This document shows positions 1 to 64,000 of a stretch of DNA of 64,000 bases, in pieces; positions within the stretch are counted from its first letter, which is position 1; the number at the start of each line of letters is the position of its first letter. The notes beneath the pieces were generated by a model. It saw only the letters and a program-made list of their open reading frames with translations, did no database searches and had not been told where the DNA came from. The stretch spans positions 1 through 64,000 of the forward strand of contig JAUCBJ010000742.1 of the NCBI GenBank assembly GCA_032718475.1, given 5' to 3'. The stretch comes from Nemertoderma westbladi (taxonomy: Eukaryota > Animalia > Xenacoelomorpha). Made by a program: the position numbers and the translations under genes.

Positions 1-289
1 GTTTACTTTTGGTGCGGACTTTCTCGAGGGAAAAGAACAGGTTACCGAGACGGGATTTTCTAGCCGAAATAATAACGATCTCGTTAATAAATACATGGAA
101 AGGAGCAGGTTAAAGAGTACCTATTTAGGTAGGGAAACCAGCGGTTTACTCTGCTAAGGGTCGGTCCTTATTAGACCTAATTTAAAAAAAGAGGCTCAGG
201 GCTAAACTTTCATTATCCGTAATGTCTTTTTTACCCCAATCGTATTTATGTTATTATCTTGAACGTTAATAGTTGGTATGGCTAATCGC

Positions 290-569
290 AGACCGGGATT
301 ATCACTCGGAATCCCGTTTTACGGGATCGGGATTGTAATATTTGATTAAATTCCTTAGAGTTATTAGCATGTGGTTTTGGGTAACACTCACTTTATCTTA
401 CTGGATGGTTTACTGACGTAAAAATTCGATATAATTAAAACATTTCCTTTCTACTCGAACTATTTATCAGATATTCAACAAATTTACATCACTATTTGGG
501 ATCCGGTCCAAAAAATGTCGGGATCGGGACCGGGGTAGCATTTTTTGCCGGGATCCCGTTTAAACACTA
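290..569 (-). mobile_element. Remnant of a MITE/hAT-like element with CGGGAT subterminal motifs
   Basis: Clustered CGGGAT/ATCCCG motifs at about 294-333 and 498-558; minus-strand terminus TAGTGTTTAAACGGGATCCCGG. No partner TIR seen. Confidence 0.35.
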
Positions 570-1057
570 CCATACTGGCAATAGTGAAAGTTGTGCAGGA
601 TACATGTTTCCATGGAAACCAGTTTTCCGTGAGATTAGTTTTATTTAAGACGCATTGAATGTGATAACATTAAGTAAAGGTGCACTTATCTTGGTGTCTG
701 TAAAGGGTCACTATGTATATTGGCCCTAATGTTATTTATCTCATTTTCAGTTCGGCCCGTTTCCTTCTCAACTAATTTGATAGATTTGTTATGAAGTCAC
801 ATCAAATAGGGTCTGTTATGGCCCTTTCTTTCTTCACTAAGCTCAGTTCGGGCCAATTATATATTATTCCAGACAGTAAGAGGGCCAATTTTGGCAAATT
901 TTGGCCCTTTTGACTTTTTTGGCCCTAATTCCATTTTATACATTTTGGTAAGTGGCCCGGAAATTGTGTTTTAATTTAGTTAGTAATAAAATGAAGGTGC
1001 ATAACTTTTTAAAGGAACCGTATTATACACAAAGGGGCATTCAAGCCCGTTTGCGGT

Positions 1058-1141
1058 TTCGGGCTAAAGGGCCACTTTTTAATAGCCCCCAAGTCGCAAT
1101 AGGGCCACTTTTGATATACAAAAGTGGCCCTTCAGCCCGAA
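1058..1141. repeat. Nested inverted repeats at the end of a GGCCC-rich, MITE-like intronic segment (about 700-1145)
   Basis: TTCGGGCTAAAGGGCCACTTTT (1058-1079) pairs with AAAAGTGGCCCTTCAGCCCGAA (1120-1141) with one mismatch. A perfect 13-bp stem AGGGCCACTTTTG-atata-CAAAAGTGGCCCT lies at 1101-1131. Confidence 0.8.
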
Positions 1142-1182
1142 CGTATATCTATTATATATAAATGATTAATTACTTTTTAATT

Positions 1183-1297
1183 TAACGAAACGAAACGGAA
1201 ATTCAACGAAACGAAACACTTAATATTTCGTTCGTTATCAGCATGTATTTTTATTTCGTTTCGTTTAACATTTTCTAGTTTCGTTGTGCCATCCCTG
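1183..1297 (-). mobile_element. Remnant end of a hAT-like non-autonomous element with AACGAAACG subterminal repeats
   Basis: Minus-strand terminus CAGGGATGGCACAACGAAAC resembles hAT (C/T)AGGG termini, with several AACGAAAC/GTTTCGTT motifs in both orientations. No partner end or TSD found. Confidence 0.45.
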
Positions 1298-1317
1298 TTT
1301 ATATTTATTGTTTTCAG

Positions 1318-2757
1318 ATCGATGAGGACTCGTCTCTCCAACAACACGTTCTTATCCTACCGGGCAGAGCGGGTAGTGAAGGCCCGTTGCTTGGCAACAG
1401 ATGCTCGACGGCTCCTAGACTCTGCACCAACCCCATAAACACCTCCCCCCCGAGACTCCTTACAACGACCAGCCAGACGGGACCAACCACAACCGCTACC
1501 GGCGCTGACGTTGTCACGCCCCCCTCTCCGATTAATCCTCCATCGGCGAGCTCACCCAGCCCCGTTCGCATGATAGAAAACTCCAGCCAGCACGCTTACA
1601 TACCACTCAGAGTAATCACAGAATCGCCTGCCACTTATTCTGAATTACCGTCGTTACAAAATGAAGTTCATAACGTAACCTCCTCCATAACATCTGCAGG
1701 GGCTGGATTTTTAATACAAAATACCCCATCTAATAATGATGTCATAAAAAGAGGATTTGAATTTACATCACCTAGCGTAACTGTAGAGAGTAATGTTGTA
1801 CGTCCATGTGCAACAAACTCGATATATTTTTATAATGGTCTTTCAACGCCGAGTGGGAACTCAACGTATTGTGGCCCTACGCCACCTAGTGGGGACCCAA
1901 CGTATTGTGTGCTTGCGCCACCTAGTGGGAACCCAACCTCCAACCCCGTTGTCCCACCGAACGTTCTATACGCCAACTACCTGGATAGCTACCGACAGTT
2001 GGAGACCAGCACTCGTACCGAGTACCTACTGATGTATCTAAACCGTTTGAACCGACTAGACAGACTGCGAGAGTCCGACACTCAGCTCGATTTGTTTCAA
2101 GTCCTTCTCGGCGGGGGGCATGAGGATTTAGAAGATAACTTAATACGGTTGAGTTCCGTGGTACTTGGTGAGGATTCCGTGGTGGAGAAGGGAGTTGGGT
2201 CTCTCCCTGCTGCAGAGGAACGCGAACCAACACTGATTCACATCGCTGTCGGATTAGGCTCGTTGCGACTCGTTGATTGGCTGTTGCTAGGCTACGCCCC
2301 GGACCGCGACCCCCTAGTCCCGGACTCGCTCGGACGGACGCCGCTCCACTGGGCGGCCTACATCAACCGCGCGGACTTGGCTTCCGCTCTGTGTCGTTGT
2401 CGCTTGGAGACCGCTGTGGCTGCTGACTCTCACGGGGTCACCCCCTTGGATCTCGCCCGCCTGAGGGACCACGCCTCCGTAGTCGCTACAGTCTGCGAGT
2501 TTATTAATCCGCCAGTGGGTCCCATGGAAGCCGTCGTGGGCGCTCGTTCAGGATTGGTTAATCCGCTGTCAGGGCCTGTTGTATCCATGGATGCTGTTGC
2601 TATGGAACGAACCAAAGTATCCGATACTCCCTCCGTTTTGATGGATGAAATCCAACTCGGGGAAATTGTTGAGTCGATAGAGTTAGGCTTACCGTTGCAG
2701 GAGTTAGGCATACCGCTTCAAGAGTTAGGCATACCGTTGCAGGAGCCGACTCCAAAT
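1318..2757 (+). CDS. CAMTA: Large internal exon (480 codons, phase 0/0) of a CAMTA-like gene: S/T/P-rich region, pre-ankyrin helices and ankyrin repeats
   Basis: Acceptor tttattgttttcag|ATC at 1317/1318 is in frame with ORF 1387-2793. Donor AAT|gttagt at 2757/2758 is phase 0 and matches the next exon. The translation TLIHIAVGLG...DPLVPDSLGRTPLHWAAY...AADSHGVTPLDLARLRDHASVV resembles the animal CAMTA ankyrin region as I recall it (TLLHLAAAQG...DPLNVD...TPLMWAC...PDSLGRLPLGIARSRGH). Family call is by eye, not by database search. Confidence 0.8.
1849..1938 (+). repeat. In-frame coding tandem repeat, about 2.5 x 36 bp (PSGNSTYCGPTP / PSGDPTYCVLAP / PSGNPT)
   Basis: AGTGGG(A/G)AC(T/C)CAAC recurs at 36-nt spacing. 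Confidence 0.85.
2680..2745 (+). repeat. In-frame coding tandem repeat, 3 x 21 bp (ELG[L/I]PLQ)
   Basis: GAGTTAGGCTTACCGTTGCAG / GAGTTAGGCATACCGCTTCAA / GAGTTAGGCATACCGTTGCAG / GAG. Confidence 0.9.
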
Positions 2758-2868
2758 GTTAGTCTCATTGCGAAATTATTGTCATTTCAGTAAATTTAAT
2801 TATTTTTCAAAGGAAGGTAAGAAGAACTTTGCTCTACTTTAGTTACAAATAATCTGTCAATAAAACAA

Positions 2869-5800
2869 AAACCTACCAGTATCCCTTTTAGGTTCCATCC
2901 GTCCCCAACTCCAGTAAACCTACCAGTATCCCTTTTAGGTTCCCTCCATCCCCAACTCCAGTAAACCTACCAGTATCCCTTTTAGGTTCCCTCCGTCCCC
3001 AACTCCAGTAAACCTACCAGTATCCCTTTTAGGTTCCCTCCGTCCCCAACTCCAGTAAACCTACCAGTATCCCTTTTAGGTTCCCTCCGTCCCCAACTCC
3101 AGTAAACCTACCAGTATCCCTTTTAGGTTCCCCCCATCCCCAACTCCAGTAAACCTACCAGTATCCCTTTTAGGTTCCCTCCGTCCCCAACTCCAGTAAA
3201 CCTACCAGTATCCCTTTTAGGTTCCCTCCGTCCCCAACTCCAGTAAACCTACCAGTATCCCTTTTAGGTTCCCTCCGTCCCCAACTCCAGTAAACCTACC
3301 AGTATCCCTTTTAGGTTCCCCCCATCCCCAACTCCAGTAAACCTACCAGTATCCCTTTTAGGTTCCCTCCATCCGTCCCCAACTCCAGTAAACCTACCAG
3401 TATCCCTTTTAGGTTCCCTCCATCCCCAACTCCAGTAAACCTACCAGTATCCCTTTTAGGTTCCCTCCATCCCCAACTCCAGTAAACCTACCAGTATCCC
3501 TTTTAGGTTCCCTCCGTCCCCAACTCCAGTAAACCTACCAGTATCCCTTTTAGGTTCCCTCCATCCGTCCCCAACTCCAGTAAACCTACCAGTGTCCCTT
3601 TTAGGTTCCCTCCATCCCCAACTCCAGTAAACCTACCAGTGTCCCTTTTAGGTTCCCTCCATCCCCAACTCCAGTAAACCTACCAGTATCCCTTTTAGGT
3701 TCCCTCCGTCCCCAACTCCAGTAAACCTACCAGTATCCCTTTTAGGTTCCCTCCATCCGTCCCCAACTCCAGTAAACCTACCAGTATCCATTTTAGGTTC
3801 CCTCCATCCCCAACTACAGTAAACCTACCAGTATCCCTTTTAGGTTCCCTCCATCCCCAACTCCAGTAAACCTACCAGTATACCTTTTAGGTTCCCTCCA
3901 TCCGTCCCCAACTCCAGTAAACCTACCAGTATCCCTTTTAGGTTCCCTCCATCCCCAACTCCAGTAAACCTACCAGTATCCCTTTTAGGTTCCCTCCATC
4001 CCCAACTCCAGTAAACCTACCAGTATCCCTTTTAGGTTCCCTCCATCCCCAACTCCAGTAAACCTACCAGTATCCCTTTTAGGTTCCCTCCATCCGTCCC
4101 CAACTCCAGTAAACCTACCAGTATCCCTTTTAGGTTCCCTCCATCCGTCCCCAACTCCAGTAAACCTACCAGTATCCCTTTTAGGTTCCCTCCATCCGTC
4201 CCCAACTCCAGTAAACCTACCAGTATCCCTTTTAGGTTCCCTCCATCCGTCCCCAACTCCAGTAAACCTACCAGTATCCCTTTTAGGTTCCCTCCATCCG
4301 TCCCCAACTCCAGTAAACCTACCAGTATCCCTTTTAGGTTCCCTCCATCCGTCCCCAACTCCAGTAAACCTACCAGTATCCCTTTTAGGTTCCCTCCATC
4401 CGTCCCCAACTCCAGTAAACCTACCAGTATCCCTTTTAGGTTCCCTCCATCCGTCCCCAACTCCAGTAAACCAACCAGTATCCCTTTTAGGTTCCCTCCA
4501 TCCCCAACTACAGTAAACCTACCAGTATCCCTTTTAGGTTCCCTCCATCCGTCCCCAACTCCAGTAAACCTACCAGTATCCCTTTTAGGTTCCCTCCATC
4601 CCCAACTCCAGTAAACCTACCAGTATCACTTTTAGGTTCCCTCCATCCCCAACTCCAGTAAACCTAGCAGTATCCCTTTTAGGTTCCCTCCGTCCGTCCC
4701 CAACTCCATTAAACCAACCAGTATCCCTTTTAGGTTCCCTCCGTCCCCAACTCCAGTAAACCTACCAGTATCCCTTTTAGGTTCCCTCCATCCCCAACTC
4801 CAGTAAACCTACCAGTATCCCTTTTAGGTTCCCTCCATCCGTCCCCAACTCCTGTAAACCTACCAGTATCCCTTTTAGATTCCCTCCATTCCCAACTCCA
4901 GTAAACCTACCAGTATCCCTTTTAGATTCCCTCCATTCCCAACTCCAGTAAACCTACCAGTATCCCTTTTAGGTTCCCTCCATCCGTCCCCAACTCCTGT
5001 AAACCTACCAGTATCCCTTTTAGATTCCCTCCATTCCCAACTCCAGTAAACCTACCAGTATCCCTTTTAGGTTCCCTCCATCCATCCCCAACTCCAGTAA
5101 ACCTACCAGTATCTCTTTTAGGTTCCCTCCATCCGTCCCCAACTCCAGTAAACCTACCAGTATCACTTTTAGGTTTCCTCCATCCCCAACTCCAGTAAAC
5201 CTACCAGTATCACTTTTAGGTTCCCTCCATCCGTCCCCAACTCCAGTAAACCTACCAGTATCCCTTTTAGGTTCCCTCCATCCCCAACTCCAGTAAACCT
5301 ACCAGTATCCCTTTTAGGTTCCCTCCATCCATCCCCAACTCCAGTAAACCTACCAGTATCTCTTTTAGGTTCCCTCCATCCGTCCCCAACTCCAGTAAAC
5401 CTACCAGTATCACTTTTAGGTTTCCTCCATCCCCAACTCCAGTAAACCTACCAGTATCACTTTTAGGTTCCCTCCATCCGTCCCCAACTCCAGTAAACCT
5501 ACCAGTATCACTTTTAGGTTTCCTCCATCCCCAACTCCAGTAAACCTACCAGTATCACTTTTAGGTTCCCTCCGTCCGTCCCCAACTCCAGTAAACCTAC
5601 CAGTATCCCTTTTAGATTCCCTCCATTCCCAACTCCAGTAAACCTACCAGTATCCCTTTTAGGTTCCCTCCATCCATCCCCAACTCCAGTAAACCTACCA
5701 GTATCTCTTTTAGGTTCCCTCCATCCGTCCCCAACTCCAGTAAACCTACCAGTATCACTTTTAGGTTTCCTCCATCCCCAACTCCAGTAAACCTACCAGT

Positions 5801-8800
5801 ATCACTTTTAGGTTCCCTCCATCCGTCCCCAACTCCAGTAAACCTACCAGTATCCCTTTTAGGTTCCCTCCATCCCCAACTCCAGTAAACCTACCAGTAT
5901 CCCTTTTAGATTCCCTCCATTCCCAACTCCAGTAAACCTACCAGTATCCCTTTTAGGTTCCCTCCATCCGTCCCCAACTCCTGTAAACCTACCAGTATCC
6001 CTTTTAGGTTCCCTCCATCCCCAACTCCAGTAAACCTACCAGTATCCCTTTTAGATTCCCTCCATTCCCAACTCCAGTAAACCTACCAGTATCCCTTTTA
6101 GGTTCCCTCCATCCCCAACTCCAGTAAACCTAGCAGTATCCCTTTTAGGTTCCCTCCGTCCGTCCCCAACTCCATTAAACCAACCAGTATCCCTTTTAGG
6201 TTCCCTCCGTCCCCAACTCCAGTAAACCTACCAGTATCCCTTTTAGGTTCCCTCCATCCCCAACTCCAGTAAACCAACCAGTATCCCTTTTAGGTTCCCT
6301 CCGTCCCCAACTCCAGTAAACCTACCAGTATCCCTTTTAGGTTCCCTCCATCCGTCCCCAACTCCAGTAAACCTACCAGTATCCCTTTTAGGTTCCCTCC
6401 ATCCGTCCCCAACTCCAGTAAACCTACCAGTATCCCTTTTAGGTTCCCTCCATCCGTCCCCAACTCCAGTAAACCAACCAGTATCCCTTTTAGGTTCCCT
6501 CCATCCCCAACTACAGTAAACCTACCAGTATCCCTTTTAGGTTCCCTCCATCCGTCCCCAACTCCAGTAAACCTACCAGTATCCCTTTTAGGTTCCCTCC
6601 ATCCCCAACTCCAGTAAACCTACCAGTATCACTTTTAGGTTCCCTCCATCCCCAACTCCAGTAAACCTAGCAGTATCCCTTTTAGGTTCCCTCCGTCCGT
6701 CCCCAACTCCATTAAACCAACCAGTATCCCTTTTAGGTTCCCTCCGTCCCCAACTCCAGTAAACCTACCAGTATCCCTTTTAGGTTCCCTCCATCCCCAA
6801 CTCCAGTAAACCTACCAGTATCCCTTTTAGATTCCCTCCATTCCCAACTCCAGTAAACCTACCAGTATCCCTTTTAGGTTCCCTCCATCCATCCCCAACT
6901 CCAGTAAACCTACCAGTATCTCTTTTAGGTTCCCTCCATCCGTCCCCAACTCCAGTAAACCTACCAGTATCACTTTTAGGTTTCCTCCATCCCCAACTCC
7001 AGTAAACCTACCAGTATCACTTTTAGGTTCCCTCCATCCGTCCCCAACTCCAGTAAACCTACCAGTATCCCTTTTAGGTTCCCTCCATCCCCAACTCCAG
7101 TAAACCTACCAGTATCCCTTTTAGATTCCCTCCATTCCCAACTCCAGTAAACCTACCAGTATCCCTTTTAGGTTCCCTCCGTCCCCAACTCCAGTAAACC
7201 TACCAGTATCCCTTTTAGGTTCCCTCCGTCCCCAACTCCAGTAAACCTACCAGTATCCCTTTTAGGTTCCCTCCATCCGTCCCCAACTCCTGTAAACCTA
7301 CCAGTATCCCTTTTAGGTTCCCTCCATCCCCAACTCCAGTAAACCTACCAGTATCCCTTTTAGATTCCCTCCATTCCCAACTCCAGTAAACCTACCAGTA
7401 TCCCTTTTAGGTTCCCTCCATCCCCAACTCCAGTAAACCTAGCAGTATCCCTTTTAGGTTCCCTCCGTCCGTCCCCAACTCCATTAAACCAACCAGTATC
7501 CCTTTTAGGTTCCCTCCGTCCCCAACTCCAGTAAACCTACCAGTATCCCTTTTAGGTTCCCTCCATCCCCAACTCCAGTAAACCAACCAGTATCCCTTTT
7601 AGGTTCCCTCCGTCCGTCCCCAACTCCATTAAACCTACCAGTATCCCTTTTAGGTTCCCTCCTTCCCCGACTCCAGTAAACCTACCAGTATCCCTTTTAG
7701 GTTCCCTCCGTCCCCAACTCCAGTAAACCTACCAGTATCCCTTTTAGGTTCCCTCCATCCGTCCCCAACTCCAGTAAACCTACCAGTATCCCTTTTAGGT
7801 TCCCTCCATTCCCAACTCCAGTAAACCTACCAGTATCCCTTTTAGGTTCCCTCCGTCCCCAATTCCAGTAAACCTACCAGTATCCCTTTTAGGTTCCCTC
7901 CGTCCCCAACTCCAGTAAACCTACCAGTATCCCTTTTAGATTCCCTCCATTCCCAACTCCAGTAAACCTACCAGTATCCCTTTTAGGTTCCCTCCATCCA
8001 TCCCCAACTCCAGTAAACCTACCAGTATCTCTTTTAGGTTCCCTCCATCCGTCCCCAACTCCAGTAAACCTACCAGTATCTCTTTTAGGTTCCCTCCATC
8101 CATCCCCAACTCCAGTAAACCTACCAGTATCTCTTTTAGGTTCCCTCCATCCGTCCCCAACTCCTGTAAACCTACCAGTATCCCTTTTAGGTTCCCTCCA
8201 TCCCCAACTCCAGTAAACCTACCAGTATCCCTTTTAGATTCCCTCCATTCCCAACTCCAGTAAACCTACCAGTATCCCTTTTAGGTTCCCTCCGTCCCCA
8301 ACTCCAGTAAACCTACCAGTATCCCTTTTAGGTTCCCTCCATCAATCCCCAACTCCAGTAAACCTACCAGTATCTCTTTTAGGTTCCCTCCATCCGTCCC
8401 CAACTCCAGTAAACCAACCAGTATCACTTTTAGGTTTCCTCCATCCCCAACTCCAGTAAACCTACCAGTATCTCTTTTAGGTTCCCTCCATCCATCCCCA
8501 ACTCCAGTAAACCTACCAGTATCTCTTTTAGGTTCCCTCCATCCGTCCCCAACTCCTGTAAACCTACCAGTATCCCTTTTAGGTTCCCTCCATCCCCAAC
8601 TCCAGTAAACCTACCAGTATCCCTTTTAGATTCCCTCCATTCCCAACTCCAGTAAACCTACCAGTATCCCTTTTAGGTTCCCTCCGTCCCCAACTCCAGT
8701 AAACCTACCAGTATCCCTTTTAGGTTCCCTCCATCAATCCCCAACTCCAGTAAACCTACCAGTATCTCTTTTAGGTTCCCTCCATCCGTCCCCAACTCCA

Positions 8801-11800
8801 GTAAACCAACCAGTATCACTTTTAGGTTTCCTCCATCCCCAACTCCAGTAAACCTACCAGTATCACTTTTAGGTTTCCTCCATCCGTCCCCAACTCCAGT
8901 AAACCTACCAGTATCCCTTTTAGGTTCCCTCCGTCCGTCCCCAACTCCAGTAAACCTACCAGTATCCCTTTTAGATTCCCTCCATTCCCAACTCCAGTAA
9001 ACCTACCAGTATCCCTTTTAGGTTCCCTCCATCCGTCCCCAACTCCTGTAAACCTACCAGTATCCCTTTTAGGTTCCCTCCATCCCCAACTCCAGTAAAC
9101 CTACCAGTATCCCTTTTAGGTTCCCTCCATCCCCAACTCCAGTAAACCTACCAGTATCCCTTTTAGATTCCCTCCATTCCCAACTCCAGTAAACCTACCA
9201 GTATCCCTTTTAGATTCCCTCCATTCCCAACTCCAGTAAACCTACCAGTATCCCTTTTAGATTCCCTCCATTCCCAACTCCAGTAAACCTACCAGTATCC
9301 CTTTTAGGTTCCCTCCATCCCCAACTCCAGTAAACCTACCAGTATCCCTTTTAGGTTCCCTCCATCCCCAACTCCAGTAAACCTACCAGTATCCCTTTTA
9401 GGTTCCCTCCATCCCCAACTCCAGTAAACCTACCAGTATCCCTTTTAGGTTCCCTCCATCCCCAACTCCAGTAAACCTACCAGTATCCCTTTTAGGTTCC
9501 CTCCATTCCCAACTCCAGTAAACCTACCAGTATCCCTTTTAGGTTCCCTCCATCCCCAACTCCAGTAAACCTACCAGTATCCCTTTTAGGTTCCCTCCAT
9601 CCCCAACTCCAGTAAACCTACCAGTATCCCTTTTAGGTTCCCTCCATCCCCAACTCCAGTAAACCTACCAGTATCCCTTTTAGGTTCCCTCCATCCCCAA
9701 CTCCAGTAAACCTACCAGTATCCCTTTTAGGTTCCCTCCATCCCCAACTCCAGTAAACCTACCAGTATCCCTTTTAGATTCCCTCCATTCCCAACTCCAG
9801 TAAACCTACCAGTATCCCTTTTAGGTTCCCTCCATCCGTCCCCAACTCCTGTAAACCTACCAGTATCCCTTTTAGGTTCCCTCCATTCCCAACTCCAGTA
9901 AACCTACCAGTATCCCTTTTAGGTTCCCTCCATCCCCAACTCCAGTAAACCTACCAGTATCCCTTTTAGGTTCCCTCCATCCCCAACTCCAGTAAACCTA
10001 CCAGTATCCCTTTTAGGTTCCCTCCATTCCCAACTCCAGTAAACCTACCAGTATCCCTTTTAGGTTCCCTCCATCCCCAACTCCAGTAAACCTACCAGTA
10101 TCCCTTTTAGGTTCCCTCCATCCCCAACTCCAGTAAACCTACCAGTATCCCTTTTAGGTTCCCTCCATCCCCAACTCCAGTAAACCTACCAGTATCCCTT
10201 TTAGGTTCCCTCCATCCCCAACTCCAGTAAACCTACCAGTATCCCTTTTAGGTTCCCTCCATCCCCAACTCCAGTAAACCTACCAGTATCCCTTTTAGGT
10301 TCCCTCCATTCCCAACTCCAGTAAACCTACCAGTATCCCTTTTAGGTTCCCTCCATCCCCAACTCCAGTAAACCTACCAGTATCCCTTTTAGATTCCCTC
10401 CATTCCCAACTCCAGTAAACCTACCAGTATCCCTTTTAGGTTCCCTCCATCCCCAACTCCAGTAAACCTACCAGTATCCCTTTTAGGTTCCCTCCATCCC
10501 CAACTCCAGTAAACCTAGCAGTATCCCTTTTAGGTTCCCTCCGTCCGTCCCCAACTCCATTAAACCAACCAGTATCCATTTTAGGTTCCCTCCGTCCCCA
10601 ACTCCAGTAAACCTACCAGTATCCCTTTTAGGTTTCCTCCATCCCCAACTCCAGTAAACCTACCAGTATCCCTTTTAGATTCCCTCCATTCCCAACTCCA
10701 GTAAACCTACCAGTATCCCTTTTAGGTTCCCTCCATCCGTCCCCAACTCCTGTAAACCTACCAGTATCCCTTTTAGGTTCCCTCCATCCCCAACTCCAGT
10801 AAACCTACCAGTATCCCTTTTAGGTTCCCTCCATCCCCAACTCCAGTAAACCTACCAGTATCCCTTTTAGATTCCCTCCATTCCCAACTCCAGTAAACCT
10901 ACCAGTATCCCTTTTAGATTCCCTCCATTCCCAACTCCAGTAAACCTACCAGTATCCCTTTTAGATTCCCTCCATTCCCAACTCCAGTAAACCTACCAGT
11001 ATCCCTTTTAGGTTCCCTCCATCCCCAACTCCAGTAAACCTACCAGTATCCCTTTTAGGTTCCCTCCATCCCCAACTCCAGTAAACCTACCAGTATCCCT
11101 TTTAGGTTCCCTCCATCCCCAACTCCAGTAAACCTACCAGTATCCCTTTTAGGTTCCCTCCATCCCCAACTCCAGTAAACCTACCAGTATCCCTTTTAGT
11201 TTCCCTCCATTCCCAACTCCAGTAAACCTACCAGTATCCCTTTTAGGTTCCCTCCATCCCCAACTCCAGTAAACCTACCAGTATCCCTTTTAGGTTCCCT
11301 CCATCCCCAACTCCAGTAAACCTACCAGTATCCCTTTTAGGTTCCCTCCATCCCCAACTCCAGTAAACCTACCAGTATCCCTTTTAGGTTCCCTCCATCC
11401 CCAACTCCAGTAAACCTACCAGTATCCCTTTTAGGTTCCCTCCATCCCCAACTCCAGTAAACCTACCAGTATCCCTTTTAGGTTCCCTCCATTCCCAACT
11501 CCAGTAAACCTACCAGTATCCCTTTTAGGTTCCCTCCATCCCCAACTCCAGTAAACCTACCAGTATCCCTTTTAGATTCCCTCCATTCCCAACTCCAGTA
11601 AACCTACCAGTATCCCTTTTAGGTTCCCTCCATCCCCAACTCCAGTAAACCTACCAGTATCCCTTTTAGGTTCCCTCCATCCCCAACTCCAGTAAACCTA
11701 GCAGTATCCCTTTTAGGTTCCCTCCGTCCGTCCCCAACTCCATTAAACCAACCAGTATCCCTTTTAGGTTCCCTCCGTCCCCAACTCCAGTAAACCTACC

Positions 11801-12713
11801 AGTATCCCTTTTAGGTTCCCTCCATCCCCAACTCCAGTAAACCTACCAGTATCCCTTTTAGATTCCCTCCATTCCCAACTCCAGTAAACCTACCAGTATC
11901 CCTTTTAGGTTCCCTCCATCCCCAACTCCAGTAAACCTAGCAGTATCCCTTTTAGGTTCCCTCCGTCCGTCCCCAACTCCATTAAACCAACCAGTATCCC
12001 TTTTAGGTTCCCTCCGTCCCCAACTCCAGTAAACCTACCAGTATCCCTTTTAGGTTCCCTCCGTCCCCAACTCCAGTAAACCTACCAGTATCCCTTTTAG
12101 GTTCCCTCCATCCATCCCCAACTCCAGTAAACCTACCAGTATCTCTTTTAGGTTCCCTCCATCCGTCCCCAACTCCAGTAAACCAACCAGTATCACTTTT
12201 AGGTTTCCTCCATCCCCAACTCCAGTAAACCTACCAGTATCCCTTTTGGGTTCCCTCCATCCGTCCCCAACTCCAGTAAACCAACCAGTATCCCTTTTAG
12301 ATTCCCTCCATCCCCAACTCCAGTAAACCTACCAGTATCCCTTTTAGGTTTCCTCCGTCCCCAACTCCAGTAAACCAACCAGTATCACTTTTAGGTTTCC
12401 TCCATCCCCAACTCCAGTAAACCTACCAGTATCCCTTTTGGGTTCCCTCCATCCGTCCCCAACTCCAGTAAACCAACCAGTATCCCTTTTAGATTCCCTC
12501 CATCCCCAACTCCAGTAAACCTACCAGTATCCCTTTTAGGTTTCCTCCATCCCCAACTCCAGTAAACCTACCAGTATCCCTTTTAGGTTCCCTCCATCCC
12601 CAACTCCAGTAAACCTACCAGTGTCCCTTTTAGGTTCCCTCCATCCCCAACTCCAGTAAACCTACCAGTATCACTTTTAGGTTTCCTCCATCCCCAACTC
12701 CAGTAAACCTACC
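2869..12713 (+). repeat. Minisatellite array A, left part; 47-bp unit CCAGTAAACCTACCAGTATCCCTTTTAGGTTCCCTCCATCCCCAACT and a 51-bp variant (+CGTC or CATC); about 200 copies
   Basis: Uninterrupted head-to-tail repeats read directly. The unit equals the 3' end of the intron plus the first ~24 nt of exon 28704-28908. Confidence 0.98.
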
Positions 12714-15438
12714 GGCCCAAACTCACAAAAAGTGGCCAAAAACGTTTCCCACACGATTCGACTTAATTTTAGAATGAAATTTTTTTTGGAACCTAGTAAA
12801 GTTATATATATTTTTGAAGATAATTTTATGGTCCAACAGATGCACAAAAAATCATACTGCCACTCCGACTTTGAAAGATTTTACAGACCTTTTAGTACTA
12901 AAAAATGCAGGTTTTTCAATTGTCCAAAAAAGTTCATTGCATTGTGGGGGATGTATTTTGACATCTACTGGGTGTATTTCAACAAGTTATAGCTCATTTT
13001 AAAGCTAAATAATAGAGGAATGCAATGGAATAACTCCCAAATTGTTTTATTGGTATTATATTTAAATAAAACAATAGATAATATACCCCTATTTTGACAA
13101 TTACTTGTCCCAAACGGTAACACCTGAATTCACCAATAGGTTTTTATTTGGATTCTATAAACTAAATTCTTATTTGAACGGAAAATCTTCAAGAAGTGGA
13201 ATGTTCCAGATTTTACGAAAAAATACTAAACACAACCAGAGATATGGCTGGTTTTATACGTGCGAGTCGATTATGTCAATTAGGATTGTCCCATGTGTAA
13301 CACCAAGTGCACTGCTTTACCATGCTCTAGAATCAGTTCAAACAAACTTGATATTAAGATTCAAATATCAGAAGATAGCCAAGTTCTTGGTCTTTTGCGT
13401 GAGTAATCATTTGTGGCAACAATTGACTATGGAATAGACTTTAGTTGCTTTTACATTTATCAGCATGAGCTTTGTCCCACCTGTAACAAAAGCCTGTAAC
13501 ACAAAAAATCGTTACAGGGCGGGACGTCCCACATGTAACATGTAAATCGACTAATTTTGGGCTACAGAGTAAGACATGTCTCACCTGTAACACTTTAGTA
13601 GTGCAGACTTCATAATATTGATAAGACTGTAGGTCATGCACACATAACAGCAGTATTAACTGTGAATTGGTACTTACCTACCTACAGTAGTACCGGTAAC
13701 AGTATCAGTGCTGCCTCTTTATTGCGTTTGATTCGAAGTTATTGGATCTACAGATCTGCGCAGTGCATAGAGTTTACTATTGACTACTAAACAAACTAAT
13801 CCTAACCAGAACCAGTTATAAGACACTGATACAGACACTATGTGACTACGGTATAGAATAGAGACCACATTTCATTACTTATTAGACATCAGCTTGCCGT
13901 TCCGGTATCAAGATACTGATAGTCATAATAGCCACACAAAATAGCCATAATAATAGTGATCTGTCTTATATGGATAGATCTGTCCATATTCATATACATG
14001 GTGATCTGTCTTAGATCTATCTTCTGCGATTGGGAGAGGGAGATTGGGAGCTCCGTGAGGGGAGAAGTTAGAGGTGGGAGGGAAAAAAATAGAGGTGCAA
14101 GGGGAGCAGTTGGAGGTGTGAGGGGAAAAGGTAGAGGTGCAAGGGGAGCAGTTGGAGGTGCGAGGGGAAAAGGTAGAGGTGCAAGAGGAGCAGTCGGAAG
14201 TGTGATGGGAAAAGGTAGAGGTGCAAGTGGAGCAGTTGGAGGTGCGAGAGGAGTAGTTAGTGCGAGAGCAGTAGGTAGTGGTGCGAGAGGAGAATGGGAT
14301 GATCCGTGGAGGGTGTGGGAGACAGGGTGAAAAGTACAGGAGGATCTGTGGAGGGTGTGGGAAACAGGGTGAAAAGTACAGGAGGATCTGTGGAGGGTGT
14401 GGGAGACGGAGTGGGAAGTACAGGATGATTTGTGGAGGGTGTGGGAGACGGAGTGGGAGCTATGGGAGGATCTGTGGAGGGTGTGGGAGACGGAATGGGA
14501 AGTACAGGAGGATCTGTGGAGGGTGTGGGAGACAAGGTGAGAAGTACAGGAGGATCTGTGGGGGGTGTGGGAGACAGGGTGAGAAGTACAGGAGGATCTG
14601 AGGAGGGTGGGGAAGTTGGAGTGGAAGGTACAGGTGGATCTGTGGAGGGTGGGGATGAAAGTGATAATGAACAATTTACAGGTTTTGAAGGAGTGGGGGG
14701 TATGGGAAGATACGTGGCGGCTATACAAGATAACGTTTGGAATACAGGAGAATCTATGGAGGGTGTAGAAGATGGAGTGGGGAGTACAGGAGGTTCTGTG
14801 GAGGGTGGAGATGAAACTGATGAACAATTTATAGGTTTTGACTAACTGCTCAGCCATAGTGATATACAGTTATAAACTCAGTAATAAACTCGTCATACTT
14901 TTGTGAATTTTCATATAAATCGTCACTAAAGTACCTAAAAGTGGTTAAAATGTTTTAATAAACTCTTTATGTTTATTTGATAAACTATAATATTTTATAA
15001 TTTTTCCAGAAATGGGGACCATAAAGATTTCTTATGATTGATTATATTTTCAAATAAGCTTTATTGGGAGCTGTTACTGGGATCAGGAATGGCTGAATAG
15101 CTCCCACTCAGAGACGAAATCTAGCTTAATTTAACATTTCAATGTAATTACAACTGGTGTTACATGGTGGGACAAATTGTTACAGGCATCGGAAATCACC
15201 ATTCAAGGGCTCTGATTGGCTGATTTCGGGCGTTACATTGTGGGACAAGTGTTACAGGAATGGACATCTGTTTTTCTCAATTATTTGTTACCATGAGGTC
15301 GGGGCTATTGGGAAATTACCACCATTGAATTCAGCGCATCAAGAGCTTTCTGATGATATATAATATTACATACTTTGGGAAACTTTTTTTTTTAGAAAAA
15401 AAATATTTTTTTTTGGCCACTTTTTGTGATTTTAAGCC
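12714..15438. mobile_element. 2.7-kb TIR DNA transposon, apparently non-autonomous, superfamily unassigned, inserted in array A with 4-bp TSD TACC
   Basis: Left end GGCCCAAACTCACAAAAAGTGGCCAAAAA; reverse complement of right end GGCTTAAAATCACAAAAAGTGGCCAAAAA (26/29 identical). Flanks are aaacc-TACC|element|TACC-agt versus the empty unit aaacctaccagt. No transposase motif recognised. Confidence 0.9.
14080..14830. repeat. Two adjacent G-rich 42-bp minisatellites inside the transposon
   Basis: Units approximating AGAGGTGCAAGGGGAGCAGTTGGAGGTGCGAGGGGAAAAGGT (about 14090-14250) and GAAGTACAGGAGGATCTGTGGAGGGTGTGGGAGACAGGGTGA (about 14300-14650, degenerate to 14830). The overlapping ORFs show 14-aa periodicity. 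Confidence 0.85.
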
Positions 15439-18400
15439 TACCAGTATCCCTTTTAGATTCCCTCCATTCCCAACTCCAGTAAACCTACCAGTATCCCTTT
15501 TAGGTTCCCTCCATCCGTCCCCAACTCCAGTAAACCAACCAGTATCCCTTTTAGGTTCCCTCCATCCCCAACTCCAGTAAACCTACCAGTATCACTTTTA
15601 GGTTCCCTCCATCCATCCCCAACTCCAGTAAACCTATCCCTTTTATGTTCCCTCCATCCCCAACTCCAGTAAACCTACCAGTATCCCTTTTAGGTTCCCT
15701 CCATCCCCAACTCCAGTAAACCTACCAGTATCCCTTTTAGGTTCCCTCCATCCCCAACTCCAGTAAACCTATCCCTTTTAGTTTCCCTCCATCCGTCCCC
15801 AACTCCAGTAAACCTACCAGATCCCTTTTAGGTTCCCTCCATCCCCAACTCCAGTAAACCTACCAGTATCACTTTTAGGTTCCCTCCATCCCCAACTCCA
15901 GTAAACCTACCAGTATCCCTTTTAGGTTCCCTCCATCCCCAACTCCAGTAAACCTACCAGTATCACTTTTAGGTTCCCTCCATCCCCAACTCCAGTAAAC
16001 CTACCAGTATCACTTTTAGGTTCCCTCCATCCCCAACTCCAGTAAACCTACCAGTATCCCTTTTAGGTTCCCTCCATCCCCAACTCCAGTAAACCTATCC
16101 CTTTTAGTTTCCCTCCATCCGTCCCCAACTCCAGTAAACCTACCAGTATCCCTTTTAGGTTCCCTCCATCCGTCCCCAACTCCAGTAAACCTACCAGTAT
16201 CCCTTTTAGGTTCCCTCCATCCCCAACTCCAGTAAACCCACCAGTATCCCTTTTAGGATCCCTCCATCCCCAACTCCAGTAAACCTACCAGTATCCCTTT
16301 TAGGTTCCCTCCATCCCCAACTCCAGTAAACCAACCAGTATCCCTTTTAGGTTCCCTCCATCCCCAACTCCAGTAAACCTACCAGTATCCCTTTTAGGTT
16401 CCCTCCATCCCCAACTCCAGTAAACCTACCAGTGTCCCTTTTAGGTTCCCTCCATCCCCAACTCCAGTAAACCTACCAGTATCCCTTTTAGGTTCCCTCC
16501 ATCCGTCCCCAACTCCAGTAAACCTACCAGTATCCCTTTTAGGTTCCCTCCATCCCCAACTACAGTAAACCTACCAGTATCCCTTTTAGGTTCCCTCCAT
16601 CCGTCCCCAACTCCAGTAAACCTACCAGTATCCCTTTTAGGTTCCCTCCATCCCCAACTCCAGTAAACCTACCAGTATCCCTTTTAGGTTCCCTCCATCC
16701 ATCCCCAACTCCAGTAAACCTACCAGTATCCCTTTTAGGTTCCCTCCATCCGTCCCCAACTCCAGTAAACCTACCAGTATCCCTTTTAGGTTCCCTCCGT
16801 CCCCAACTCCAGTAAACCTACCAGTATCCCTTTTAGGTTCCCTCCATCCGTCCCCAACTCCAGTAAACCTACCAGTATCCCTTTTAGGTTCCCTCCATCC
16901 GTCCCCAACTCCAGTAAACCTACCAGTATCCCTTTTAGGTTCCCTCCGTCCCCAACTCCAGTAAACCTACCAGTATCCCTTTTAGGTTCCCTCCATCCGT
17001 CCCAAACTCCAGTAAACCTACCAGTATCCCTTTTAGGTTCCCTCCATCCGTCCCCAACTCCAGTAAACCTACCAGTATCCCTTTTAGGTTCCCTCCATCC
17101 GTCCCCAACTCCAGTAAACCAACCAGTATCCCTTTTAGGTTCCCTCCATCTCCAACTCCAGTAAACCTACCAGTATCCCTTTTAGGTTCTCTCCATCCCC
17201 AACTCCAGTAAACCTACCAGTATCCCTTTTAGGTTCCCTCCATCCCCAACTCCAGTAAACCTACCAGTATCCCTTTTAGGTTCCCTCCCTCTATCCCCAA
17301 CTCCAGTAAACCTACCAGTATCCCTTTTAGGTTCCCTCCGTCCCCAACTCCAGTAAACCTACCAGTATCCCTTTTAGGTTCCCTCCATCCGTCCCCAACT
17401 CCAGTAAACCTACCAGTATCCCTTTTAGGTTCCCTCCATCCGTCCCCAACTCCAGTAAACCTACCAGTATCCCTTTTAGGTTCCCTCCGTCCCCAACTCC
17501 AGTAAACCTACCAGTATCCATTTTAGGTTCCCTCCATCCGTCCCCAACTCCAGTAAACCTACCAGTATCCCTTTTAGGTTCCCTCCATCCGTCCCCAACT
17601 CCAGTAAACCAACCAGTATCCCTTTTAGGTTCCCTCCATCTCCAACTCCAGTAAACCTACCAGTATCCCTTTTAGGTTCCCTCCATCCCCAACTCCAGTA
17701 AACCTACCAGTATCCCTTTTAGGTTCCCTCCATCCCCAACTCCAGTAAACCTACCAGTATCCCTTTTAGGTTCCCTCCGTCCCCAACTCCAGTAAACCTA
17801 CCAGTATCCCTTTTAGGTTCCCTCCATCCCCAACTCCAGTAAACCTACCAGTATCCCTTTTAGGTTCCCTCCATCCCCAACTCCAGTAAACCTACCAGTA
17901 TCCCTTTTAGGTTCCCTCCATCCCCAACTCCAGTAAACCTACCAGTATCCCTTTTAGGTTCCCTCCATCCCCAACTCCAGTAAACCTACCAGTATCCCTT
18001 TTAGGTTCCCTCCATCCCCAACTCCAGTAAACCAACCAGTATCCCTTTTAGGTTCCCTCCTTCCCCGACTCCAGTAAACCTACCAGTATCCCTTTTAGGT
18101 TCCCTCCATCCGTCCCTAACTCCAGTAAACCTACCAGTATCCCTTTTAGGTTCCCTCCATCCCCAACTCCAGTAAACCTACCAGTATCCCTTTTAGGTTC
18201 CCTCCATCCCCAACTCCAGTAAACCTACCAGTATCCCTTTTAGGTTCCCTCCATCCCCAACTCCAGTAAACCTACCAGTATCCCTTTTAGGTTCCCTCCA
18301 TCCCCAACTCCAGTAAACCAACCAGTATCCCTTTTAGGTTCCCTCCGTCCCCAACTCCAGTAAACCTACCAGTATCCCTTTTAGGTTCCCTCCATCCGTC

Positions 18401-21400
18401 CCCAACTCCAGTAAACCAACCAGTATCCCTTTTAGGTTCCCTCCATCCGTCCCCAACTCCAGTAAACCTACCAGTATCCCTTTTAGGTTTCCTCCATCCC
18501 CAACTCCAGTAAACCTACCAGTATCCCTTTTAGGTTCCCTCCATCCCCAACTCCAGTAAACCTACCAGTATCCCTTTTAGGTTCCCTCCATCCGTCCCCA
18601 ACTCCAGTAAACCTACCAGTATCCCTTTTAGGTTTCCTTCATCCCCAACTCCAGTAAACCTACCAGTATCCCTTTTAGGTTCCCTCCTTCCCCAACTCCA
18701 GTAAACCTACCAGTATCCCTTTTAGGTTCCCTCCATCCCCAACTCCAGTAAACCTACCAGTATCCCTTTTAGGTTCCCTCCATCCGTCCCCAACTCCAGT
18801 AGTATCCCTTTTAGGTTTCCTCCATCCCCAACTCCAGTAAACCTACCAGTATCCCTTTTAGGTTCCCTCCTTCCTTCCCCAACTCCAGTAAACCTACCAG
18901 TATCCCTTTTAGGTTCCCTCCATCCGTCCCCAACTCCAGTAAACCTACCAGTATCCCTTTTAGGTTCCCTCCGTCCCCAACTCCAGTAAACCTACCAGTA
19001 TCCCTTTTAGGTTCCCTCCATCCGTCCCAAACTCCAGTAAACCTACCAGTATCCCTTTTAGGTTCCCTCCATCCGTCCCCAACTCCAGTAAACCTACCAG
19101 TATCCCTTTTAGGTTCCCCCCATCCCCAACTCAGTAAACCTACCAGTATCCATTTTAGGTTCCCTCCATCCCCAACTCCAGTAAACCTACCAGTATCCCT
19201 TTTAGGTTCCTTCCATCCCCAACTCCAGTAAACCTACCAGTATCCCTTTTAGGTTCCCTCCATCCGTCCCCAACTCCAGTAAACCTACCAGTATCCCTTT
19301 TAGGTTCCCTCCATCCGTCCCCAACTCCAGTAAACCAACCAGTATCCCTTTTAGGTTCCCTCCATCCCCAACTCCAGTAAACCTACCAGTATCCCTTTTA
19401 GGTTCCCTCCTTCCCCGACTCCAGTAAACCTACCAGTATCCCTTTTAGGTTCCCTCCATCCGTCCCCAACTCCAGTAAACCTACCAGTATCCCTTTTAGG
19501 TTTCCTCTATCCCCAACTCCAGTAAACCTACCAGTATCCATTTTAGGTTCCCTCCATCCCCAACTCCAGTAAACCTACCAGTATCCATTTTAGGTTCCCT
19601 CCATCCCCAACTCCAGTAAACCTACCAGTATCCCTTTTAGGTTCCCTCCATCCCCAACTCCAGTAAACCTACCAGTATACTTTTTAGGTTCCCTCCATCC
19701 CCAACTCCAGTAAACCTACCAGTATCCCTTTTAGATTCCCTCCATTCCCAACTCCAGTAAACCTACCAGTATCCCTTTTAGGTTCCCTCCATCCCCAACT
19801 CCAGTAAACCTAGCAGTATCCCTTTTAGGTTCCCTCCGTCCGTCCCCAACTCCATTAAACCAACCAGTATCCCTTTTAGGTTCCCTCCGTCCCCAACTCC
19901 AGTAAACCTACCAGTATCCCTTTTAGGTTCCCTCCATCCATCCCCAACTCCAGTAAACCTACCAGTATCCCTTTTAGATTCCCTCCATTCCCAACTCCAG
20001 TAAACCTACCAGTATCCCTTTTAGGTTCCCTCCATCCCCAACTCCAGTAAACCTAGCAGTATCCCTTTTAGGTTCCCTCCGTCCGTCCCCAACTCCATTA
20101 AACCTACCAGTATCCCTTTTAGATTCCCTCCATTCCCAACTCCAGTAAACCTACCAGTATCCCTTTTAGGTTCCCTCCATCCATCCCCAACTCCAGTAAA
20201 CCTACCAGTATCCCTTTTAGGTTCCCTCCATCCCCAACTCCAGTAAACCTACCAGTATCCCTTTTAGGTTCCCTCCATCCCCAACTCCAGTAAACCTACC
20301 AGTATCCCTTTTATGTTCCCTCCATCCGTCCCCAACTCCAGTAAACCCACCAGTATCACTTTTAGGTTTCCTCCATCCCCAACTCCAGTAAACCTACCAG
20401 TATCCCTTTTGGGTTCCCTCCATCCGTCCCCAACTCCAGTAAACCAACCAGTATCCCTTTTAGATTCCCTCCATTCCCAACTCCAGTAAACCTACCAGTA
20501 TCCCTTTTAGATTCCCTCCATTCCCAACTCCAGTAAACCTACCAGTATCCCTTTTAGGTTCCCTCCATCCGTCCCCAACTCCTGTAAACCTACCAGTATC
20601 CCTTTTAGATTCCCTCCATTCCCAACTCCAGTAAACCTACCAGTATCCCTTTTAGGTTCCCTCCATCCGTCCCCAACTCCTGTAAACCTACCAGTATCCC
20701 TTTTAGGTTCCCTCCATCCGTCCCCAACTCCAGTAAACCTACCAGTATCCCTTTTAGGTTCCCCCCATCCCCAACTCAGTAAACCTACCAGTATCCATTT
20801 TAGGTTCCCCCCATCCCCAACTCAGTAAACCTACCAGTATCCATTTTAGGTTCCCTCCGTCCCCAACTCCAGTAAACCTACCAGTATCCCTTTTAGATTC
20901 CCTCCATTCCCAACTCCAGTAAACCTACCAGTATCCCTTTTAGGTTCCCTCCATCCGTCCCCAACTCCTGTAAACCTACCAGTATCCCTTTTAGGTTCCC
21001 TCCATCCGTCCCCAACTCCAGTAAACCTACCAGTATCCCTTTTAGGTTCCCCCCATCCCCAACTCAGTAAACCTACCAGTATCCATTTTAGGTTCCCTCC
21101 ATCCCCAACTCCAGTAAACCTACCAGTATCCCTTTTAGGTTCCTTCCATCCCCAACTCCAGTAAACCTACCAGTATCCCTTTTAGGTTCCCTCCATCCGT
21201 CCCCAACTCCAGTAAACCTACCAGTATCCCTTTTAGGTTCCCTCCTTCCCCAACTCCAGTAAACCTACCAGTATCCCTTTTAGGTTCCCCCCATCCCCAA
21301 CTCAGTAAACCTACCAGTATCCATTTTAGGTTCCCTCCATCCCCAACTCCAGTAAACCTACCAGTATCCCTTTTAGGTTCCTTCCATCCCCAACTCCAGT

Positions 21401-24400
21401 AAACCTACCAGTATCCCTTTTAGGTTCCCTCCATCCGTCCCCAACTCCAGTAAACCTACCAGTATCCCTTTTAGGTTCCCTCCATCCGTCCCCAACTCCA
21501 GTAAACCAACCAGTATCCCTTTTAGGTTCCCTCCTTCCCCAACTCCAGTAAACCAACCAGTATCCATTTTAGGTTCCCTCCATCCCCAACTCCAGTAAAC
21601 CTACCAGTATCCCTTTTAGGTTCCTTCCATCCCCAACTCCAGTAAACCTACCAGTATCCCTTTTAGGTTCCCTCCATCCGTCCCCAACTCCAGTAAACCT
21701 ACCAGTATCCCTTTTAGGTTCCCTCCATCCGTCCCCAACTCCAGTAAACCAACCAGTATCCCTTTTAGGTTCCCTCCTTCCCCAACTCCAGTAAACCTAC
21801 CAGTATCCCTTTTAGGTTCCCTCCATCCGTCCCCAACTCCAGTAAACCTACCAGTATCCCTTTTAGGTTCCCTCCATCCGTCCCCAACTCCAGTAAACCA
21901 ACCAGTATCCCTTTTAGGTTCCCTCCTTCCCCAACTCCAGTAAACCTACCAGTATCCCTTTTAGGTTCCTTCCATCCCCAACTCCAGTAAACCTACCAGT
22001 ATCCCTTTTAGGTTCCCTCCATCCGTCCCCAACTCCAGTAAACCTACCAGTATCCCTTTTAGGTTCCCTCCTTCCCCAACTCCAGTAAACCTACCAGTAT
22101 CCCTTTTAGATTCCCTCCATCCCCAACTCCAGTAAACCTACCAGTATCCCTTTTAGGTTCCCTCCATCCCCAACTCCAGTAAACCTACCAGTCCCTTTTA
22201 GGTTCCCTCCGTCCCCAACTCCAGTAAACCTACCAGTATCACTTTTAGGTTCCCTCCGTCCCCAACTCCAGTAAACCTACCAGTGTCCCTTTTAGGTTCC
22301 CTCCATCCGTCCCCAACTCCAGTAAACCTACCAGTATCCCTTTTAGATTCCCTCCATCCCCAACTCCAGTAAACCTACCAGTATCCCTTTTAGGTTCCCT
22401 CCATCCCCAACTCCAGTAAACCTACCAGTATCCCTTTTAGGTTCCCTCCATCCCCAACTCCAGTAAACCTACCAGTATCCCTTTTAGGTTCCCTCCGTCC
22501 CCAAGTCCAGTAAACCTACCAGTATCCCTTTTAGGTTCCCTCCTTCCCCAACTCCAGTAAACCTACCAGTATCCCTTTTAGATTCCCTCCATCCCCAACT
22601 CCAGTAAACCTACCAGTATCCCTTTTAGATTCCTTCCATCCCCAACTCCAGTAAACCTACCAGTATCCCTTTTAGGTTCCCTCCGTCCCCAACTCCAGTA
22701 AACCTACCAGTATCCCTTTTAGGTTCCCTCCTTCCCCAACTCCAGTAAACCTACCAGTATCCCTTTTAGATTCCCTCCATCCCCAACTCCAGTAAACCTA
22801 CCAGTATCCCTTTTAGGTTCCCTCCATCCCCAACTCCAGTAAACCTACCAGTATCCCTTTTAGGTTCCCTCCGTCCCCAACTCCAGTAAACCTACCAGTA
22901 TCACTTTTAGGTTCCCTCCGTCCCCAACTCCAGTAAACCTACCAGTGTCCCTTTTAGGTTCCCTCCATCCGTCCCCAACTCCAGTAAACCTACCAGTATC
23001 CCTTTTAGATTCCCTCCATCCCCAACTCCAGTAAACCTACCAGTATCCCTTTTAGGTTCCCTCCATCCCCAACTCCAGTAAACCTACCAGTATCCCTTTT
23101 AGGTTCCCTCCATCCCCAACTCCAGTAAACCTACCAGTGTCCCTTTTAGGTTCCCTCCATCCCCAACTCCAGTAAACCTACCAGTATCCCTTTTAGGTTC
23201 CCTCCATCCCCAACTCCAGTAAACCTACCAGTATCCCTTTTAGGTTCCCTCCGTCCCCAACTCCAGTAAACCTACCAGTATCCCTTTTAGGTTCCCTCCA
23301 TCCCCAACTCCAGTAAACCTACCAGTATCCCTTTTAGGTTCCCTCCATCCCCAACTCCAGTAAACCTACCAGTATCCCTTTTAGGTTCCCTCCGTCCCCA
23401 ACTCCAGTAAACCTACCAGTATCCCTTTTAGGTTCCCTCCGTCCCCAACTCCAGTAAACCTACCAGTGTCCCTTTTAGGTTCCCTCCATCCGTCCCCAAC
23501 TCCAGTAAACCTACCAGTATCCCTTTTAGATTCCCTCCATCCCCAACTCCAGTAAACCTACCAGTATCCCTTTTAGGTTCCCTCCGTCCCCAACTCCAGT
23601 AAACCTACCAGTATCCCTTTTAGGTTCCCTCCTTCCCCAACTCCAGTAAACCTACCAGTATCCCTTTTAGGTTCCCTCCATCCCCAACTCCAGTAAACCA
23701 ACCAGTATCCCTTTTAGGTTCCCTCCATCCGTCCCCAACTCCAGTAAACCTACCAGTATCCCTTTTAGGTTCCCTCCATCCCCAACTCCAGTAAACCAAC
23801 CAGTATCCCTTTTAGGTTCCCTCCATCCGTCCCCAACTCCAGTAAACCTACCAGTATCCCTTTTAGATTCCCTCCATCCCCAACTCCAGTAAACCTACCA
23901 GTATCCCTTTTAGGTTCCCTCCATCCGTCCCCAACTCCAGTAAACCTACCAGTATCCCTTTTAGGTTCCCTCCGTCCCCAACTCCAGTAAACCTACCAGT
24001 ATCCCTTTTAGGTTCCCTCCTTCCCCAACTCCAGTAAACCTACCAGTATCCCTTTTAGGTTCCCTCCATCCCCAACTCCAGTAAACCAACCAGTATCCCT
24101 TTTAGGTTCCCTCCATCCGTCCCCAACTCCAGTAAACCTACCAGTATCCCTTTTAGATTCCCTCCATCCCCAACTCCAGTAAACCTACCAGTATCCCTTT
24201 TAGGTTCCCTCCGTCCCCAACTCCAGTAAACCTACCAGTATCCCTTTTAGGTTCCCTCCTTCCCCAACTCCAGTAAACCTACCAGTATCCCTTTTAGGTT
24301 CCCTCCATCCCCAACTCCAGTAAACCAACCAGTATCCCTTTTAGGTTCCCTCCATCCGTCCCCAACTCCAGTAAACCTACCAGTATCCCTTTTAGGTTCC

Positions 24401-27400
24401 CTCCATCCCCAACTCCAGTAAACCAACCAGTATCCCTTTTAGGTTCCCTCCATCCGTCCCCAACTCCAGTAAACCTACCAGTATCCCTTTTAGATTCCCT
24501 CCATTCCCAACTCCAGTAAACCTACCAGTATCCCTTTTAGATTCCCTCCATCCCCAACTCCAGTAAACCTACCAGTATCCCTTTTAGGTTCCCTCCATCC
24601 CCAACTCCAGTAAACCTACCAGTATCCCTTTTAGGTTCCCTCCATCCGTCCCCAACTCCAGTAAACCTACCAGTATCCCTTTTAGATTCCCTCCATTCCC
24701 AACTCCAGTAAACCTACCAGTATCCCTTTTAGATTCCCTCCATCCCCAACTCCAGTAAACCTACCAGTATCCCTTTTAGGTTCCCTCCATCCGTCCCCAA
24801 CTCCAGTAAACCTACCAGTATCCCTTTTAGATTCCCTCCATCCCCAACTCCAGTAAACCTACCAGTATCCCTTTTAGATTCCCTCCATCCCCAACTCCAG
24901 TAAACCTACCAGTATCCCTTTTAGGTTCCCTCCATCCGTCCCCAACTCCAGTAAACCTACCAGTATCCCTTTTAGGTTCCCTCCATCCCCAACTCCAGTA
25001 AACCTACCAGTATCCCTTTTAGGTTCCCTCCATCCGTCCCCAACTCCAGTAAACCTACCAGTATCCCTTTTAGATTCCCTCCATTCCCAACTCCAGTAAA
25101 CCTACCAGTATCCCTTTTAGATTCCCTCCATCCCCAACTCCAGTAAACCTACCAGTATCCCTTTTAGGTTCCCTCCATCCCCAACTCCAGTAAACCTACC
25201 AGTATCCCTTTTAGGTTCCCTCCGTCCCCAACTCCAGTAAACCTACCAGTATCACTTTTAGGTTCCCTCCGTCCCCAACTCCAGTAAACCTACCAGTGTC
25301 CCTTTTAGGTTCCCTCCATCCGTCCCCAACTCCAGTAAACCTACCAGTATCCCTTTTAGGTTCCCTCCATCCCCAACTCCAGTAAACCTACCAGTATCCC
25401 TTTTAGGTTCCCTCCGTCCCCAACTCCAGTAAACCAACCAGTATCCCTTTTAGGTTCCCTCCATCCGTCCCCAACTCCAGTAAACCTACCAGTATCCCTT
25501 TTAGGTTCCCTCCATCCCCAACTCCAGTAAACCTACCAGTATCCCTTTTAGGTTCCCTCCGTCCCCAACTCCAGTAAACCTACCAGTATCCCTTTTAGGT
25601 TCCCTCCGTCCCCAACTCCAGTAAACCAACCAGTATCCCTTTTAGGTTCCCTCCATCCGTCCCCAACTCCAGTAAACCTACCAGTATCCCTTTTAGGTTC
25701 CCTCCATCCCCAACTCCAGTAAACCTACCAGTATCCCTTTTAGGTTCCCTCCGTCCCCAACTCCAGTAAACCAACCAGTATCCCTTTTAGGTTCCCTCCA
25801 TTCCCAACTCCAGTAAACCTACCAGTATCCCTTTTAGGTTCCCTCCGTCCCCAACTCCAGTAAACCAACCAGTATCCCTTTTAGGTTCCCTCCATCCGTC
25901 CCCAACTCCAGTAAACCTACCAGTATCCCTTTTAGATTCCCTCCATCCCCAACTCCAGTAAACCTACCAGTATCCCTTTTAGGTTCCCTCCGTCCCCAAC
26001 TCCAGTAAACCTACCAGTATCCCTTTTAGGTTCCCTCCTTCCCCAACTCCAGTAAACCTACCAGTATCCCTTTTAGGTTCCCTCCATCCCCAACTCCAGT
26101 AAACCAACCAGTATCCCTTTTAGGTTCCCTCCATCCGTCCCCAACTCCAGTAAACCTACCAGTATCCCTTTTAGGTTCCCTCCATCCCCAACTCCAGTAA
26201 ACCAACCAGTATCCCTTTTAGGTTCCCTCCATCCGTCCCCAACTCCAGTAAACCTACCAGTATCCCTTTTAGATTCCCTCCATTCCCAACTCCAGTAAAC
26301 CTACCATTATCCCTTTTAGATTCCCTCCATCCCCAACTCCAGTAAACCTACCAGTATCCCTTTTAGGTTCCCTCCATCCCCAACTCCAGTAAACCTACCA
26401 GTATCCCTTTTAGGTTCCCTCCGTCCCCAACTCCAGTAAACCTACCAGTATCACTTTTAGGTTCCCTCCGTCCCCAACTCCAGTAAACCTACCAGTGTCC
26501 CTTTTAGGTTCCCTCCATCCGTCCCCAACTCCTGTAAACCTACCAGTATCCCTTTTAGGTTCCCTCCATCCGTCCCCAACTCCAGTAAACCTACCAGTAT
26601 CCCTTTTAGATTCCCTCCATCCCCAACTCCAGTAAACCTACCAGTGTCCCTTTTAGGTTCCCTCCATCCGTCCCCAACTCCAGTAAACCTACCAGTATCC
26701 CTTTTAGATTCCCTCCATCCCCAACTCCAGTAAACCTACCAGTATCCCTTTTAGGTTCCCTCCATCCCCAACTCCAGTAAACCTACCAGTATCCCTTTTA
26801 GGTTCCCTCCATCCCCAACTCCAGTAAACCTACCAGTGTCCCTTTTAGGTTCCCTCCATCCCCAACTCCAGTAAACCTACCAGTATCCCTTTTAGGTTCC
26901 CTCCATCCCCAACTCCAGTAAACCTACCAGTATCCCTTTTAGGTTCCCTCCGTCCCCAACTCCAGTAAACCTACCAGTATCCCTTTTAGGTTCCCTCCAT
27001 CCCCAACTCCAGTAAACCTACCAGTATCCCTTTTAGGTTCCCTCCATCCCCAACTCCAGTAAACCTACCAGTATCCCTTTTAGGTTCCCTCCGTCCCCAA
27101 CTCCAGTAAACCTACCAGTGTCCCTTTTAGGTTCCCTCCATCCGTCCCCAACTCCAGTAAACCTACCAGTATCCCTTTTAGATTCCCTCCATTCCCAACT
27201 CCAGTAAACCAACCAGTATCCCTTTTAGGTTCCCTCCATCCCCAACTCCAGTAAACCTACCAGTATCCCTTTTAGGTTCCCTCCATCCCCAACTCCAGTA
27301 AACCTACCAGTATCCCTTTTAGATTCCCTCCATCCCCAACTCCAGTAAACCTACCAGTATCACTTTTAGGTTCCCTCCATCCATCCCCAACTCCAGTAAA

Positions 27401-28745
27401 CCTACCAGTATCCCTTTTAGATTCCCTCCATCCATCCCCAACTCCAGTAAACCTACCAGTATCCCTTTTAGGTTCCCTCCATCCCCAACTCCAGTAAACC
27501 TACCAGTATCCCTTTTAGGTTCCCTCCATCCCCAACTCCAGTAAACCTACCAGTATCCCTTTTAGGTTCCCTCCATCCCCAACTCCAGTAAACCTACCAG
27601 TATCCCTTTTAGGTTCCCTCCATCCCCAACTCCAGTAAACCTACCAGTATCCCTTTTAGGTTCCCTCCATCCCCAACTCCAGTAAACCTACCAGTATCCC
27701 TTTTAGATTCCCTCCATCCCCAACTCCAGTAAACCTACCAGTATCCCTTTTAGGTTCCCTCCATCCCCAACTCCAGTAAACCTACCAGTATCCCTTTTAG
27801 GTTCCCTCCATCCCCAACTCCAGTAAACCTACCAGTATCCCTTTTAGGTTCCCTCCATCCCCAACTCCAGTAAACCTACCAGTATCCCTTTTAGGTTCCC
27901 TCCATCCCCAACTCCAGTAAACCTACCAGTATCACTTTTAGGTTCCCTCCATCCCCAACTCCAGTAAACCTACCAGTGTCCCTTTTAGGTTCCCTCCATC
28001 CCCAACTCCAGTAAACCTACCAGTATCACTTTTAGGTTCCCTCCATCCCCAACTCCAGTAAACCTACCAGTGTCCCTTTTAGGTTCCCTCCATCCCCAAC
28101 TCCAGTAAACCTACCAGTATCCCTTTTAGGTTCCCTCCATCCCCAACTCCAGTAAACCTACCAGTGTCCCTTTTAGGTTCCCTCCATCCCCAACTCCAGT
28201 AAACCTACCAGTATCCCTTTTAGGTTCCCTCCATCCCCAACTCCAGTAAACCTACCAGTGTCCCTTTTAGGTTCCCTCCATCCCCAACTCCAGTAAACCT
28301 ACCAGTATCCCTTTTAGGTTCCCTCCGTCCCCAACTCCAGTAAACCTACCAGTATCCCTTTTAGGTTCCCTCCATCCGTCCCCAACTCCAGTAAACCTAC
28401 CAGTATCCCTTTTAGGTTCCCTCCATCCCCAACTCCAGTAAACCTACCAGTATCCCTTTTAGGTTCCCTCCATCCCCAACTCCAGTAAACCCACCAGTAT
28501 CCCTTTTAGGTTCCCTCCATCCATCCCCAACTCCAGTAAACCTACCAGTATCCCTTTTAGGTTCCCTCCATCCCCAACTCCAGTAAACCTACCAGTATCC
28601 CTTTTAGGTTCCCTCCGTCCCCAACTCCAGTAAACCTACCAGTATCCCTTTTAGGTTCCCTCCATCACCAACTCCAGTATAAACCTACCAGTATCCCTTT
28701 TAGGTTCCCTCCATCCCCAACTCCACTAAACCTCCCACTATCTCC
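15439..28745 (+). repeat. Minisatellite array A, right part; same 47/51-bp unit, about 275 copies; the last copy is the likely functional acceptor and exon start
   Basis: Resumes in register right after the transposon (taccagtatccc) and grades into coding sequence (ctccactaaacctcccactatctcc) at about 28721-28745. Confidence 0.98.
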
Positions 28746-28908
28746 ATCGATTCGGGCTCCTCCGCCTCTGGAGATTCGTCTTCCTCTTCGATGGAAGTCG
28801 ACGATATCAGTGACGACGACAACCGACTACAAGGGGAGGCTGCGGCCCTAGACTGCCCCCACCGCTGTCTCACACAAGTATACGATCTGGCACAACAGAT
28901 AATGGCAG
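28704..28908 (+). CDS. CAMTA: CAMTA-like exon (205 nt, phase 0 to 1): VPSIPNSTKPPTISIDSGSS...MEVDDISDDD...VYDLAQQIMA
   Basis: Starts at the AG of the last array-A unit (cccttttag|GTTCCC), is open for 68 codons plus 1 nt, and ends at CAG|gttaga. Spliced to the next exon it gives LAQQIMAAMPERIK, matching the CAMTA post-ankyrin motif LAEQIIAAMPERIK / LAEHIIEATPDRIK. Confidence 0.85.
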
Positions 28909-29001
28909 GTTAGATATTACAAGTTATTGTTTCAATAATTAACAATTCTTGGTATTAATCAACCTGTGTTCTATATTAATCCGCGCATTATTCTTCCATA
29001 G

Positions 29002-29146
29002 CGATGCCTGAACGAATCAAACACCATCTGGCGGTGAACCATGGAACCTACAGTCCGGATTCCTTGTTCTGGAATCAGACTGATGGGCACCCGGAAGATG
29101 AGTTCACATCCATATCTGAGTTCTCTGACGTCACATACAACAGCAG
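29002..29146 (+). CDS. CAMTA: CAMTA-like exon (145 nt, phase 1 to 2): (A)MPERIKHHLAVNHGTYSPDSLFWNQTDGHPEDEFTSISEFSDVTYNS
   Basis: Preceded by a 93-nt GT-AG intron (28909-29001, ending ttcttccatag). The frame is open, the donor is CAG|gtacac, and the exon completes the AMPERIK motif across the junction. Confidence 0.85.
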
Positions 29147-30072
29147 GTACACATTATTTAACAGTAATCAGTGAACCTGTGTTTGGGTATATTATTTAAC
29201 AGTAATCAGAATGATTTTGAAATGAAACGGAATGATTTTGAGTCCTTTTGGTTAGGGCAGTTGATATACTTTATATATTTTTGGTAATAATAATTAATAA
29301 TATATATATTGCGCCTTTCTAAGTGGGATTTCAAGGAAGCTTAGTGCAGTTGTACTGTACAATAATGGGCAATATTTGCTATTATAAAAAAAACTTTGCA
29401 CAAAGTAAAACAAAGTAGAAATTCCAGTAAAAACAATGTAATCGGTCATAGAGTAAAAAGTAAGCGCCCAAATGATTTAAAAAAATATAATTATATAAAC
29501 ATAATGTATATTTTTAAACTAATATGCGTAGGGAATATATTCTGAGAGAACTCTTTTAATGCTGAATTCAATGGTGCTATTGGTCGAGCTTAATAGGTCT
29601 TTGATTTATTTAAACAGACCAAAGAAAATTGTCCATCAGCCAGTATATTTCATCCGTATATTTACGACCACAAGAGCCAAAATCGAACTACTTCCAACAC
29701 CAATAAGCAGGAAATATTTCAGAATGTGTATAAAGTGGAAAAATAGCAGGAAGTATTAAATTGTGAAAGAGTGAAAATTAAAATCTATTATTAATGTCCA
29801 AAATTGCGTTCAATATAAAACATTTAATAATTTAATAATATAATTTACAAATCACAAAGTCACAATAACAAACACAATTTTAGTTCAAATCTTATTACCG
29901 GTATTACGATTTTATGACATTAATATGATGATATTTGAGTATTATATATAGTATATATACATAGTATTGAGTAGTATATTGAAGATATTTACTATTAAAA
30001 GTAAACTTTAGATAATAAATTAATAAAATAGGAAATTTCCGGAAAAATGTCTAGGAGGTTTCCTCAGGAAAT

Positions 30073-30642
30073 CCCATTGAGAGACTGCTCCATGGAAATC
30101 AGAATGGGTTCCGTAAAGGTCGTGGGACCATGGAGCCCATTTTGGCACTTAGAAGGATAATTGAAGAGTTATCAAAAAAGAAAGATAGGCATCTGGCTGT
30201 CATCTTTGTTGACTTCTTCAAGGCCTTTGATTCAGTCTCTCGCTCACGTATGTTCAGCATACTTTCATTATATGGGATTCCTGATTAAATTATTGCAGCA
30301 ATCAGATCAGTATACGATGGTTCAACAACATTTGTGTCTACTGTTGACGGTGACACAGAACCATTTGAAGTGTTATGGGTCGTCCTCCAAGGAGACACAC
30401 TTGCACCATTCTTGTTCATTATTGTGGTTGACTATGTTCTACGCACGTCCTTAGATCATCATAATGATGATGGGGTAATGATAACTCCACCTACTGGCTC
30501 CAGAAGTCGAGGAAATCCTGTCAAGTACCTATCTGATCTAGACTTTGCTGATGACTTAGGAGTACTCTCAGAATCATTAGAGGGAGCCCAACGGCTCCTC
30601 AGCTCATTAGATCATGCTGCTTCTAGTGTTGGTCTTTATATT
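30073..30642 (+). mobile_element. Truncated non-LTR retrotransposon reverse transcriptase fragment (RTE/RTE-X-like), pseudogenised
   Basis: One frame reads NQNGFRKGRGT...ILALRRIIEE...IFVDFFKAFDSV...YGIPD*...LQGDTLAPFLFIIVVDYVLR...LSDLDFADDLGVLS...SVGLYI, covering typical LINE RT motifs including (Y/F)ADD. In-frame TAA at 30286-30288. Confidence 0.92.
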
Positions 30643-30904
30643 AAGGGGGTTATCACCCCAAATCTATTTTGTTTTTAATTTTTATAGCTACTGTTCTGAA
30701 TCTTTAACACAATTATCTGTGACCATTAACTAAGAAAACTGAATATGGATACCTTCGCAAACCATTTTCTTCGAAAAATTGGGGACTTTTTGTAGCAGTC
30801 TGTTTTTTTCAAAATTTGTAAGCTTATAGACACCTGAAGTTGTAGAAGCGAACTACCACAACTCTTACTACTAGAATCGGCGTGCTGCATTGCAGCTACA
30901 TTTT

Positions 30905-31025
30905 TAAGAATGCTGTGCCGGCTTATCGGCAAAATTGCACCGCCACAACTCCCTGTCACCCATGACATTTGCTAGATCATTCGCATCTTCAATGCCAGTG
31001 TCCTTTAAGATGGTATTTTTGGTAC
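30905..31025 (-). mobile_element. C-terminal ORF fragment of an RTE-like LINE, opposite strand to the RT fragment
   Basis: Minus strand reads NTILKDTGIEDANDLANVMGDRELWRCNF, resembling the C-terminal motif of RTE-group ORFs (LxxDTGL...L...M.DR..WR). Recognised by eye. Confidence 0.6.
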
Positions 31026-31484
31026 GATTGGTATATTATTAAAGATAAATTGCCGCAATATCGGCAAACTCTATTGATATTGGCTATTAATTTATATCAC
31101 TAAAATTTAATTTTATTCTATCTGTGTGTTGCGGAATTTTCTATTTTAGGATATAAGATCACTGGATGGCATTTTTTTGTATGTTGTTTTAGAAATCGAT
31201 GAAAGTTATTATATATTCTGACTATAAAGTTAGTAGGAATGTAATAAATAGGAATAACATAATATTATAAATAATTTCAGTTATTGAAATTATTTGTCAT
31301 AATTGTCATTATTTGACAATTATTTGTCACAGAGATTAATGCCGTCTTACTTTTCCTATATAATAAATATAGAGTTCATTTGATCGCTCTATACGGTAAA
31401 AGATAGTTCCGCTTTTAAAGTTTTATTGCATAAACTCTTCCCTTTTTCTCATCTCATATTCTGGAATTCGATTTGTTTTTATAG

Positions 31485-31590
31485 TTGCAGGGCTTCGTCT
31501 GGGAGTCAGTTCAGTCCGGCTTCGTCAATGTACAGCTACAGTTCGGCTTCGGAGACGGATTGCTTTGCGTTAACCTACCACCCAGGACAG
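31485..31590 (+). CDS. CAMTA: CAMTA-like exon (106 nt, phase 2 to 0): (S)CRASSGSQFSPASSMYSYSSASETDCFALTYHPGQ
   Basis: Acceptor atttgtttttatag| at 31484, with an alternative in-frame CAG at 31490. It is a GC-richer island in an AT-rich intron, phase-compatible with the previous exon, and encodes a Ser-rich SPASS segment. Its donor CAG|gtgaga is the first copy of array B. Confidence 0.75.
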
Positions 31591-34500
31591 GTGAGATATT
31601 GGTAAACTACAACCCGGGACAGGTGAGATATTGGTAAACTACAACCCGGGACAGGTGAGATATTGGTAAACTACAACCCGGGACAGGTGAGATATTGGTA
31701 AACTACAACCCGGGACAGGTGAGATATTGGTAAACTACAACCCAGGACAGGTGAGATATTGGTAAACTACAACCCAGGGCAGGTGAGATATTGGTAAACT
31801 ACAACCCAGGGCAGGTGAGATATTGGTAAACTACAACCCAGGACAGGTGAGATATTGGTAAACTACAACCCAGGACAGGTGAGATATTGGTAAACTACAA
31901 CCCAGGGCAGGTGAGATATTGGTAAACTACAACCCAGGACAGGTGAGATATTGGTAAACTACAACCCAGGACAGGTGAGATATTGGTAAACTACAACCCA
32001 GGACAGGTGAGATATTGGGAAACTACAACCCAGGGCAGGTGAGATATTGGTAAACTACAACCCAGGTCAGGTGAGATATTGGTAAACTACAACCCAGGAC
32101 AGGTGAGATATTGGTAAACTACAACCCAGGGCAGGTGAGATATTGGTAAACTACAACCCAGGACAGGTGAGATATTGGTAAACTACAACCCAGGACAGGT
32201 GAGATATTGGTAAACTACAACCCAGGACAGGTGAGATATTGGGAAACTACAACCCAGGGCAGGTGAGATATTGGTAAACTACAACCCAGGACAGGTGAGA
32301 TATTGGTAAACTACAACCCAGGACAGGTGAGATATTGGTAAACTACAACCCAGGACAGGTGAGATATTGGTAAACTACAACCCAGGACAGGTGAGATATT
32401 GGTAAACTACAACCCAGGACAGGTGAGATATTGGTAAACTACAACCCAGGACAGGTGAGATATTGGTAAACTACAACCCAGGACAGGTGAGATATTGGTA
32501 AACTACAACCCAGGACAGGTGAGATATTGGGAAAATACAACCAGGACAGGTGAGATATTGGTAAACTACAACCCAGGACAGGTGAGATATTGGTAAACTA
32601 CAACCCAGGGCAGGTGAGATATTGGTAAACTACAACCCAGGACAGGTGAGATATTGGTAAACTACAACCCAGGACAGGTGAGATATTGGTAAACTACAAC
32701 CCAGGACAGGTGAGATATTGGTAAACTACAACCCAGGACAGGTGAGATATTGGTAAACTACAACCCAGGACAGGTGAGATATTGGTAAACTACAACCCAG
32801 GACAGGTGAGATATTGGTAAACTACAACCCAGGACAGGTGAGATATTGGTAAACTACAACCCAAGACAGGTGAGATATTGGTAAACTACAACCCAGGACA
32901 GGTGAGATATTGGTAAACTACAACCCAGGACAGGTGAGATATTGCGAAAATACAACCCAGGACAGGTGAGATATTGCGAAAATACAACCAGGACAGGTGA
33001 GATATTGGGAAACTACAACCCAGGACAGGTGAGATATTGCGAAAATACAACCCAGGACAGGTGAGATATTGGGAAACTACAACCCAGGACAGGTGAGATA
33101 TTGGTAAACTACAACCCAGGGCAGGTGAGATATTGGTAAACTACAACCCAGGACAGGTGAGATATTGCGAAAATACAACCAGGACAGGTGAGATATTGGG
33201 AAACTACAACCCAGGGCAGGTGAGATATTGGTAAACTACAACCCAGGACAGGTGAGATATTGGTAAACTACAACCCAGGGCAGGTGAGATATTGGTAAAC
33301 TACAACCCAGGGCAGGTGAGATATTGGGAAAATACAACCAGGACAGGTGAGATATTGGGAAAATACAACCCAGGACAGGTGAGATATTGGTAAACTACAA
33401 CCCAGGACAGGTGAGATATTGGGAAAATACAACCAGGACAGGTGAGATATTGGTAAACTACAACCCAGGGCAGGTGAGATATTGGTAAACTACAACCCAG
33501 GGCAGGTGAGATATTGGGAAAATACAACCAGGACAGGTGAGATATTGGGAAAATACAACCCAGGACAGGTGAGATATTGGGAAAATACAACCAGGACAGG
33601 TGAGATATTGGTAAACTACAACCCAGGGCAGGTGAGATATTGGTAAACTACAACCCAGGGCAGGTGAGATATTGGGAAAATACAACCAGGACAGGTGAGA
33701 TATTGGGAAAATACAACCCAGGACAGGTGAGATATTGGGAAAATACAACCAGGACAGGTGAGATATTGGGAAAATACAACCAGGACAGGTGAGATATTGG
33801 GAAAATACAACCCAGGACAGGTGAGATATTGGGAAAATACAACCAGGACAGGTGAGATATTGGTAAACTACAACCCAGGGCAGGTGAGATATTGGTAAAC
33901 TACAACCCAGGGCAGGTGAGATATTGGGAAAATACAACCAGGACAGGTGAGATATTGGGAAAATACAACCCAGGACAGGTGAGATATTGGGAAAATACAA
34001 CCAGGACAGGTGAGATATTGGTAAACTACAACCCAGGGCAGGTGAGATATTGGTAAACTACAACCCAGGGCAGGTGAGATATTGGGAAAATACAACCAGG
34101 ACAGGTGAGATATTGGGAAAATACAACCCAGGACAGGTGAGATATTGGTAAACTACAACCCAGGGCAGGTGAGATATTGGGAAAATACAACCAGGACAGG
34201 TGAGATATTGGTAAACTACAACCCAGGACAGGTGAGATATTGGTAAACTACAACCCAGGACAGGTGAGATATTGGGAAAATACAACCAGGACAGGTGAGA
34301 TATTGGGAAAATACAAACCAGGACAGGTGAGATATTGGGAAAATACAACCCAGGACAGGTGAGATATTGGGAAAATACAACCCAGGACAGGTGAGATATT
34401 GGTAAACTACAACCCAGGGCAGGTGAGATATTGGGAAAATACAACCCAGGACAGGTGAGATATTGGTAAACTACAACCCAGGGCAGGTGAGATATTGGGA

Positions 34501-37500
34501 AAATACAACCAGGACAGGTGAGATATTGGGAAAATACAACCCAGGACAGGTGAGATATTGGTAAACTACAACCCAGGGCAGGTGAGATATTGGGAAAATA
34601 CAACCAGGACAGGTGAGATATTGGGAAAATACAACCCAGGACAGGTGAGATATTGGTAAACTACAACCCAAGACAGGTGAGATATTGGTAAACTACAACC
34701 CAAGACAGGTGAGATATTGGGAAACTACAACCCAAGGACAGGTGAGATATTGGGAAACTACAACCCAGGACAGGTGAGATATTGCGAAAATACAACCCAG
34801 GACAGGTGAGATATTGCGAAAATACAACCAGGACAGGTGAGATATTGGGAAACTACAACCCAGGGCAGGTGAGATATTGGGAAAATACAACCAGGACAGG
34901 TGAGATATTGGGAAAATACAACCCAGGACAGGTGAGATATTGGGAAACTACAACCCAGGACAGGTGAGATATTGGTAAACTACAACCCAGGGCAGGTGAG
35001 ATATTGCGAAAATACAACCAGGACAGGTGAGATATTGGGAAAATACAACCCAGGACAGGTGAGATATTGGTAAACTACAACCCAGGACAGGTGAGATATT
35101 GGGAAAATACAACCCAGGGCAGGTGAGATATTGGGAAAATACAACCAGGACAGGTGAGATATTGGGAAAATACAACCCAGGACAGGTGAGATATTGGTAA
35201 ACTACAACCCAAGACAGGTGAGATATTGGTAAACTACAACCCAAGACAGGTGAGATATTGGGAAACTACAACCCAGGACAGGTGAGATATTGCGAAAATA
35301 CAACCAGGACAGGTGAGATATTGGGAAACTACAACCCAGGGCAGGTGAGATATTGGTAAACTACAACCCAGGACAGGTGAGATATTGGTAAACTACAACC
35401 CAGGGCAGGTGAGATATTGGTAAACTACAACCCAGGGCAGGTGAGATATTGCGAAAATACAACCAGGACAGGTGAGATATTGGTAAACTACAACCCAGGA
35501 CAGGTGAGATATTGGTAAACTACAACCCAAGACAGGTGAGATATTGGGAAACTACAACCCAGGACAGGTGAGATATTGGGAAAATACAACCAGGACAGGT
35601 GAGATATTGGTAAACTACAACCCAGGGCAGGTGAGATATTGCGAAAATACAACCCAGGACAGGTGAGATATTGGTAAACTACAACCCAGGACAGGTGAGA
35701 TATTGGTAAACTACAACCCAGGACAGGTGAGATATTGGTAAACTACAACCCAGGACAGGTGAGATATTGCGAAAATACAACCAGGACAGGTGAGATATTG
35801 GGAAACTACAACCCAGGGCAGGTGAGATATTGGGAAACTACAACCCAGGGCAGGTGAGATATTGGTAAACTACAACCCAGGACAGGTGAGATATTGGTAA
35901 ACTACAACCCAGGGCAGGTGAGATATTGGTAAACTACAACCCAGGACAGGTGAGATATTGGTAAACTACAACCCAGGGCAGGTGAGATATTGGTAAACTA
36001 CAACCCAGGACAGGTGAGATATTGGTAAACTACAACCCAAGACAGGTGAGATATTGGGAAACTACAACCCAGGACAGGTGAGATATTGCGAAAATACAAC
36101 CAGGACAGGTGAGATATTGGTAAACTACAACCCAGGACAGGTGAGATATTGCGAAACTACAACCAGGACAGGTGAGATATTGGTAAACTACAACCCAGGG
36201 CAGGTGAGATATTGGGAAACTACAACCAGGACAGGTGAGATATTGGTAAACTACAACCCAGGGCAGGTGAGATATTGGTAAACTACAACCCAGGACAGGT
36301 GAGATATTGGTAAACTACAACCTAGGGCAGGTGAGATATTGGTAAACTACAACCAGGACAGGTGAGATATTGGTAAACTACAACCCAGGACAGGTGAGAT
36401 ATTGCGAAAATACAACCAGGACAGGTGAGATATTGGTAAACTACAACCCAAGACAGGTGAGATATTGCGAAAATACAACCAGGACAGGTGAGATATTGGT
36501 AAACTACAACCCAGGACAGGTGAGATATTGCGAAAATACAACCCAGGACAGGTGAGATATTGGTAAACTACAACCCAGGACAGGTGAGATATTGGTAAAC
36601 TACAACCGAGGACAGGTGAGATATTGGTAAACTACAACCCAGGACAGGTGAGATATTGGTAAACTACAACCCAGGGCAGGTGAGATATTGGTAAACTACA
36701 ACCCAAGACAGGTGAGATATTGGTAAACTACAACCCAGGACAGGTGAGATATTGCGAAAATACAACCCAGGACAGGTGAGATATTGGTAAACTACAACCC
36801 AGGACAGGTGAGATATTGCGAAAATACAACCCAGGACAGGTGAGATATTGGTAAACTACAACCCAGGACAGGTGAGATATTGGTAAACTACAACCGAGGA
36901 CAGGTGAGATATTGGTAAACTACAACCCAGGGCAGGTGAGATATTGGTAAACTACAACCCAAGACAGGTGAGATATTGGTAAACTACAACCGAGGACAGG
37001 TGAGATATTGGTAAACTACAACCCAGGGCAGGTGAGATATTGGTAAACTACAACCGAGGACAGGTGAGATATTGGTAAACTACAACCCAGGGCAGGTGAG
37101 ATATTGGTAAACTACAACCCAGGACAGGTGAGATATTGGTAAACTACAACCGAGGACAGGTGAGATATTGGTAAACTACAACCCAGGGCAGGTGAGATAT
37201 TGGTAAACTACAACCCAAGACAGGTGAGATATTGCGAAAATACAACCAGGACAGGTGAGATATTGGGAAAATACAACCAGGACAGGTGAGATATTGGTAA
37301 ACTACAACCCAGGACAGGTGAGATATTGCGAAAATACAACCAGGACAGGTGAGATATTGGGAAAATACAACCAGGACAGGTGAGATATTGGTAAACTACA
37401 ACCCAGGACAGGTGAGATATTGGGAAACTACAACCCAGGACAGGTGAGATATTGGTAAACTACAACCCAGGGCAGGTGAGATATTGGTAAACTACAACCC

Positions 37501-40500
37501 AGGGCAGGTGAGATATTGGTAAACTACAACCCAGGACAGGTGAGATATTGGGAAACTACAACCCAGGACAGGTGAGATATTGGTAAACTACAACCCAGGG
37601 CAGGTGAGATATTGGTAAACTACAACCCAGGGCAGGTGAGATATTGGTAAACTACAACCCAGGACAGGTGAGATATTGCGAAAATACAACCAGGACAGGT
37701 GAGATATTGGTAAACTACAACCCAGGATAGGTGAGATATTGGTAAACTACAACCCAGGACAGGTGAGATATTGGTAAACTACAACCCAGGACAGGTGAGA
37801 TATTGCGAAAATACAACCAGGACAGGTGAGATATTGGTAAACTACAACCCAGGATAGGTGAGATATTGGTAAACTACAACCCAGGATAGGTGAGATATTG
37901 GTAAACTACAACCAGGACAGGTGAGATATTGCGAAAATACAACCAGGACAGGTGAGATATTGGTAAACTACAACCCAGGACAGGTGAGATATTGGTAAAC
38001 TACAACCCAGGGCAGGTGAGATATTGGTAAACTACAACCCAGGACAGGTGAGATATTGGGAAACTACAACCTAGGACAGGTGAGATATTGGTAAACTACA
38101 ACCCAGGATAGGTGAGATATTGGTAAACTACAACCCAGGACAGGTGAGATATTGGTAAACTACAACCCAGGACAGGTGAGATATTGCGAAAATACAACCA
38201 GGACAGGTGAGATATTGGTAAACTACAACCCAGGATAGGTGAGATATTGGTAAACTACAAACAACCCAGGACAGGTGAGATATTGGTAAACTACAACCCA
38301 GGACAGGTGAGATATTGGTAAACTACAACCCAGGACAGGTGAGATATTGGGAAACTACAACCTAGGACAGGTGAGATATTGGTAAACTACAACCCAGGAT
38401 AGGTGAGATATTGGTAAACTACAACCCAGGACAGGTGAGATATTGGTAAACTACAAACAACCCAGGACAGGTGAGATATTGGTAAACTACAACCCAGGAC
38501 AGGTGAGATATTGGTAAACTACAACCCAGGACAGGTGAGATATTGGGAAACTACAACCTAGGACAGGTGAGATATTGGTAAACTACAACCCAGGATAGGT
38601 GAGATATTGGTAAACTACAACCCAGGACAGGTGAGATATTGGTAAACTACAACCCAGGACAGGTGAGATATTGCGAAAATACAACCAGGACAGGTGAGAT
38701 ATTGCGAAAATACAACCAGGACAGGTGAGATATTGGTAAACTACAACCCAAGACAGGTGAGATATTGCGAAAATACAACCCAGGACAGGTGAGATATTGG
38801 TAAACTACAACCAGGACAGGTGAGATATTGGTAAACTACAACCCAGGATAGGTGAGATATTGGTAAACTACAACCCAGGACAGGTGAGATATTGCGAAAA
38901 TACAACCAGGACAGGTGAGATATTGGTAAACTACAACCCAGGACAGGTGAGATATTGCGAAAATACAACCAGGACAGGTGAGATATTGGTAAACTACAAC
39001 CTAGGACAGGTGAGATATTGGGAAAATACAACCCAGGACAGGTGAGATATTGGTAAACTACAACCCAGGACAGGTGAGATATTGGTAAACTACAACCCAA
39101 GACAGGTGAGATATTGGGAAACTACAACCTAGGACAGGTGAGATATTGGTAAACTACAACCCAGGACAGGTGAGATATTGGTAAACTACAACCCAAGACA
39201 GGTGAGATATTGGTAAACTACAACCCAGGACAGGTGAGATATTGGGAAAATACAACCCAGGACAGGTGAGATATTGCGAAAATACAACCAGGACAGGTGA
39301 GATATTGGTAAACTACAACCCAGGACAGGTGAGATATTGCGAAAATACAACCCAGGACAGGTGAGATATTGGTAAACTACAACCTAGGACAGGTGAGATA
39401 TTGGGAAAATACAACCCAGGACAGGTGAGATATTGGTAAACTACAACCCAGGACAGGTGAGATATTGGTAAACTACAACCCAAGACAGGTGAGATATTGG
39501 GAAACTACAACCTAGGACAGGTGAGATATTGGTAAACTACAACCCAGGACAGGTGAGATATTGGTAAACTACAACCCAAGACAGGTGAGATATTGGTAAA
39601 CTACAACCCAGGACAGGTGAGATATTGGGAAAATACAACCCAGGACAGGTGAGATATTGGTAAACTACAACCTAGGACAGGTGAGATATTGGGAAAATAC
39701 AACCCAGGACAGGTGAGATATTGGTAAACTACAACCCAGGACAGGTGAGATATTGGTAAACTACAACCCAGGACAGGTGAGATATTGGGAAAATACAACC
39801 CAGGACAGGTGAGATATTGGTAAACTACAACCCAGGACAGGTGAGATATTGGTAAACTACAACCCAGGACAGGTGAGATATTGGTAAACTACAACCCAGG
39901 ACAGGTGAGATATTGGTAAACTACAACCCAGGACAGGTGAGATATTGCGAAAATACAACCCAGGACAGGTGAGATATTGCGAAAATACAACCAGGACAGG
40001 TGAGATATTGGGAAACTACAACCCAGGATAGGTGAGATATTGGTAAACTACAACCGAGGACAGGTGAGATATTGGTAAACTACAACCCAAGACAGGTGAG
40101 ATATTGCGAAAATACAACCAGGGCAGGTGAGATATTGCGAAAATACAACCAGGGCAGGTGAGATATTGGGAAACTACAACCAGGACAGGTGAGATATTGG
40201 TAAACTACAACCCAGGGCAGGTGAGATATTGGTAAACTACAACCCAGGACAGGTGAGATATTGGTAAACTACAACCCAAGACAGGTGAGATATTGCGAAA
40301 ATACAACCAGGACAGGTGAGATATTGGTAAACTACAACCCAGGGCAGGTGAGATATTGGTAAACTACAACCCAGGACAGGTGAGATATTGGTAAACTACA
40401 ACCCAAGACAGGTGAGATATTGCGAAAATACAACCAGGGCAGGTGAGATATTGCGAAAATACAACCAGGGCAGGTGAGATATTGGGAAACTACAACCAGG

Positions 40501-43500
40501 ACAGGTGAGATATTGGTAAACTACAACCCAGGGCAGGTGAGATATTGGTAAACTACAACCCAGGACAGGTGAGATATTGGTAAACTACAACCCAAGACAG
40601 GTGAGATATTGCGAAAATACAACCAGGACAGGTGAGATATTGGTAAACTACAACCCAAGACAGGTGAGATATTGCGAAAATACAACCAGGACAGGTGAGA
40701 TATTGGTAAACTACAACCCAAGACAGGTGAGATATTGGGAAACTACAACCCAGGACAGGTGAGATATTGGTAAACTACAACCCAGGACAGGTGAGATATT
40801 GGTAAACTACAACCCAGGACAGGTGAGATATTGGGAAACTACAACCTAAGGACAGGTGAGATATTGGGAAACTACAACCCAGGGCAGGTGAGATATTGGT
40901 AAACTACAACCCAGGGCAGGTGAGATATTGGGAAACTACAACCCAGTACAGGTGAGATATTGCGAAAATACAACCCAGGACAGGTGAGATATTGCGAAAA
41001 TACAACCAGGACAGGTGAGATATTGGGAAACTACAACCCAGGGCAGGTGAGATATTGGTAAACTACAACCCAGGACAGGTGAGATATTGGTAAACTACAA
41101 CCCAAGACAGGTGAGATATTGGTAAACTACAACCCAGGACAGGTGAGATATTGGTAAACTACAACCAGGACAGGTGAGATATTGCGAAAATACAACCAGG
41201 ACAGGTGAGATATTGGGAAACTACAACCCAGGGCAGGTGAGATATTGGTAAACTACAACCCAGGACAGGTGAGATATTGGTAAACTACAACCCAAGACAG
41301 GTGAGATATTGCGAAAATACAACCAGGACAGGTGAGATATTGGGAAACTACAACCCAGGACAGGTGAGATATTGGGAAACTACAACCCAGGACAGGTGAG
41401 ATATTGGTAAACTACAACCCAGGACAGGTGAGATATTGGGAAACTACAACCCAGGACAGGTGAGATATTGGTAAACTACAACCCAGGACAGGTGAGATAT
41501 TGGGAAACTACAACCCAGGACAGGTGAGATATTGGTAAACTACAACCCAGGGCAGGTGAGATATTGGGAAACTACAACCCAGGACAGGTGAGATATTGGT
41601 AAACTACAACCCAGGACAGGTGAGATATTGGGAAACTACAACCCAGGACAGGTGAGATATTGGTAAACTACAACCCAGGACAGGTGAGATATTGGGAAAC
41701 TACAACCCAGGACAGGTGAGATATTGGTAAACTACAACCCAGGGCAGGTGAGATATTGCGAAAATACAACCAGGACAGGTGAGATATTGGGAAACTACAA
41801 CCCAGGACAGGTGAGATATTGCGAAAATACAACCAGGACAGGTGAGATATTGGGAAACTACAACCCAGGACAGGTGAGATATTGGTAAACTACAACCCAG
41901 GGCAGGTGAGATATTGGTAAACTACAACCCAGGACAGGTGAGATATTGGTAAACTACAACCCAAGACAGGTGAGATATTGCGAAAATACAACCAGGACAG
42001 GTGAGATATTGGGAAACTACAACCTAAGGACAGGTGAGATATTGGTAAACTACAACCCAGGACAGGTGAGATATTGGTAAACTACAACCCAGGACAGGTG
42101 AGATATTGCGAAAATACAACCTAAGGACAGGTGAGATATTGGTAAACTACAACCCAGTACAGGTGAGATATTGGGAAAATACAACCCAGGACAGGTGAGA
42201 TATTGGGAAACTACAACCCAGGACAGGTGAGATATTGGGAAACTACAACCCAGGACAGGTGAGATATTGGTAAACTACAACCTAAGGACAGGTGAGATAT
42301 TGGGAAACTACAACCCAGGACAGGTGAGATATTGGTAAACTACAACCTAAGGACAGGTGAGATATTGGGAAACTACAACCCAGGACAGGTGAGATATTGG
42401 TAAACTACAACCTAAGGACAGGTGAGATATTGGGAAACTACAACCCAGGACAGGTGAGATATTGGTAAACTACAACCTAAGGACAGGTGAGATATTGGGA
42501 AACTACAACCCAGGACAGGTGAGATATTGGTAAACTACAACCCAGGACAGGTGAGATATTGGGAAACTACAACCCAGGACAGGTGAGATATTGGTAAACT
42601 ACAACCCAGGACAGGTGAGATATTGGTAAACTACAACCCAGGACAGGTGAGATATTGGGAAACTACAACCCAGGACAGGTGAGATATTGCGTAAACTACA
42701 ACCAGGACAGGTGAGATATTGGGAAACTACAACCCAGGACAGGTGAGATATTGGTAAACTACAACCCAGGGCAGGTGAGATATTGGTAAACTACAACCCA
42801 GGACAGGTGAGATATTGCGAAAATACAACCAGGACAGGTGAGATATTGGGAAACTACAACCCAGGACAGGTGAGATATTGGTAAACTACAACCCAGGACA
42901 GGTGAGATATTGGTAAACTACAACCCAAGACAGGTGAGATATTGCGAAAATACAACCCAGGACAGGTGAGATATTGGGAAACTACAACCCAGGACAGGTG
43001 AGATATTGGTAAACTACAACCCAGGACAGGTGAGATATTGGTAAACTACAACCCAGGACAGGTGAGATATTGCGAAAATACAACCCAGGACAGGTGAGAT
43101 ATTGGTAAACTACAACCCAGGACAGGTGAGATATTGGGAAACTACAACCCAGGACAGGTGAGATATTGGTAAACTACAACCCAGGACAGGTGAGATATTG
43201 CGAAAATACAACCAGGACAGGTGAGATATTGGGAAACTACAACCCAGGACAGGTGAGATATTGGTAAACTACAACCCAGGACAGGTGAGATATTGGTAAA
43301 CTACAACCCAGGACAGGTGAGATATTGCGAAAATACAACCAGGACAGGTGAGATATTGGGAAACTACAACCCAGGACAGGTGAGATATTGGTAAACTACA
43401 ACCCAGGACAGGTGAGATATTGGTAAACTACAACCCAGGACAGGTGAGATATTGGGAAACTACAACCCAGGACAGGTGAGATATTGGTAAACTACAACCC

Positions 43501-46500
43501 AGGACAGGTGAGATATTGGTAAACTACAACCCAGGACAGGTGAGATATTGGTAAACTACAACCCAGGACAGGTGAGATATTGCGAAAATACAACCAGGAC
43601 AGGTGAGATATTGGTAAACTACAACCCAGGACAGGTGAGATATTGGTAAACTACAACCCAGGACAGGTGAGATATTGGTAAACTACAACCCAGGACAGGT
43701 GAGATATTGGTAAACTACAACCCAGGACAGGTGAGATATTGCGTAAAATACAACCAGGACAGGTGAGATATTGGTAAACTACAACCCAGGACAGGTGAGA
43801 TATTGGTAAACTACAACCCAGGACAGGTGAGATATTGGTAAACTACAACCCAGGACAGGTGAGATATTGGTAAACTACAACCCAGGACAGGTGAGATATT
43901 GCGAAACTACAACCAGGACAGGTGAGATATTGGTAAACTACAACCAGGACAGGTGAGATATTGGTAAACTACAACCCAGGACAGGTGAGATATTGGTAAA
44001 CTACAACCCAGGACAGGTGAGATATTGCGAAAATACAACCAGGACAGGTGAGATATTGGTAAACTACAACCCAGGACAGGTGAGATATTGCGTAAACTAC
44101 AACCAGGACAGGTGAGATATTGGGAAACTACAACCCAGGACAGGTGAGATATTGGTAAACTACAACCCAGGACAGGTGAGATATTGGTAAACTACAACCC
44201 AGGACAGGTGAGATATTGGTAAACTACAACCCAGGACAGGTGAGATATTGGTAAACTACAACCCAGGACAGGTGAGATATTGGTAAACTACAACCCAGGA
44301 CAGGTGAGATATTGCGTAAACTACAACCAGGACAGGTGAGATATTGGTAAACTACAACCCAGGACAGGTGAGATATTGCGAAACTACAACCCAGGACAGG
44401 TGAGATATTGGTAAACTACAACCCAGGACAGGTGAGATATTGGTAAACTACAACCCAGGACAGGTGAGATATTGGTAAACTACAACCCAGGACAGGTGAG
44501 ATATTGGTAAACTACAACCCAGGACAGGTGAGATATTGCGAAAATACAACCCAGGACAGGTGAGATATTGGGAAACTACAACCCAGGACAGGTGAGATAT
44601 TGGTAAACTACAACCCAGGACAGGTGAGATATTGGTAAACTACAACCCAGGACAGGTGAGATATTGCGAAACTACAACCCAGGACAGGTGAGATATTGGG
44701 AAACTACAACCCAGGACAGGTGAGATATTGGTAAACTACAACCCAGGACAGGTGAGATATTGGTAAACTACAACCCAGGACAGGTGAGATATTGGGAAAC
44801 TACAACCCAGGACAGGTGAGATATTGGTAAACTACAACCCAGGACAGGTGAGATATTGGGAAACTACAACCCAGGACAGGTGAGATATTGGTAAACTACA
44901 ACCCAGGACAGGTGAGATATTGGTAAACTACAACCCAGGACAGGTGAGATATTGGTAAACTACAACCCAGGACAGGTGAGATATTGGGAAACTACAACCC
45001 AGGACAGGTGAGATATTGGTAAACTACAACCCAGGACAGGTGAGATATTGGGAAACTACAACCCAGGACAGGTGAGATATTGGTAAACTACAACCCAGGA
45101 CAGGTGAGATATTGGTAAACTACAACCCAGGACAGGTGAGATATTGGGAAACTACAACCCAGGACAGGTGAGATATTGGTAAACTACAACCCAGGACAGG
45201 TGAGATATTGGTAAACTACAACCAGGACAGGTGAGATATTGGGAAACTACAACCCAGGACAGGTGAGATATTGGTAAACTACAACCCAGGACAGGTGAGA
45301 TATTGGTAAACTACAACCCAGGACAGGTGAGATATTGGTAAACTACAACCCAGGACAGGTGAGATATTGGTAAACTACAACCCAGGACAGGTGAGATATT
45401 GGTAAACTACAACCCAGGACAGGTGAGATATTGGGAAACTACAACCCAGGACAGGTGAGATATTGGTAAACTACAACCCAGGACAGGTGAGATATTGGTA
45501 AACTACAACCCAGGACAGGTGAGATATTGGTAAACTACAACCCAGGACAGGTGAGATATTGGTAAACTACAACCCAGGACAGGTGAGATATTGGGAAACT
45601 ACAACCCAGGACAGGTGAGATATTGCGAAAATACAACCCAGGACAGGTGAGATATTGGTAAACTACAACCCAGGACAGGTGAGATATTGGGAAACTACAA
45701 CCCAGGACAGGTGAGATATTGGTAAACTACAACCCAGGACAGGTGAGATATTGGTAAACTACAACCCAGGACAGGTGAGATATTGGTAAACTACAACCCA
45801 GGACAGGTGAGATATTGGGAAACTACAACCCAGGACAGGTGAGATATTGGTAAACTACAACCCAGGGCAGGTGAGATATTGCGAAAATACAACCAGGACA
45901 GGTGAGATATTGGGAAACTACAACCCAGGACAGGTGAGATATTGGTAAACTACAACCCAGGACAGGTGAGATATTGGTAAACTACAACCCAGGACAGGTG
46001 AGATATTGCGAAACTACAACCCAGGACAGGTGAGATATTGGTAAACTACAACCCAGGACAGGTGAGATATTGGGAAACTACAACCCAGGACAGGTGAGAT
46101 ATTGGTAAACTACAACCCAGGACAGGTGAGATATTGCGTAAACTACAACCAGGACAGGTGAGATATTGGGAAACTACAACCTAAGGACAGGTGAGATATT
46201 GGGAAACTACAACCTAGGACAGGTGAGATATTGCGTAAACTACAACCCAGGACAGGTGAGATATTGGTAAACTACAACCCAGGACAGGTGAGATATTGGG
46301 AAACTACAACCCAGGACAGGTGAGATATTGCGAAAATACAACCAGGACAGGTGAGATATTGCGAAAATACAACCAGGACAGGTGAGATATTGGGAAACTA
46401 CAACCCAGGACAGGTGAGATATTGGTAAACTACAACCCAGGACAGGTGAGATATTGGTAAACTACAACCCAGGACAGGTGAGATATTGCGAAACTACAAC

Positions 46501-49500
46501 CCAGGACAGGTGAGATATTGCGTAAACTACAACCAGGACAGGTGAGATATTGGTAAACTACAACCCAGGACAGGTGAGATATTGCGAAAATACAACCAGG
46601 ACAGGTGAGATATTGGTAAACTACAACCTAAGGACAGGTGAGATATTGGGGAACTACAACCCAGGACAGGTGAGATATTGGTAAACTACAACCCAGGACA
46701 GGTGAGATATTGGGAAACTACAACCCAGGACAGGTGAGATATTGGTAAACTACAACCCAGGACAGGTGAGATATTGGTAAACTACAACCCAGGACAGGTG
46801 AGATATTGGTAAACTACAACCCAGGACAGGTGAGATATTGGGAAAATACAACCCAGGACAGGTGAGATATTGCGAAAATACAACCAGGACAGGTGAGATA
46901 TTGCGAAACTACAACCAGGACAGGTGAGATATTGGGAAACTACAACCCAAGACAGGTGAGATATTGGTAAACTACAACCCAGGACAGGTGAGATATTGGT
47001 AAACTACAACCCAGGACAGGTGAGATATTGCGAAAATACAACCTAGGACAGGTGAGATATTGCGAAAATACAACCAGGACAGGTGAGATATTGGTAAACT
47101 ACAACCCAGGACAGGTGAGATATTGCGAAAATACAACCAGGACAGGTGAGATATTGGTAAACTACAACCTAAGGACAGGTGAGATATTGGGGAACTACAA
47201 CCCAGGACAGGTGAGATATTGGTAAACTACAACCCAGGACAGGTGAGATATTGGGAAACTACAACCCAGGACAGGTGAGATATTGGTAAACTACAACCCA
47301 GGACAGGTGAGATATTGGTAAACTACAACCCAGGGCAGGTGAGATATTGGTAAACTACAACCCAGGACAGGTGAGATATTGGGAAACTACAACCCAGGAC
47401 AGGTGAGATATTGGTAAACTACAACCCAGGACAGGTGAGATATTGGGAAACTACAACCCAGGACAGGTGAGATATTGGTAAACTACAACCCAGGACAGGT
47501 GAGATATTGGTAAACTACAACCCAGGGCAGGTGAGATATTGCGAAAATACAACCAGGACAGGTGAGATATTGGGAAACTACAACCGAGGACAGGTGAGAT
47601 ATTGGGAAACTACAACCCAGGACAGGTGAGATATTGGGAAACTACAACCCAGGACAGGTGAGATATTGGTAAACTACAACCCAGGGCAGGTGAGATATTG
47701 CGAAAATACAACCAGGACAGGTGAGATATTGCGAAACTACAACCGAGGACAGGTGAGATATTGGGAAACTACAACCCAGGACAGGTGAGATATTGGGAAA
47801 CTACAACCCAGGACAGGTGAGATATTGGTAAACTACAACCCAGGGCAGGTGAGATATTGCGAAAATACAACCAGGACAGGTGAGATATTGCGAAACTACA
47901 ACCGAGGACAGGTGAGATATTGGGAAACTACAACCCAGGACAGGTGAGATATTGGGAAACTACAACCCAGGACAGGTGAGATATTGGTAAACTACAACCC
48001 AGGACAGGTGAGATATTGGTAAACTACAACCCAGGGCAGGTGAGATATTGCGAAAATACAACCAGGACAGGTGAGATATTGGGAAACTACAACCGAGGAC
48101 AGGTGAGATATTGGGAAACTACAACCCAGGACAGGTGAGATATTGGGAAACTACAACCCAGGACAGGTGAGATATTGGTAAACTACAACCCAGGGCAGGT
48201 GAGATATTGGTAAACTACAACCCAGGACAGGTGAGATATTGGTAAACTACAACCCAAGGACAGGTGAGATATTGCGAAAATACAACCAGGACAGGTGAGA
48301 TATTGGGAAACTACAACCCAGGACAGGTGAGATATTGGTAAACTACAACCCAGGACAGGTGAGATATTGGTAAACTACAACCCAAGACAGGTGAGATATT
48401 GCGAAAATACAACCAGGACAGGTGAGATATTGGGAAACTACAACCTAAGGACAGGTGAGATATTGGGAAACTACAACCCAGGACAGGTGAGATATTGGTA
48501 AACTACAACCCAGGACAGGTGAGATATTGGTAAACTACAACCCAGGACAGGTGAGATATTGCGAAAATACAACCAGGACAGGTGAGATATTGGGAAACTA
48601 CAACCTAAGGACAGGTGAGATATTGGTAAACTACAACCCAGGACAGGTGAGATATTGGGAAACTACAACCCAGGACAGGTGAGATATTGGTAAACTACAA
48701 CCCAGGGCAGGTGAGATATTGCGAAAATACAACCCAGGACAGGTGAGATATTGCGAAAATACAACCAGGACAGGTGAGATATTGGGAAACTACAACCCAG
48801 GACAGGTGAGATATTGGTAAACTACAACCCAGGGCAGGTGAGATATTGGTAAACTACAACCCAGGACAGGTGAGATATTGGTAAACTACAACCCAAGACA
48901 GGTGAGATATTGCGAAAATACAACCAGGACAGGTGAGATATTGGGAAACTACAACCCAGGACAGGTGAGATATTGGTAAACTACAACCCAGGACAGGTGA
49001 GATATTGGTAAACTACAACCCAAGACAGGTGAGATATTGCGAAAATACAACCAGGACAGGTGAGATATTGGGAAACTACAACCAAGGACAGGTGAGATAT
49101 TGGGAAACTACAACCCAGGACAGGTGAGATATTGGTAAACTACAACCCAAGACAGGTGAGATATTGCGAAAATACAACCAGGACAGGTGAGATATTGGGA
49201 AACTACAACCCAGGACAGGTGAGATATTGGTAAACTACAACCCAGGACAGGTGAGATATTGGTAAACTACAACCCAGGACAGGTGAGATATTGGTAAACT
49301 ACAACCCAGGACAGGTGAGATATTGGTAAACTACAACCCAAGACAGGTGAGATATTGCGAAAATACAACCAGGACAGGTGAGATATTGGGAAACTACAAC
49401 CCAGGACAGGTGAGATATTGGTAAACTACAACCCAGGGCAGGTGAGATATTGGTAAACTACAACCCAGGACAGGTGAGATATTGGTAAACTACAACCCAG

Positions 49501-52500
49501 GACAGGTGAGATATTGGTAAACTACAACCCAAGACAGGTGAGATATTGCGAAAATACAACCAGGACAGGTGAGATATTGGGAAACTACAACCCAGGACAG
49601 GTGAGATATTGGTAAACTACAACCCAGGACAGGTGAGATATTGGTAAAATACAACCCAGGACAGGTGAGATATTGGGAAACTACAACCCAGGACAGGTGA
49701 GATATTGGTAAACTACAACCCAAGACAGGTGAGATATTGCGAAAATACAACCAGGACAGGTGAGATATTGGGAAACTACAACCCAGGGCAGGTGAGATAT
49801 TGGTAAACTACAACCCAGGGCAGGTGAGATATTGGTAAACTACAACCCAGGGCAGGTGAGATATTGGGAAAATACAACCCAGGACAGGTGAGATATTGGT
49901 AAACTACAACCCAGGACAGGTGAGATATTGGTAAACTACAACCCAGGACAGGTGAGATATTGGTAAACTACAACCCAGGACAGGTGAGATATTGGGAAAC
50001 TACAACCCAGGACAGGTGAGATATTGGTAAACTACAACCCAGGACAGGTGAGATATTGGTAAACTACAACCCAGGACAGGTGAGATATTGGTAAACTACA
50101 ACCCAGGACAGGTGAGATATTGGGAAACTACAACCCAGGACAGGTGAGATATTGGTAAACTACAACCCAGGACAGGTGAGATATTGGTAAACTACAACCC
50201 AGGACAGGTGAGATATTGGTAAACTACAACCCAAGACAGGTGAGATATTGCGAAAATACAACCAGGACAGGTGAGATATTGGTAAACTACAACCCAGGAC
50301 AGGTGAGATATTGGTAAACTACAACCCAAGACAGGTGAGATATTGCGAAAATACAACCAGGACAGGTGAGATATTGGGAAACTACAACCAGGACAGGTGA
50401 GATATTGCGAAAATACAACCAGGACAGGTGAGATATTGGGAAACTACAACCTAAGGACAGGTGAGATATTGGGAAACTACAACCCAGGACAGGTGAGATA
50501 TTGGTAAACTACAACCCAGGACAGGTGAGATATTGGTAAACTACAACCCAAGACAGGTGAGATATTGCGAAAATACAACCAGGACAGGTGAGATATTGGG
50601 AAACTACAACCCAGGGCAGGTGAGATATTGGTAAACTACAACCCAGGACAGGTGAGATATTGGTAAACTACAACCCAGGACAGGTGAGATATTGCGAAAA
50701 TACAACCCAAGACAGGTGAGATATTGCGAAAATACAACCAGGACAGGTGAGATATTGGGAAACTACAACCAGGACAGGTGAGATATTGGTAAACTACAAC
50801 CCAAGACAGGTGAGATATTGGTAAACTACAACCCAGGACAGGTGAGATATTGGTAAACTACAACCCAAGACAGGTGAGATATTGCGAAAATACAACCAGG
50901 ACAGGTGAGATATTGCGAAAATACAACCAGGACAGGTGAGATATTGGTAAACTACAACCCAAGACAGGTGAGATATTGGTAAACTACAACCCAGGGCAGG
51001 TGAGATATTGGTAAACTACAACCCAAGACAGGTGAGATATTGGTAAACTACAACCCAAGACAGGTGAGATATTGGTAAACTACAACCCAGGACAGGTGAG
51101 ATATTGGGAAACTACAACCCAGGACAGGTGAGATATTGCGAAAATACAACCAGGACAGGTGAGATATTGGTAAACTACAACCCAAGACAGGTGAGATATT
51201 GGTAAACTACAACCCAGGACAGGTGAGATATTGGTAAACTACAACCCAAGACAGGTGAGATATTGGTAAACTACAACCCAGGGCAGGTGAGATATTGGTA
51301 AACTACAACCCAGGGCAGGTGAGATATTGGTAAACTACAACCCAGGGCAGGTGAGATATTGCGAAAATACAACCAGGACAGGTGAGATATTGCGAAAATA
51401 CAACCAGGACAGGTGAGATATTGGTAAACTACAACCCAGGACAGGTGAGATATTGGTAAACTACAACCCAGGACAGGTGAGATATTGGTAAACTACAACC
51501 AGGACAGGTGAGATATTGGTAAACTACAACCCAAGACAGGTGAGATATTGGTAAACTACAACCCAGGGCAGGTGAGATATTGGTAAACTACAACCCAAGA
51601 CAGGTGAGATATTGGTAAACTACAACCCAAGACAGGTGAGATATTGGTAAACTACAACCCAGGACAGGTGAGATATTGGGAAACTACAACCCAGGACAGG
51701 TGAGATATTGCGAAAATACAACCAGGACAGGTGAGATATTGGTAAACTACAACCCAAGACAGGTGAGATATTGGTAAACTACAACCCAGGACAGGTGAGA
51801 TATTGGTAAACTACAACCCAAGACAGGTGAGATATTGGTAAACTACAACCCAGGGCAGGTGAGATATTGGTAAACTACAACCCAGGGCAGGTGAGATATT
51901 GGTAAACTACAACCCAGGGCAGGTGAGATATTGCGAAAATACAACCAGGACAGGTGAGATATTGCGAAAATACAACCAGGACAGGTGAGATATTGGTAAA
52001 CTACAACCCAGGACAGGTGAGATATTGGTAAACTACAACCCAGGACAGGTGAGATATTGGTAAACTACAACCAGGACAGGTGAGATATTGGTAAACTACA
52101 ACCCAGGACAGGTGAGATATTGGTAAACTACAACCCAGGACAGGTGAGATATTGGTAAACTACAACCCAGGACAGGTGAGATATTGCGAAAATACAACCA
52201 GGACAGGTGAGATATTGGTAAACTACAACCCAGGACAGGTGAGATATTGGTAAACTACAACCCAGGACAGGTGAGATATTGCGAAAATACAACCAGGACA
52301 GGTGAGATATTGGTAAACTACAACCCAGGACAGGTGAGATATTGGTAAACTACAACCAGGGCAGGTGAGATATTGGTAAACTACAACCAGGACAGGTGAG
52401 ATATTGGTAAACTACAACCCAGGACAGGTGAGATATTGGTAAACTACAACCAGGACAGGTGAGATATTGGTAAACTACAACCCAGGACAGGTGAGATATT

Positions 52501-55500
52501 GCGAAAATACAACCAGGACAGGTGAGATATTGCGAAAATACAACCAGGACAGGTGAGATATTGGTAAACTACAACCCAGGACAGGTGAGATATTGGTAAA
52601 CTACAACCCAGGACAGGTGAGATATTGGTAAACTACAACCAGGACAGGTGAGATATTGGTAAACTACAACCCAGGACAGGTGAGATATTGGTAAACTACA
52701 ACCCAGGACAGGTGAGATATTGGTAAACTACAACCCAGGACAGGTGAGATATTGCGAAAATACAACCAGGACAGGTGAGATATTGGTAAACTACAACCCA
52801 GGACAGGTGAGATATTGGTAAACTACAACCCAGGACAGGTGAGATATTGCGAAAATACAACCAGGACAGGTGAGATATTGGTAAACTACAACCCAGGACA
52901 GGTGAGATATTGGTAAACTACAACCCAGGACAGGTGAGATATTGCGAAAATACAACCAGGACAGGTGAGATATTGGTAAACTACAACCCAAGACAGGTGA
53001 GATATTGGTAACCTACAACCCAGGGCAGGTGAGATATTGGTAAACTACAACCCAGGGCAGGTGAGATATTGCGAAAATACAACCAGGACAGGTGAGATAT
53101 TGGTAAACTACAACCAGGACAGGTGAGATATTGCGAAAATACAACCAGGACAGGTGAGATATTGGTAAACTACAACCCAGGACAGGTGAGATATTGGTAA
53201 ACTACAACCCAGGACAGGTGAGATATTGGTAAACTACAACCCAGGACAGGTGAGATATTGGTAAACTACAACCCAGGACAGGTGAGATATTGGTAAACTA
53301 CAACCCAGGACAGGTGAGATATTGCGAAAATACAACCAGGACAGGTGAGATATTGGTAAACTACAACCCAGGACAGGTGAGATATTGGTAAACTACAACC
53401 CAGGACAGGTGAGATATTGCGAAAATACAACCAGGACAGGTGAGATATTGGTAAACTACAACCCAGGACAGGTGAGATATTGGTAAACTACAACCCAGGA
53501 CAGGTGAGATATTGCGAAAATACAACCAGGACAGGTGAGATATTGGTAAACTACAACCCAGGACAGGTGAGATATTGGTAAACTACAACCCAGGACAGGT
53601 GAGATATTGGTAAACTACAACCCAGGACAGGTGAGATATTGGTAAACTACAACCCAGGACAGGTGAGATATTGGTAAACTACAACCCAGGACAGGTGAGA
53701 TATTGCGAAAATACAACCAGGACAGGTGAGATATTGGTAAACTACAACCCAGGACAGGTGAGATATTGGTAAACTACAACCCAGGACAGGTGAGATATTG
53801 GTAAACTACAACCCAGGACAGGTGAGATATTGGTAAACTACAACCCAGGACAGGTGAGATATTGGTAAACTACAACCAGGACAGGTGAGATATTGGTAAA
53901 CTACAACCCAGGACAGGTGAGATATTGGTAAACTACAACCCAGGACAGGTGAGATATTGCGAAAATACAACCAGGACAGGTGAGATATTGGTAAACTACA
54001 ACCCAGGACAGGTGAGATATTGGTAAACTACAACCCAGGACAGGTGAGATATTGGTAAACTACAACCCAGGACAGGTGAGATATTGGTAAACTACAACCC
54101 AGGACAGGTGAGATATTGGTAAACTACAACCAGGACAGGTGAGATATTGGTAAACTACAACCCAGGACAGGTGAGATATTGGTAAACTACAACCCAGGAC
54201 AGGTGAGATATTGCGAAAATACAACCAGGACAGGTGAGATATTGGTAAACTACAACCCAGGACAGGTGAGATATTGGTAAACTACAACCCAGGACAGGTG
54301 AGATATTGGTAAACTACAACCCAGGACAGGTGAGATATTGGTAAACTACAACCCAGGACAGGTGAGATATTGGTAAACTACAACCCAGGACAGGTGAGAT
54401 ATTGGTAAACTACAACCCAGGACAGGTGAGATATTGCGAAAATACAACCAGGACAGGTGAGATATTGGTAAACTACAACCCAGGACAGGTGAGATATTGG
54501 TAAACTACAACCCAGGACAGGTGAGATATTGCGAAAATACAACCAGGACAGGTGAGATATTGGTAAACTACAACCCAAGACAGGTGAGATATTGGTAACC
54601 TACAACCCAGGGCAGGTGAGATATTGGTAAACTACAACCCAGGGCAGGTGAGATATTGCGAAAATACAACCAGGACAGGTGAGATATTGGTAAACTACAA
54701 CCCAGGACAGGTGAGATATTGGTAAACTACAACCCAGGACAGGTGAGATATTGGTAAACTACAACCCAGGACAGGTGAGATATTGGTAAACTACAACCCA
54801 GGACAGGTGAGATATTGGTAAACTACAACCCAGGACAGGTGAGATATTGGTAAACTACAACCCAGGACAGGTGAGATATTGGTAAACTACAACCAGGCCA
54901 GGTGAGATATTGGTAAACTACAACCCAGGACAGGTGAGATATTGGTAAACTACAACCCAGGACAGGTGAGATATTGGTAAAATACAACCCAGGACAGGTG
55001 AGATATTGGTAAACTACAACCCAGGACAGGTGAGATATTGGTAAACTACAACCAGGCCAGGTGAGATATTGGTAAACTACAACCCAGGACAGGTGAGATA
55101 TTGGTAAACTACAACCCAGGACAGGTGAGATATTGGTAAACTACAACCCAGGACAGGTGAGATATTGGTAAACTACAACCCAGGACAGGTGAGATATTGG
55201 TAAACTACAACCCAGGACAGGTGAGATATTGGTAAACTACAACCAGGCCAGGTGAGATATTGGTAAACTACAACCCAGGACAGGTGAGATATTGGTAAAC
55301 TACAACCCAGGACAGGTGAGATATTGGTAAAATACAACCCAGGACAGGTGAGATATTGGTAAACTACAACCCAGGACAGGTGAGATATTGGTAAACTACA
55401 ACCAGGCCAGGTGAGATATTGGTAAACTACAACCCAGGACAGGTGAGATATTGGTAAACTACAACCCAGGACAGGTGAGATATTGGTAAAATACAACCCA

Positions 55501-58500
55501 GGACAGGTGAGATATTGGTAAACTACAACCCAGGACAGGTGAGATATTGCGAAAATACAACCAGGACAGGTGAGATATTGCGAAAATACAACCAGGACAG
55601 GTGAGATATTGGTAAACTACAACCCAGGGCAGGTGAGATATTGGTAAACTACAACCCAGGACAGGTGAGATATTGGTAAACTACAACCCAGGACAGGTGA
55701 GATATTGGTAAACTACAACCCAGGACAGGTGAGATATTGGTAAACTACAACCCAGGACAGGTGAGATATTGGTAAACTACAACCCAGGACAGGTGAGATA
55801 TTGGTAAACTACAACCCAGGACAGGTGAGATATTGCGAAAATACAACCAGGACAGGTGAGATATTGCGAAAATACAACCCAGGGCAGGTGAGATATTGGT
55901 AAACTACAACCCAGGACAGGTGAGATATTGGTAAACTACAACCAGGACAGGTGAGATATTGGTAAACTACAACCCAGGACAGGTGAGATATTGGTAAACT
56001 ACAACCAGGACAGGTGAGATATTGGTAAACTACAACCCAGGACAGGTGAGATATTGGTAAACTACAACCAGGACAGGTGAGATATTGGTAAACTACAACC
56101 CAGGACAGGTGAGATATTGGTAAACTACAACCCAGGACAGGTGAGATATTGGTAAACTACAACCCAGGACAGGTGAGATATTGGGAAAATACAACCCAGG
56201 ACAGGTGAGATATTGCGAAAATACAACCAGGACAGGTGAGATATTGCGAAAATACAACCAGGACAGGTGAGATATTGGGAAACTACAACCCAGGACAGGT
56301 GAGATATTGGTAAACTACAACCCAGGACAGGTGAGATATTGGTAAACTACAACCCAGGACAGGTGAGATATTGCGAAAATACAACCTAGGACAGGTGAGA
56401 TATTGCGTAAAATACAACCAGGACAGGTGAGATATTGGTAAACTACAACCCAGGACAGGTGAGATATTGGTAAACTACAACCCAGGACAGGTGAGATATT
56501 GCGAAAATACAACCTAGGACAGGTGAGATATTGCGAAAATACAACCAGGACAGGTGAGATATTGGTAAACTACAACCCAGGACAGGTGAGATATTGGTAA
56601 ACTACAACCCAGGACAGGTGAGATATTGGTAAACTACAACCCAGGACAGGTGAGATATTGGTAAACTACAACCCAGGACAGATGAGATATTGGTAAACTA
56701 CAACCCAGGACAGGTGAGATATTGGTAAACTACAACCCAGGACAGGTGAGATATTGGTAAACTACAACCCAGGACAGGTGAGATATTGGTAAACTACAAC
56801 CCAGGACAGGTGAGATATTGGTAAACTACAACCCAGGGCAGGTGAGATATTGCGAAAATACAACCAGGACAGGTGAGATATTGGTAAACTACAACCCAGG
56901 ACAGGTGAGATATTGCGAAAATACAACCTAGGACAGGTGAGATATTGCGAAAATACAACCAGGACAGGTGAGATATTGGTAAACTACAACCCAGGACAGG
57001 TGAGATATTGCGAAAATACAACCTAGGACAGGTGAGATATTGCGAAAATACAACCAGGACAGGTGAGATATTGGTAAACTACAACCCAGGACAGGTGAGA
57101 TATTGGTAAACTACAACCCAGGACAGGTGAGATATTGGTAAACTACAACCCAGGACAGGTGAGATATTGGTAAACTACAACCCAGGACAGATGAGATATT
57201 GGTAAACTACAACCCAGGACAGGTGAGATATTGGTAAACTACAACCCAGGACAGGTGAGATATTGGTAAACTACAACCCAGGACAGGTGAGATATTGGTA
57301 AACTACAAACCAGGACAGGTGAGATATTGGTAAACTACAACCCAGGACAGGTGAGATATTGCGAAAATACAACCAGGACAGGTGAGATATTGGTAAACTA
57401 CAACCCAGGACAGGTGAGATATTGCGAAAATACAACCAGGACAGGTGAGATATTGGTAAACTACAACCCAGGACAGGTGAGATATTGCGAAAATACAACC
57501 AGGACAGGTGAGATATTGCGAAACTACAACCAGGACAGGTGAGATATTGCGAAAATACAACCAGGACAGGTGAGATATTGCGAAAATACAACCAGGACAG
57601 GTGAGATATTGCGAAAATACAACCAGGACAGGTGAGATATTGCGAAAATACAACCAGGACAGGTGAGATATTGCGAAAATACAACCAGGACAGGTGAGAT
57701 ATTGCGAAAATACAACCAGGACAGGTGAGATATTGCGAAAATACAACCAGGACAGGTGAGATATTGCGAAAATACAACCAGGACAGGTGAGATATTGCGA
57801 AAATACAACCAGGACAGGTGAGATATTGGGAAAATACAACCAGGACAGGTGAGATATTGCGAAAATACAACCAGGACAGGTGAGATATTGCGAAAATACA
57901 ACCAGGACAGGTGAGATATTGCGAAAATACAACCAGGACAGGTGAGATATTGCGAAAATACAACCAGGACAGGTGAGATATTGCGAAAATACAACCAGGA
58001 CAGGTGAGATATTGGGAAAATACAACCAGGACAGGTGAGATATTGGTAAACTACAACCCAGGACAGGTGAGATATTGGTAAACTACAACCCAGGACAGGT
58101 GAGATATTGGTAAACTACAACCCAGGACAGGTGAGATATTGCGAAAATACAACCTAGGACAGGTGAGATATTGCGAAAATACAACCCAGGACAGGTGAGA
58201 TATTGGTAAACTACAACCCAGGACAGGTGAGATATTGCGTAAACTACAACCTAGGACAGGTGAGATATTGCGAAAATACAACCAGGACAGGTGAGATATT
58301 GGTAAACTACAACCCAGGACAGGTGAGATATTGGTAAACTACAACCCAGGACAGGTGAGATATTGCGAAAATACAACCTAGGACAGGTGAGATATTGCGA
58401 AAATACAACCTAGGACAGGTGAGATATTGCGAAAATACAACCAGGACAGGTGAGATATTGGTAAACTACAACCCAGGACAGGTGAGATATTGCGAAAATA

Positions 58501-61500
58501 CAACCTAGGACAGGTGAGATATTGCGAAAATACAACCAGGACAGGTGAGATATTGGTAAACTACAACCCAGGACAGGTGAGATATTGGTAAACTACAACC
58601 CAGGACAGGTGAGATATTGGTAAACTACAACCCAGGACAGGTGAGATATTGGAAACTACAACCCAGGACAGGTGAGATATTGGTAAACTACAACCCAGGA
58701 CAGGTGAGATATTGCGAAACTACAACCAGGACAGGTGAGATATTGGTAAACTACAACCCAGGACAGGTGAGATATTGCGAAAATACAACCAGGACAGGTG
58801 AGATATTGCGAAACTACAACCCAGGACAGGTGAGATATTGCGAAAATACAACCAGGACAGGTGAGATATTGCGAAAATACAACCAGGACAGGTGAGATAT
58901 TGCGAAAATACAACCAGGACAGGTGAGATATTGCGAAAATACAACCAGGACAGGTGAGATATTGCGAAAATACAACCCAGGACAGGTGAGATATTGCGAA
59001 AATACAACCAGGACAGGTGAGATATTGCGAAAATACAACCAGGACAGGTGAGATATTGCGAAAATACAACCAGGACAGGTGAGATATTGCGAAAATACAA
59101 CCAGGACAGGTGAGATATTGGTAAACTACAACCCAGGGCAGGTGAGATATTGGTAAACTACAACCCAGGACAGGTGAGATATTGGTAAACTACAACCGAG
59201 GACAGGTGAGATATTGGGAAACTACAACCCAGGGCAGGTGAGATATTGGTAAACTACAACCCAGGACAGGTGAGATATTGGTAAACTACAACCCAGGACA
59301 GGTGAGATATTGGTAAACTACAACCCAGGACAGGTGAGATATTGGTAAACTACAACCGAGGACAGGTGAGATATTGGGAAACTACAACCCAGGACAGGTG
59401 AGATATTGCGAAAATACAACCAGGACAGGTGAGATATTGCGAAACTACAACCAGGACAGGTGAGATATTGCGAAAATACAACCAGGACAGGTGAGATATT
59501 GCGAAAATACAACCAGGACAGGTGAGATATTGCGAAAATACAACCAGGACAGGTGAGATATTGCGAAAATACAACCAGGACAGGTGAGATATTGCGAAAA
59601 TACAACCAGGACAGGTGAGATATTGCGAAAATACAACCAGGACAGGTGAGATATTGCGAAAATACAACCCAGGACAGGTGAGATATTGGTAAACTACAAC
59701 CCAGGGCAGGTGAGATATTGGTAAACTACAACCCAGGACAGGTGAGATATTGGTAAACTACAACCCAGGACAGGTGAGATATTGGGAAAATACAACCAGG
59801 ACAGGTGAGATATTGCGAAAATACAACCAGGACAGGTGAGATATTGCGAAAATACAACCAGGACAGGTGAGATATTGCGAAAATACAACCAGGACAGGTG
59901 AGATATTGCGAAAATACAACCAGGACAGGTGAGATATTGCGAAAATACAACCAGGACAGGTGAGATATTGCGAAAATACAACCAGGACAGGTGAGATATT
60001 GCGAAAATACAACCCAGGACAGGTGAGATATTGCGAAAATACAACCAGGACAGGTGAGATATTGCGAAAATACAACCAGGACAGGTGAGATATTGCGAAA
60101 ATACAACCAGGACAGGTGAGATATTGGAAAATACAACCAGGACAGGTGAGATATTGCGAAAATACAACCAGGACAGGTGAGATATTGCGAAAATACAACC
60201 AGGACAGGTGAGATATTGCGAAAATACAACCAGGACAGGTGAGATATTGGGAAACTACAACCCAGGACAGGTGAGATATTGCGAAAATACAACCAGGACA
60301 GGTGAGATATTGCGAAAATACAACCAGGACAGGTGAGATATTGCGAAAATACAACCAGGACAGGTGAGATATTGCGAAAATACAACCAGGACAGGTGAGA
60401 TATTGGGAAACTACAACCCAGGACAGGTGAGATATTGCGAAAATACAACCAGGACAGGTGAGATATTGCGAAAATACAACCAGGACAGGTGAGATATTGC
60501 GAAAATACAACCAGGACAGGTGAGATATTGCGAAAATACAACCAGGACAGGTGAGATATTGCGAAAATACAACCAGGACAGGTGAGATATTGGGAAAATA
60601 CAACCAGGACAGGTGAGATATTGCGAAAATACAACCAGGACAGGTGAGATATTGGGAAACTACAACCCAGGACAGGTGAGATATTGGTAAACTACAACCC
60701 AGGACAGGTGAGATATTGGTAAACTACAACCCAGGACAGGTGAGATATTGGTAAACTACAACCCAGGACAGGTGAGATATTGCGAAAATACAACCAGGAC
60801 AGGTGAGATATTGCGAAAATACAACCAGGACAGGTGAGATATTGCGAAAATACAACCAGGACAGGTGAGATATTGCGAAAATACAACCAGGACAGGTGAG
60901 ATATTGCGAAAATACAACCAGGACAGGTGAGATATTGGGAAACTACAACCCAAGACAGGTGAGATATTGGTAAACTACAACCCAGGACAGGTGAGATATT
61001 GGTAAACTACAACCCAGGACAGGTGAGATATTGCGAAAATACAACCAGGACAGGTGAGATATTGCGAAAATACAACCAGGACAGGTGAGATATTGCGAAA
61101 ATACAACCAGGACAGGTGAGATATTGCGAAAATACAACCAGGACAGGTGAGATATTGGGAAACTACAACCCAGGACAGGTGAGATATTGCGAAAATACAA
61201 CCAGGACAGGTGAGATATTGCGAAAATACAACCAGGACAGGTGAGATATTGCGAAAATACAACCAGGACAGGTGAGATATTGCGAAAATACAACCAGGAC
61301 AGGTGAGATATTGCGAAAATACAACCAGGACAGGTGAGATATTGGGAAAATACAACCAGGACAGGTGAGATATTGGTAAACTACAACCCAGGACAGGTGA
61401 GATATTGGTAAACTACAACCCAGGACAGGTGAGATATTGGTAAACTACAACCCAGGACAGGTGAGATATTGCGAAAATACAACCCAGGACAGGTGAGATA

Positions 61501-64000
61501 TTGCGAAAATACAACCTAGGACAGGTGAGATATTGCGAAAATACAACCAGGACAGGTGAGATATTGCGAAAATACAACCAGGACAGGTGAGATATTGCGA
61601 AAATACAACCAGGACAGGTGAGATATTGGGAAACTACAACCCAAGACAGGTGAGATATTGGTAAACTACAACCCAGGACAGGTGAGATATTGGTAAACTA
61701 CAACCCAAGACAGGTGAGATATTGCGAAAATACAACCAGGACAGGTGAGATATTGCGAAAATACAACCAGGACAGGTGAGATATTGCGAAAATACAACCA
61801 GGACAGGTGAGATATTGCGAAAATACAACCAGGACAGGTGAGATATTGGGAAACTACAACCCAAGACAGGTGAGATATTGGTAAACTACAACCCAGGACA
61901 GGTGAGATATTGGTAAACTACAACCCAAGACAGGTGAGATATTGGTAAACTACAACCCAAGACAGGTGAGATATTGGTAAACTACAACCCAGGACAGGTG
62001 AGATATTGGTAAACTACAACCCAGGACAGGTGAGATATTGCGAAAATACAACCAGGACAGGTGAGATATTGCGAAAATACAACCAGGACAGGTGAGATAT
62101 TGCGAAAATACAACCAGGACAGGTGAGATATTGCGAAAATACAACCAGGACAGGTGAGATATTGGGAAACTACAACCCAAGACAGGTGAGATATTGGTAA
62201 ACTACAACCCAGGACAGGTGAGATATTGGTAAACTACAACCCAAGACAGGTGAGATATTGGTAAACTACAACCCAAGACAGGTGAGATATTGGTAAACTA
62301 CAACCCAGGACAGGTGAGATATTGGTAAACTACAACCCAGGACAGGTGAGATATTGCGAAAATACAACCAGGACAGGTGAGATATTGCGAAAATACAACC
62401 AGGACAGGTGAGATATTGCGAAAATACAACCAGGACAGGTGAGATATTGGGAAACTACAACCCAGGACAGGTGAGATATTGCGAAAATACAACCAGGACA
62501 GGTGAGATATTGCGAAAATACAACCAGGACAGGTGAGATATTGCGAAAATACAACCAGGACAGGTGAGATATTGCGAAAATACAACCAGGACAGGTGAGA
62601 TATTGCGAAAATACAACCAGGACAGGTGAGATATTGGGAAAATACAACCAGGACAGGTGAGATATTGGTAAACTACAACCCAAGACAGGTGAGATATTGG
62701 TAAACTACAACCCAGGACAGGTGAGATATTGGTAAACTACAACCCAGGACAGGTGAGATATTGCGAAAATACAACCCAGGACAGGTGAGATATTGCGAAA
62801 ATACAACCTAGGACAGGTGAGATATTGCGAAAATACAACCAGGACAGGTGAGATATTGCGAAAATACAACCAGGACAGGTGAGATATTGCGAAAATACAA
62901 CCAGGACAGGTGAGATATTGGGAAACTACAACCCAGGGCAGGTGAGATATTGGTAAACTACAACCCAAGACAGGTGAGATATTGGTAAACTACAACCCAG
63001 GACAGGTGAGATATTGGTAAACTACAACCCAGGACAGGTGAGATATTGCGAAAATACAACCAGGACAGGTGAGATATTGCGAAAATACAACCAGGACAGG
63101 TGAGATATTGCGAAAATACAACCAGGACAGGTGAGATATTGCGAAAATACAACCAGGACAGGTGAGATATTGCGAAAATACAACCAGGACAGGTGAGATA
63201 TTGGGAAACTACAACCCAGGACAGGTGAGATATTGGTAAACTACAACCCAAGACAGGTGAGATATTGGTAAACTACAACCCAGGACAGGTGAGATATTGG
63301 TAAACTACAACCCAGGACAGGTGAGATATTGGTAAACTACAACCCAGGACAGGTGAGATATTGCGAAAATACAACCTAGGACAGGTGAGATATTGCGAAA
63401 ATACAACCAGGACAGGTGAGATATTGCGAAAATACAACCAGGACAGGTGAGATATTGCGAAAATACAACCAGGACAGGTGAGATATTGGGAAACTACAAC
63501 CCAAGACAGGTGAGATATTGGTAAACTACAACCCAGGACAGGTGAGATATTGGTAAACTACAACCCAGGACAGGTGAGATATTGGTAAACTACAACCCAG
63601 GACAGGTGAGATATTGCGAAAATACAACCTAGGACAGGTGAGATATTGCGAAAATACAACCAGGACAGGTGAGATATTGCGAAAATACAACCAGGACAGG
63701 TGAGATATTGCGAAAATACAACCCAGGACAGGTGAGATATTGGTAAACTACAACCCAGGACAGGTGAGATATTGCGAAAATACAACCCAGGACAGGTGAG
63801 ATATTGCGAAAATACAACCAGGACAGGTGAGATATTGCGAAAATACAACCAGGACAGGTGAGATATTGCGAAAATACAACCAGGACAGGTGAGATATTGG
63901 GAAACTACAACCCAAGACAGGTGAGATATTGGTAAACTACAACCCAGGACAGGTGAGATATTGGTAAACTACAACCCAGGACAGGTGAGATATTGGTAAA
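31571..64000 (+). repeat. Minisatellite array B; 32-bp unit CAACCCAGGACAGGTGAGATATTGGTAAACTA and 31-bp variant CAACCAGGACAGGTGAGATATTGCGAAAATA; about 1,000 copies, running off the window end
   Basis: Read directly. The unit equals the last ~20 nt of exon 31485-31590 (TAACCTACCACCCAGGACAG) plus the first ~12 nt of the intron (GTGAGATATTGG). Confidence 0.98.

Follow-up and report, generated by a model that had tools for sequence, protein, structure and literature searches.

Tandem repeats built on exon-intron junctions have already been described, as the minisatellites of amphioxus called "mirages" and as the junction VNTRs of human F7, CBS and ABCA7. The mirages are found in Adh3, the globins BflGb6 and BflGb9, troponin C and PGBD5 and, in the available parts of the two papers, do not appear to disturb splicing (PMC3087553, PMC3902484). 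The mechanism of their origin is called unclear, and the available part of that paper offers no evidence of targeting (PMC3087553). In human F7 a 37-bp VNTR in intron 7 has 5-9 copies, of which the most upstream donor is used, and further donor-side human cases, in the part of the same source available, are IFI6 (6-16), with up to 25 spare sites, CBS, LMNB2 and PDGF (PMC1557585). The 25-bp VNTR in intron 18 of human ABCA7 has alleles of up to 10.7 kb (~427 copies). From the available parts of these papers, low-level use of its next donor copy gives an out-of-frame, NMD-sensitive RNA, and VNTR length raises skipping of the next exon (PMC5954066, PMC13747324); the out-of-frame forms are put at 14% and 2% (PMC5954066). 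The Drosophila Y genes kl-3 and kl-5 are reported, in the parts available, to have satellite-filled giant introns on the megabase scale (PMC6508621, PMC11207136), and the available part of one more paper has nothing on junction-spanning units (PMC10078293).

The window analysed here is the whole 64,000-nt stretch of contig JAUCBJ010000742.1 from Nemertoderma westbladi. Two junction-built arrays in it fill introns of a spliced CAMTA-like gene, and we consider it probable that they began as ordinary short, mostly exonic duplications and grew by unequal exchange, and that each is removed in one ordinary splicing step. The unusual features are the scale, most of all that of the acceptor-side array, and the presence of both polarities in one gene.

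A CAMTA-like gene and its two arrays

The features of the locus are listed by position in the window.

1318..2757, + strand: coding exon 1, 480 codons, with ankyrin repeats (open frame; Pfam Ank_2, E 1.4e-8)
1852..1937, + strand: 36-bp tandem duplication in exon 1, in frame, 2.4 copies (TRF)
2680..2745, + strand: 21-bp tandem duplication in exon 1, in frame, 3.1 copies (TRF)
2758..2868, + strand: unique first part of the intron, rich in A+T (26% GC; sequence, GC)
2869..12713, + strand: array A block 1, ~203 units (TRF, unit parsing)
12714..15438, no strand assigned: 2,725-bp non-array insertion with 29-nt terminal inverted repeats and a 4-nt target-site duplication
15439..28742, + strand: array A block 2, ~275 units (unit parsing; the final partial copy is the real exon start)
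28704..28908, + strand: exon 2, 205 nt, donor CAG/GTTAGA (RNA-type contig over 28719-28906, joined to exon 3)
29002..29146, + strand: exon 3, 145 nt, preceded by a 93-nt intron (flanked by GT..AG joints in run X3)
30055..30678, + strand: broken reverse-transcriptase (LINE-type) fragment (Pfam RVT_1 matches of E 3.8e-6 and 1.9e-6, neither reaching the curated cut-off)
31485..31590, + strand: exon 4, 106 nt, donor CAG/GTGAGA at 31591 (RNA-type contig matches to 31590 with no differences)
31571..64000, + strand: array B, 1,021 or more units (32 or 31 bp), each with the end of exon 4 and its donor (TRF, unit parsing)

Read together, the four exons (1318-2757, 28704-28908, 29002-29146 and 31485-31590) give 632 codons free of stops, as the preliminary description had said of the exons. 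Exon 1 has the donor AAT/GTTAGT at 2758, and a fraction of 0.84-0.89 of its words is present in three sequencing runs. The label CAMTA-like seems fair for the predicted protein. In CAMTA transcription factors central ankyrin repeats are preceded by CG-1 and TIG domains and followed by IQ motifs; the ankyrin repeats are present here (Pfam), and the exons expected for the other domains fall outside the window. The top feature match in the ESM Atlas is to the CMTA1 cluster (0.96), a match that the tool rates as weak for this query (recognition score 2065). By sequence no CAMTA orthologue was found: the 20, 46 and 150 matches listed were generic ankyrin proteins and further searches came back blank. 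The LINE-type fragment is a high-copy repeat in a 2,338-nt intron, with a very high summed depth, and Rfam gave 0 matches over 1-33000.

Four of the eight listed sequencing runs (X1-X4) were examined as contigs, which drop rare forms. None of the runs is recorded as RNA, and run X3 is called RNA-type solely from its spliced joints and its lack of cover over unique intron DNA, where six bins have no cover, against depths of 19-35 in X1 and X2. One X3 contig of 1,529 nt (depth 196) contains three exons with two GT..AG joints, is aligned to exactly position 31590 and continues for 1,088 letters that are absent from the window. This one contig bears out that the gene is spliced and that donor 31591 is chosen among more than 1,000 copies. 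Among the X3 joints 2757>28704 does not occur, and no RNA-type cover was seen over exon 1 or where array A begins. Some array-B-type sequence is present in X3, with a summed depth, which is not a copy number, of 33.7 at 31616 against 196 for the exon. The low amount of array-A-type sequence in X3 (a sum of ~380 depth x letters outside the exon contig) was discarded as evidence, since 28704-28718 also lacks the expected cover.

Both arrays had been described as amplified exon-intron boundaries, and so they are: their units span the exon edges, with TRF periods of 47 and 32. Array A (2869-28742) consists of units of 47 or 51 bp made of a polypyrimidine-AG and the start of exon 2, with 39 of the 47 nt exonic. 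The ~480 copies first reported agree with the 480 acceptor-equivalent unit ends that were parsed, in 475 of which the AG is intact; the last 12, including the decoys next to the exon, are all intact. The repeat is real, but the insertion at 12714-15438 had been overlooked, and with this 2,725-bp interruption the repeat DNA comes to ~23 kb, not 26. The insertion has 29-nt terminal inverted repeats with 90% complementarity, a target-site duplication of 4 nt at 12710-12713 and 15439-15442, and repeats of 21/42 bp in its interior, and is likely to be a non-autonomous DNA transposon; the 5 ORFs scanned of its 14 gave no transposase Pfam match. The A+T-rich stretch at 2758..2868 forms, with the first acceptor copy at 2891, an intron-like unit of 134 nt, and its sequence suggests that this is likely to be the ancestral intron.

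Array B has a TRF period of 32 and 1021.1 copies, and since it is cut by the window end this count, which agrees with the ~1,000 copies of exon end plus donor reported before, is a minimum. About 24 of the 32 nt of its unit are exonic, and variant units push the match to the exon back to ~31564. The donor of exon 4 at 31591 is copy 1 of the array. GT is kept at 1019 of 1021 donor positions, the first 25 donors being all intact, and in both arrays splice signals are intact in ~99% or more of copies. Decoy copies have therefore not been purged, even beside the exons. In both arrays the units carry several differences from the real exon copy, which in the case of array A lie at +23, +31 and +35. 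No stable folding was found in array B (z +2.7), and one 31-nt unit-B pattern, the one tested, had 0 matches in metagenome contigs.

Probable removal of the arrays from the transcript

An intact frame had been claimed only for the copies next to unique exon sequence, and this is confirmed on both sides. Of the 1,644 AG dinucleotides in 2758-28760, only that at 28703, the last copy, leads into exon 2 with a frame that is open and in phase. Reading beyond donor 31591 meets a stop after four codons, so each later copy of this donor carries the stop. As to how the arrays are removed, the preliminary description had the spliceosome either pick one site among the decoys or remove the arrays stepwise. 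The first of these stands on the donor side, where X3 shows the first donor to be chosen; the second is unsupported. We propose that the donor used would be the first copy, as seen in one RNA-type contig and as in F7, and that the acceptor used would be the last copy, as the frame suggests, probably selected by its pairing with the donor that lies 205 nt further on. Mis-spliced forms would carry stops and would presumably be cleared by nonsense-mediated decay. Against this one-step reading, X3 lacks the join 2757>28704 and contains some array-B-type sequence, and acceptor 2891 sits in a normal 134-nt intron context and should compete well. In this respect array A offers a natural experiment on how a 3' splice site is chosen: under a first-come model acceptor 2891, 134 nt from the donor, would be preferred, and protein comes only from the copy 25.8 kb later.

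A private change in the last unit of array A makes a TNAY branch-like motif 37 nt upstream of the true acceptor, and motifs of this type occur at 5 of 480 acceptors. As a mark of the true site this is a hint only, since edge units diverge anyway and 8 of 135 possible single changes would make such a motif. A weak hairpin is predicted over every acceptor of array A (z -2.6, 4 of 200 shuffles) and, because the true one is included, it does not mark the true site.

Stepwise (recursive) removal, in which exon 1 joins an early acceptor copy, AG/GT regenerates a donor and array A is excised piecewise, would draw on the TTTTAG/GTT found at 412 unit ends of array A. Joining exon 1 to such an end would recreate GT, with a zero-length exon and the frame kept, and the first acceptor copy, in its short intron-like context, has a TNAY motif 40 nt upstream of AG 2891. 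However, the regenerated donor matches only 3 of 9 consensus positions, compared with 6-7 of 9 for the four real donors (the consensus being from general knowledge), so that no strong donor directly follows the AG, though AG/GT is present. As the true acceptor has the same AG/GT, nothing would halt the ratchet from skipping exon 2, and yet exon 2 is retained in the X3 contig. A mini-exon running from an acceptor copy to one of the internal GT sites would measure 22, 26 or 34 nt and be out of frame, and the units of array B lack a polypyrimidine tract. We therefore regard stepwise removal as very unlikely.

Origin and growth of the arrays

A 32-47-bp piece overlapping a splice site would have been duplicated, and for array A the seed could have been provided by a 15-nt direct repeat (13 of 15 identical) that flanks one unit. 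Duplications inside an exon would have to stay small and in frame, like the two in exon 1, whereas a unit that carries a splice site would leave all copies but one intronic and so be free to grow. Such a filter on survival would place arrays at junctions. Subsequent growth by unequal exchange is suggested in part by patches of variants and homogenised units: there are 72 and 52 unit types in the two arrays, patchily distributed, and on average a unit shows 2.1 and 1.5 differences relative to the majority unit, by direct count. Both arrays show concerted evolution with divergent boundary units, array A having private variants in both edge units (at 2892 and 28663-28684) and array B in its first four copies (31613-31714).

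The preliminary description instead favoured junction-targeted, possibly splicing-linked amplification, and this is not upheld, as the survival filter accounts for the position. Such a process, for example breaks or R-loops at junctions, would seed and expand arrays preferentially at exon edges in genes of this lineage. Both of the window's large arrays do span junctions (TRF), and the chance of two such arrays under the null is ~0.006 at present intron sizes, a post hoc value for a window picked for its arrays; with short introns the chance is ~0.25. Junction-spanning seeds make up 43-58% of tolerated seeds with short introns and 6-9% with present introns. One 9-nt word occurs both in unit A and in B's exon copy (p ~0.01 in 2,000 shuffles, post hoc), while motif sharing tested unit against unit is not significant (p 0.28-0.67). 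The arrays differ in unit length and in exon share, and duplications internal to an exon exist in the same gene. Targeting of junctions would seem quite unlikely. Selection on the donor copies, with more than 1,000 U1 sites protecting the nascent RNA across the giant intron or tuning output, we hold to be highly improbable. The donor of array B matches the consensus at 7 of 9 positions, and within 13 nt (-2 to +11) there is 1 of 17 substitution classes where ~5 are expected (scan-corrected p 0.03-0.045, post hoc), a lower variability on the intron side of unit B that pure drift does not predict. On the other hand, the prior window of -3..+6 is not significant (p 0.11-0.13), array A lacks a comparable pattern (p 0.17-0.80) and the substitution classes are few and not independent. 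The four poly(A) hexamers sought are absent from unit B, which leaves little inside the unit to protect against.

It is also conceivable, though decidedly unlikely, that the arrays are real and the assembly overstates or otherwise misjudges their length. All runs were examined as contigs, with no long read across either array, and X2, which matches the window fully in its long contigs, may be the source sample. Two DNA runs, nevertheless, carry both repeats at high depth. Run X1, in which a 591-nt contig departs from the window at 3 sites and which is therefore not the source sample, has summed depths, again not copy numbers, of 7,461 and 33,987 in the array bins compared with 27 for unique DNA. 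Exact internal repeats reach at most 560 and 612 nt, the variants are patchy, and array A contains the 2.7-kb element with its matching target-site duplication. A broader proposal, that these are self-licensing satellites, would have a working splice signal in each unit let an array reach tens of kb in an expressed gene, with genome-wide junction enrichment in this lineage beyond the survival filter and either active conservation of the donor side or stepwise removal of the acceptor array. This we think unlikely.

Comparison with known junction repeats

In the available parts of the literature the mirages share with arrays A and B the tandem copying of exon-intron boundaries, on the acceptor or the donor side, the keeping of AG or GT in many copies, and concerted evolution with divergent edge units; the boundary exclusion reported for BflGb6 resembles the edge-unit variants seen here (PMC3087553). 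Mirage units are 10-160 bp, a range that takes in the 47/51 bp of array A and the 32/31 bp of array B. Splicing appears normal in the mirages, and here the authentic donor is used in one X3 contig and acceptor 28703 is indicated by the frame only. Mirage copy numbers, on the other hand, are 2-7 (Adh3 excluded) compared with 480 and at least 1,021, and, unlike in the mirages, both polarities here bracket three exons and a transposon-like element lies within one array.

Array B has, like the ABCA7 VNTR, a donor GT in every unit. The ABCA7 unit, however, is intronic and opens with that GT, whereas about three quarters of unit B is exon, and array B exceeds the VNTR at least 2.4 times in copies and 3 times in length. 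With F7 the arrangement is shared, in that a unit lying across the exon-intron boundary comes first, further copies of the same donor come after it and the most upstream is used; the F7-type cases are donor side only, and here there is an acceptor array too. With kl-3 and kl-5 the CAMTA-like gene has in common that introns of an expressed gene are swollen by tandem repeats. To our knowledge the satellites of those two genes are not copies of their own gene junctions.

Acceptor-side arrays of more than a handful of copies and donor-side arrays of more than ~427 were absent from a literature search whose scope left out the Adh3 paper and the bulk of subscription papers, and within that literature these arrays are the largest example found. 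It seems likely that they are an unusually large but harmless case of a known repeat type, and they show how a gene-internal satellite can arise from exon sequence.

Arrays A and B and the gene that carries them

Both arrays are built from exon-intron boundaries of a CAMTA-like gene, array A from the end of an intron (polypyrimidine-AG) with the start of exon 2, and array B from the end of exon 4 with the donor CAG|GTGAGA.

Features of the window (array limits from Tandem Repeats Finder)
1318-2757, 28704-28908, 29002-29146 and 31485-31590: coding exons of a spliceosomal gene, 632 codons, no stops
2869-28742: array A, period 47
12714-15438: insertion within array A, 2,725 bp, bounded by 29-nt terminal inverted repeats; target-site duplication of 4 nt
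31571-64000, continuing beyond the window end: array B, period 32

The AG is intact at 475 of 480 parsed unit ends in array A and the GT at 1,019 of the 1,021 donor positions of array B within the window. Exon sequence dominates both units, with 39 of the 47 nt in unit A and about 24 of the 32 in unit B. The preliminary description, which had placed both arrays at junctions, was correct, apart from having overlooked the 2,725-bp insertion in array A. Three sites separate the majority unit of array A from the exon copy, while the array B unit differs from its exon copy by a few substitutions and deletions, with a variant class retaining more exon sequence. Array A (2869-28703) also contains 455 AGTAAA hexamers, a weak variant of the poly(A) signal that might bring about early termination.

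The insertion has sub-terminal 16-nt repeats in opposite orientation close to each end, and no transposase match was found in its scanned ORFs. Within it, G-rich 21-bp and 42-bp repeats keep both strands open over long stretches, at 13889-14869 (minus strand) and 14037-14860 (326, 194 and 178 aa). These frames are likely a by-product of the internal repeats, and those scanned gave nothing above the Pfam cut-off.

Ankyrin repeats were found in exon 1. The best ESM Atlas feature match was a CMTA1 cluster (0.96, 167 shared features), rated weak for this query by the tool, and sequence searches for relatives returned generic ankyrin proteins or no match. The peptide across the exon 2/3 junction presumably resembles CAMTA. 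Short inverted repeats upstream of exon 1 (1058-1268, arms of 27 and 25 nt) are probably small transposon remnants. The intron preceding exon 4 holds a broken reverse-transcriptase fragment (30055-30678) and a second short high-copy repeat (30866-31012); each of the four sequencing runs analysed covers both at very high summed depth.

Sequencing runs and splice-site use

Four of the eight listed runs were compared over 28655-31640. Two of them, X1 and X2, are DNA-like, with a unique depth of 27 and 19, and their summed depth in two array bins ranges from thousands to over 100,000; as summed depth is not copy number, this confirms the repeats as multi-copy and not the lengths of the arrays. X1 differs from the window at three sites in 591 nt and is therefore not its source, which may be X2. 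Exact repeats within the window reach at most 560 and 612 nt, with variants occurring in patches, as expected from real turnover.

None of the runs is registered as RNA, and X3 was taken as RNA-type from its behaviour. Its contig (1,529 nt, depth 196) joins exons 2-3 and 3-4 at GT..AG introns, and X3 has zero cover across six bins of unique intron. Three runs contain 0.84-0.89 of the exon 1 words. The X3 contig is identical to the window up to exactly 31590 and continues with 1,088 letters absent from the window, which we infer to be further exons. The main RNA form thus uses the first donor, 31591. Read-through beyond this donor meets a stop after four codons. Some array-B-type sequence is also found in X3 (summed depth 33.7 at 31616) and could be precursor RNA or reflect some use of later donors.

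Of the 1,644 AG dinucleotides in 2758-28760, the AG at 28703 alone leads into a frame that is open and in phase. The X3 contig begins at 28719, inside exon 2, and so does not reach the join from 2757; the choice of this acceptor is predicted from the frame. The contig of the DNA-like run X1 also begins at 28719, and that of X2 at 28696. The common start would be accounted for if X1 and X3 shared a variant at 28718, which is a third codon position. Array A presents 480 near-identical acceptors, the first placed as in an ordinary short intron and the last being the only one in frame, and is therefore a sharp natural experiment on how an acceptor is chosen. Folding did not distinguish the true splice sites in either array. 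The last acceptor may be picked because it pairs with the donor that lies 205 nt downstream; nonsense-mediated decay would remove splicing errors. Most copies carry AG|GT, which makes recursive removal of the array conceivable in principle, but the regenerated donor fits three of nine consensus positions against six to seven for the real donors.

Origin of the arrays: chance, targeting or constraint

It would seem that the arrays arose by ordinary short duplication and grew by unequal exchange. A 15-nt stretch, 13 of 15 positions identical between intron and exon, lies at both ends of array A and is a possible seed. Two short duplications, both in frame, lie inside exon 1, showing that the gene repeatedly duplicates short exonic pieces; only those carrying a splice site have reached large size. 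Edge units contain private variants, and decoy sites are unpurged, including those adjoining the exons.

The preliminary description had taken two arrays in one gene as a sign of targeted amplification rather than chance. A rough null was set up for this one chosen window; it ignores G+C and counts as tolerable any seed that lies entirely within an intron or crosses a junction. At present intron sizes, junction-crossing seeds make up 0.09 and 0.06 of these (both together 0.006); if just the two short introns are counted, the values are 0.58 and 0.43 (both together 0.25). Targeting is compatible with this range and is not demanded by it. Sequence sharing between units A and B was not significant. 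The 9-nt word AACCTACCA, within which the target site of the insertion falls, occurs in unit A at 2870-2878 and in the exon version of unit B at 31572-31580; a post hoc test gave p about 0.01.

A bolder reading, in which the arrays are self-licensing satellites that are over-represented at junctions and either keep their donors by conservation or are removed in steps, is improbable. In array B the 13 nt around the donor (-2 to +11; 31589-31601 and every unit) are nearly invariant over 1,020 units, and 16 of 17 substitution classes fall in the exon-derived part; the low intron-side variation gave p 0.11-0.13 for a prior window and 0.03-0.045 in a post hoc scan, and none was seen in array A. The last unit of array A (28663-28684) has two private changes, one yielding a branch-like TNAY 37 nt upstream of the AG. 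TNAY precedes 5 of 480 acceptors and could be obtained by 8 of 135 single changes. The private TNAY and the low variation in B point only weakly beyond drift.

Comparison with known junction repeats

In the portions of the literature covered by our search, no acceptor array of the scale of array A was found. The junction-array arrangement and the donor rule are both already published. Human donor-side cases are described in F7, IFI6, CBS, LMNB2 and PDGF, where copy numbers run from 5 to about 25; in F7 the most upstream donor is used (PMC1557585). In the ABCA7 VNTR a donor GT opens each unit, and there are up to about 427 copies (PMC5954066). In amphioxus, tandem copies of boundaries on the acceptor and donor sides were named mirages, and are reported to show normal splicing and concerted evolution (PMC3087553; PMC3902484). 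Arrays A and B share the structural features of mirages. Regular splicing was observed here for the donor only, in one contig of one run. The two arrays belong to this described arrangement, at extreme size.

Follow-up and report, generated by a model that had tools for sequence, protein, structure and literature searches.

Array A, a tandem array of 481 units inside one intron of a Nemertoderma westbladi gene, is a mirage minisatellite, a class of repeat that has already been described; its size, its visible seed, and the presence of a second array in the same gene are what stand out. We consider it likely that the array was built from the gene's own intron end and exon start, probably through a slip between imperfect 17-nt repeats, and that its last copy is the one used in splicing.

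The host gene and its expanded intron

The window, that is, the whole stretch of DNA analyzed, covers 64,000 nucleotides of contig JAUCBJ010000742.1. We compared it with the contigs of five (X1 to X5) of eight runs; the other three, X6 to X8, belong to other organisms or have a word share of 0.00. X1 and X2 are DNA from different studies. X3 is labeled "DNA?" and was read as RNA, as was X5, from its exon-exon joints; X4 was read as RNA tentatively, and X4 and X5 represent one sample. The exons and introns of the host gene are as follows.

1318..2757, + strand: upstream coding exon of 480 codons with ankyrin repeats (open frame; Pfam Ank_2, E = 1.4e-8)
2758..28703, + strand: expanded intron of 25,946 nt, GT..AG (sequence; an X3 contig departs from the genome after 2757 into unit sequence)
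2758..2868, + strand: unique 5' part of that intron, 111 nt, with the donor (sequence; DNA runs X1 and X2)
2890..2891, + strand: first acceptor AG, which would give a 134-nt intron if used (not the acceptor seen in RNA)
28702..28703, + strand: last acceptor AG, the sole open in-frame join and likely the one used (frame scan; contig ends)
28704..28908, + strand: downstream exon of 205 nt, opening with the exon half of the unit (X3 contig from 28719)
28909..29001, + strand: 93-nt intron (GT..AG joint in X3 RNA, 28908/29002)
29002..29146, + strand: exon of 145 nt (contigs of X3 and X5)
29147..31484, + strand: intron of 2,338 nt that holds a piece of a LINE reverse transcriptase along with other repeats (joint in the RNA of X3 and X5; RVT_1)
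31485..31590, + strand: exon of 106 nt, whose 3' end and donor form the unit of array B (contigs of X3 and X5 depart at 31590)

The path through the four exons has an open frame of 632 codons, and the gene is expressed, its upstream exon being present in X3 at a depth of 174. Pfam Ank and Ank_2 matches in that exon identify ankyrin repeats, and the gene may be CAMTA-like: the top atlas cluster was "CMTA1 protein (Fragment)" (0.96, 169 of 256 features), with a recognition value of 2056 that falls under the tool's mark of 2300 and counts as weak. CAMTA transcription factors carry CG-1, TIG, and IQ domains besides ankyrin repeats; in the host gene, these would presumably fall in exons beyond the window. 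The exon start at the acceptor of array A is rich in Pro, Ser, and Thr, of low complexity, and probably weakly constrained. The LINE fragment in the 2,338-nt intron had named matches in Clytia, Mnemiopsis, and Branchiostoma at 45 to 55% identity.

An earlier note on this DNA had measured 134 nt between the donor GT at 2758 and the first AG of the array (2890-2891), had likened this to a neighboring 93-nt intron, and had proposed that the array inflated the intron to 25.9 kb. The coordinates are correct, X3 shows the 93-nt intron (28909-29001) as an RNA joint as well, and the last acceptor at 28702-28703 gives the present 25,946 nt. About 23.1 kb of the intron is array, but roughly 10% of the intron is a 2,725-nt insert that the note did not mention. 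Over the unique 5' part of the intron, X3 coverage is absent from 2774 to 2835, a segment that the X1 and X2 DNA contains.

Structure and copy variation of array A

2869..12713, + strand: left block of array A, 204 units (sequence)
12714..15438, strand not assigned: non-autonomous insert of 2,725 nt that resembles a DNA transposon (terminal inverted repeats of 29 nt, 90%)
15439..28742, + strand: right block of array A, 277 units (sequence)

The two blocks total about 23.1 kb and consist of units of 47 or 51 nt, with TTTTAG intact in 476 of 481. The 47-bp unit length given earlier applies to 331 of the 480 intervals between units but not to the rest, 136 of which are 51 nt. Each unit joins 23 nt of intron end to 24 nt of exon start, with a boundary that is backed by contig ends; the tandem unit thus spans the exon-intron boundary of the host gene, acceptor included, which supports the proposal that the array was built from the gene's own sequence. 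In every unit the AG is immediately followed by GT and then TCCC, and 468 donor-like GTAAAC sites lie inside the array.

The units diverge from their consensus by a mean of 1.8%, identical blocks of 10 to 11 units recur, and several unit types are confined to one side of the insert. The boundary copies are odd: position 6 sets the first unit apart from all others, and a C at position 23 is found only in the last. Low divergence, repeated blocks, and unique first and last units together fit concerted evolution that excludes the boundary copies. The insert is flanked by a 4-nt target duplication (12710-12713 and 15439-15442), and no transposase domain was found in the three frames that were scanned. 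Unit depth is high in X1 and X2, contig depth not being the same as copy number, and the exact length of the array may still be off.

Microhomology at the breakpoint

2869..2885, + strand: left arm (intron side), the start of array A (sequence comparison)
28728..28744, + strand: right arm (exon side), identical to 2869-2885 at 14 of 17 positions (sequence comparison)

The intronic start of the unit had been said to nearly match exon sequence 47 nt on, and this is borne out: the arms agree at 14/17 positions around an exact 6-nt core, and their lag equals the unit length. For the seed of array A, the relevant test is the one at a fixed breakpoint; a test that allows any lag is borderline. At any lag, 14/17 was reached by 13 and 9 of 1,000 shuffles, which is only mildly unusual, and in 10 of 91 real 120-nt windows. 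At the fixed breakpoint, an exact run of at least 6 occurred in 483 of 118,032 controls and a 17-nt window with at least 14 identities in 131 of 118,032; both together occurred in 0.07% of these 118,032 controls, so the match is clearly beyond chance.

Models of minisatellite birth (Haber and Louis 1998; Taylor and Breden 2000), as PMC3389668 presents them, start from a flanking direct repeat of 5 to 10 bp and leave an incomplete terminal unit. Array A has, in its collapsed state, a short direct repeat one unit apart, together with an incomplete terminal unit, and is like these models in both respects; it differs from the minisatellite births described there in that its duplicated span carries a splice acceptor. 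The seeding by slippage or unequal exchange suggested in the earlier note gains from this, since the breakpoint lies in real microhomology, as the birth models require (PMC3389668), but the exon 17-mer could also be a decayed copy. A search for the orthologous locus of a relative, where the putative single-copy ancestor with its 134-nt intron and both arms would be expected, did not find it, the protein searches returning generic ankyrin proteins only, and 0 of 306 candidate stretches for the ankyrin region were confirmed in the metagenome scan.

Which acceptor is used

Among 1,644 AGs, the last is the only one that gives an open in-frame join; all others are out of frame or meet a stop. The expectation that upstream AGs change the frame holds for many of them, but 157 of 479 TTTTAG sites (the last included) are in frame. 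A simple switch to an upstream AG would indeed be non-productive, as had been predicted, but the wider claim that mis-splicing is non-productive does not extend beyond acceptor switching, as the units also carry the donor-like GTAAAC, and 455 of 2,750 acceptor-donor pairs no more than 300 nt apart would form an in-frame cassette free of stops.

The RNA evidence for the junction 2757/28704 comes from one run, X3. Its upstream-exon contig covers 1317-2760 at a depth of 174 and ends at unit position 14; its right contig begins in the last unit at position 16 (28719), at a depth of 196, with one base between the two. The RNA junction letters mismatch the first unit at position 6; the start of this unit is the same in the X1 and X2 DNA as in the window, and the acceptor observed in RNA is therefore another one. 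Position 15, a third codon position, is not the first point of difference in any of the upstream units, and an X1 DNA contig starts at the same base as the right contig of X3 (unit position 16). A direct join of 2757 to 28704 with an allele bubble of one base would account for the gap between the X3 contigs. Because these contigs leave the upstream exon at 2757, are incompatible with the first unit, and continue in the last, the mature mRNA likely uses the last acceptor, the junction being covered by abutting contigs rather than by one contig that reaches from 2757 to the C at 28726, which is specific to the exon. Of the 475 upstream units, 163 contain the same 14 letters that X3 shows at the junction.

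Unit-only contigs in X3 have a depth of 7, versus 174 to 196 for the mRNA. In X4 and X5, where coverage is patchy, unit contigs are deeper than mRNA contigs (49 versus 3.9 and 141 versus 20, respectively). Regular splicing appears undisturbed in one RNA-like run, X3. Since rare variants are lost from contigs, other sites may still be used at a low level, and steady-state RNA mixes accurate acceptor choice with the decay of errors. RNA structure was considered as the cause of last-copy choice and rejected, as folding yields the same small hairpin over the AG whether the copy is the first, an internal one, or the last.

A proposed course of events and its alternatives

We propose that the first duplication, of 23 nt of intron and 24 nt of exon, arose from slippage or unequal exchange within the 6-nt core. 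Local duplications of single units and of multi-unit blocks, whose pattern is visible in the array, would then have raised the number of units to 481, and the transposon-like element would have landed in the array later. The contigs strongly suggest that 2757 is joined to 28704 in mature mRNA. The last AG may be preferred through exon definition, since no other acceptor lies closer to the next donor, which is 205 nt away, and the stop codons of the units would route other joins to nonsense-mediated decay. Array A would be tolerated intronic DNA with no role as a functional switch.

Cause and effect could be reversed at the breakpoint, with the microhomology being a decayed or partly converted terminal copy in the low-complexity exon start and hence a product of the array. 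At two CCA-x-TA motifs spaced by 12 nt, a C in the exon corresponds to G in the array consensus, which indicates that the copies were homogenized away from the exon, and the exon start is Pro/Ser/Thr-rich and probably under weak constraint. The match nevertheless extends over no more than 17 nt and does not reach the acceptor part; the birth models set out in PMC3389668 predict such a pattern; and the left edge of array B shows a similar partial match. We regard this reversal as unlikely. We hold it to be slightly less probable that the intron is removed piecewise, the AG/GT of the units or the internal GTAAAC sites ratcheting the spliceosome to the last copy by recursive or nested splicing. 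Such a process would yield the same final mRNA, AG followed by GT is present in every unit, 468 GTAAAC sites are available, and X4 and X5 are rich in contigs with unit sequence. Against it, the regenerated donor GTTCCC is unlike the real donors of the gene (GTTAGT, GTTAGA, GTACAC, and GTGAGA), intermediate joins are absent from the contigs of X1 to X5, and array B, whose unit does not combine acceptor and donor, is also spliced correctly.

If the unit belonged instead to a scattered satellite family that was inserted here and supplied an acceptor by chance, its summed depth of 15,000 to 22,000 in X1 and X2, compared with 14 to 27 for unique sequence, would be readily understood. That sum, however, counts overlapping contigs several times, and single X2 contigs are about 3,900 to 4,200 deep, or roughly 200 to 300 times unique depth, which is close to the 274 to 326 copies of the commonest 31-mers in array A alone. 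The unit also runs seamlessly into the open frame of the exon, and only more unit is found among the loose ends listed at the unit. Within the window, no unit 14-mers occur outside array A, and a 25-nt unit pattern had 0 matches in metagenome contigs. We consider a dispersed origin very improbable. Long near-identical arrays are hard to assemble, and array A might be misassembled or might have broken the gene, which we find barely credible: the X1 and X2 DNA contigs, although from different studies, agree with the window both at the left edge, where they enter, and at the right edge, where they exit, unit depth is hundreds of times above unique depth in both, the unit variation is structured, the insert has a target duplication, and the gene is spliced on both sides of the array in X3.

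A second array and a shared motif

31571..64000, + strand: array B, a donor-side mirage with a unit of 32/31 nt, 1,021 units in the window (sequence; continues past the window end)

Array B duplicates a donor two exons downstream of array A in the same CAMTA-like gene. GT is intact in 1,019 of its 1,021 units within the window (at least 1,019 copies), so in both arrays many copies retain the splice signal. X3 and X5 contigs leave the exon at 31590, the first donor being the one used, and in arrays A and B alike splicing appears to take the copy nearest the exon. The left edge of array B has a partial match resembling that of array A.

The 9-mer AACCTACCA lies at the seed of array A and in the exon copy that opens array B, and the transposon-like element is inserted into it. 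It is conceivable, if improbable, that AACCTACCA is a target of breaks or recombination that drives giant mirage arrays in this lineage, with the spliceosome always taking the exon-nearest copy. If this were true, the motif would turn neighboring splice sites into arrays of tens of kilobases with hundreds to more than 1,000 identical sites.

Comparison with known arrays

Mirage minisatellites, a class that the earlier note did not bring up, are described in amphioxus genes for Adh3, troponin C, the globins BflGb6 and BflGb9, and PGBD5 (PMC3087553, PMC3902484). As described in these sources, the repeat spans an intron-exon boundary, most copies keep their splice signals, the mRNA is normal, and concerted evolution excludes the boundary copies, all as here, the normal mRNA being likely for array A; array A has its acceptor-side counterpart in BflGb6 and array B its donor-side counterpart in BflGb9. 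The globin clusters reported there have 3 to 6 units, whereas a single gene here has 481 (array A) and at least 1,019 (array B) over 58 kb. The mechanism of mirage origin is unclear according to PMC3087553, and array A shows a candidate seed.

Human CBS c.844_845ins68 likewise duplicates an intron/exon junction at the acceptor, and its downstream copy is strongly favored with normal mRNA, as is likely for array A, but it has two copies of 68 bp and not hundreds (PMC2630376). In intron 7 of human F7, a 37-bp VNTR spans a splice site and has functional-looking spare sites, as here, and only the exon-adjacent site is used, as for array B; it is donor-side with five to nine copies, and array A is its acceptor-side mirror (PMC1557585). 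The giant introns of Drosophila kl-3 and kl-5 also owe their size to tandem repeats, but these are megabases of simple satellite, whereas the unit of array A is the gene's own junction, and the array measures tens of kilobases (PMC6508621).

The published cases compared here, as given in these sources, have 2 to 9 copies, whereas this gene has 475 spare acceptors and, in another intron, more than 1,000 spare donors. Arrays A and B are also a trap for gene annotation. The preserved breakpoint provides a concrete candidate for the way in which such repeats originate, a matter that is unclear according to PMC3087553, and the gene shows how a short-intron gene can gain tens of kilobases without transposons. 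Array A is an extreme natural test of 3' splice site choice, for which first-AG scanning that starts at the native branch region predicts the first copy and exon definition the last, and it also tests the share of nonsense-mediated decay in splicing fidelity.

Host gene and anatomy of array A

The window carries part of a eukaryotic gene on the + strand, with the following features:

1318-2757, +: open exon of 480 codons; a GT donor follows at 2758
2869-28742, +: array A, acceptor-side tandem repeat, period 47 (Tandem Repeats Finder)
12714-15438: 2,725-nt insert; its terminal inverted repeats are 29 nt long (90% complementary) and its target duplication 4 nt
31571-64000 (window end), +: array B, donor-side tandem repeat, period 32 (Tandem Repeats Finder)

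A four-exon path runs for 632 codons without a stop. Ankyrin repeats were detected with Pfam, and the best atlas cluster was "CMTA1 protein (Fragment)", which scored 0.96 and had a recognition value below the tool's reliability mark. CAMTA proteins are defined by their CG-1, TIG and IQ domains, which lie outside the window here; the gene appears CAMTA-like. The long exon holds small coding tandem repeats of 36 nt × 2.4 (1852-1937) and 21 nt × 3.1 (2680-2745), and several between-run differences sit in the former. A dispersed high-copy repeat (1100-1285) lies immediately 5' of the acceptor at 1318.

Array A is real and belongs to the known class of mirages, minisatellites whose unit spans the host gene's own exon-intron boundary. 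From the donor to the first array AG (2890-2891) is 134 nt, as the earlier note stated. The last AG lies at 28702-28703, so the intron measures 25,946 nt: the array accounts for about 23.1 kb, the insert for 2.7 kb and unique sequence for 111 nt. There are 481 acceptor-register positions, TTTTAG being kept in 476, and the unit intervals are 47 nt (331/480) or 51 nt (136/480) in most cases. Units differ from the consensus by a mean of 0.84 substitutions (1.8%), and the first and last units are each unique. Identical runs of 10 to 11 units recur at separate places. To the left of the insert we counted 36 unit types and to its right 55, with 18 common to both sides; several types with at least three copies occur on one side only. 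These one-sided types and recurring runs fit growth through local block duplication.

The earlier description of the array was right in the main but omitted the insert, a non-autonomous DNA-transposon-like element. Its terminal inverted repeats begin GGC. Tandem repeats of 21 and 42 nt inside it (14057-14655) yield long frames of low complexity on each strand.

Array A in other individuals

We compared contigs from five (X1 to X5) of eight public runs, none of which is on record as RNA. DNA contigs from X1 and X2, which come from two studies, cross both edges of the array, from exon to first unit on the left and from last unit to exon on the right; their upstream contigs differ from the window at 3 and 8 places, respectively. 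In both, depth over the unit exceeded that of unique sequence by a factor of hundreds. Individual X2 contigs on the consensus reached a depth of about 3,900 to 4,200, versus 14 to 19 for unique sequence (200- to 300-fold), close to the 274 to 326 copies of the commonest 31-mers of array A. This agreement argues against a large dispersed family, although the comparison is rough, contig depth not being copy number. No 14-mer of the unit was found elsewhere within the window.

Splicing of the array A intron

Between the donor and 28703 there are 1,644 AG dinucleotides, of which the last alone allows a join that is in frame and open. The earlier note held that upstream acceptors change frame and typically meet a stop. 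The frame change is not universal: of the 479 TTTTAG sites, 157 lie in frame, counting the last one, but the upstream ones among them run into a stop, mostly at codon 9, 39 or 56.

X3 behaves as RNA. One of its contigs (depth 174) covers 1317-2760 and then carries 11 loose letters equal to unit positions 4 to 14; a second (depth 196) begins at position 16 of the last unit (28719) and omits the 93-nt and 2,338-nt GT..AG introns. The junction letters rule out the window's first unit (mismatch at position 6), whose start is identical in X1 and X2, and are compatible with the last unit and, among the 475 units upstream, with 163. None of the upstream units has its first mismatch at position 15, this position is a third codon position, and an X1 DNA contig likewise begins at 28719. 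The simplest reading of the X3 break would be a one-base allele bubble within a direct 2757-28704 join. From the X1 and X3 breaks, alleles probably differ synonymously at 28718, within the last unit. The data strongly suggest that the last AG is the acceptor used.

Unit-only contigs in X3 had a depth of 7, versus 174 to 196 for mRNA contigs, which caps unit-retaining transcripts at roughly a few percent. X4 and X5 count against low retention: their unit contigs were deeper than their mRNA contigs (49 versus 3.9 and 141 versus 20; one sample, patchy cover). These unit contigs (2869-2922, 28678) stood at 7 to 12 times mRNA contig depth. The claim that mis-splicing is non-productive holds for acceptor switching, but not for every possible pairing. 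Array A contains 468 donor-like GTAAAC sites, and 455 of 2,750 acceptor-donor pairs at most 300 nt apart give in-frame, stop-free cassettes, mostly of 69 or 120 nt; no cassette of this type was found in contigs of the five runs.

RNA folding gave one and the same hairpin over the AG whether the context was that of the first, an internal or the last copy, so RNA structure does not set the last copy apart. Since the last AG lies 205 nt from the next donor, and the first AG, in its native upstream context, was not seen used, exon definition may pick the last AG. Nonsense-mediated decay would act as a backup.

Breakpoint microhomology and array origin

Once the array is collapsed, the 17 nt at 2869-2885 agree with the exonic 17 nt at 28728-28744 in 14 of 17 positions, with a lag of precisely 47 nt, bearing out the near-match reported earlier. 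The consensus unit tracks the exon up to a core of 6 identical nucleotides, beyond which it tracks the intron. Tested at any lag, the microhomology was borderline: 14 matches were reached in 13 and in 9 of 1000 shuffles, as they were in 10 of 91 windows of real sequence. We judged a fixed-breakpoint test, which asks whether a duplication breakpoint would land in such a match, to be the relevant one. Among 118,032 control breakpoints (lags 40 to 55, non-array sequence of the window), 483 had an exact run of at least 6, 131 had a 17-nt window with at least 14 matches, and 0.07% had both.

Minisatellite-birth models (PMC3389668) involve flanking repeats of 5 to 10 bp and an incomplete terminal unit; the array A breakpoint shows this pattern. 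The first event was probably slippage. The pattern does not prove the direction of cause. C at unit position 23 occurs only in the last unit, and 452 of 481 units have CAGTA there, which indicates that the copies are homogenised; the exon arm could be a decayed array copy. Searches of protein sequences and metagenome contigs yielded no relative.

Array B and a shared motif

Array B is a donor-side mirage whose unit joins the final 20 nt of exon 31485-31590 to the opening 12 nt of the intron that follows. Within the window it has 1,021 units (32/31 nt), 1,019 of them with GT, and it continues past the window end. The RNA-like X3 and X5 contigs depart at 31590 and so use the first donor; none of the 1,018 donors beyond it would extend the exon in frame and free of stops. 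Array B units were absent from X5, where coverage is patchy.

The first copy of array B and the seed of array A have a 9-mer in common (at 31572-31580 and 2869-2877), a post hoc observation; 36 of 1,902 control 32-mers share at least 9 letters with the array A unit on either strand. The insert landed in the same motif, which belongs to every array A unit. Given these coincidences, the motif could conceivably drive giant mirage arrays in this lineage as a break or recombination target, but we consider this improbable.

The 2,338-nt intron holds a LINE reverse-transcriptase fragment (30050-30660) whose summed DNA contig depth of about 1 to 2 million, versus 19 to 27 for unique sequence, indicates a very abundant family. 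Another very abundant repeat (about 30862-31063) is also deep in the RNA-like X3 and X5.

Comparison with known systems

Human CBS 844ins68 is a duplicated acceptor junction whose downstream copy is preferred (PMC2630376), human F7 carries five to nine donor copies of which the first alone is used (PMC1557585), and exon-intron boundary repeats can also give rise to new introns (PMC2812944). Satellite-filled giant introns reach their size by a different route from array A (PMC6508621). No published mirage with hundreds of copies was found in our literature search of an incomplete, partly accessible collection. Array A stands out by its size, by the breakpoint homology still visible at its edges, and by sharing an expressed gene with a donor array.

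Follow-up and report, generated by a model that had tools for sequence, protein, structure and literature searches.

In this study, a 64,000-nucleotide stretch of Nemertoderma westbladi DNA (contig JAUCBJ010000742.1; the whole stretch is referred to as the window) was found to contain a large tandem repeat, designated array B, that starts on a splice junction. Array B very probably consists of the end of an exon and its existing splice donor, tandemly amplified more than 1,000 times into the next intron, with splicing taking place at the first copy. The features concerned are the following, where a slash within a motif marks the splice boundary:

31571..64000, plus strand: array B, a 32-bp tandem repeat, each unit with 20 nt of exon end and 12 nt of intron start
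31571..31602, plus strand: first unit of array B, which straddles the real exon-intron boundary
31588..31596, plus strand: authentic 5' splice site CAG/GTGAGA; exon end at 31590, phase 0, where the spliced contigs of runs X4 and X5 stop matching
31603..31605, plus strand: in-frame TAA, included by any use of a later donor

TRF reported array B at 31571-64000 on the plus strand with a period of 32, 1021.1 copies, 94% matches and a score of 53,827, and the repeat runs off the end of the window, so that 1,021 units and 32 kb are lower bounds. The AG/GT step was retained in 1,019 of the 1,021 units; CAG/GTGAGA was present in 1,010 and TAG/GTGAGA in 9, and the GT was lost in 2 (CAG/ATGAGA). These counts bear out the original prediction of about 1,000 strong donors in units that carry AG/GT. 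The exon part of the first unit departs from the array consensus at 2 of its 20 positions, and of these two exon-specific letters one was found in two array units and the other in none. Among the 1,020 later copies, 840 were identical to the real donor over -6..+11 and 408 over -11..+12 (841 and 409 with the real donor included), and the latter identity argues that position, not strength, decides which site is used.

The 1,020 intervals between units measured 32 nt in 731 cases, 31 nt in 269, 33 nt in 17, 36 nt in 2 and 30 nt in 1. Fifty-two unit types occurred in patchy order, with variants clustered in local runs, and no higher-order period dominated in array B (the best lag reached an identity of 0.29 versus a baseline of 0.19), a pattern which suggests that the array may have grown by slippage or unequal exchange. 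A 31-bp variant that had been described as open in frame and distal is indeed open, but it is present throughout array B, and its density, 9 per 4 kb where the array begins, reaches 75 per 4 kb close to the end. The commonest unit carries an in-frame stop, the longest plus-strand run without a stop in array B is 104 codons, and neither AATAAA nor ATTAAA occurs in array B within the window. With respect to selection on the copies, 2 of 24 change types fell within the donor core, which takes up 9 of the 32 positions (P = 0.019); for substitutions alone, the figure was 2 of 17 and not significant (P = 0.10, range 0.10-0.13), and the statistic is based on few founding changes. The decoy donors showed neither erosion nor significant conservation, and the core deficit, which would not be expected under pure neutrality, hints weakly at constraint.

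Upstream of array B, four exons and a second repeat were placed as follows:

1318..2757, plus strand: exon a, coding, with ankyrin repeats, CAMTA-like; both ends predicted
2869..28742, plus strand: array A, a 47-bp repeat of 26 kb across the exon b acceptor, the mirror image of array B
28704..28908, plus strand: exon b, coding, 205 nt; 3' end set by the X4 joint 28906>29000
29002..29146, plus strand: exon c, coding, 145 nt; set by X4 joints
31485..31590, plus strand: exon d, coding, 106 nt, upstream of array B; joint 29144>31483 at GT..AG (cut +2) in X4

The 5' end of exon b was predicted from an AG and the reading frame, and the RNA contig begins at 28719. Joined together, exons a-d yield 632 codons without a stop, with introns bounded by GT...AG.

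Six sequencing runs were compared: X4 and X5 contained spliced sequence, X1 and X2 unspliced DNA, X3 repeat contigs only, and X6 (organism B, 'RNA?') had no exon cover, its matches lying almost all on mobile-element pieces. No run is on record as RNA, and X4 and X5, labelled 'DNA?' by guess, were taken as RNA from their spliced joints. In X4 (study P3), a 1,529-nt contig lacks 28909-29001 and 29147-31484, both cut out precisely at GT..AG, and no X4 sequence covers the unique intron bins 29185-29572 and 31028-31415; X4 is therefore spliced cDNA. A 485-nt contig of X5 (study P1) has the same junctions on either side of exon d, the 5' junction as a loose end, and X5 shares its sample with X1, a DNA run in which array B is present. 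Mapping of the cDNA junction, the check that had been proposed together with the original prediction, showed that both contigs leave the genome at 31590 into sequence unlike the repeat. X4 continues for 1,088 further letters, and the first 30 of these are identical in X4 and X5, start with CGGGAATGGAGC and are open in frame. Because the contigs of both studies enter the same 30 letters at this point, exon d ends at the first donor.

Reading through this donor gives V-R-Y-W-stop, with the TAA at 31603-31605, and the earlier expectation of an in-frame stop that truncates the protein upon use of any later donor is thereby upheld. No assembled contig joined exon d to a later unit, and since Logan contigs lose rare variants, low-level use of donor 2 or 3 would be invisible in them. 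In X4, one 62-nt repeat-only contig was found unattached to the exon; its abundance relative to the mRNA cannot be read from contig depth. Donors 2-7 would yield exons of 138-298 nt, so that exon size alone does not bar their use. In the assembled mRNA the first copy alone serves as donor, and the remaining copies are likely to be silent decoys.

The gene itself is likely to be CAMTA-like, that is, to encode a calcium-responsive transcription factor, as judged from its sequence. The CAMTA identity originally proposed is backed by the ankyrin exon: exon a matched Pfam Ank_2 (E 1.4e-08), and its first cluster in the ESM Atlas was 'CMTA1 protein (Fragment)' (0.97, 186 of 256 features), a lead without alignment. 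Protein sequence searches returned no CAMTA, the 20, 13 and 16 matches being ankyrin proteins, inversins among them. Exons b-d had no Pfam match, a HMMER search using 38 exon b residues yielded 2 matches, both spurious and repetitive, and the ESM Atlas gave no usable match for exon b. IQ motifs are expected downstream in the CAMTA family, and the CG-1, TIG and IQ domains of such a protein would all be encoded outside the window. The ten residues after the junction may resemble a conserved stretch that lies before the IQ region of animal CAMTAs.

Two origins had been put forward for array B, namely expansion of an existing donor and intron birth by AG/GT tandem duplication, and of these the expansion of an existing donor stood. 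In the classic model of intron gain (Rogers; Hellsten et al.), a coding AG/GT segment is duplicated, the first copy acts as donor and the last as acceptor. The AG/GT in nearly every unit and the open 31-bp variant would suit this model. Under the model (Hellsten et al. 2011, PMC3265369), however, the next exon must begin with the GT half of the unit, whereas the exon found in two studies begins with CGGGAATGGAGC: its first 12 letters are identical to the intron half of the unit at 4 of 12 positions, and this 12-mer occurs nowhere in the window. Moreover, the array is 94% homogeneous and yet the next exon is unlike its unit, the commonest unit contains an in-frame stop, and the units have no pyrimidine tract. 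A paralogous source of the X4 and X5 contigs might rescue the model, but these contigs match exon d with 0 differences, and X4 does so over exons b and c as well. Intron gain of this kind is almost certainly wrong for array B; it was rejected on the spliced X4/X5 junction, as the post-AG half of the unit, which had been read as coding sequence, is missing from the mRNA and is intron. The ATP2A1 gain (PMC3265369) shares with array B an AG/GT within a tandem duplication; in ATP2A1 the duplicated stretch is protein-coding and the next exon takes its start from it, whereas in array B the corresponding half is intronic. Recent intron gain according to the classic model therefore finds no support in array B.

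Array A gives a second view of how such repeats arise in this gene. It holds 472 acceptor-like sites, the last of which is presumably the real one, and 146 of them (the real one included) are identical over -8..+20; the first ~39 nt of exon b are the last unit of the array. Since array A follows a stop at 2791 and a unique intron segment of 111 nt, it grew from an existing boundary. An acceptor array of 26 kb and a donor array of 32 kb or more thus flank one 2.9-kb exon cluster, both having grown outwards into introns, and this outward growth at both ends is better explained by a general tendency of the genome to amplify short duplications than by an exceptional event at the exon d donor.

The possibility was also considered that array B makes up the whole intron. 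A 32-nt GT...AG piece, composed of 12 new nt and a duplicate of the last 20 nt of the exon, would have been inserted in unbroken coding sequence and amplified, so that the array would abut the next exon and the AG of the last unit would be the acceptor. Each unit read from its GT is indeed bounded by GT...AG, and the cDNA junction fits this origin equally well, the end of the array lying outside the window. On the other hand, the four acceptors of the gene (two confirmed by RNA and two predicted) have 12-15 pyrimidines, with 6-14 T, in the preceding 20 nt, whereas the AGs before GT in array B have 5-9 pyrimidines with 1-4 T. None of the 3,056 AGs in array B has more than 10 pyrimidines in the preceding 20 nt, and with no pyrimidine tract in the units within the window, both the use of the last unit as acceptor and recursive use are disfavoured. 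Array A, in the same gene, also speaks against an inserted piece through its growth from an existing boundary. A weak negative is that no X2 or X3 contig leaves array B into unique sequence, an observation that an exit via a divergent unit would escape. An intron built entirely of the repeat is very improbable, and under the preferred reading of an expanded existing donor the real acceptor is likely to lie in unique sequence beyond array B.

A functional array was weighed as well, in which the units would be sites of recursive splicing or of dual specificity, or else poison donors under regulation. A splice from donor 1 to the AG of a unit would rebuild a near-identical exon end and donor, so that stepwise removal would leave no trace in short reads; the units do carry CAG/GTGAGA, and the weak deficit of donor-core changes points the same way. 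Furthermore, human UBC uses tandem dual-specific AGGT sites (Duan et al. 2024, PMC10809524). Its tandem AGGT sites resemble those of array B, but the UBC units are coding monomers that are spliced stochastically, whereas the array B units are non-coding after the GT, contain a stop and lack a pyrimidine tract. The missing pyrimidine tract, the lack of significance of the core deficit for substitutions, with its few founding changes, and the missing contig between exon d and a later unit all weigh against function, and the lancelet and F7 arrays leave splicing undisturbed. A functional role of the units is quite unlikely. It is unlikely that array B is either a satellite of self-regenerating CAG/GTGAGA units removed stepwise as a splicing ratchet or an intron born as one 32-nt GT...AG unit without a unique tail.

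For expansion of an existing donor, the following course may be proposed. One 32-bp duplication across the existing exon-intron boundary would have started the array, and the copies made by its later growth could have been tolerated because all new ones sit behind the real donor. Variants would spread as local runs within the array, leaving the coding edge copy separate. The spliceosome may commit to the first donor after the acceptor of the exon, by exon definition and 5'-to-3' priority as in human F7. Rare transcripts using donor 2 or a later one would carry the stop at 31603 and could be cleared by nonsense-mediated decay as a backstop. By analogy with human 6-16 and CBS, low-level leakage to later donors is plausible.

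Repeats of this kind are known from human genes. Borensztajn et al. 2006 (PMC1557585) describe a 37-bp VNTR in IVS7 of human F7, in which the first monomer spans the exon-intron boundary, the most upstream donor is used, and the first donor has 5'-to-3' priority with exon definition. The repeat counts given there are 5-9 for F7, 15-20 for CBS, 10-15 for LMNB2 and 16-18 for PDGF, with 25 pseudo-sites in 6-16. Array B resembles F7, 6-16, CBS, LMNB2 and PDGF in its junction-spanning first monomer, its identical donors reiterated in the intron and the use of the first; it differs in size, with no fewer than 1,021 units in 32 kb or more against 5-25. Two further donor sites are in use in human 6-16 and CBS, whereas in array B none was seen in the contigs, the one kind of data compared. 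In lancelet, 'mirages' were reported in Adh3, the globins BflGb6 and BflGb9, troponin C and PGBD5 (PMC3087553; PMC3902484). Array B is like them in its boundary tandem duplications in an invertebrate, its regular splicing and an edge unit outside homogenisation, but the mirages have 3-6 units in BflGb6, whereas array B is of satellite scale and has a paired acceptor array.

In array B, the first monomer lies on the boundary, the signal is reiterated, the first site is dominant in the contigs, and turnover leaves the edge unit apart; array B is a junction-spanning minisatellite of the F7 and mirage kind. Its donor count is about 40 times the largest count (26) in the compared literature, and literature searches, which reached few subscription papers, found no junction-spanning array of its size. 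The kind is already known, and what is unusual here is the scale and the acceptor-donor pair. Array B is one to two orders of magnitude larger than earlier cases of this known oddity and shows that an array of satellite size can grow from a splice junction. An in-frame, well-assembled mRNA results despite the presence of at least 1,020 competing donors and, in the same gene, about 470 acceptor-like sites. This makes the locus a natural setting in which to weigh choice of site by position (first donor, last acceptor) against decay of mis-spliced forms.

The size of array B can also be viewed in the reads. Long homogeneous repeats are often mis-assembled and no listed piece spans array B, which would allow its size to be an assembly artefact. 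In DNA run X2, however, the unique flank running into the first unit has a depth of 19.4, whereas the repeat unitigs have depths of 17,500-20,000. Two of the seven X2 repeat unitigs were assignable to one sequence, and the other 5 were excluded; the two (17,500 and 20,000, rounded) correspond to 53.6 and 54.4 depth per window copy, and as these values exceed the flank depth, the copies in the reads are no fewer than those in the assembly, and by this measure they outnumber those in the window. With respect to length polymorphism between individuals, the summed depth of 31513-31602 relative to the flank was about 210 in X1 and 306 in X2, although summed contig depth is not a copy number. The depth of the assignable unitigs suggests that a haploid genome contains about 2,800 units of array B, equivalent to some 90 kb and 2.8 times the count in the window, provided that the composition beyond the window is similar, that the flank depth is that of both haplotypes (otherwise about half) and that the copies lie at the array B locus. 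The 52 unit types in patchy order likewise speak against an artefact, which is extremely unlikely, and contigs of both X1 and X2 pass from the unique flank into unit 1.

The acceptor of exon b was spanned by the 47-bp repeat of array A (2869-28742), with about 26 kb of decoy acceptors lying upstream of the inferred real acceptor. Array A was the mirror of array B, the 32-bp repeat spanning the donor of exon d, and both were found within one gene. The following features were located in exon a, in array A and in the intron between exons c and d:

Repeats and mobile-element features
1852-1937, + strand: in-frame coding repeat of exon a, 2.4 copies of a 36-bp unit
2680-2745, + strand: in-frame coding repeat of exon a, 3.1 copies of a 21-bp unit
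12714-15438: 2.7-kb insertion that interrupts array A and has terminal inverted repeats of 29 nt
30055-30678: broken reverse-transcriptase-like frame in intron c-d

The two coding repeats of exon a are a further sign of frequent short duplications in the same gene. The coding copy, which is the first unit of array B, departs from the consensus at two positions. At one of them its exon letter was shared by two array units, at 53009 and 54596, in which this letter may be ancestral, recurrent or converted.

At the 3' end of array A, contigs of both the DNA run X1 and the spliced run X4 started at 28719, which is 15 nt inside exon b, while the DNA run X2, unlike these two, was continuous through this position. 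Perhaps the last unit of array A differs between alleles.

The insertion within array A, whose terminal inverted repeats were 90% complementary and which contained internal repeats of 21 and 42 bp at 14057-14655, is likely a non-autonomous DNA transposon. The reverse-transcriptase-like frame, which is probably LINE-like, was divided by a stop into 77 and 129 codons, and the contig depth over it was very high in X1 and X2. A second high-copy piece was observed at about 30866-31012.
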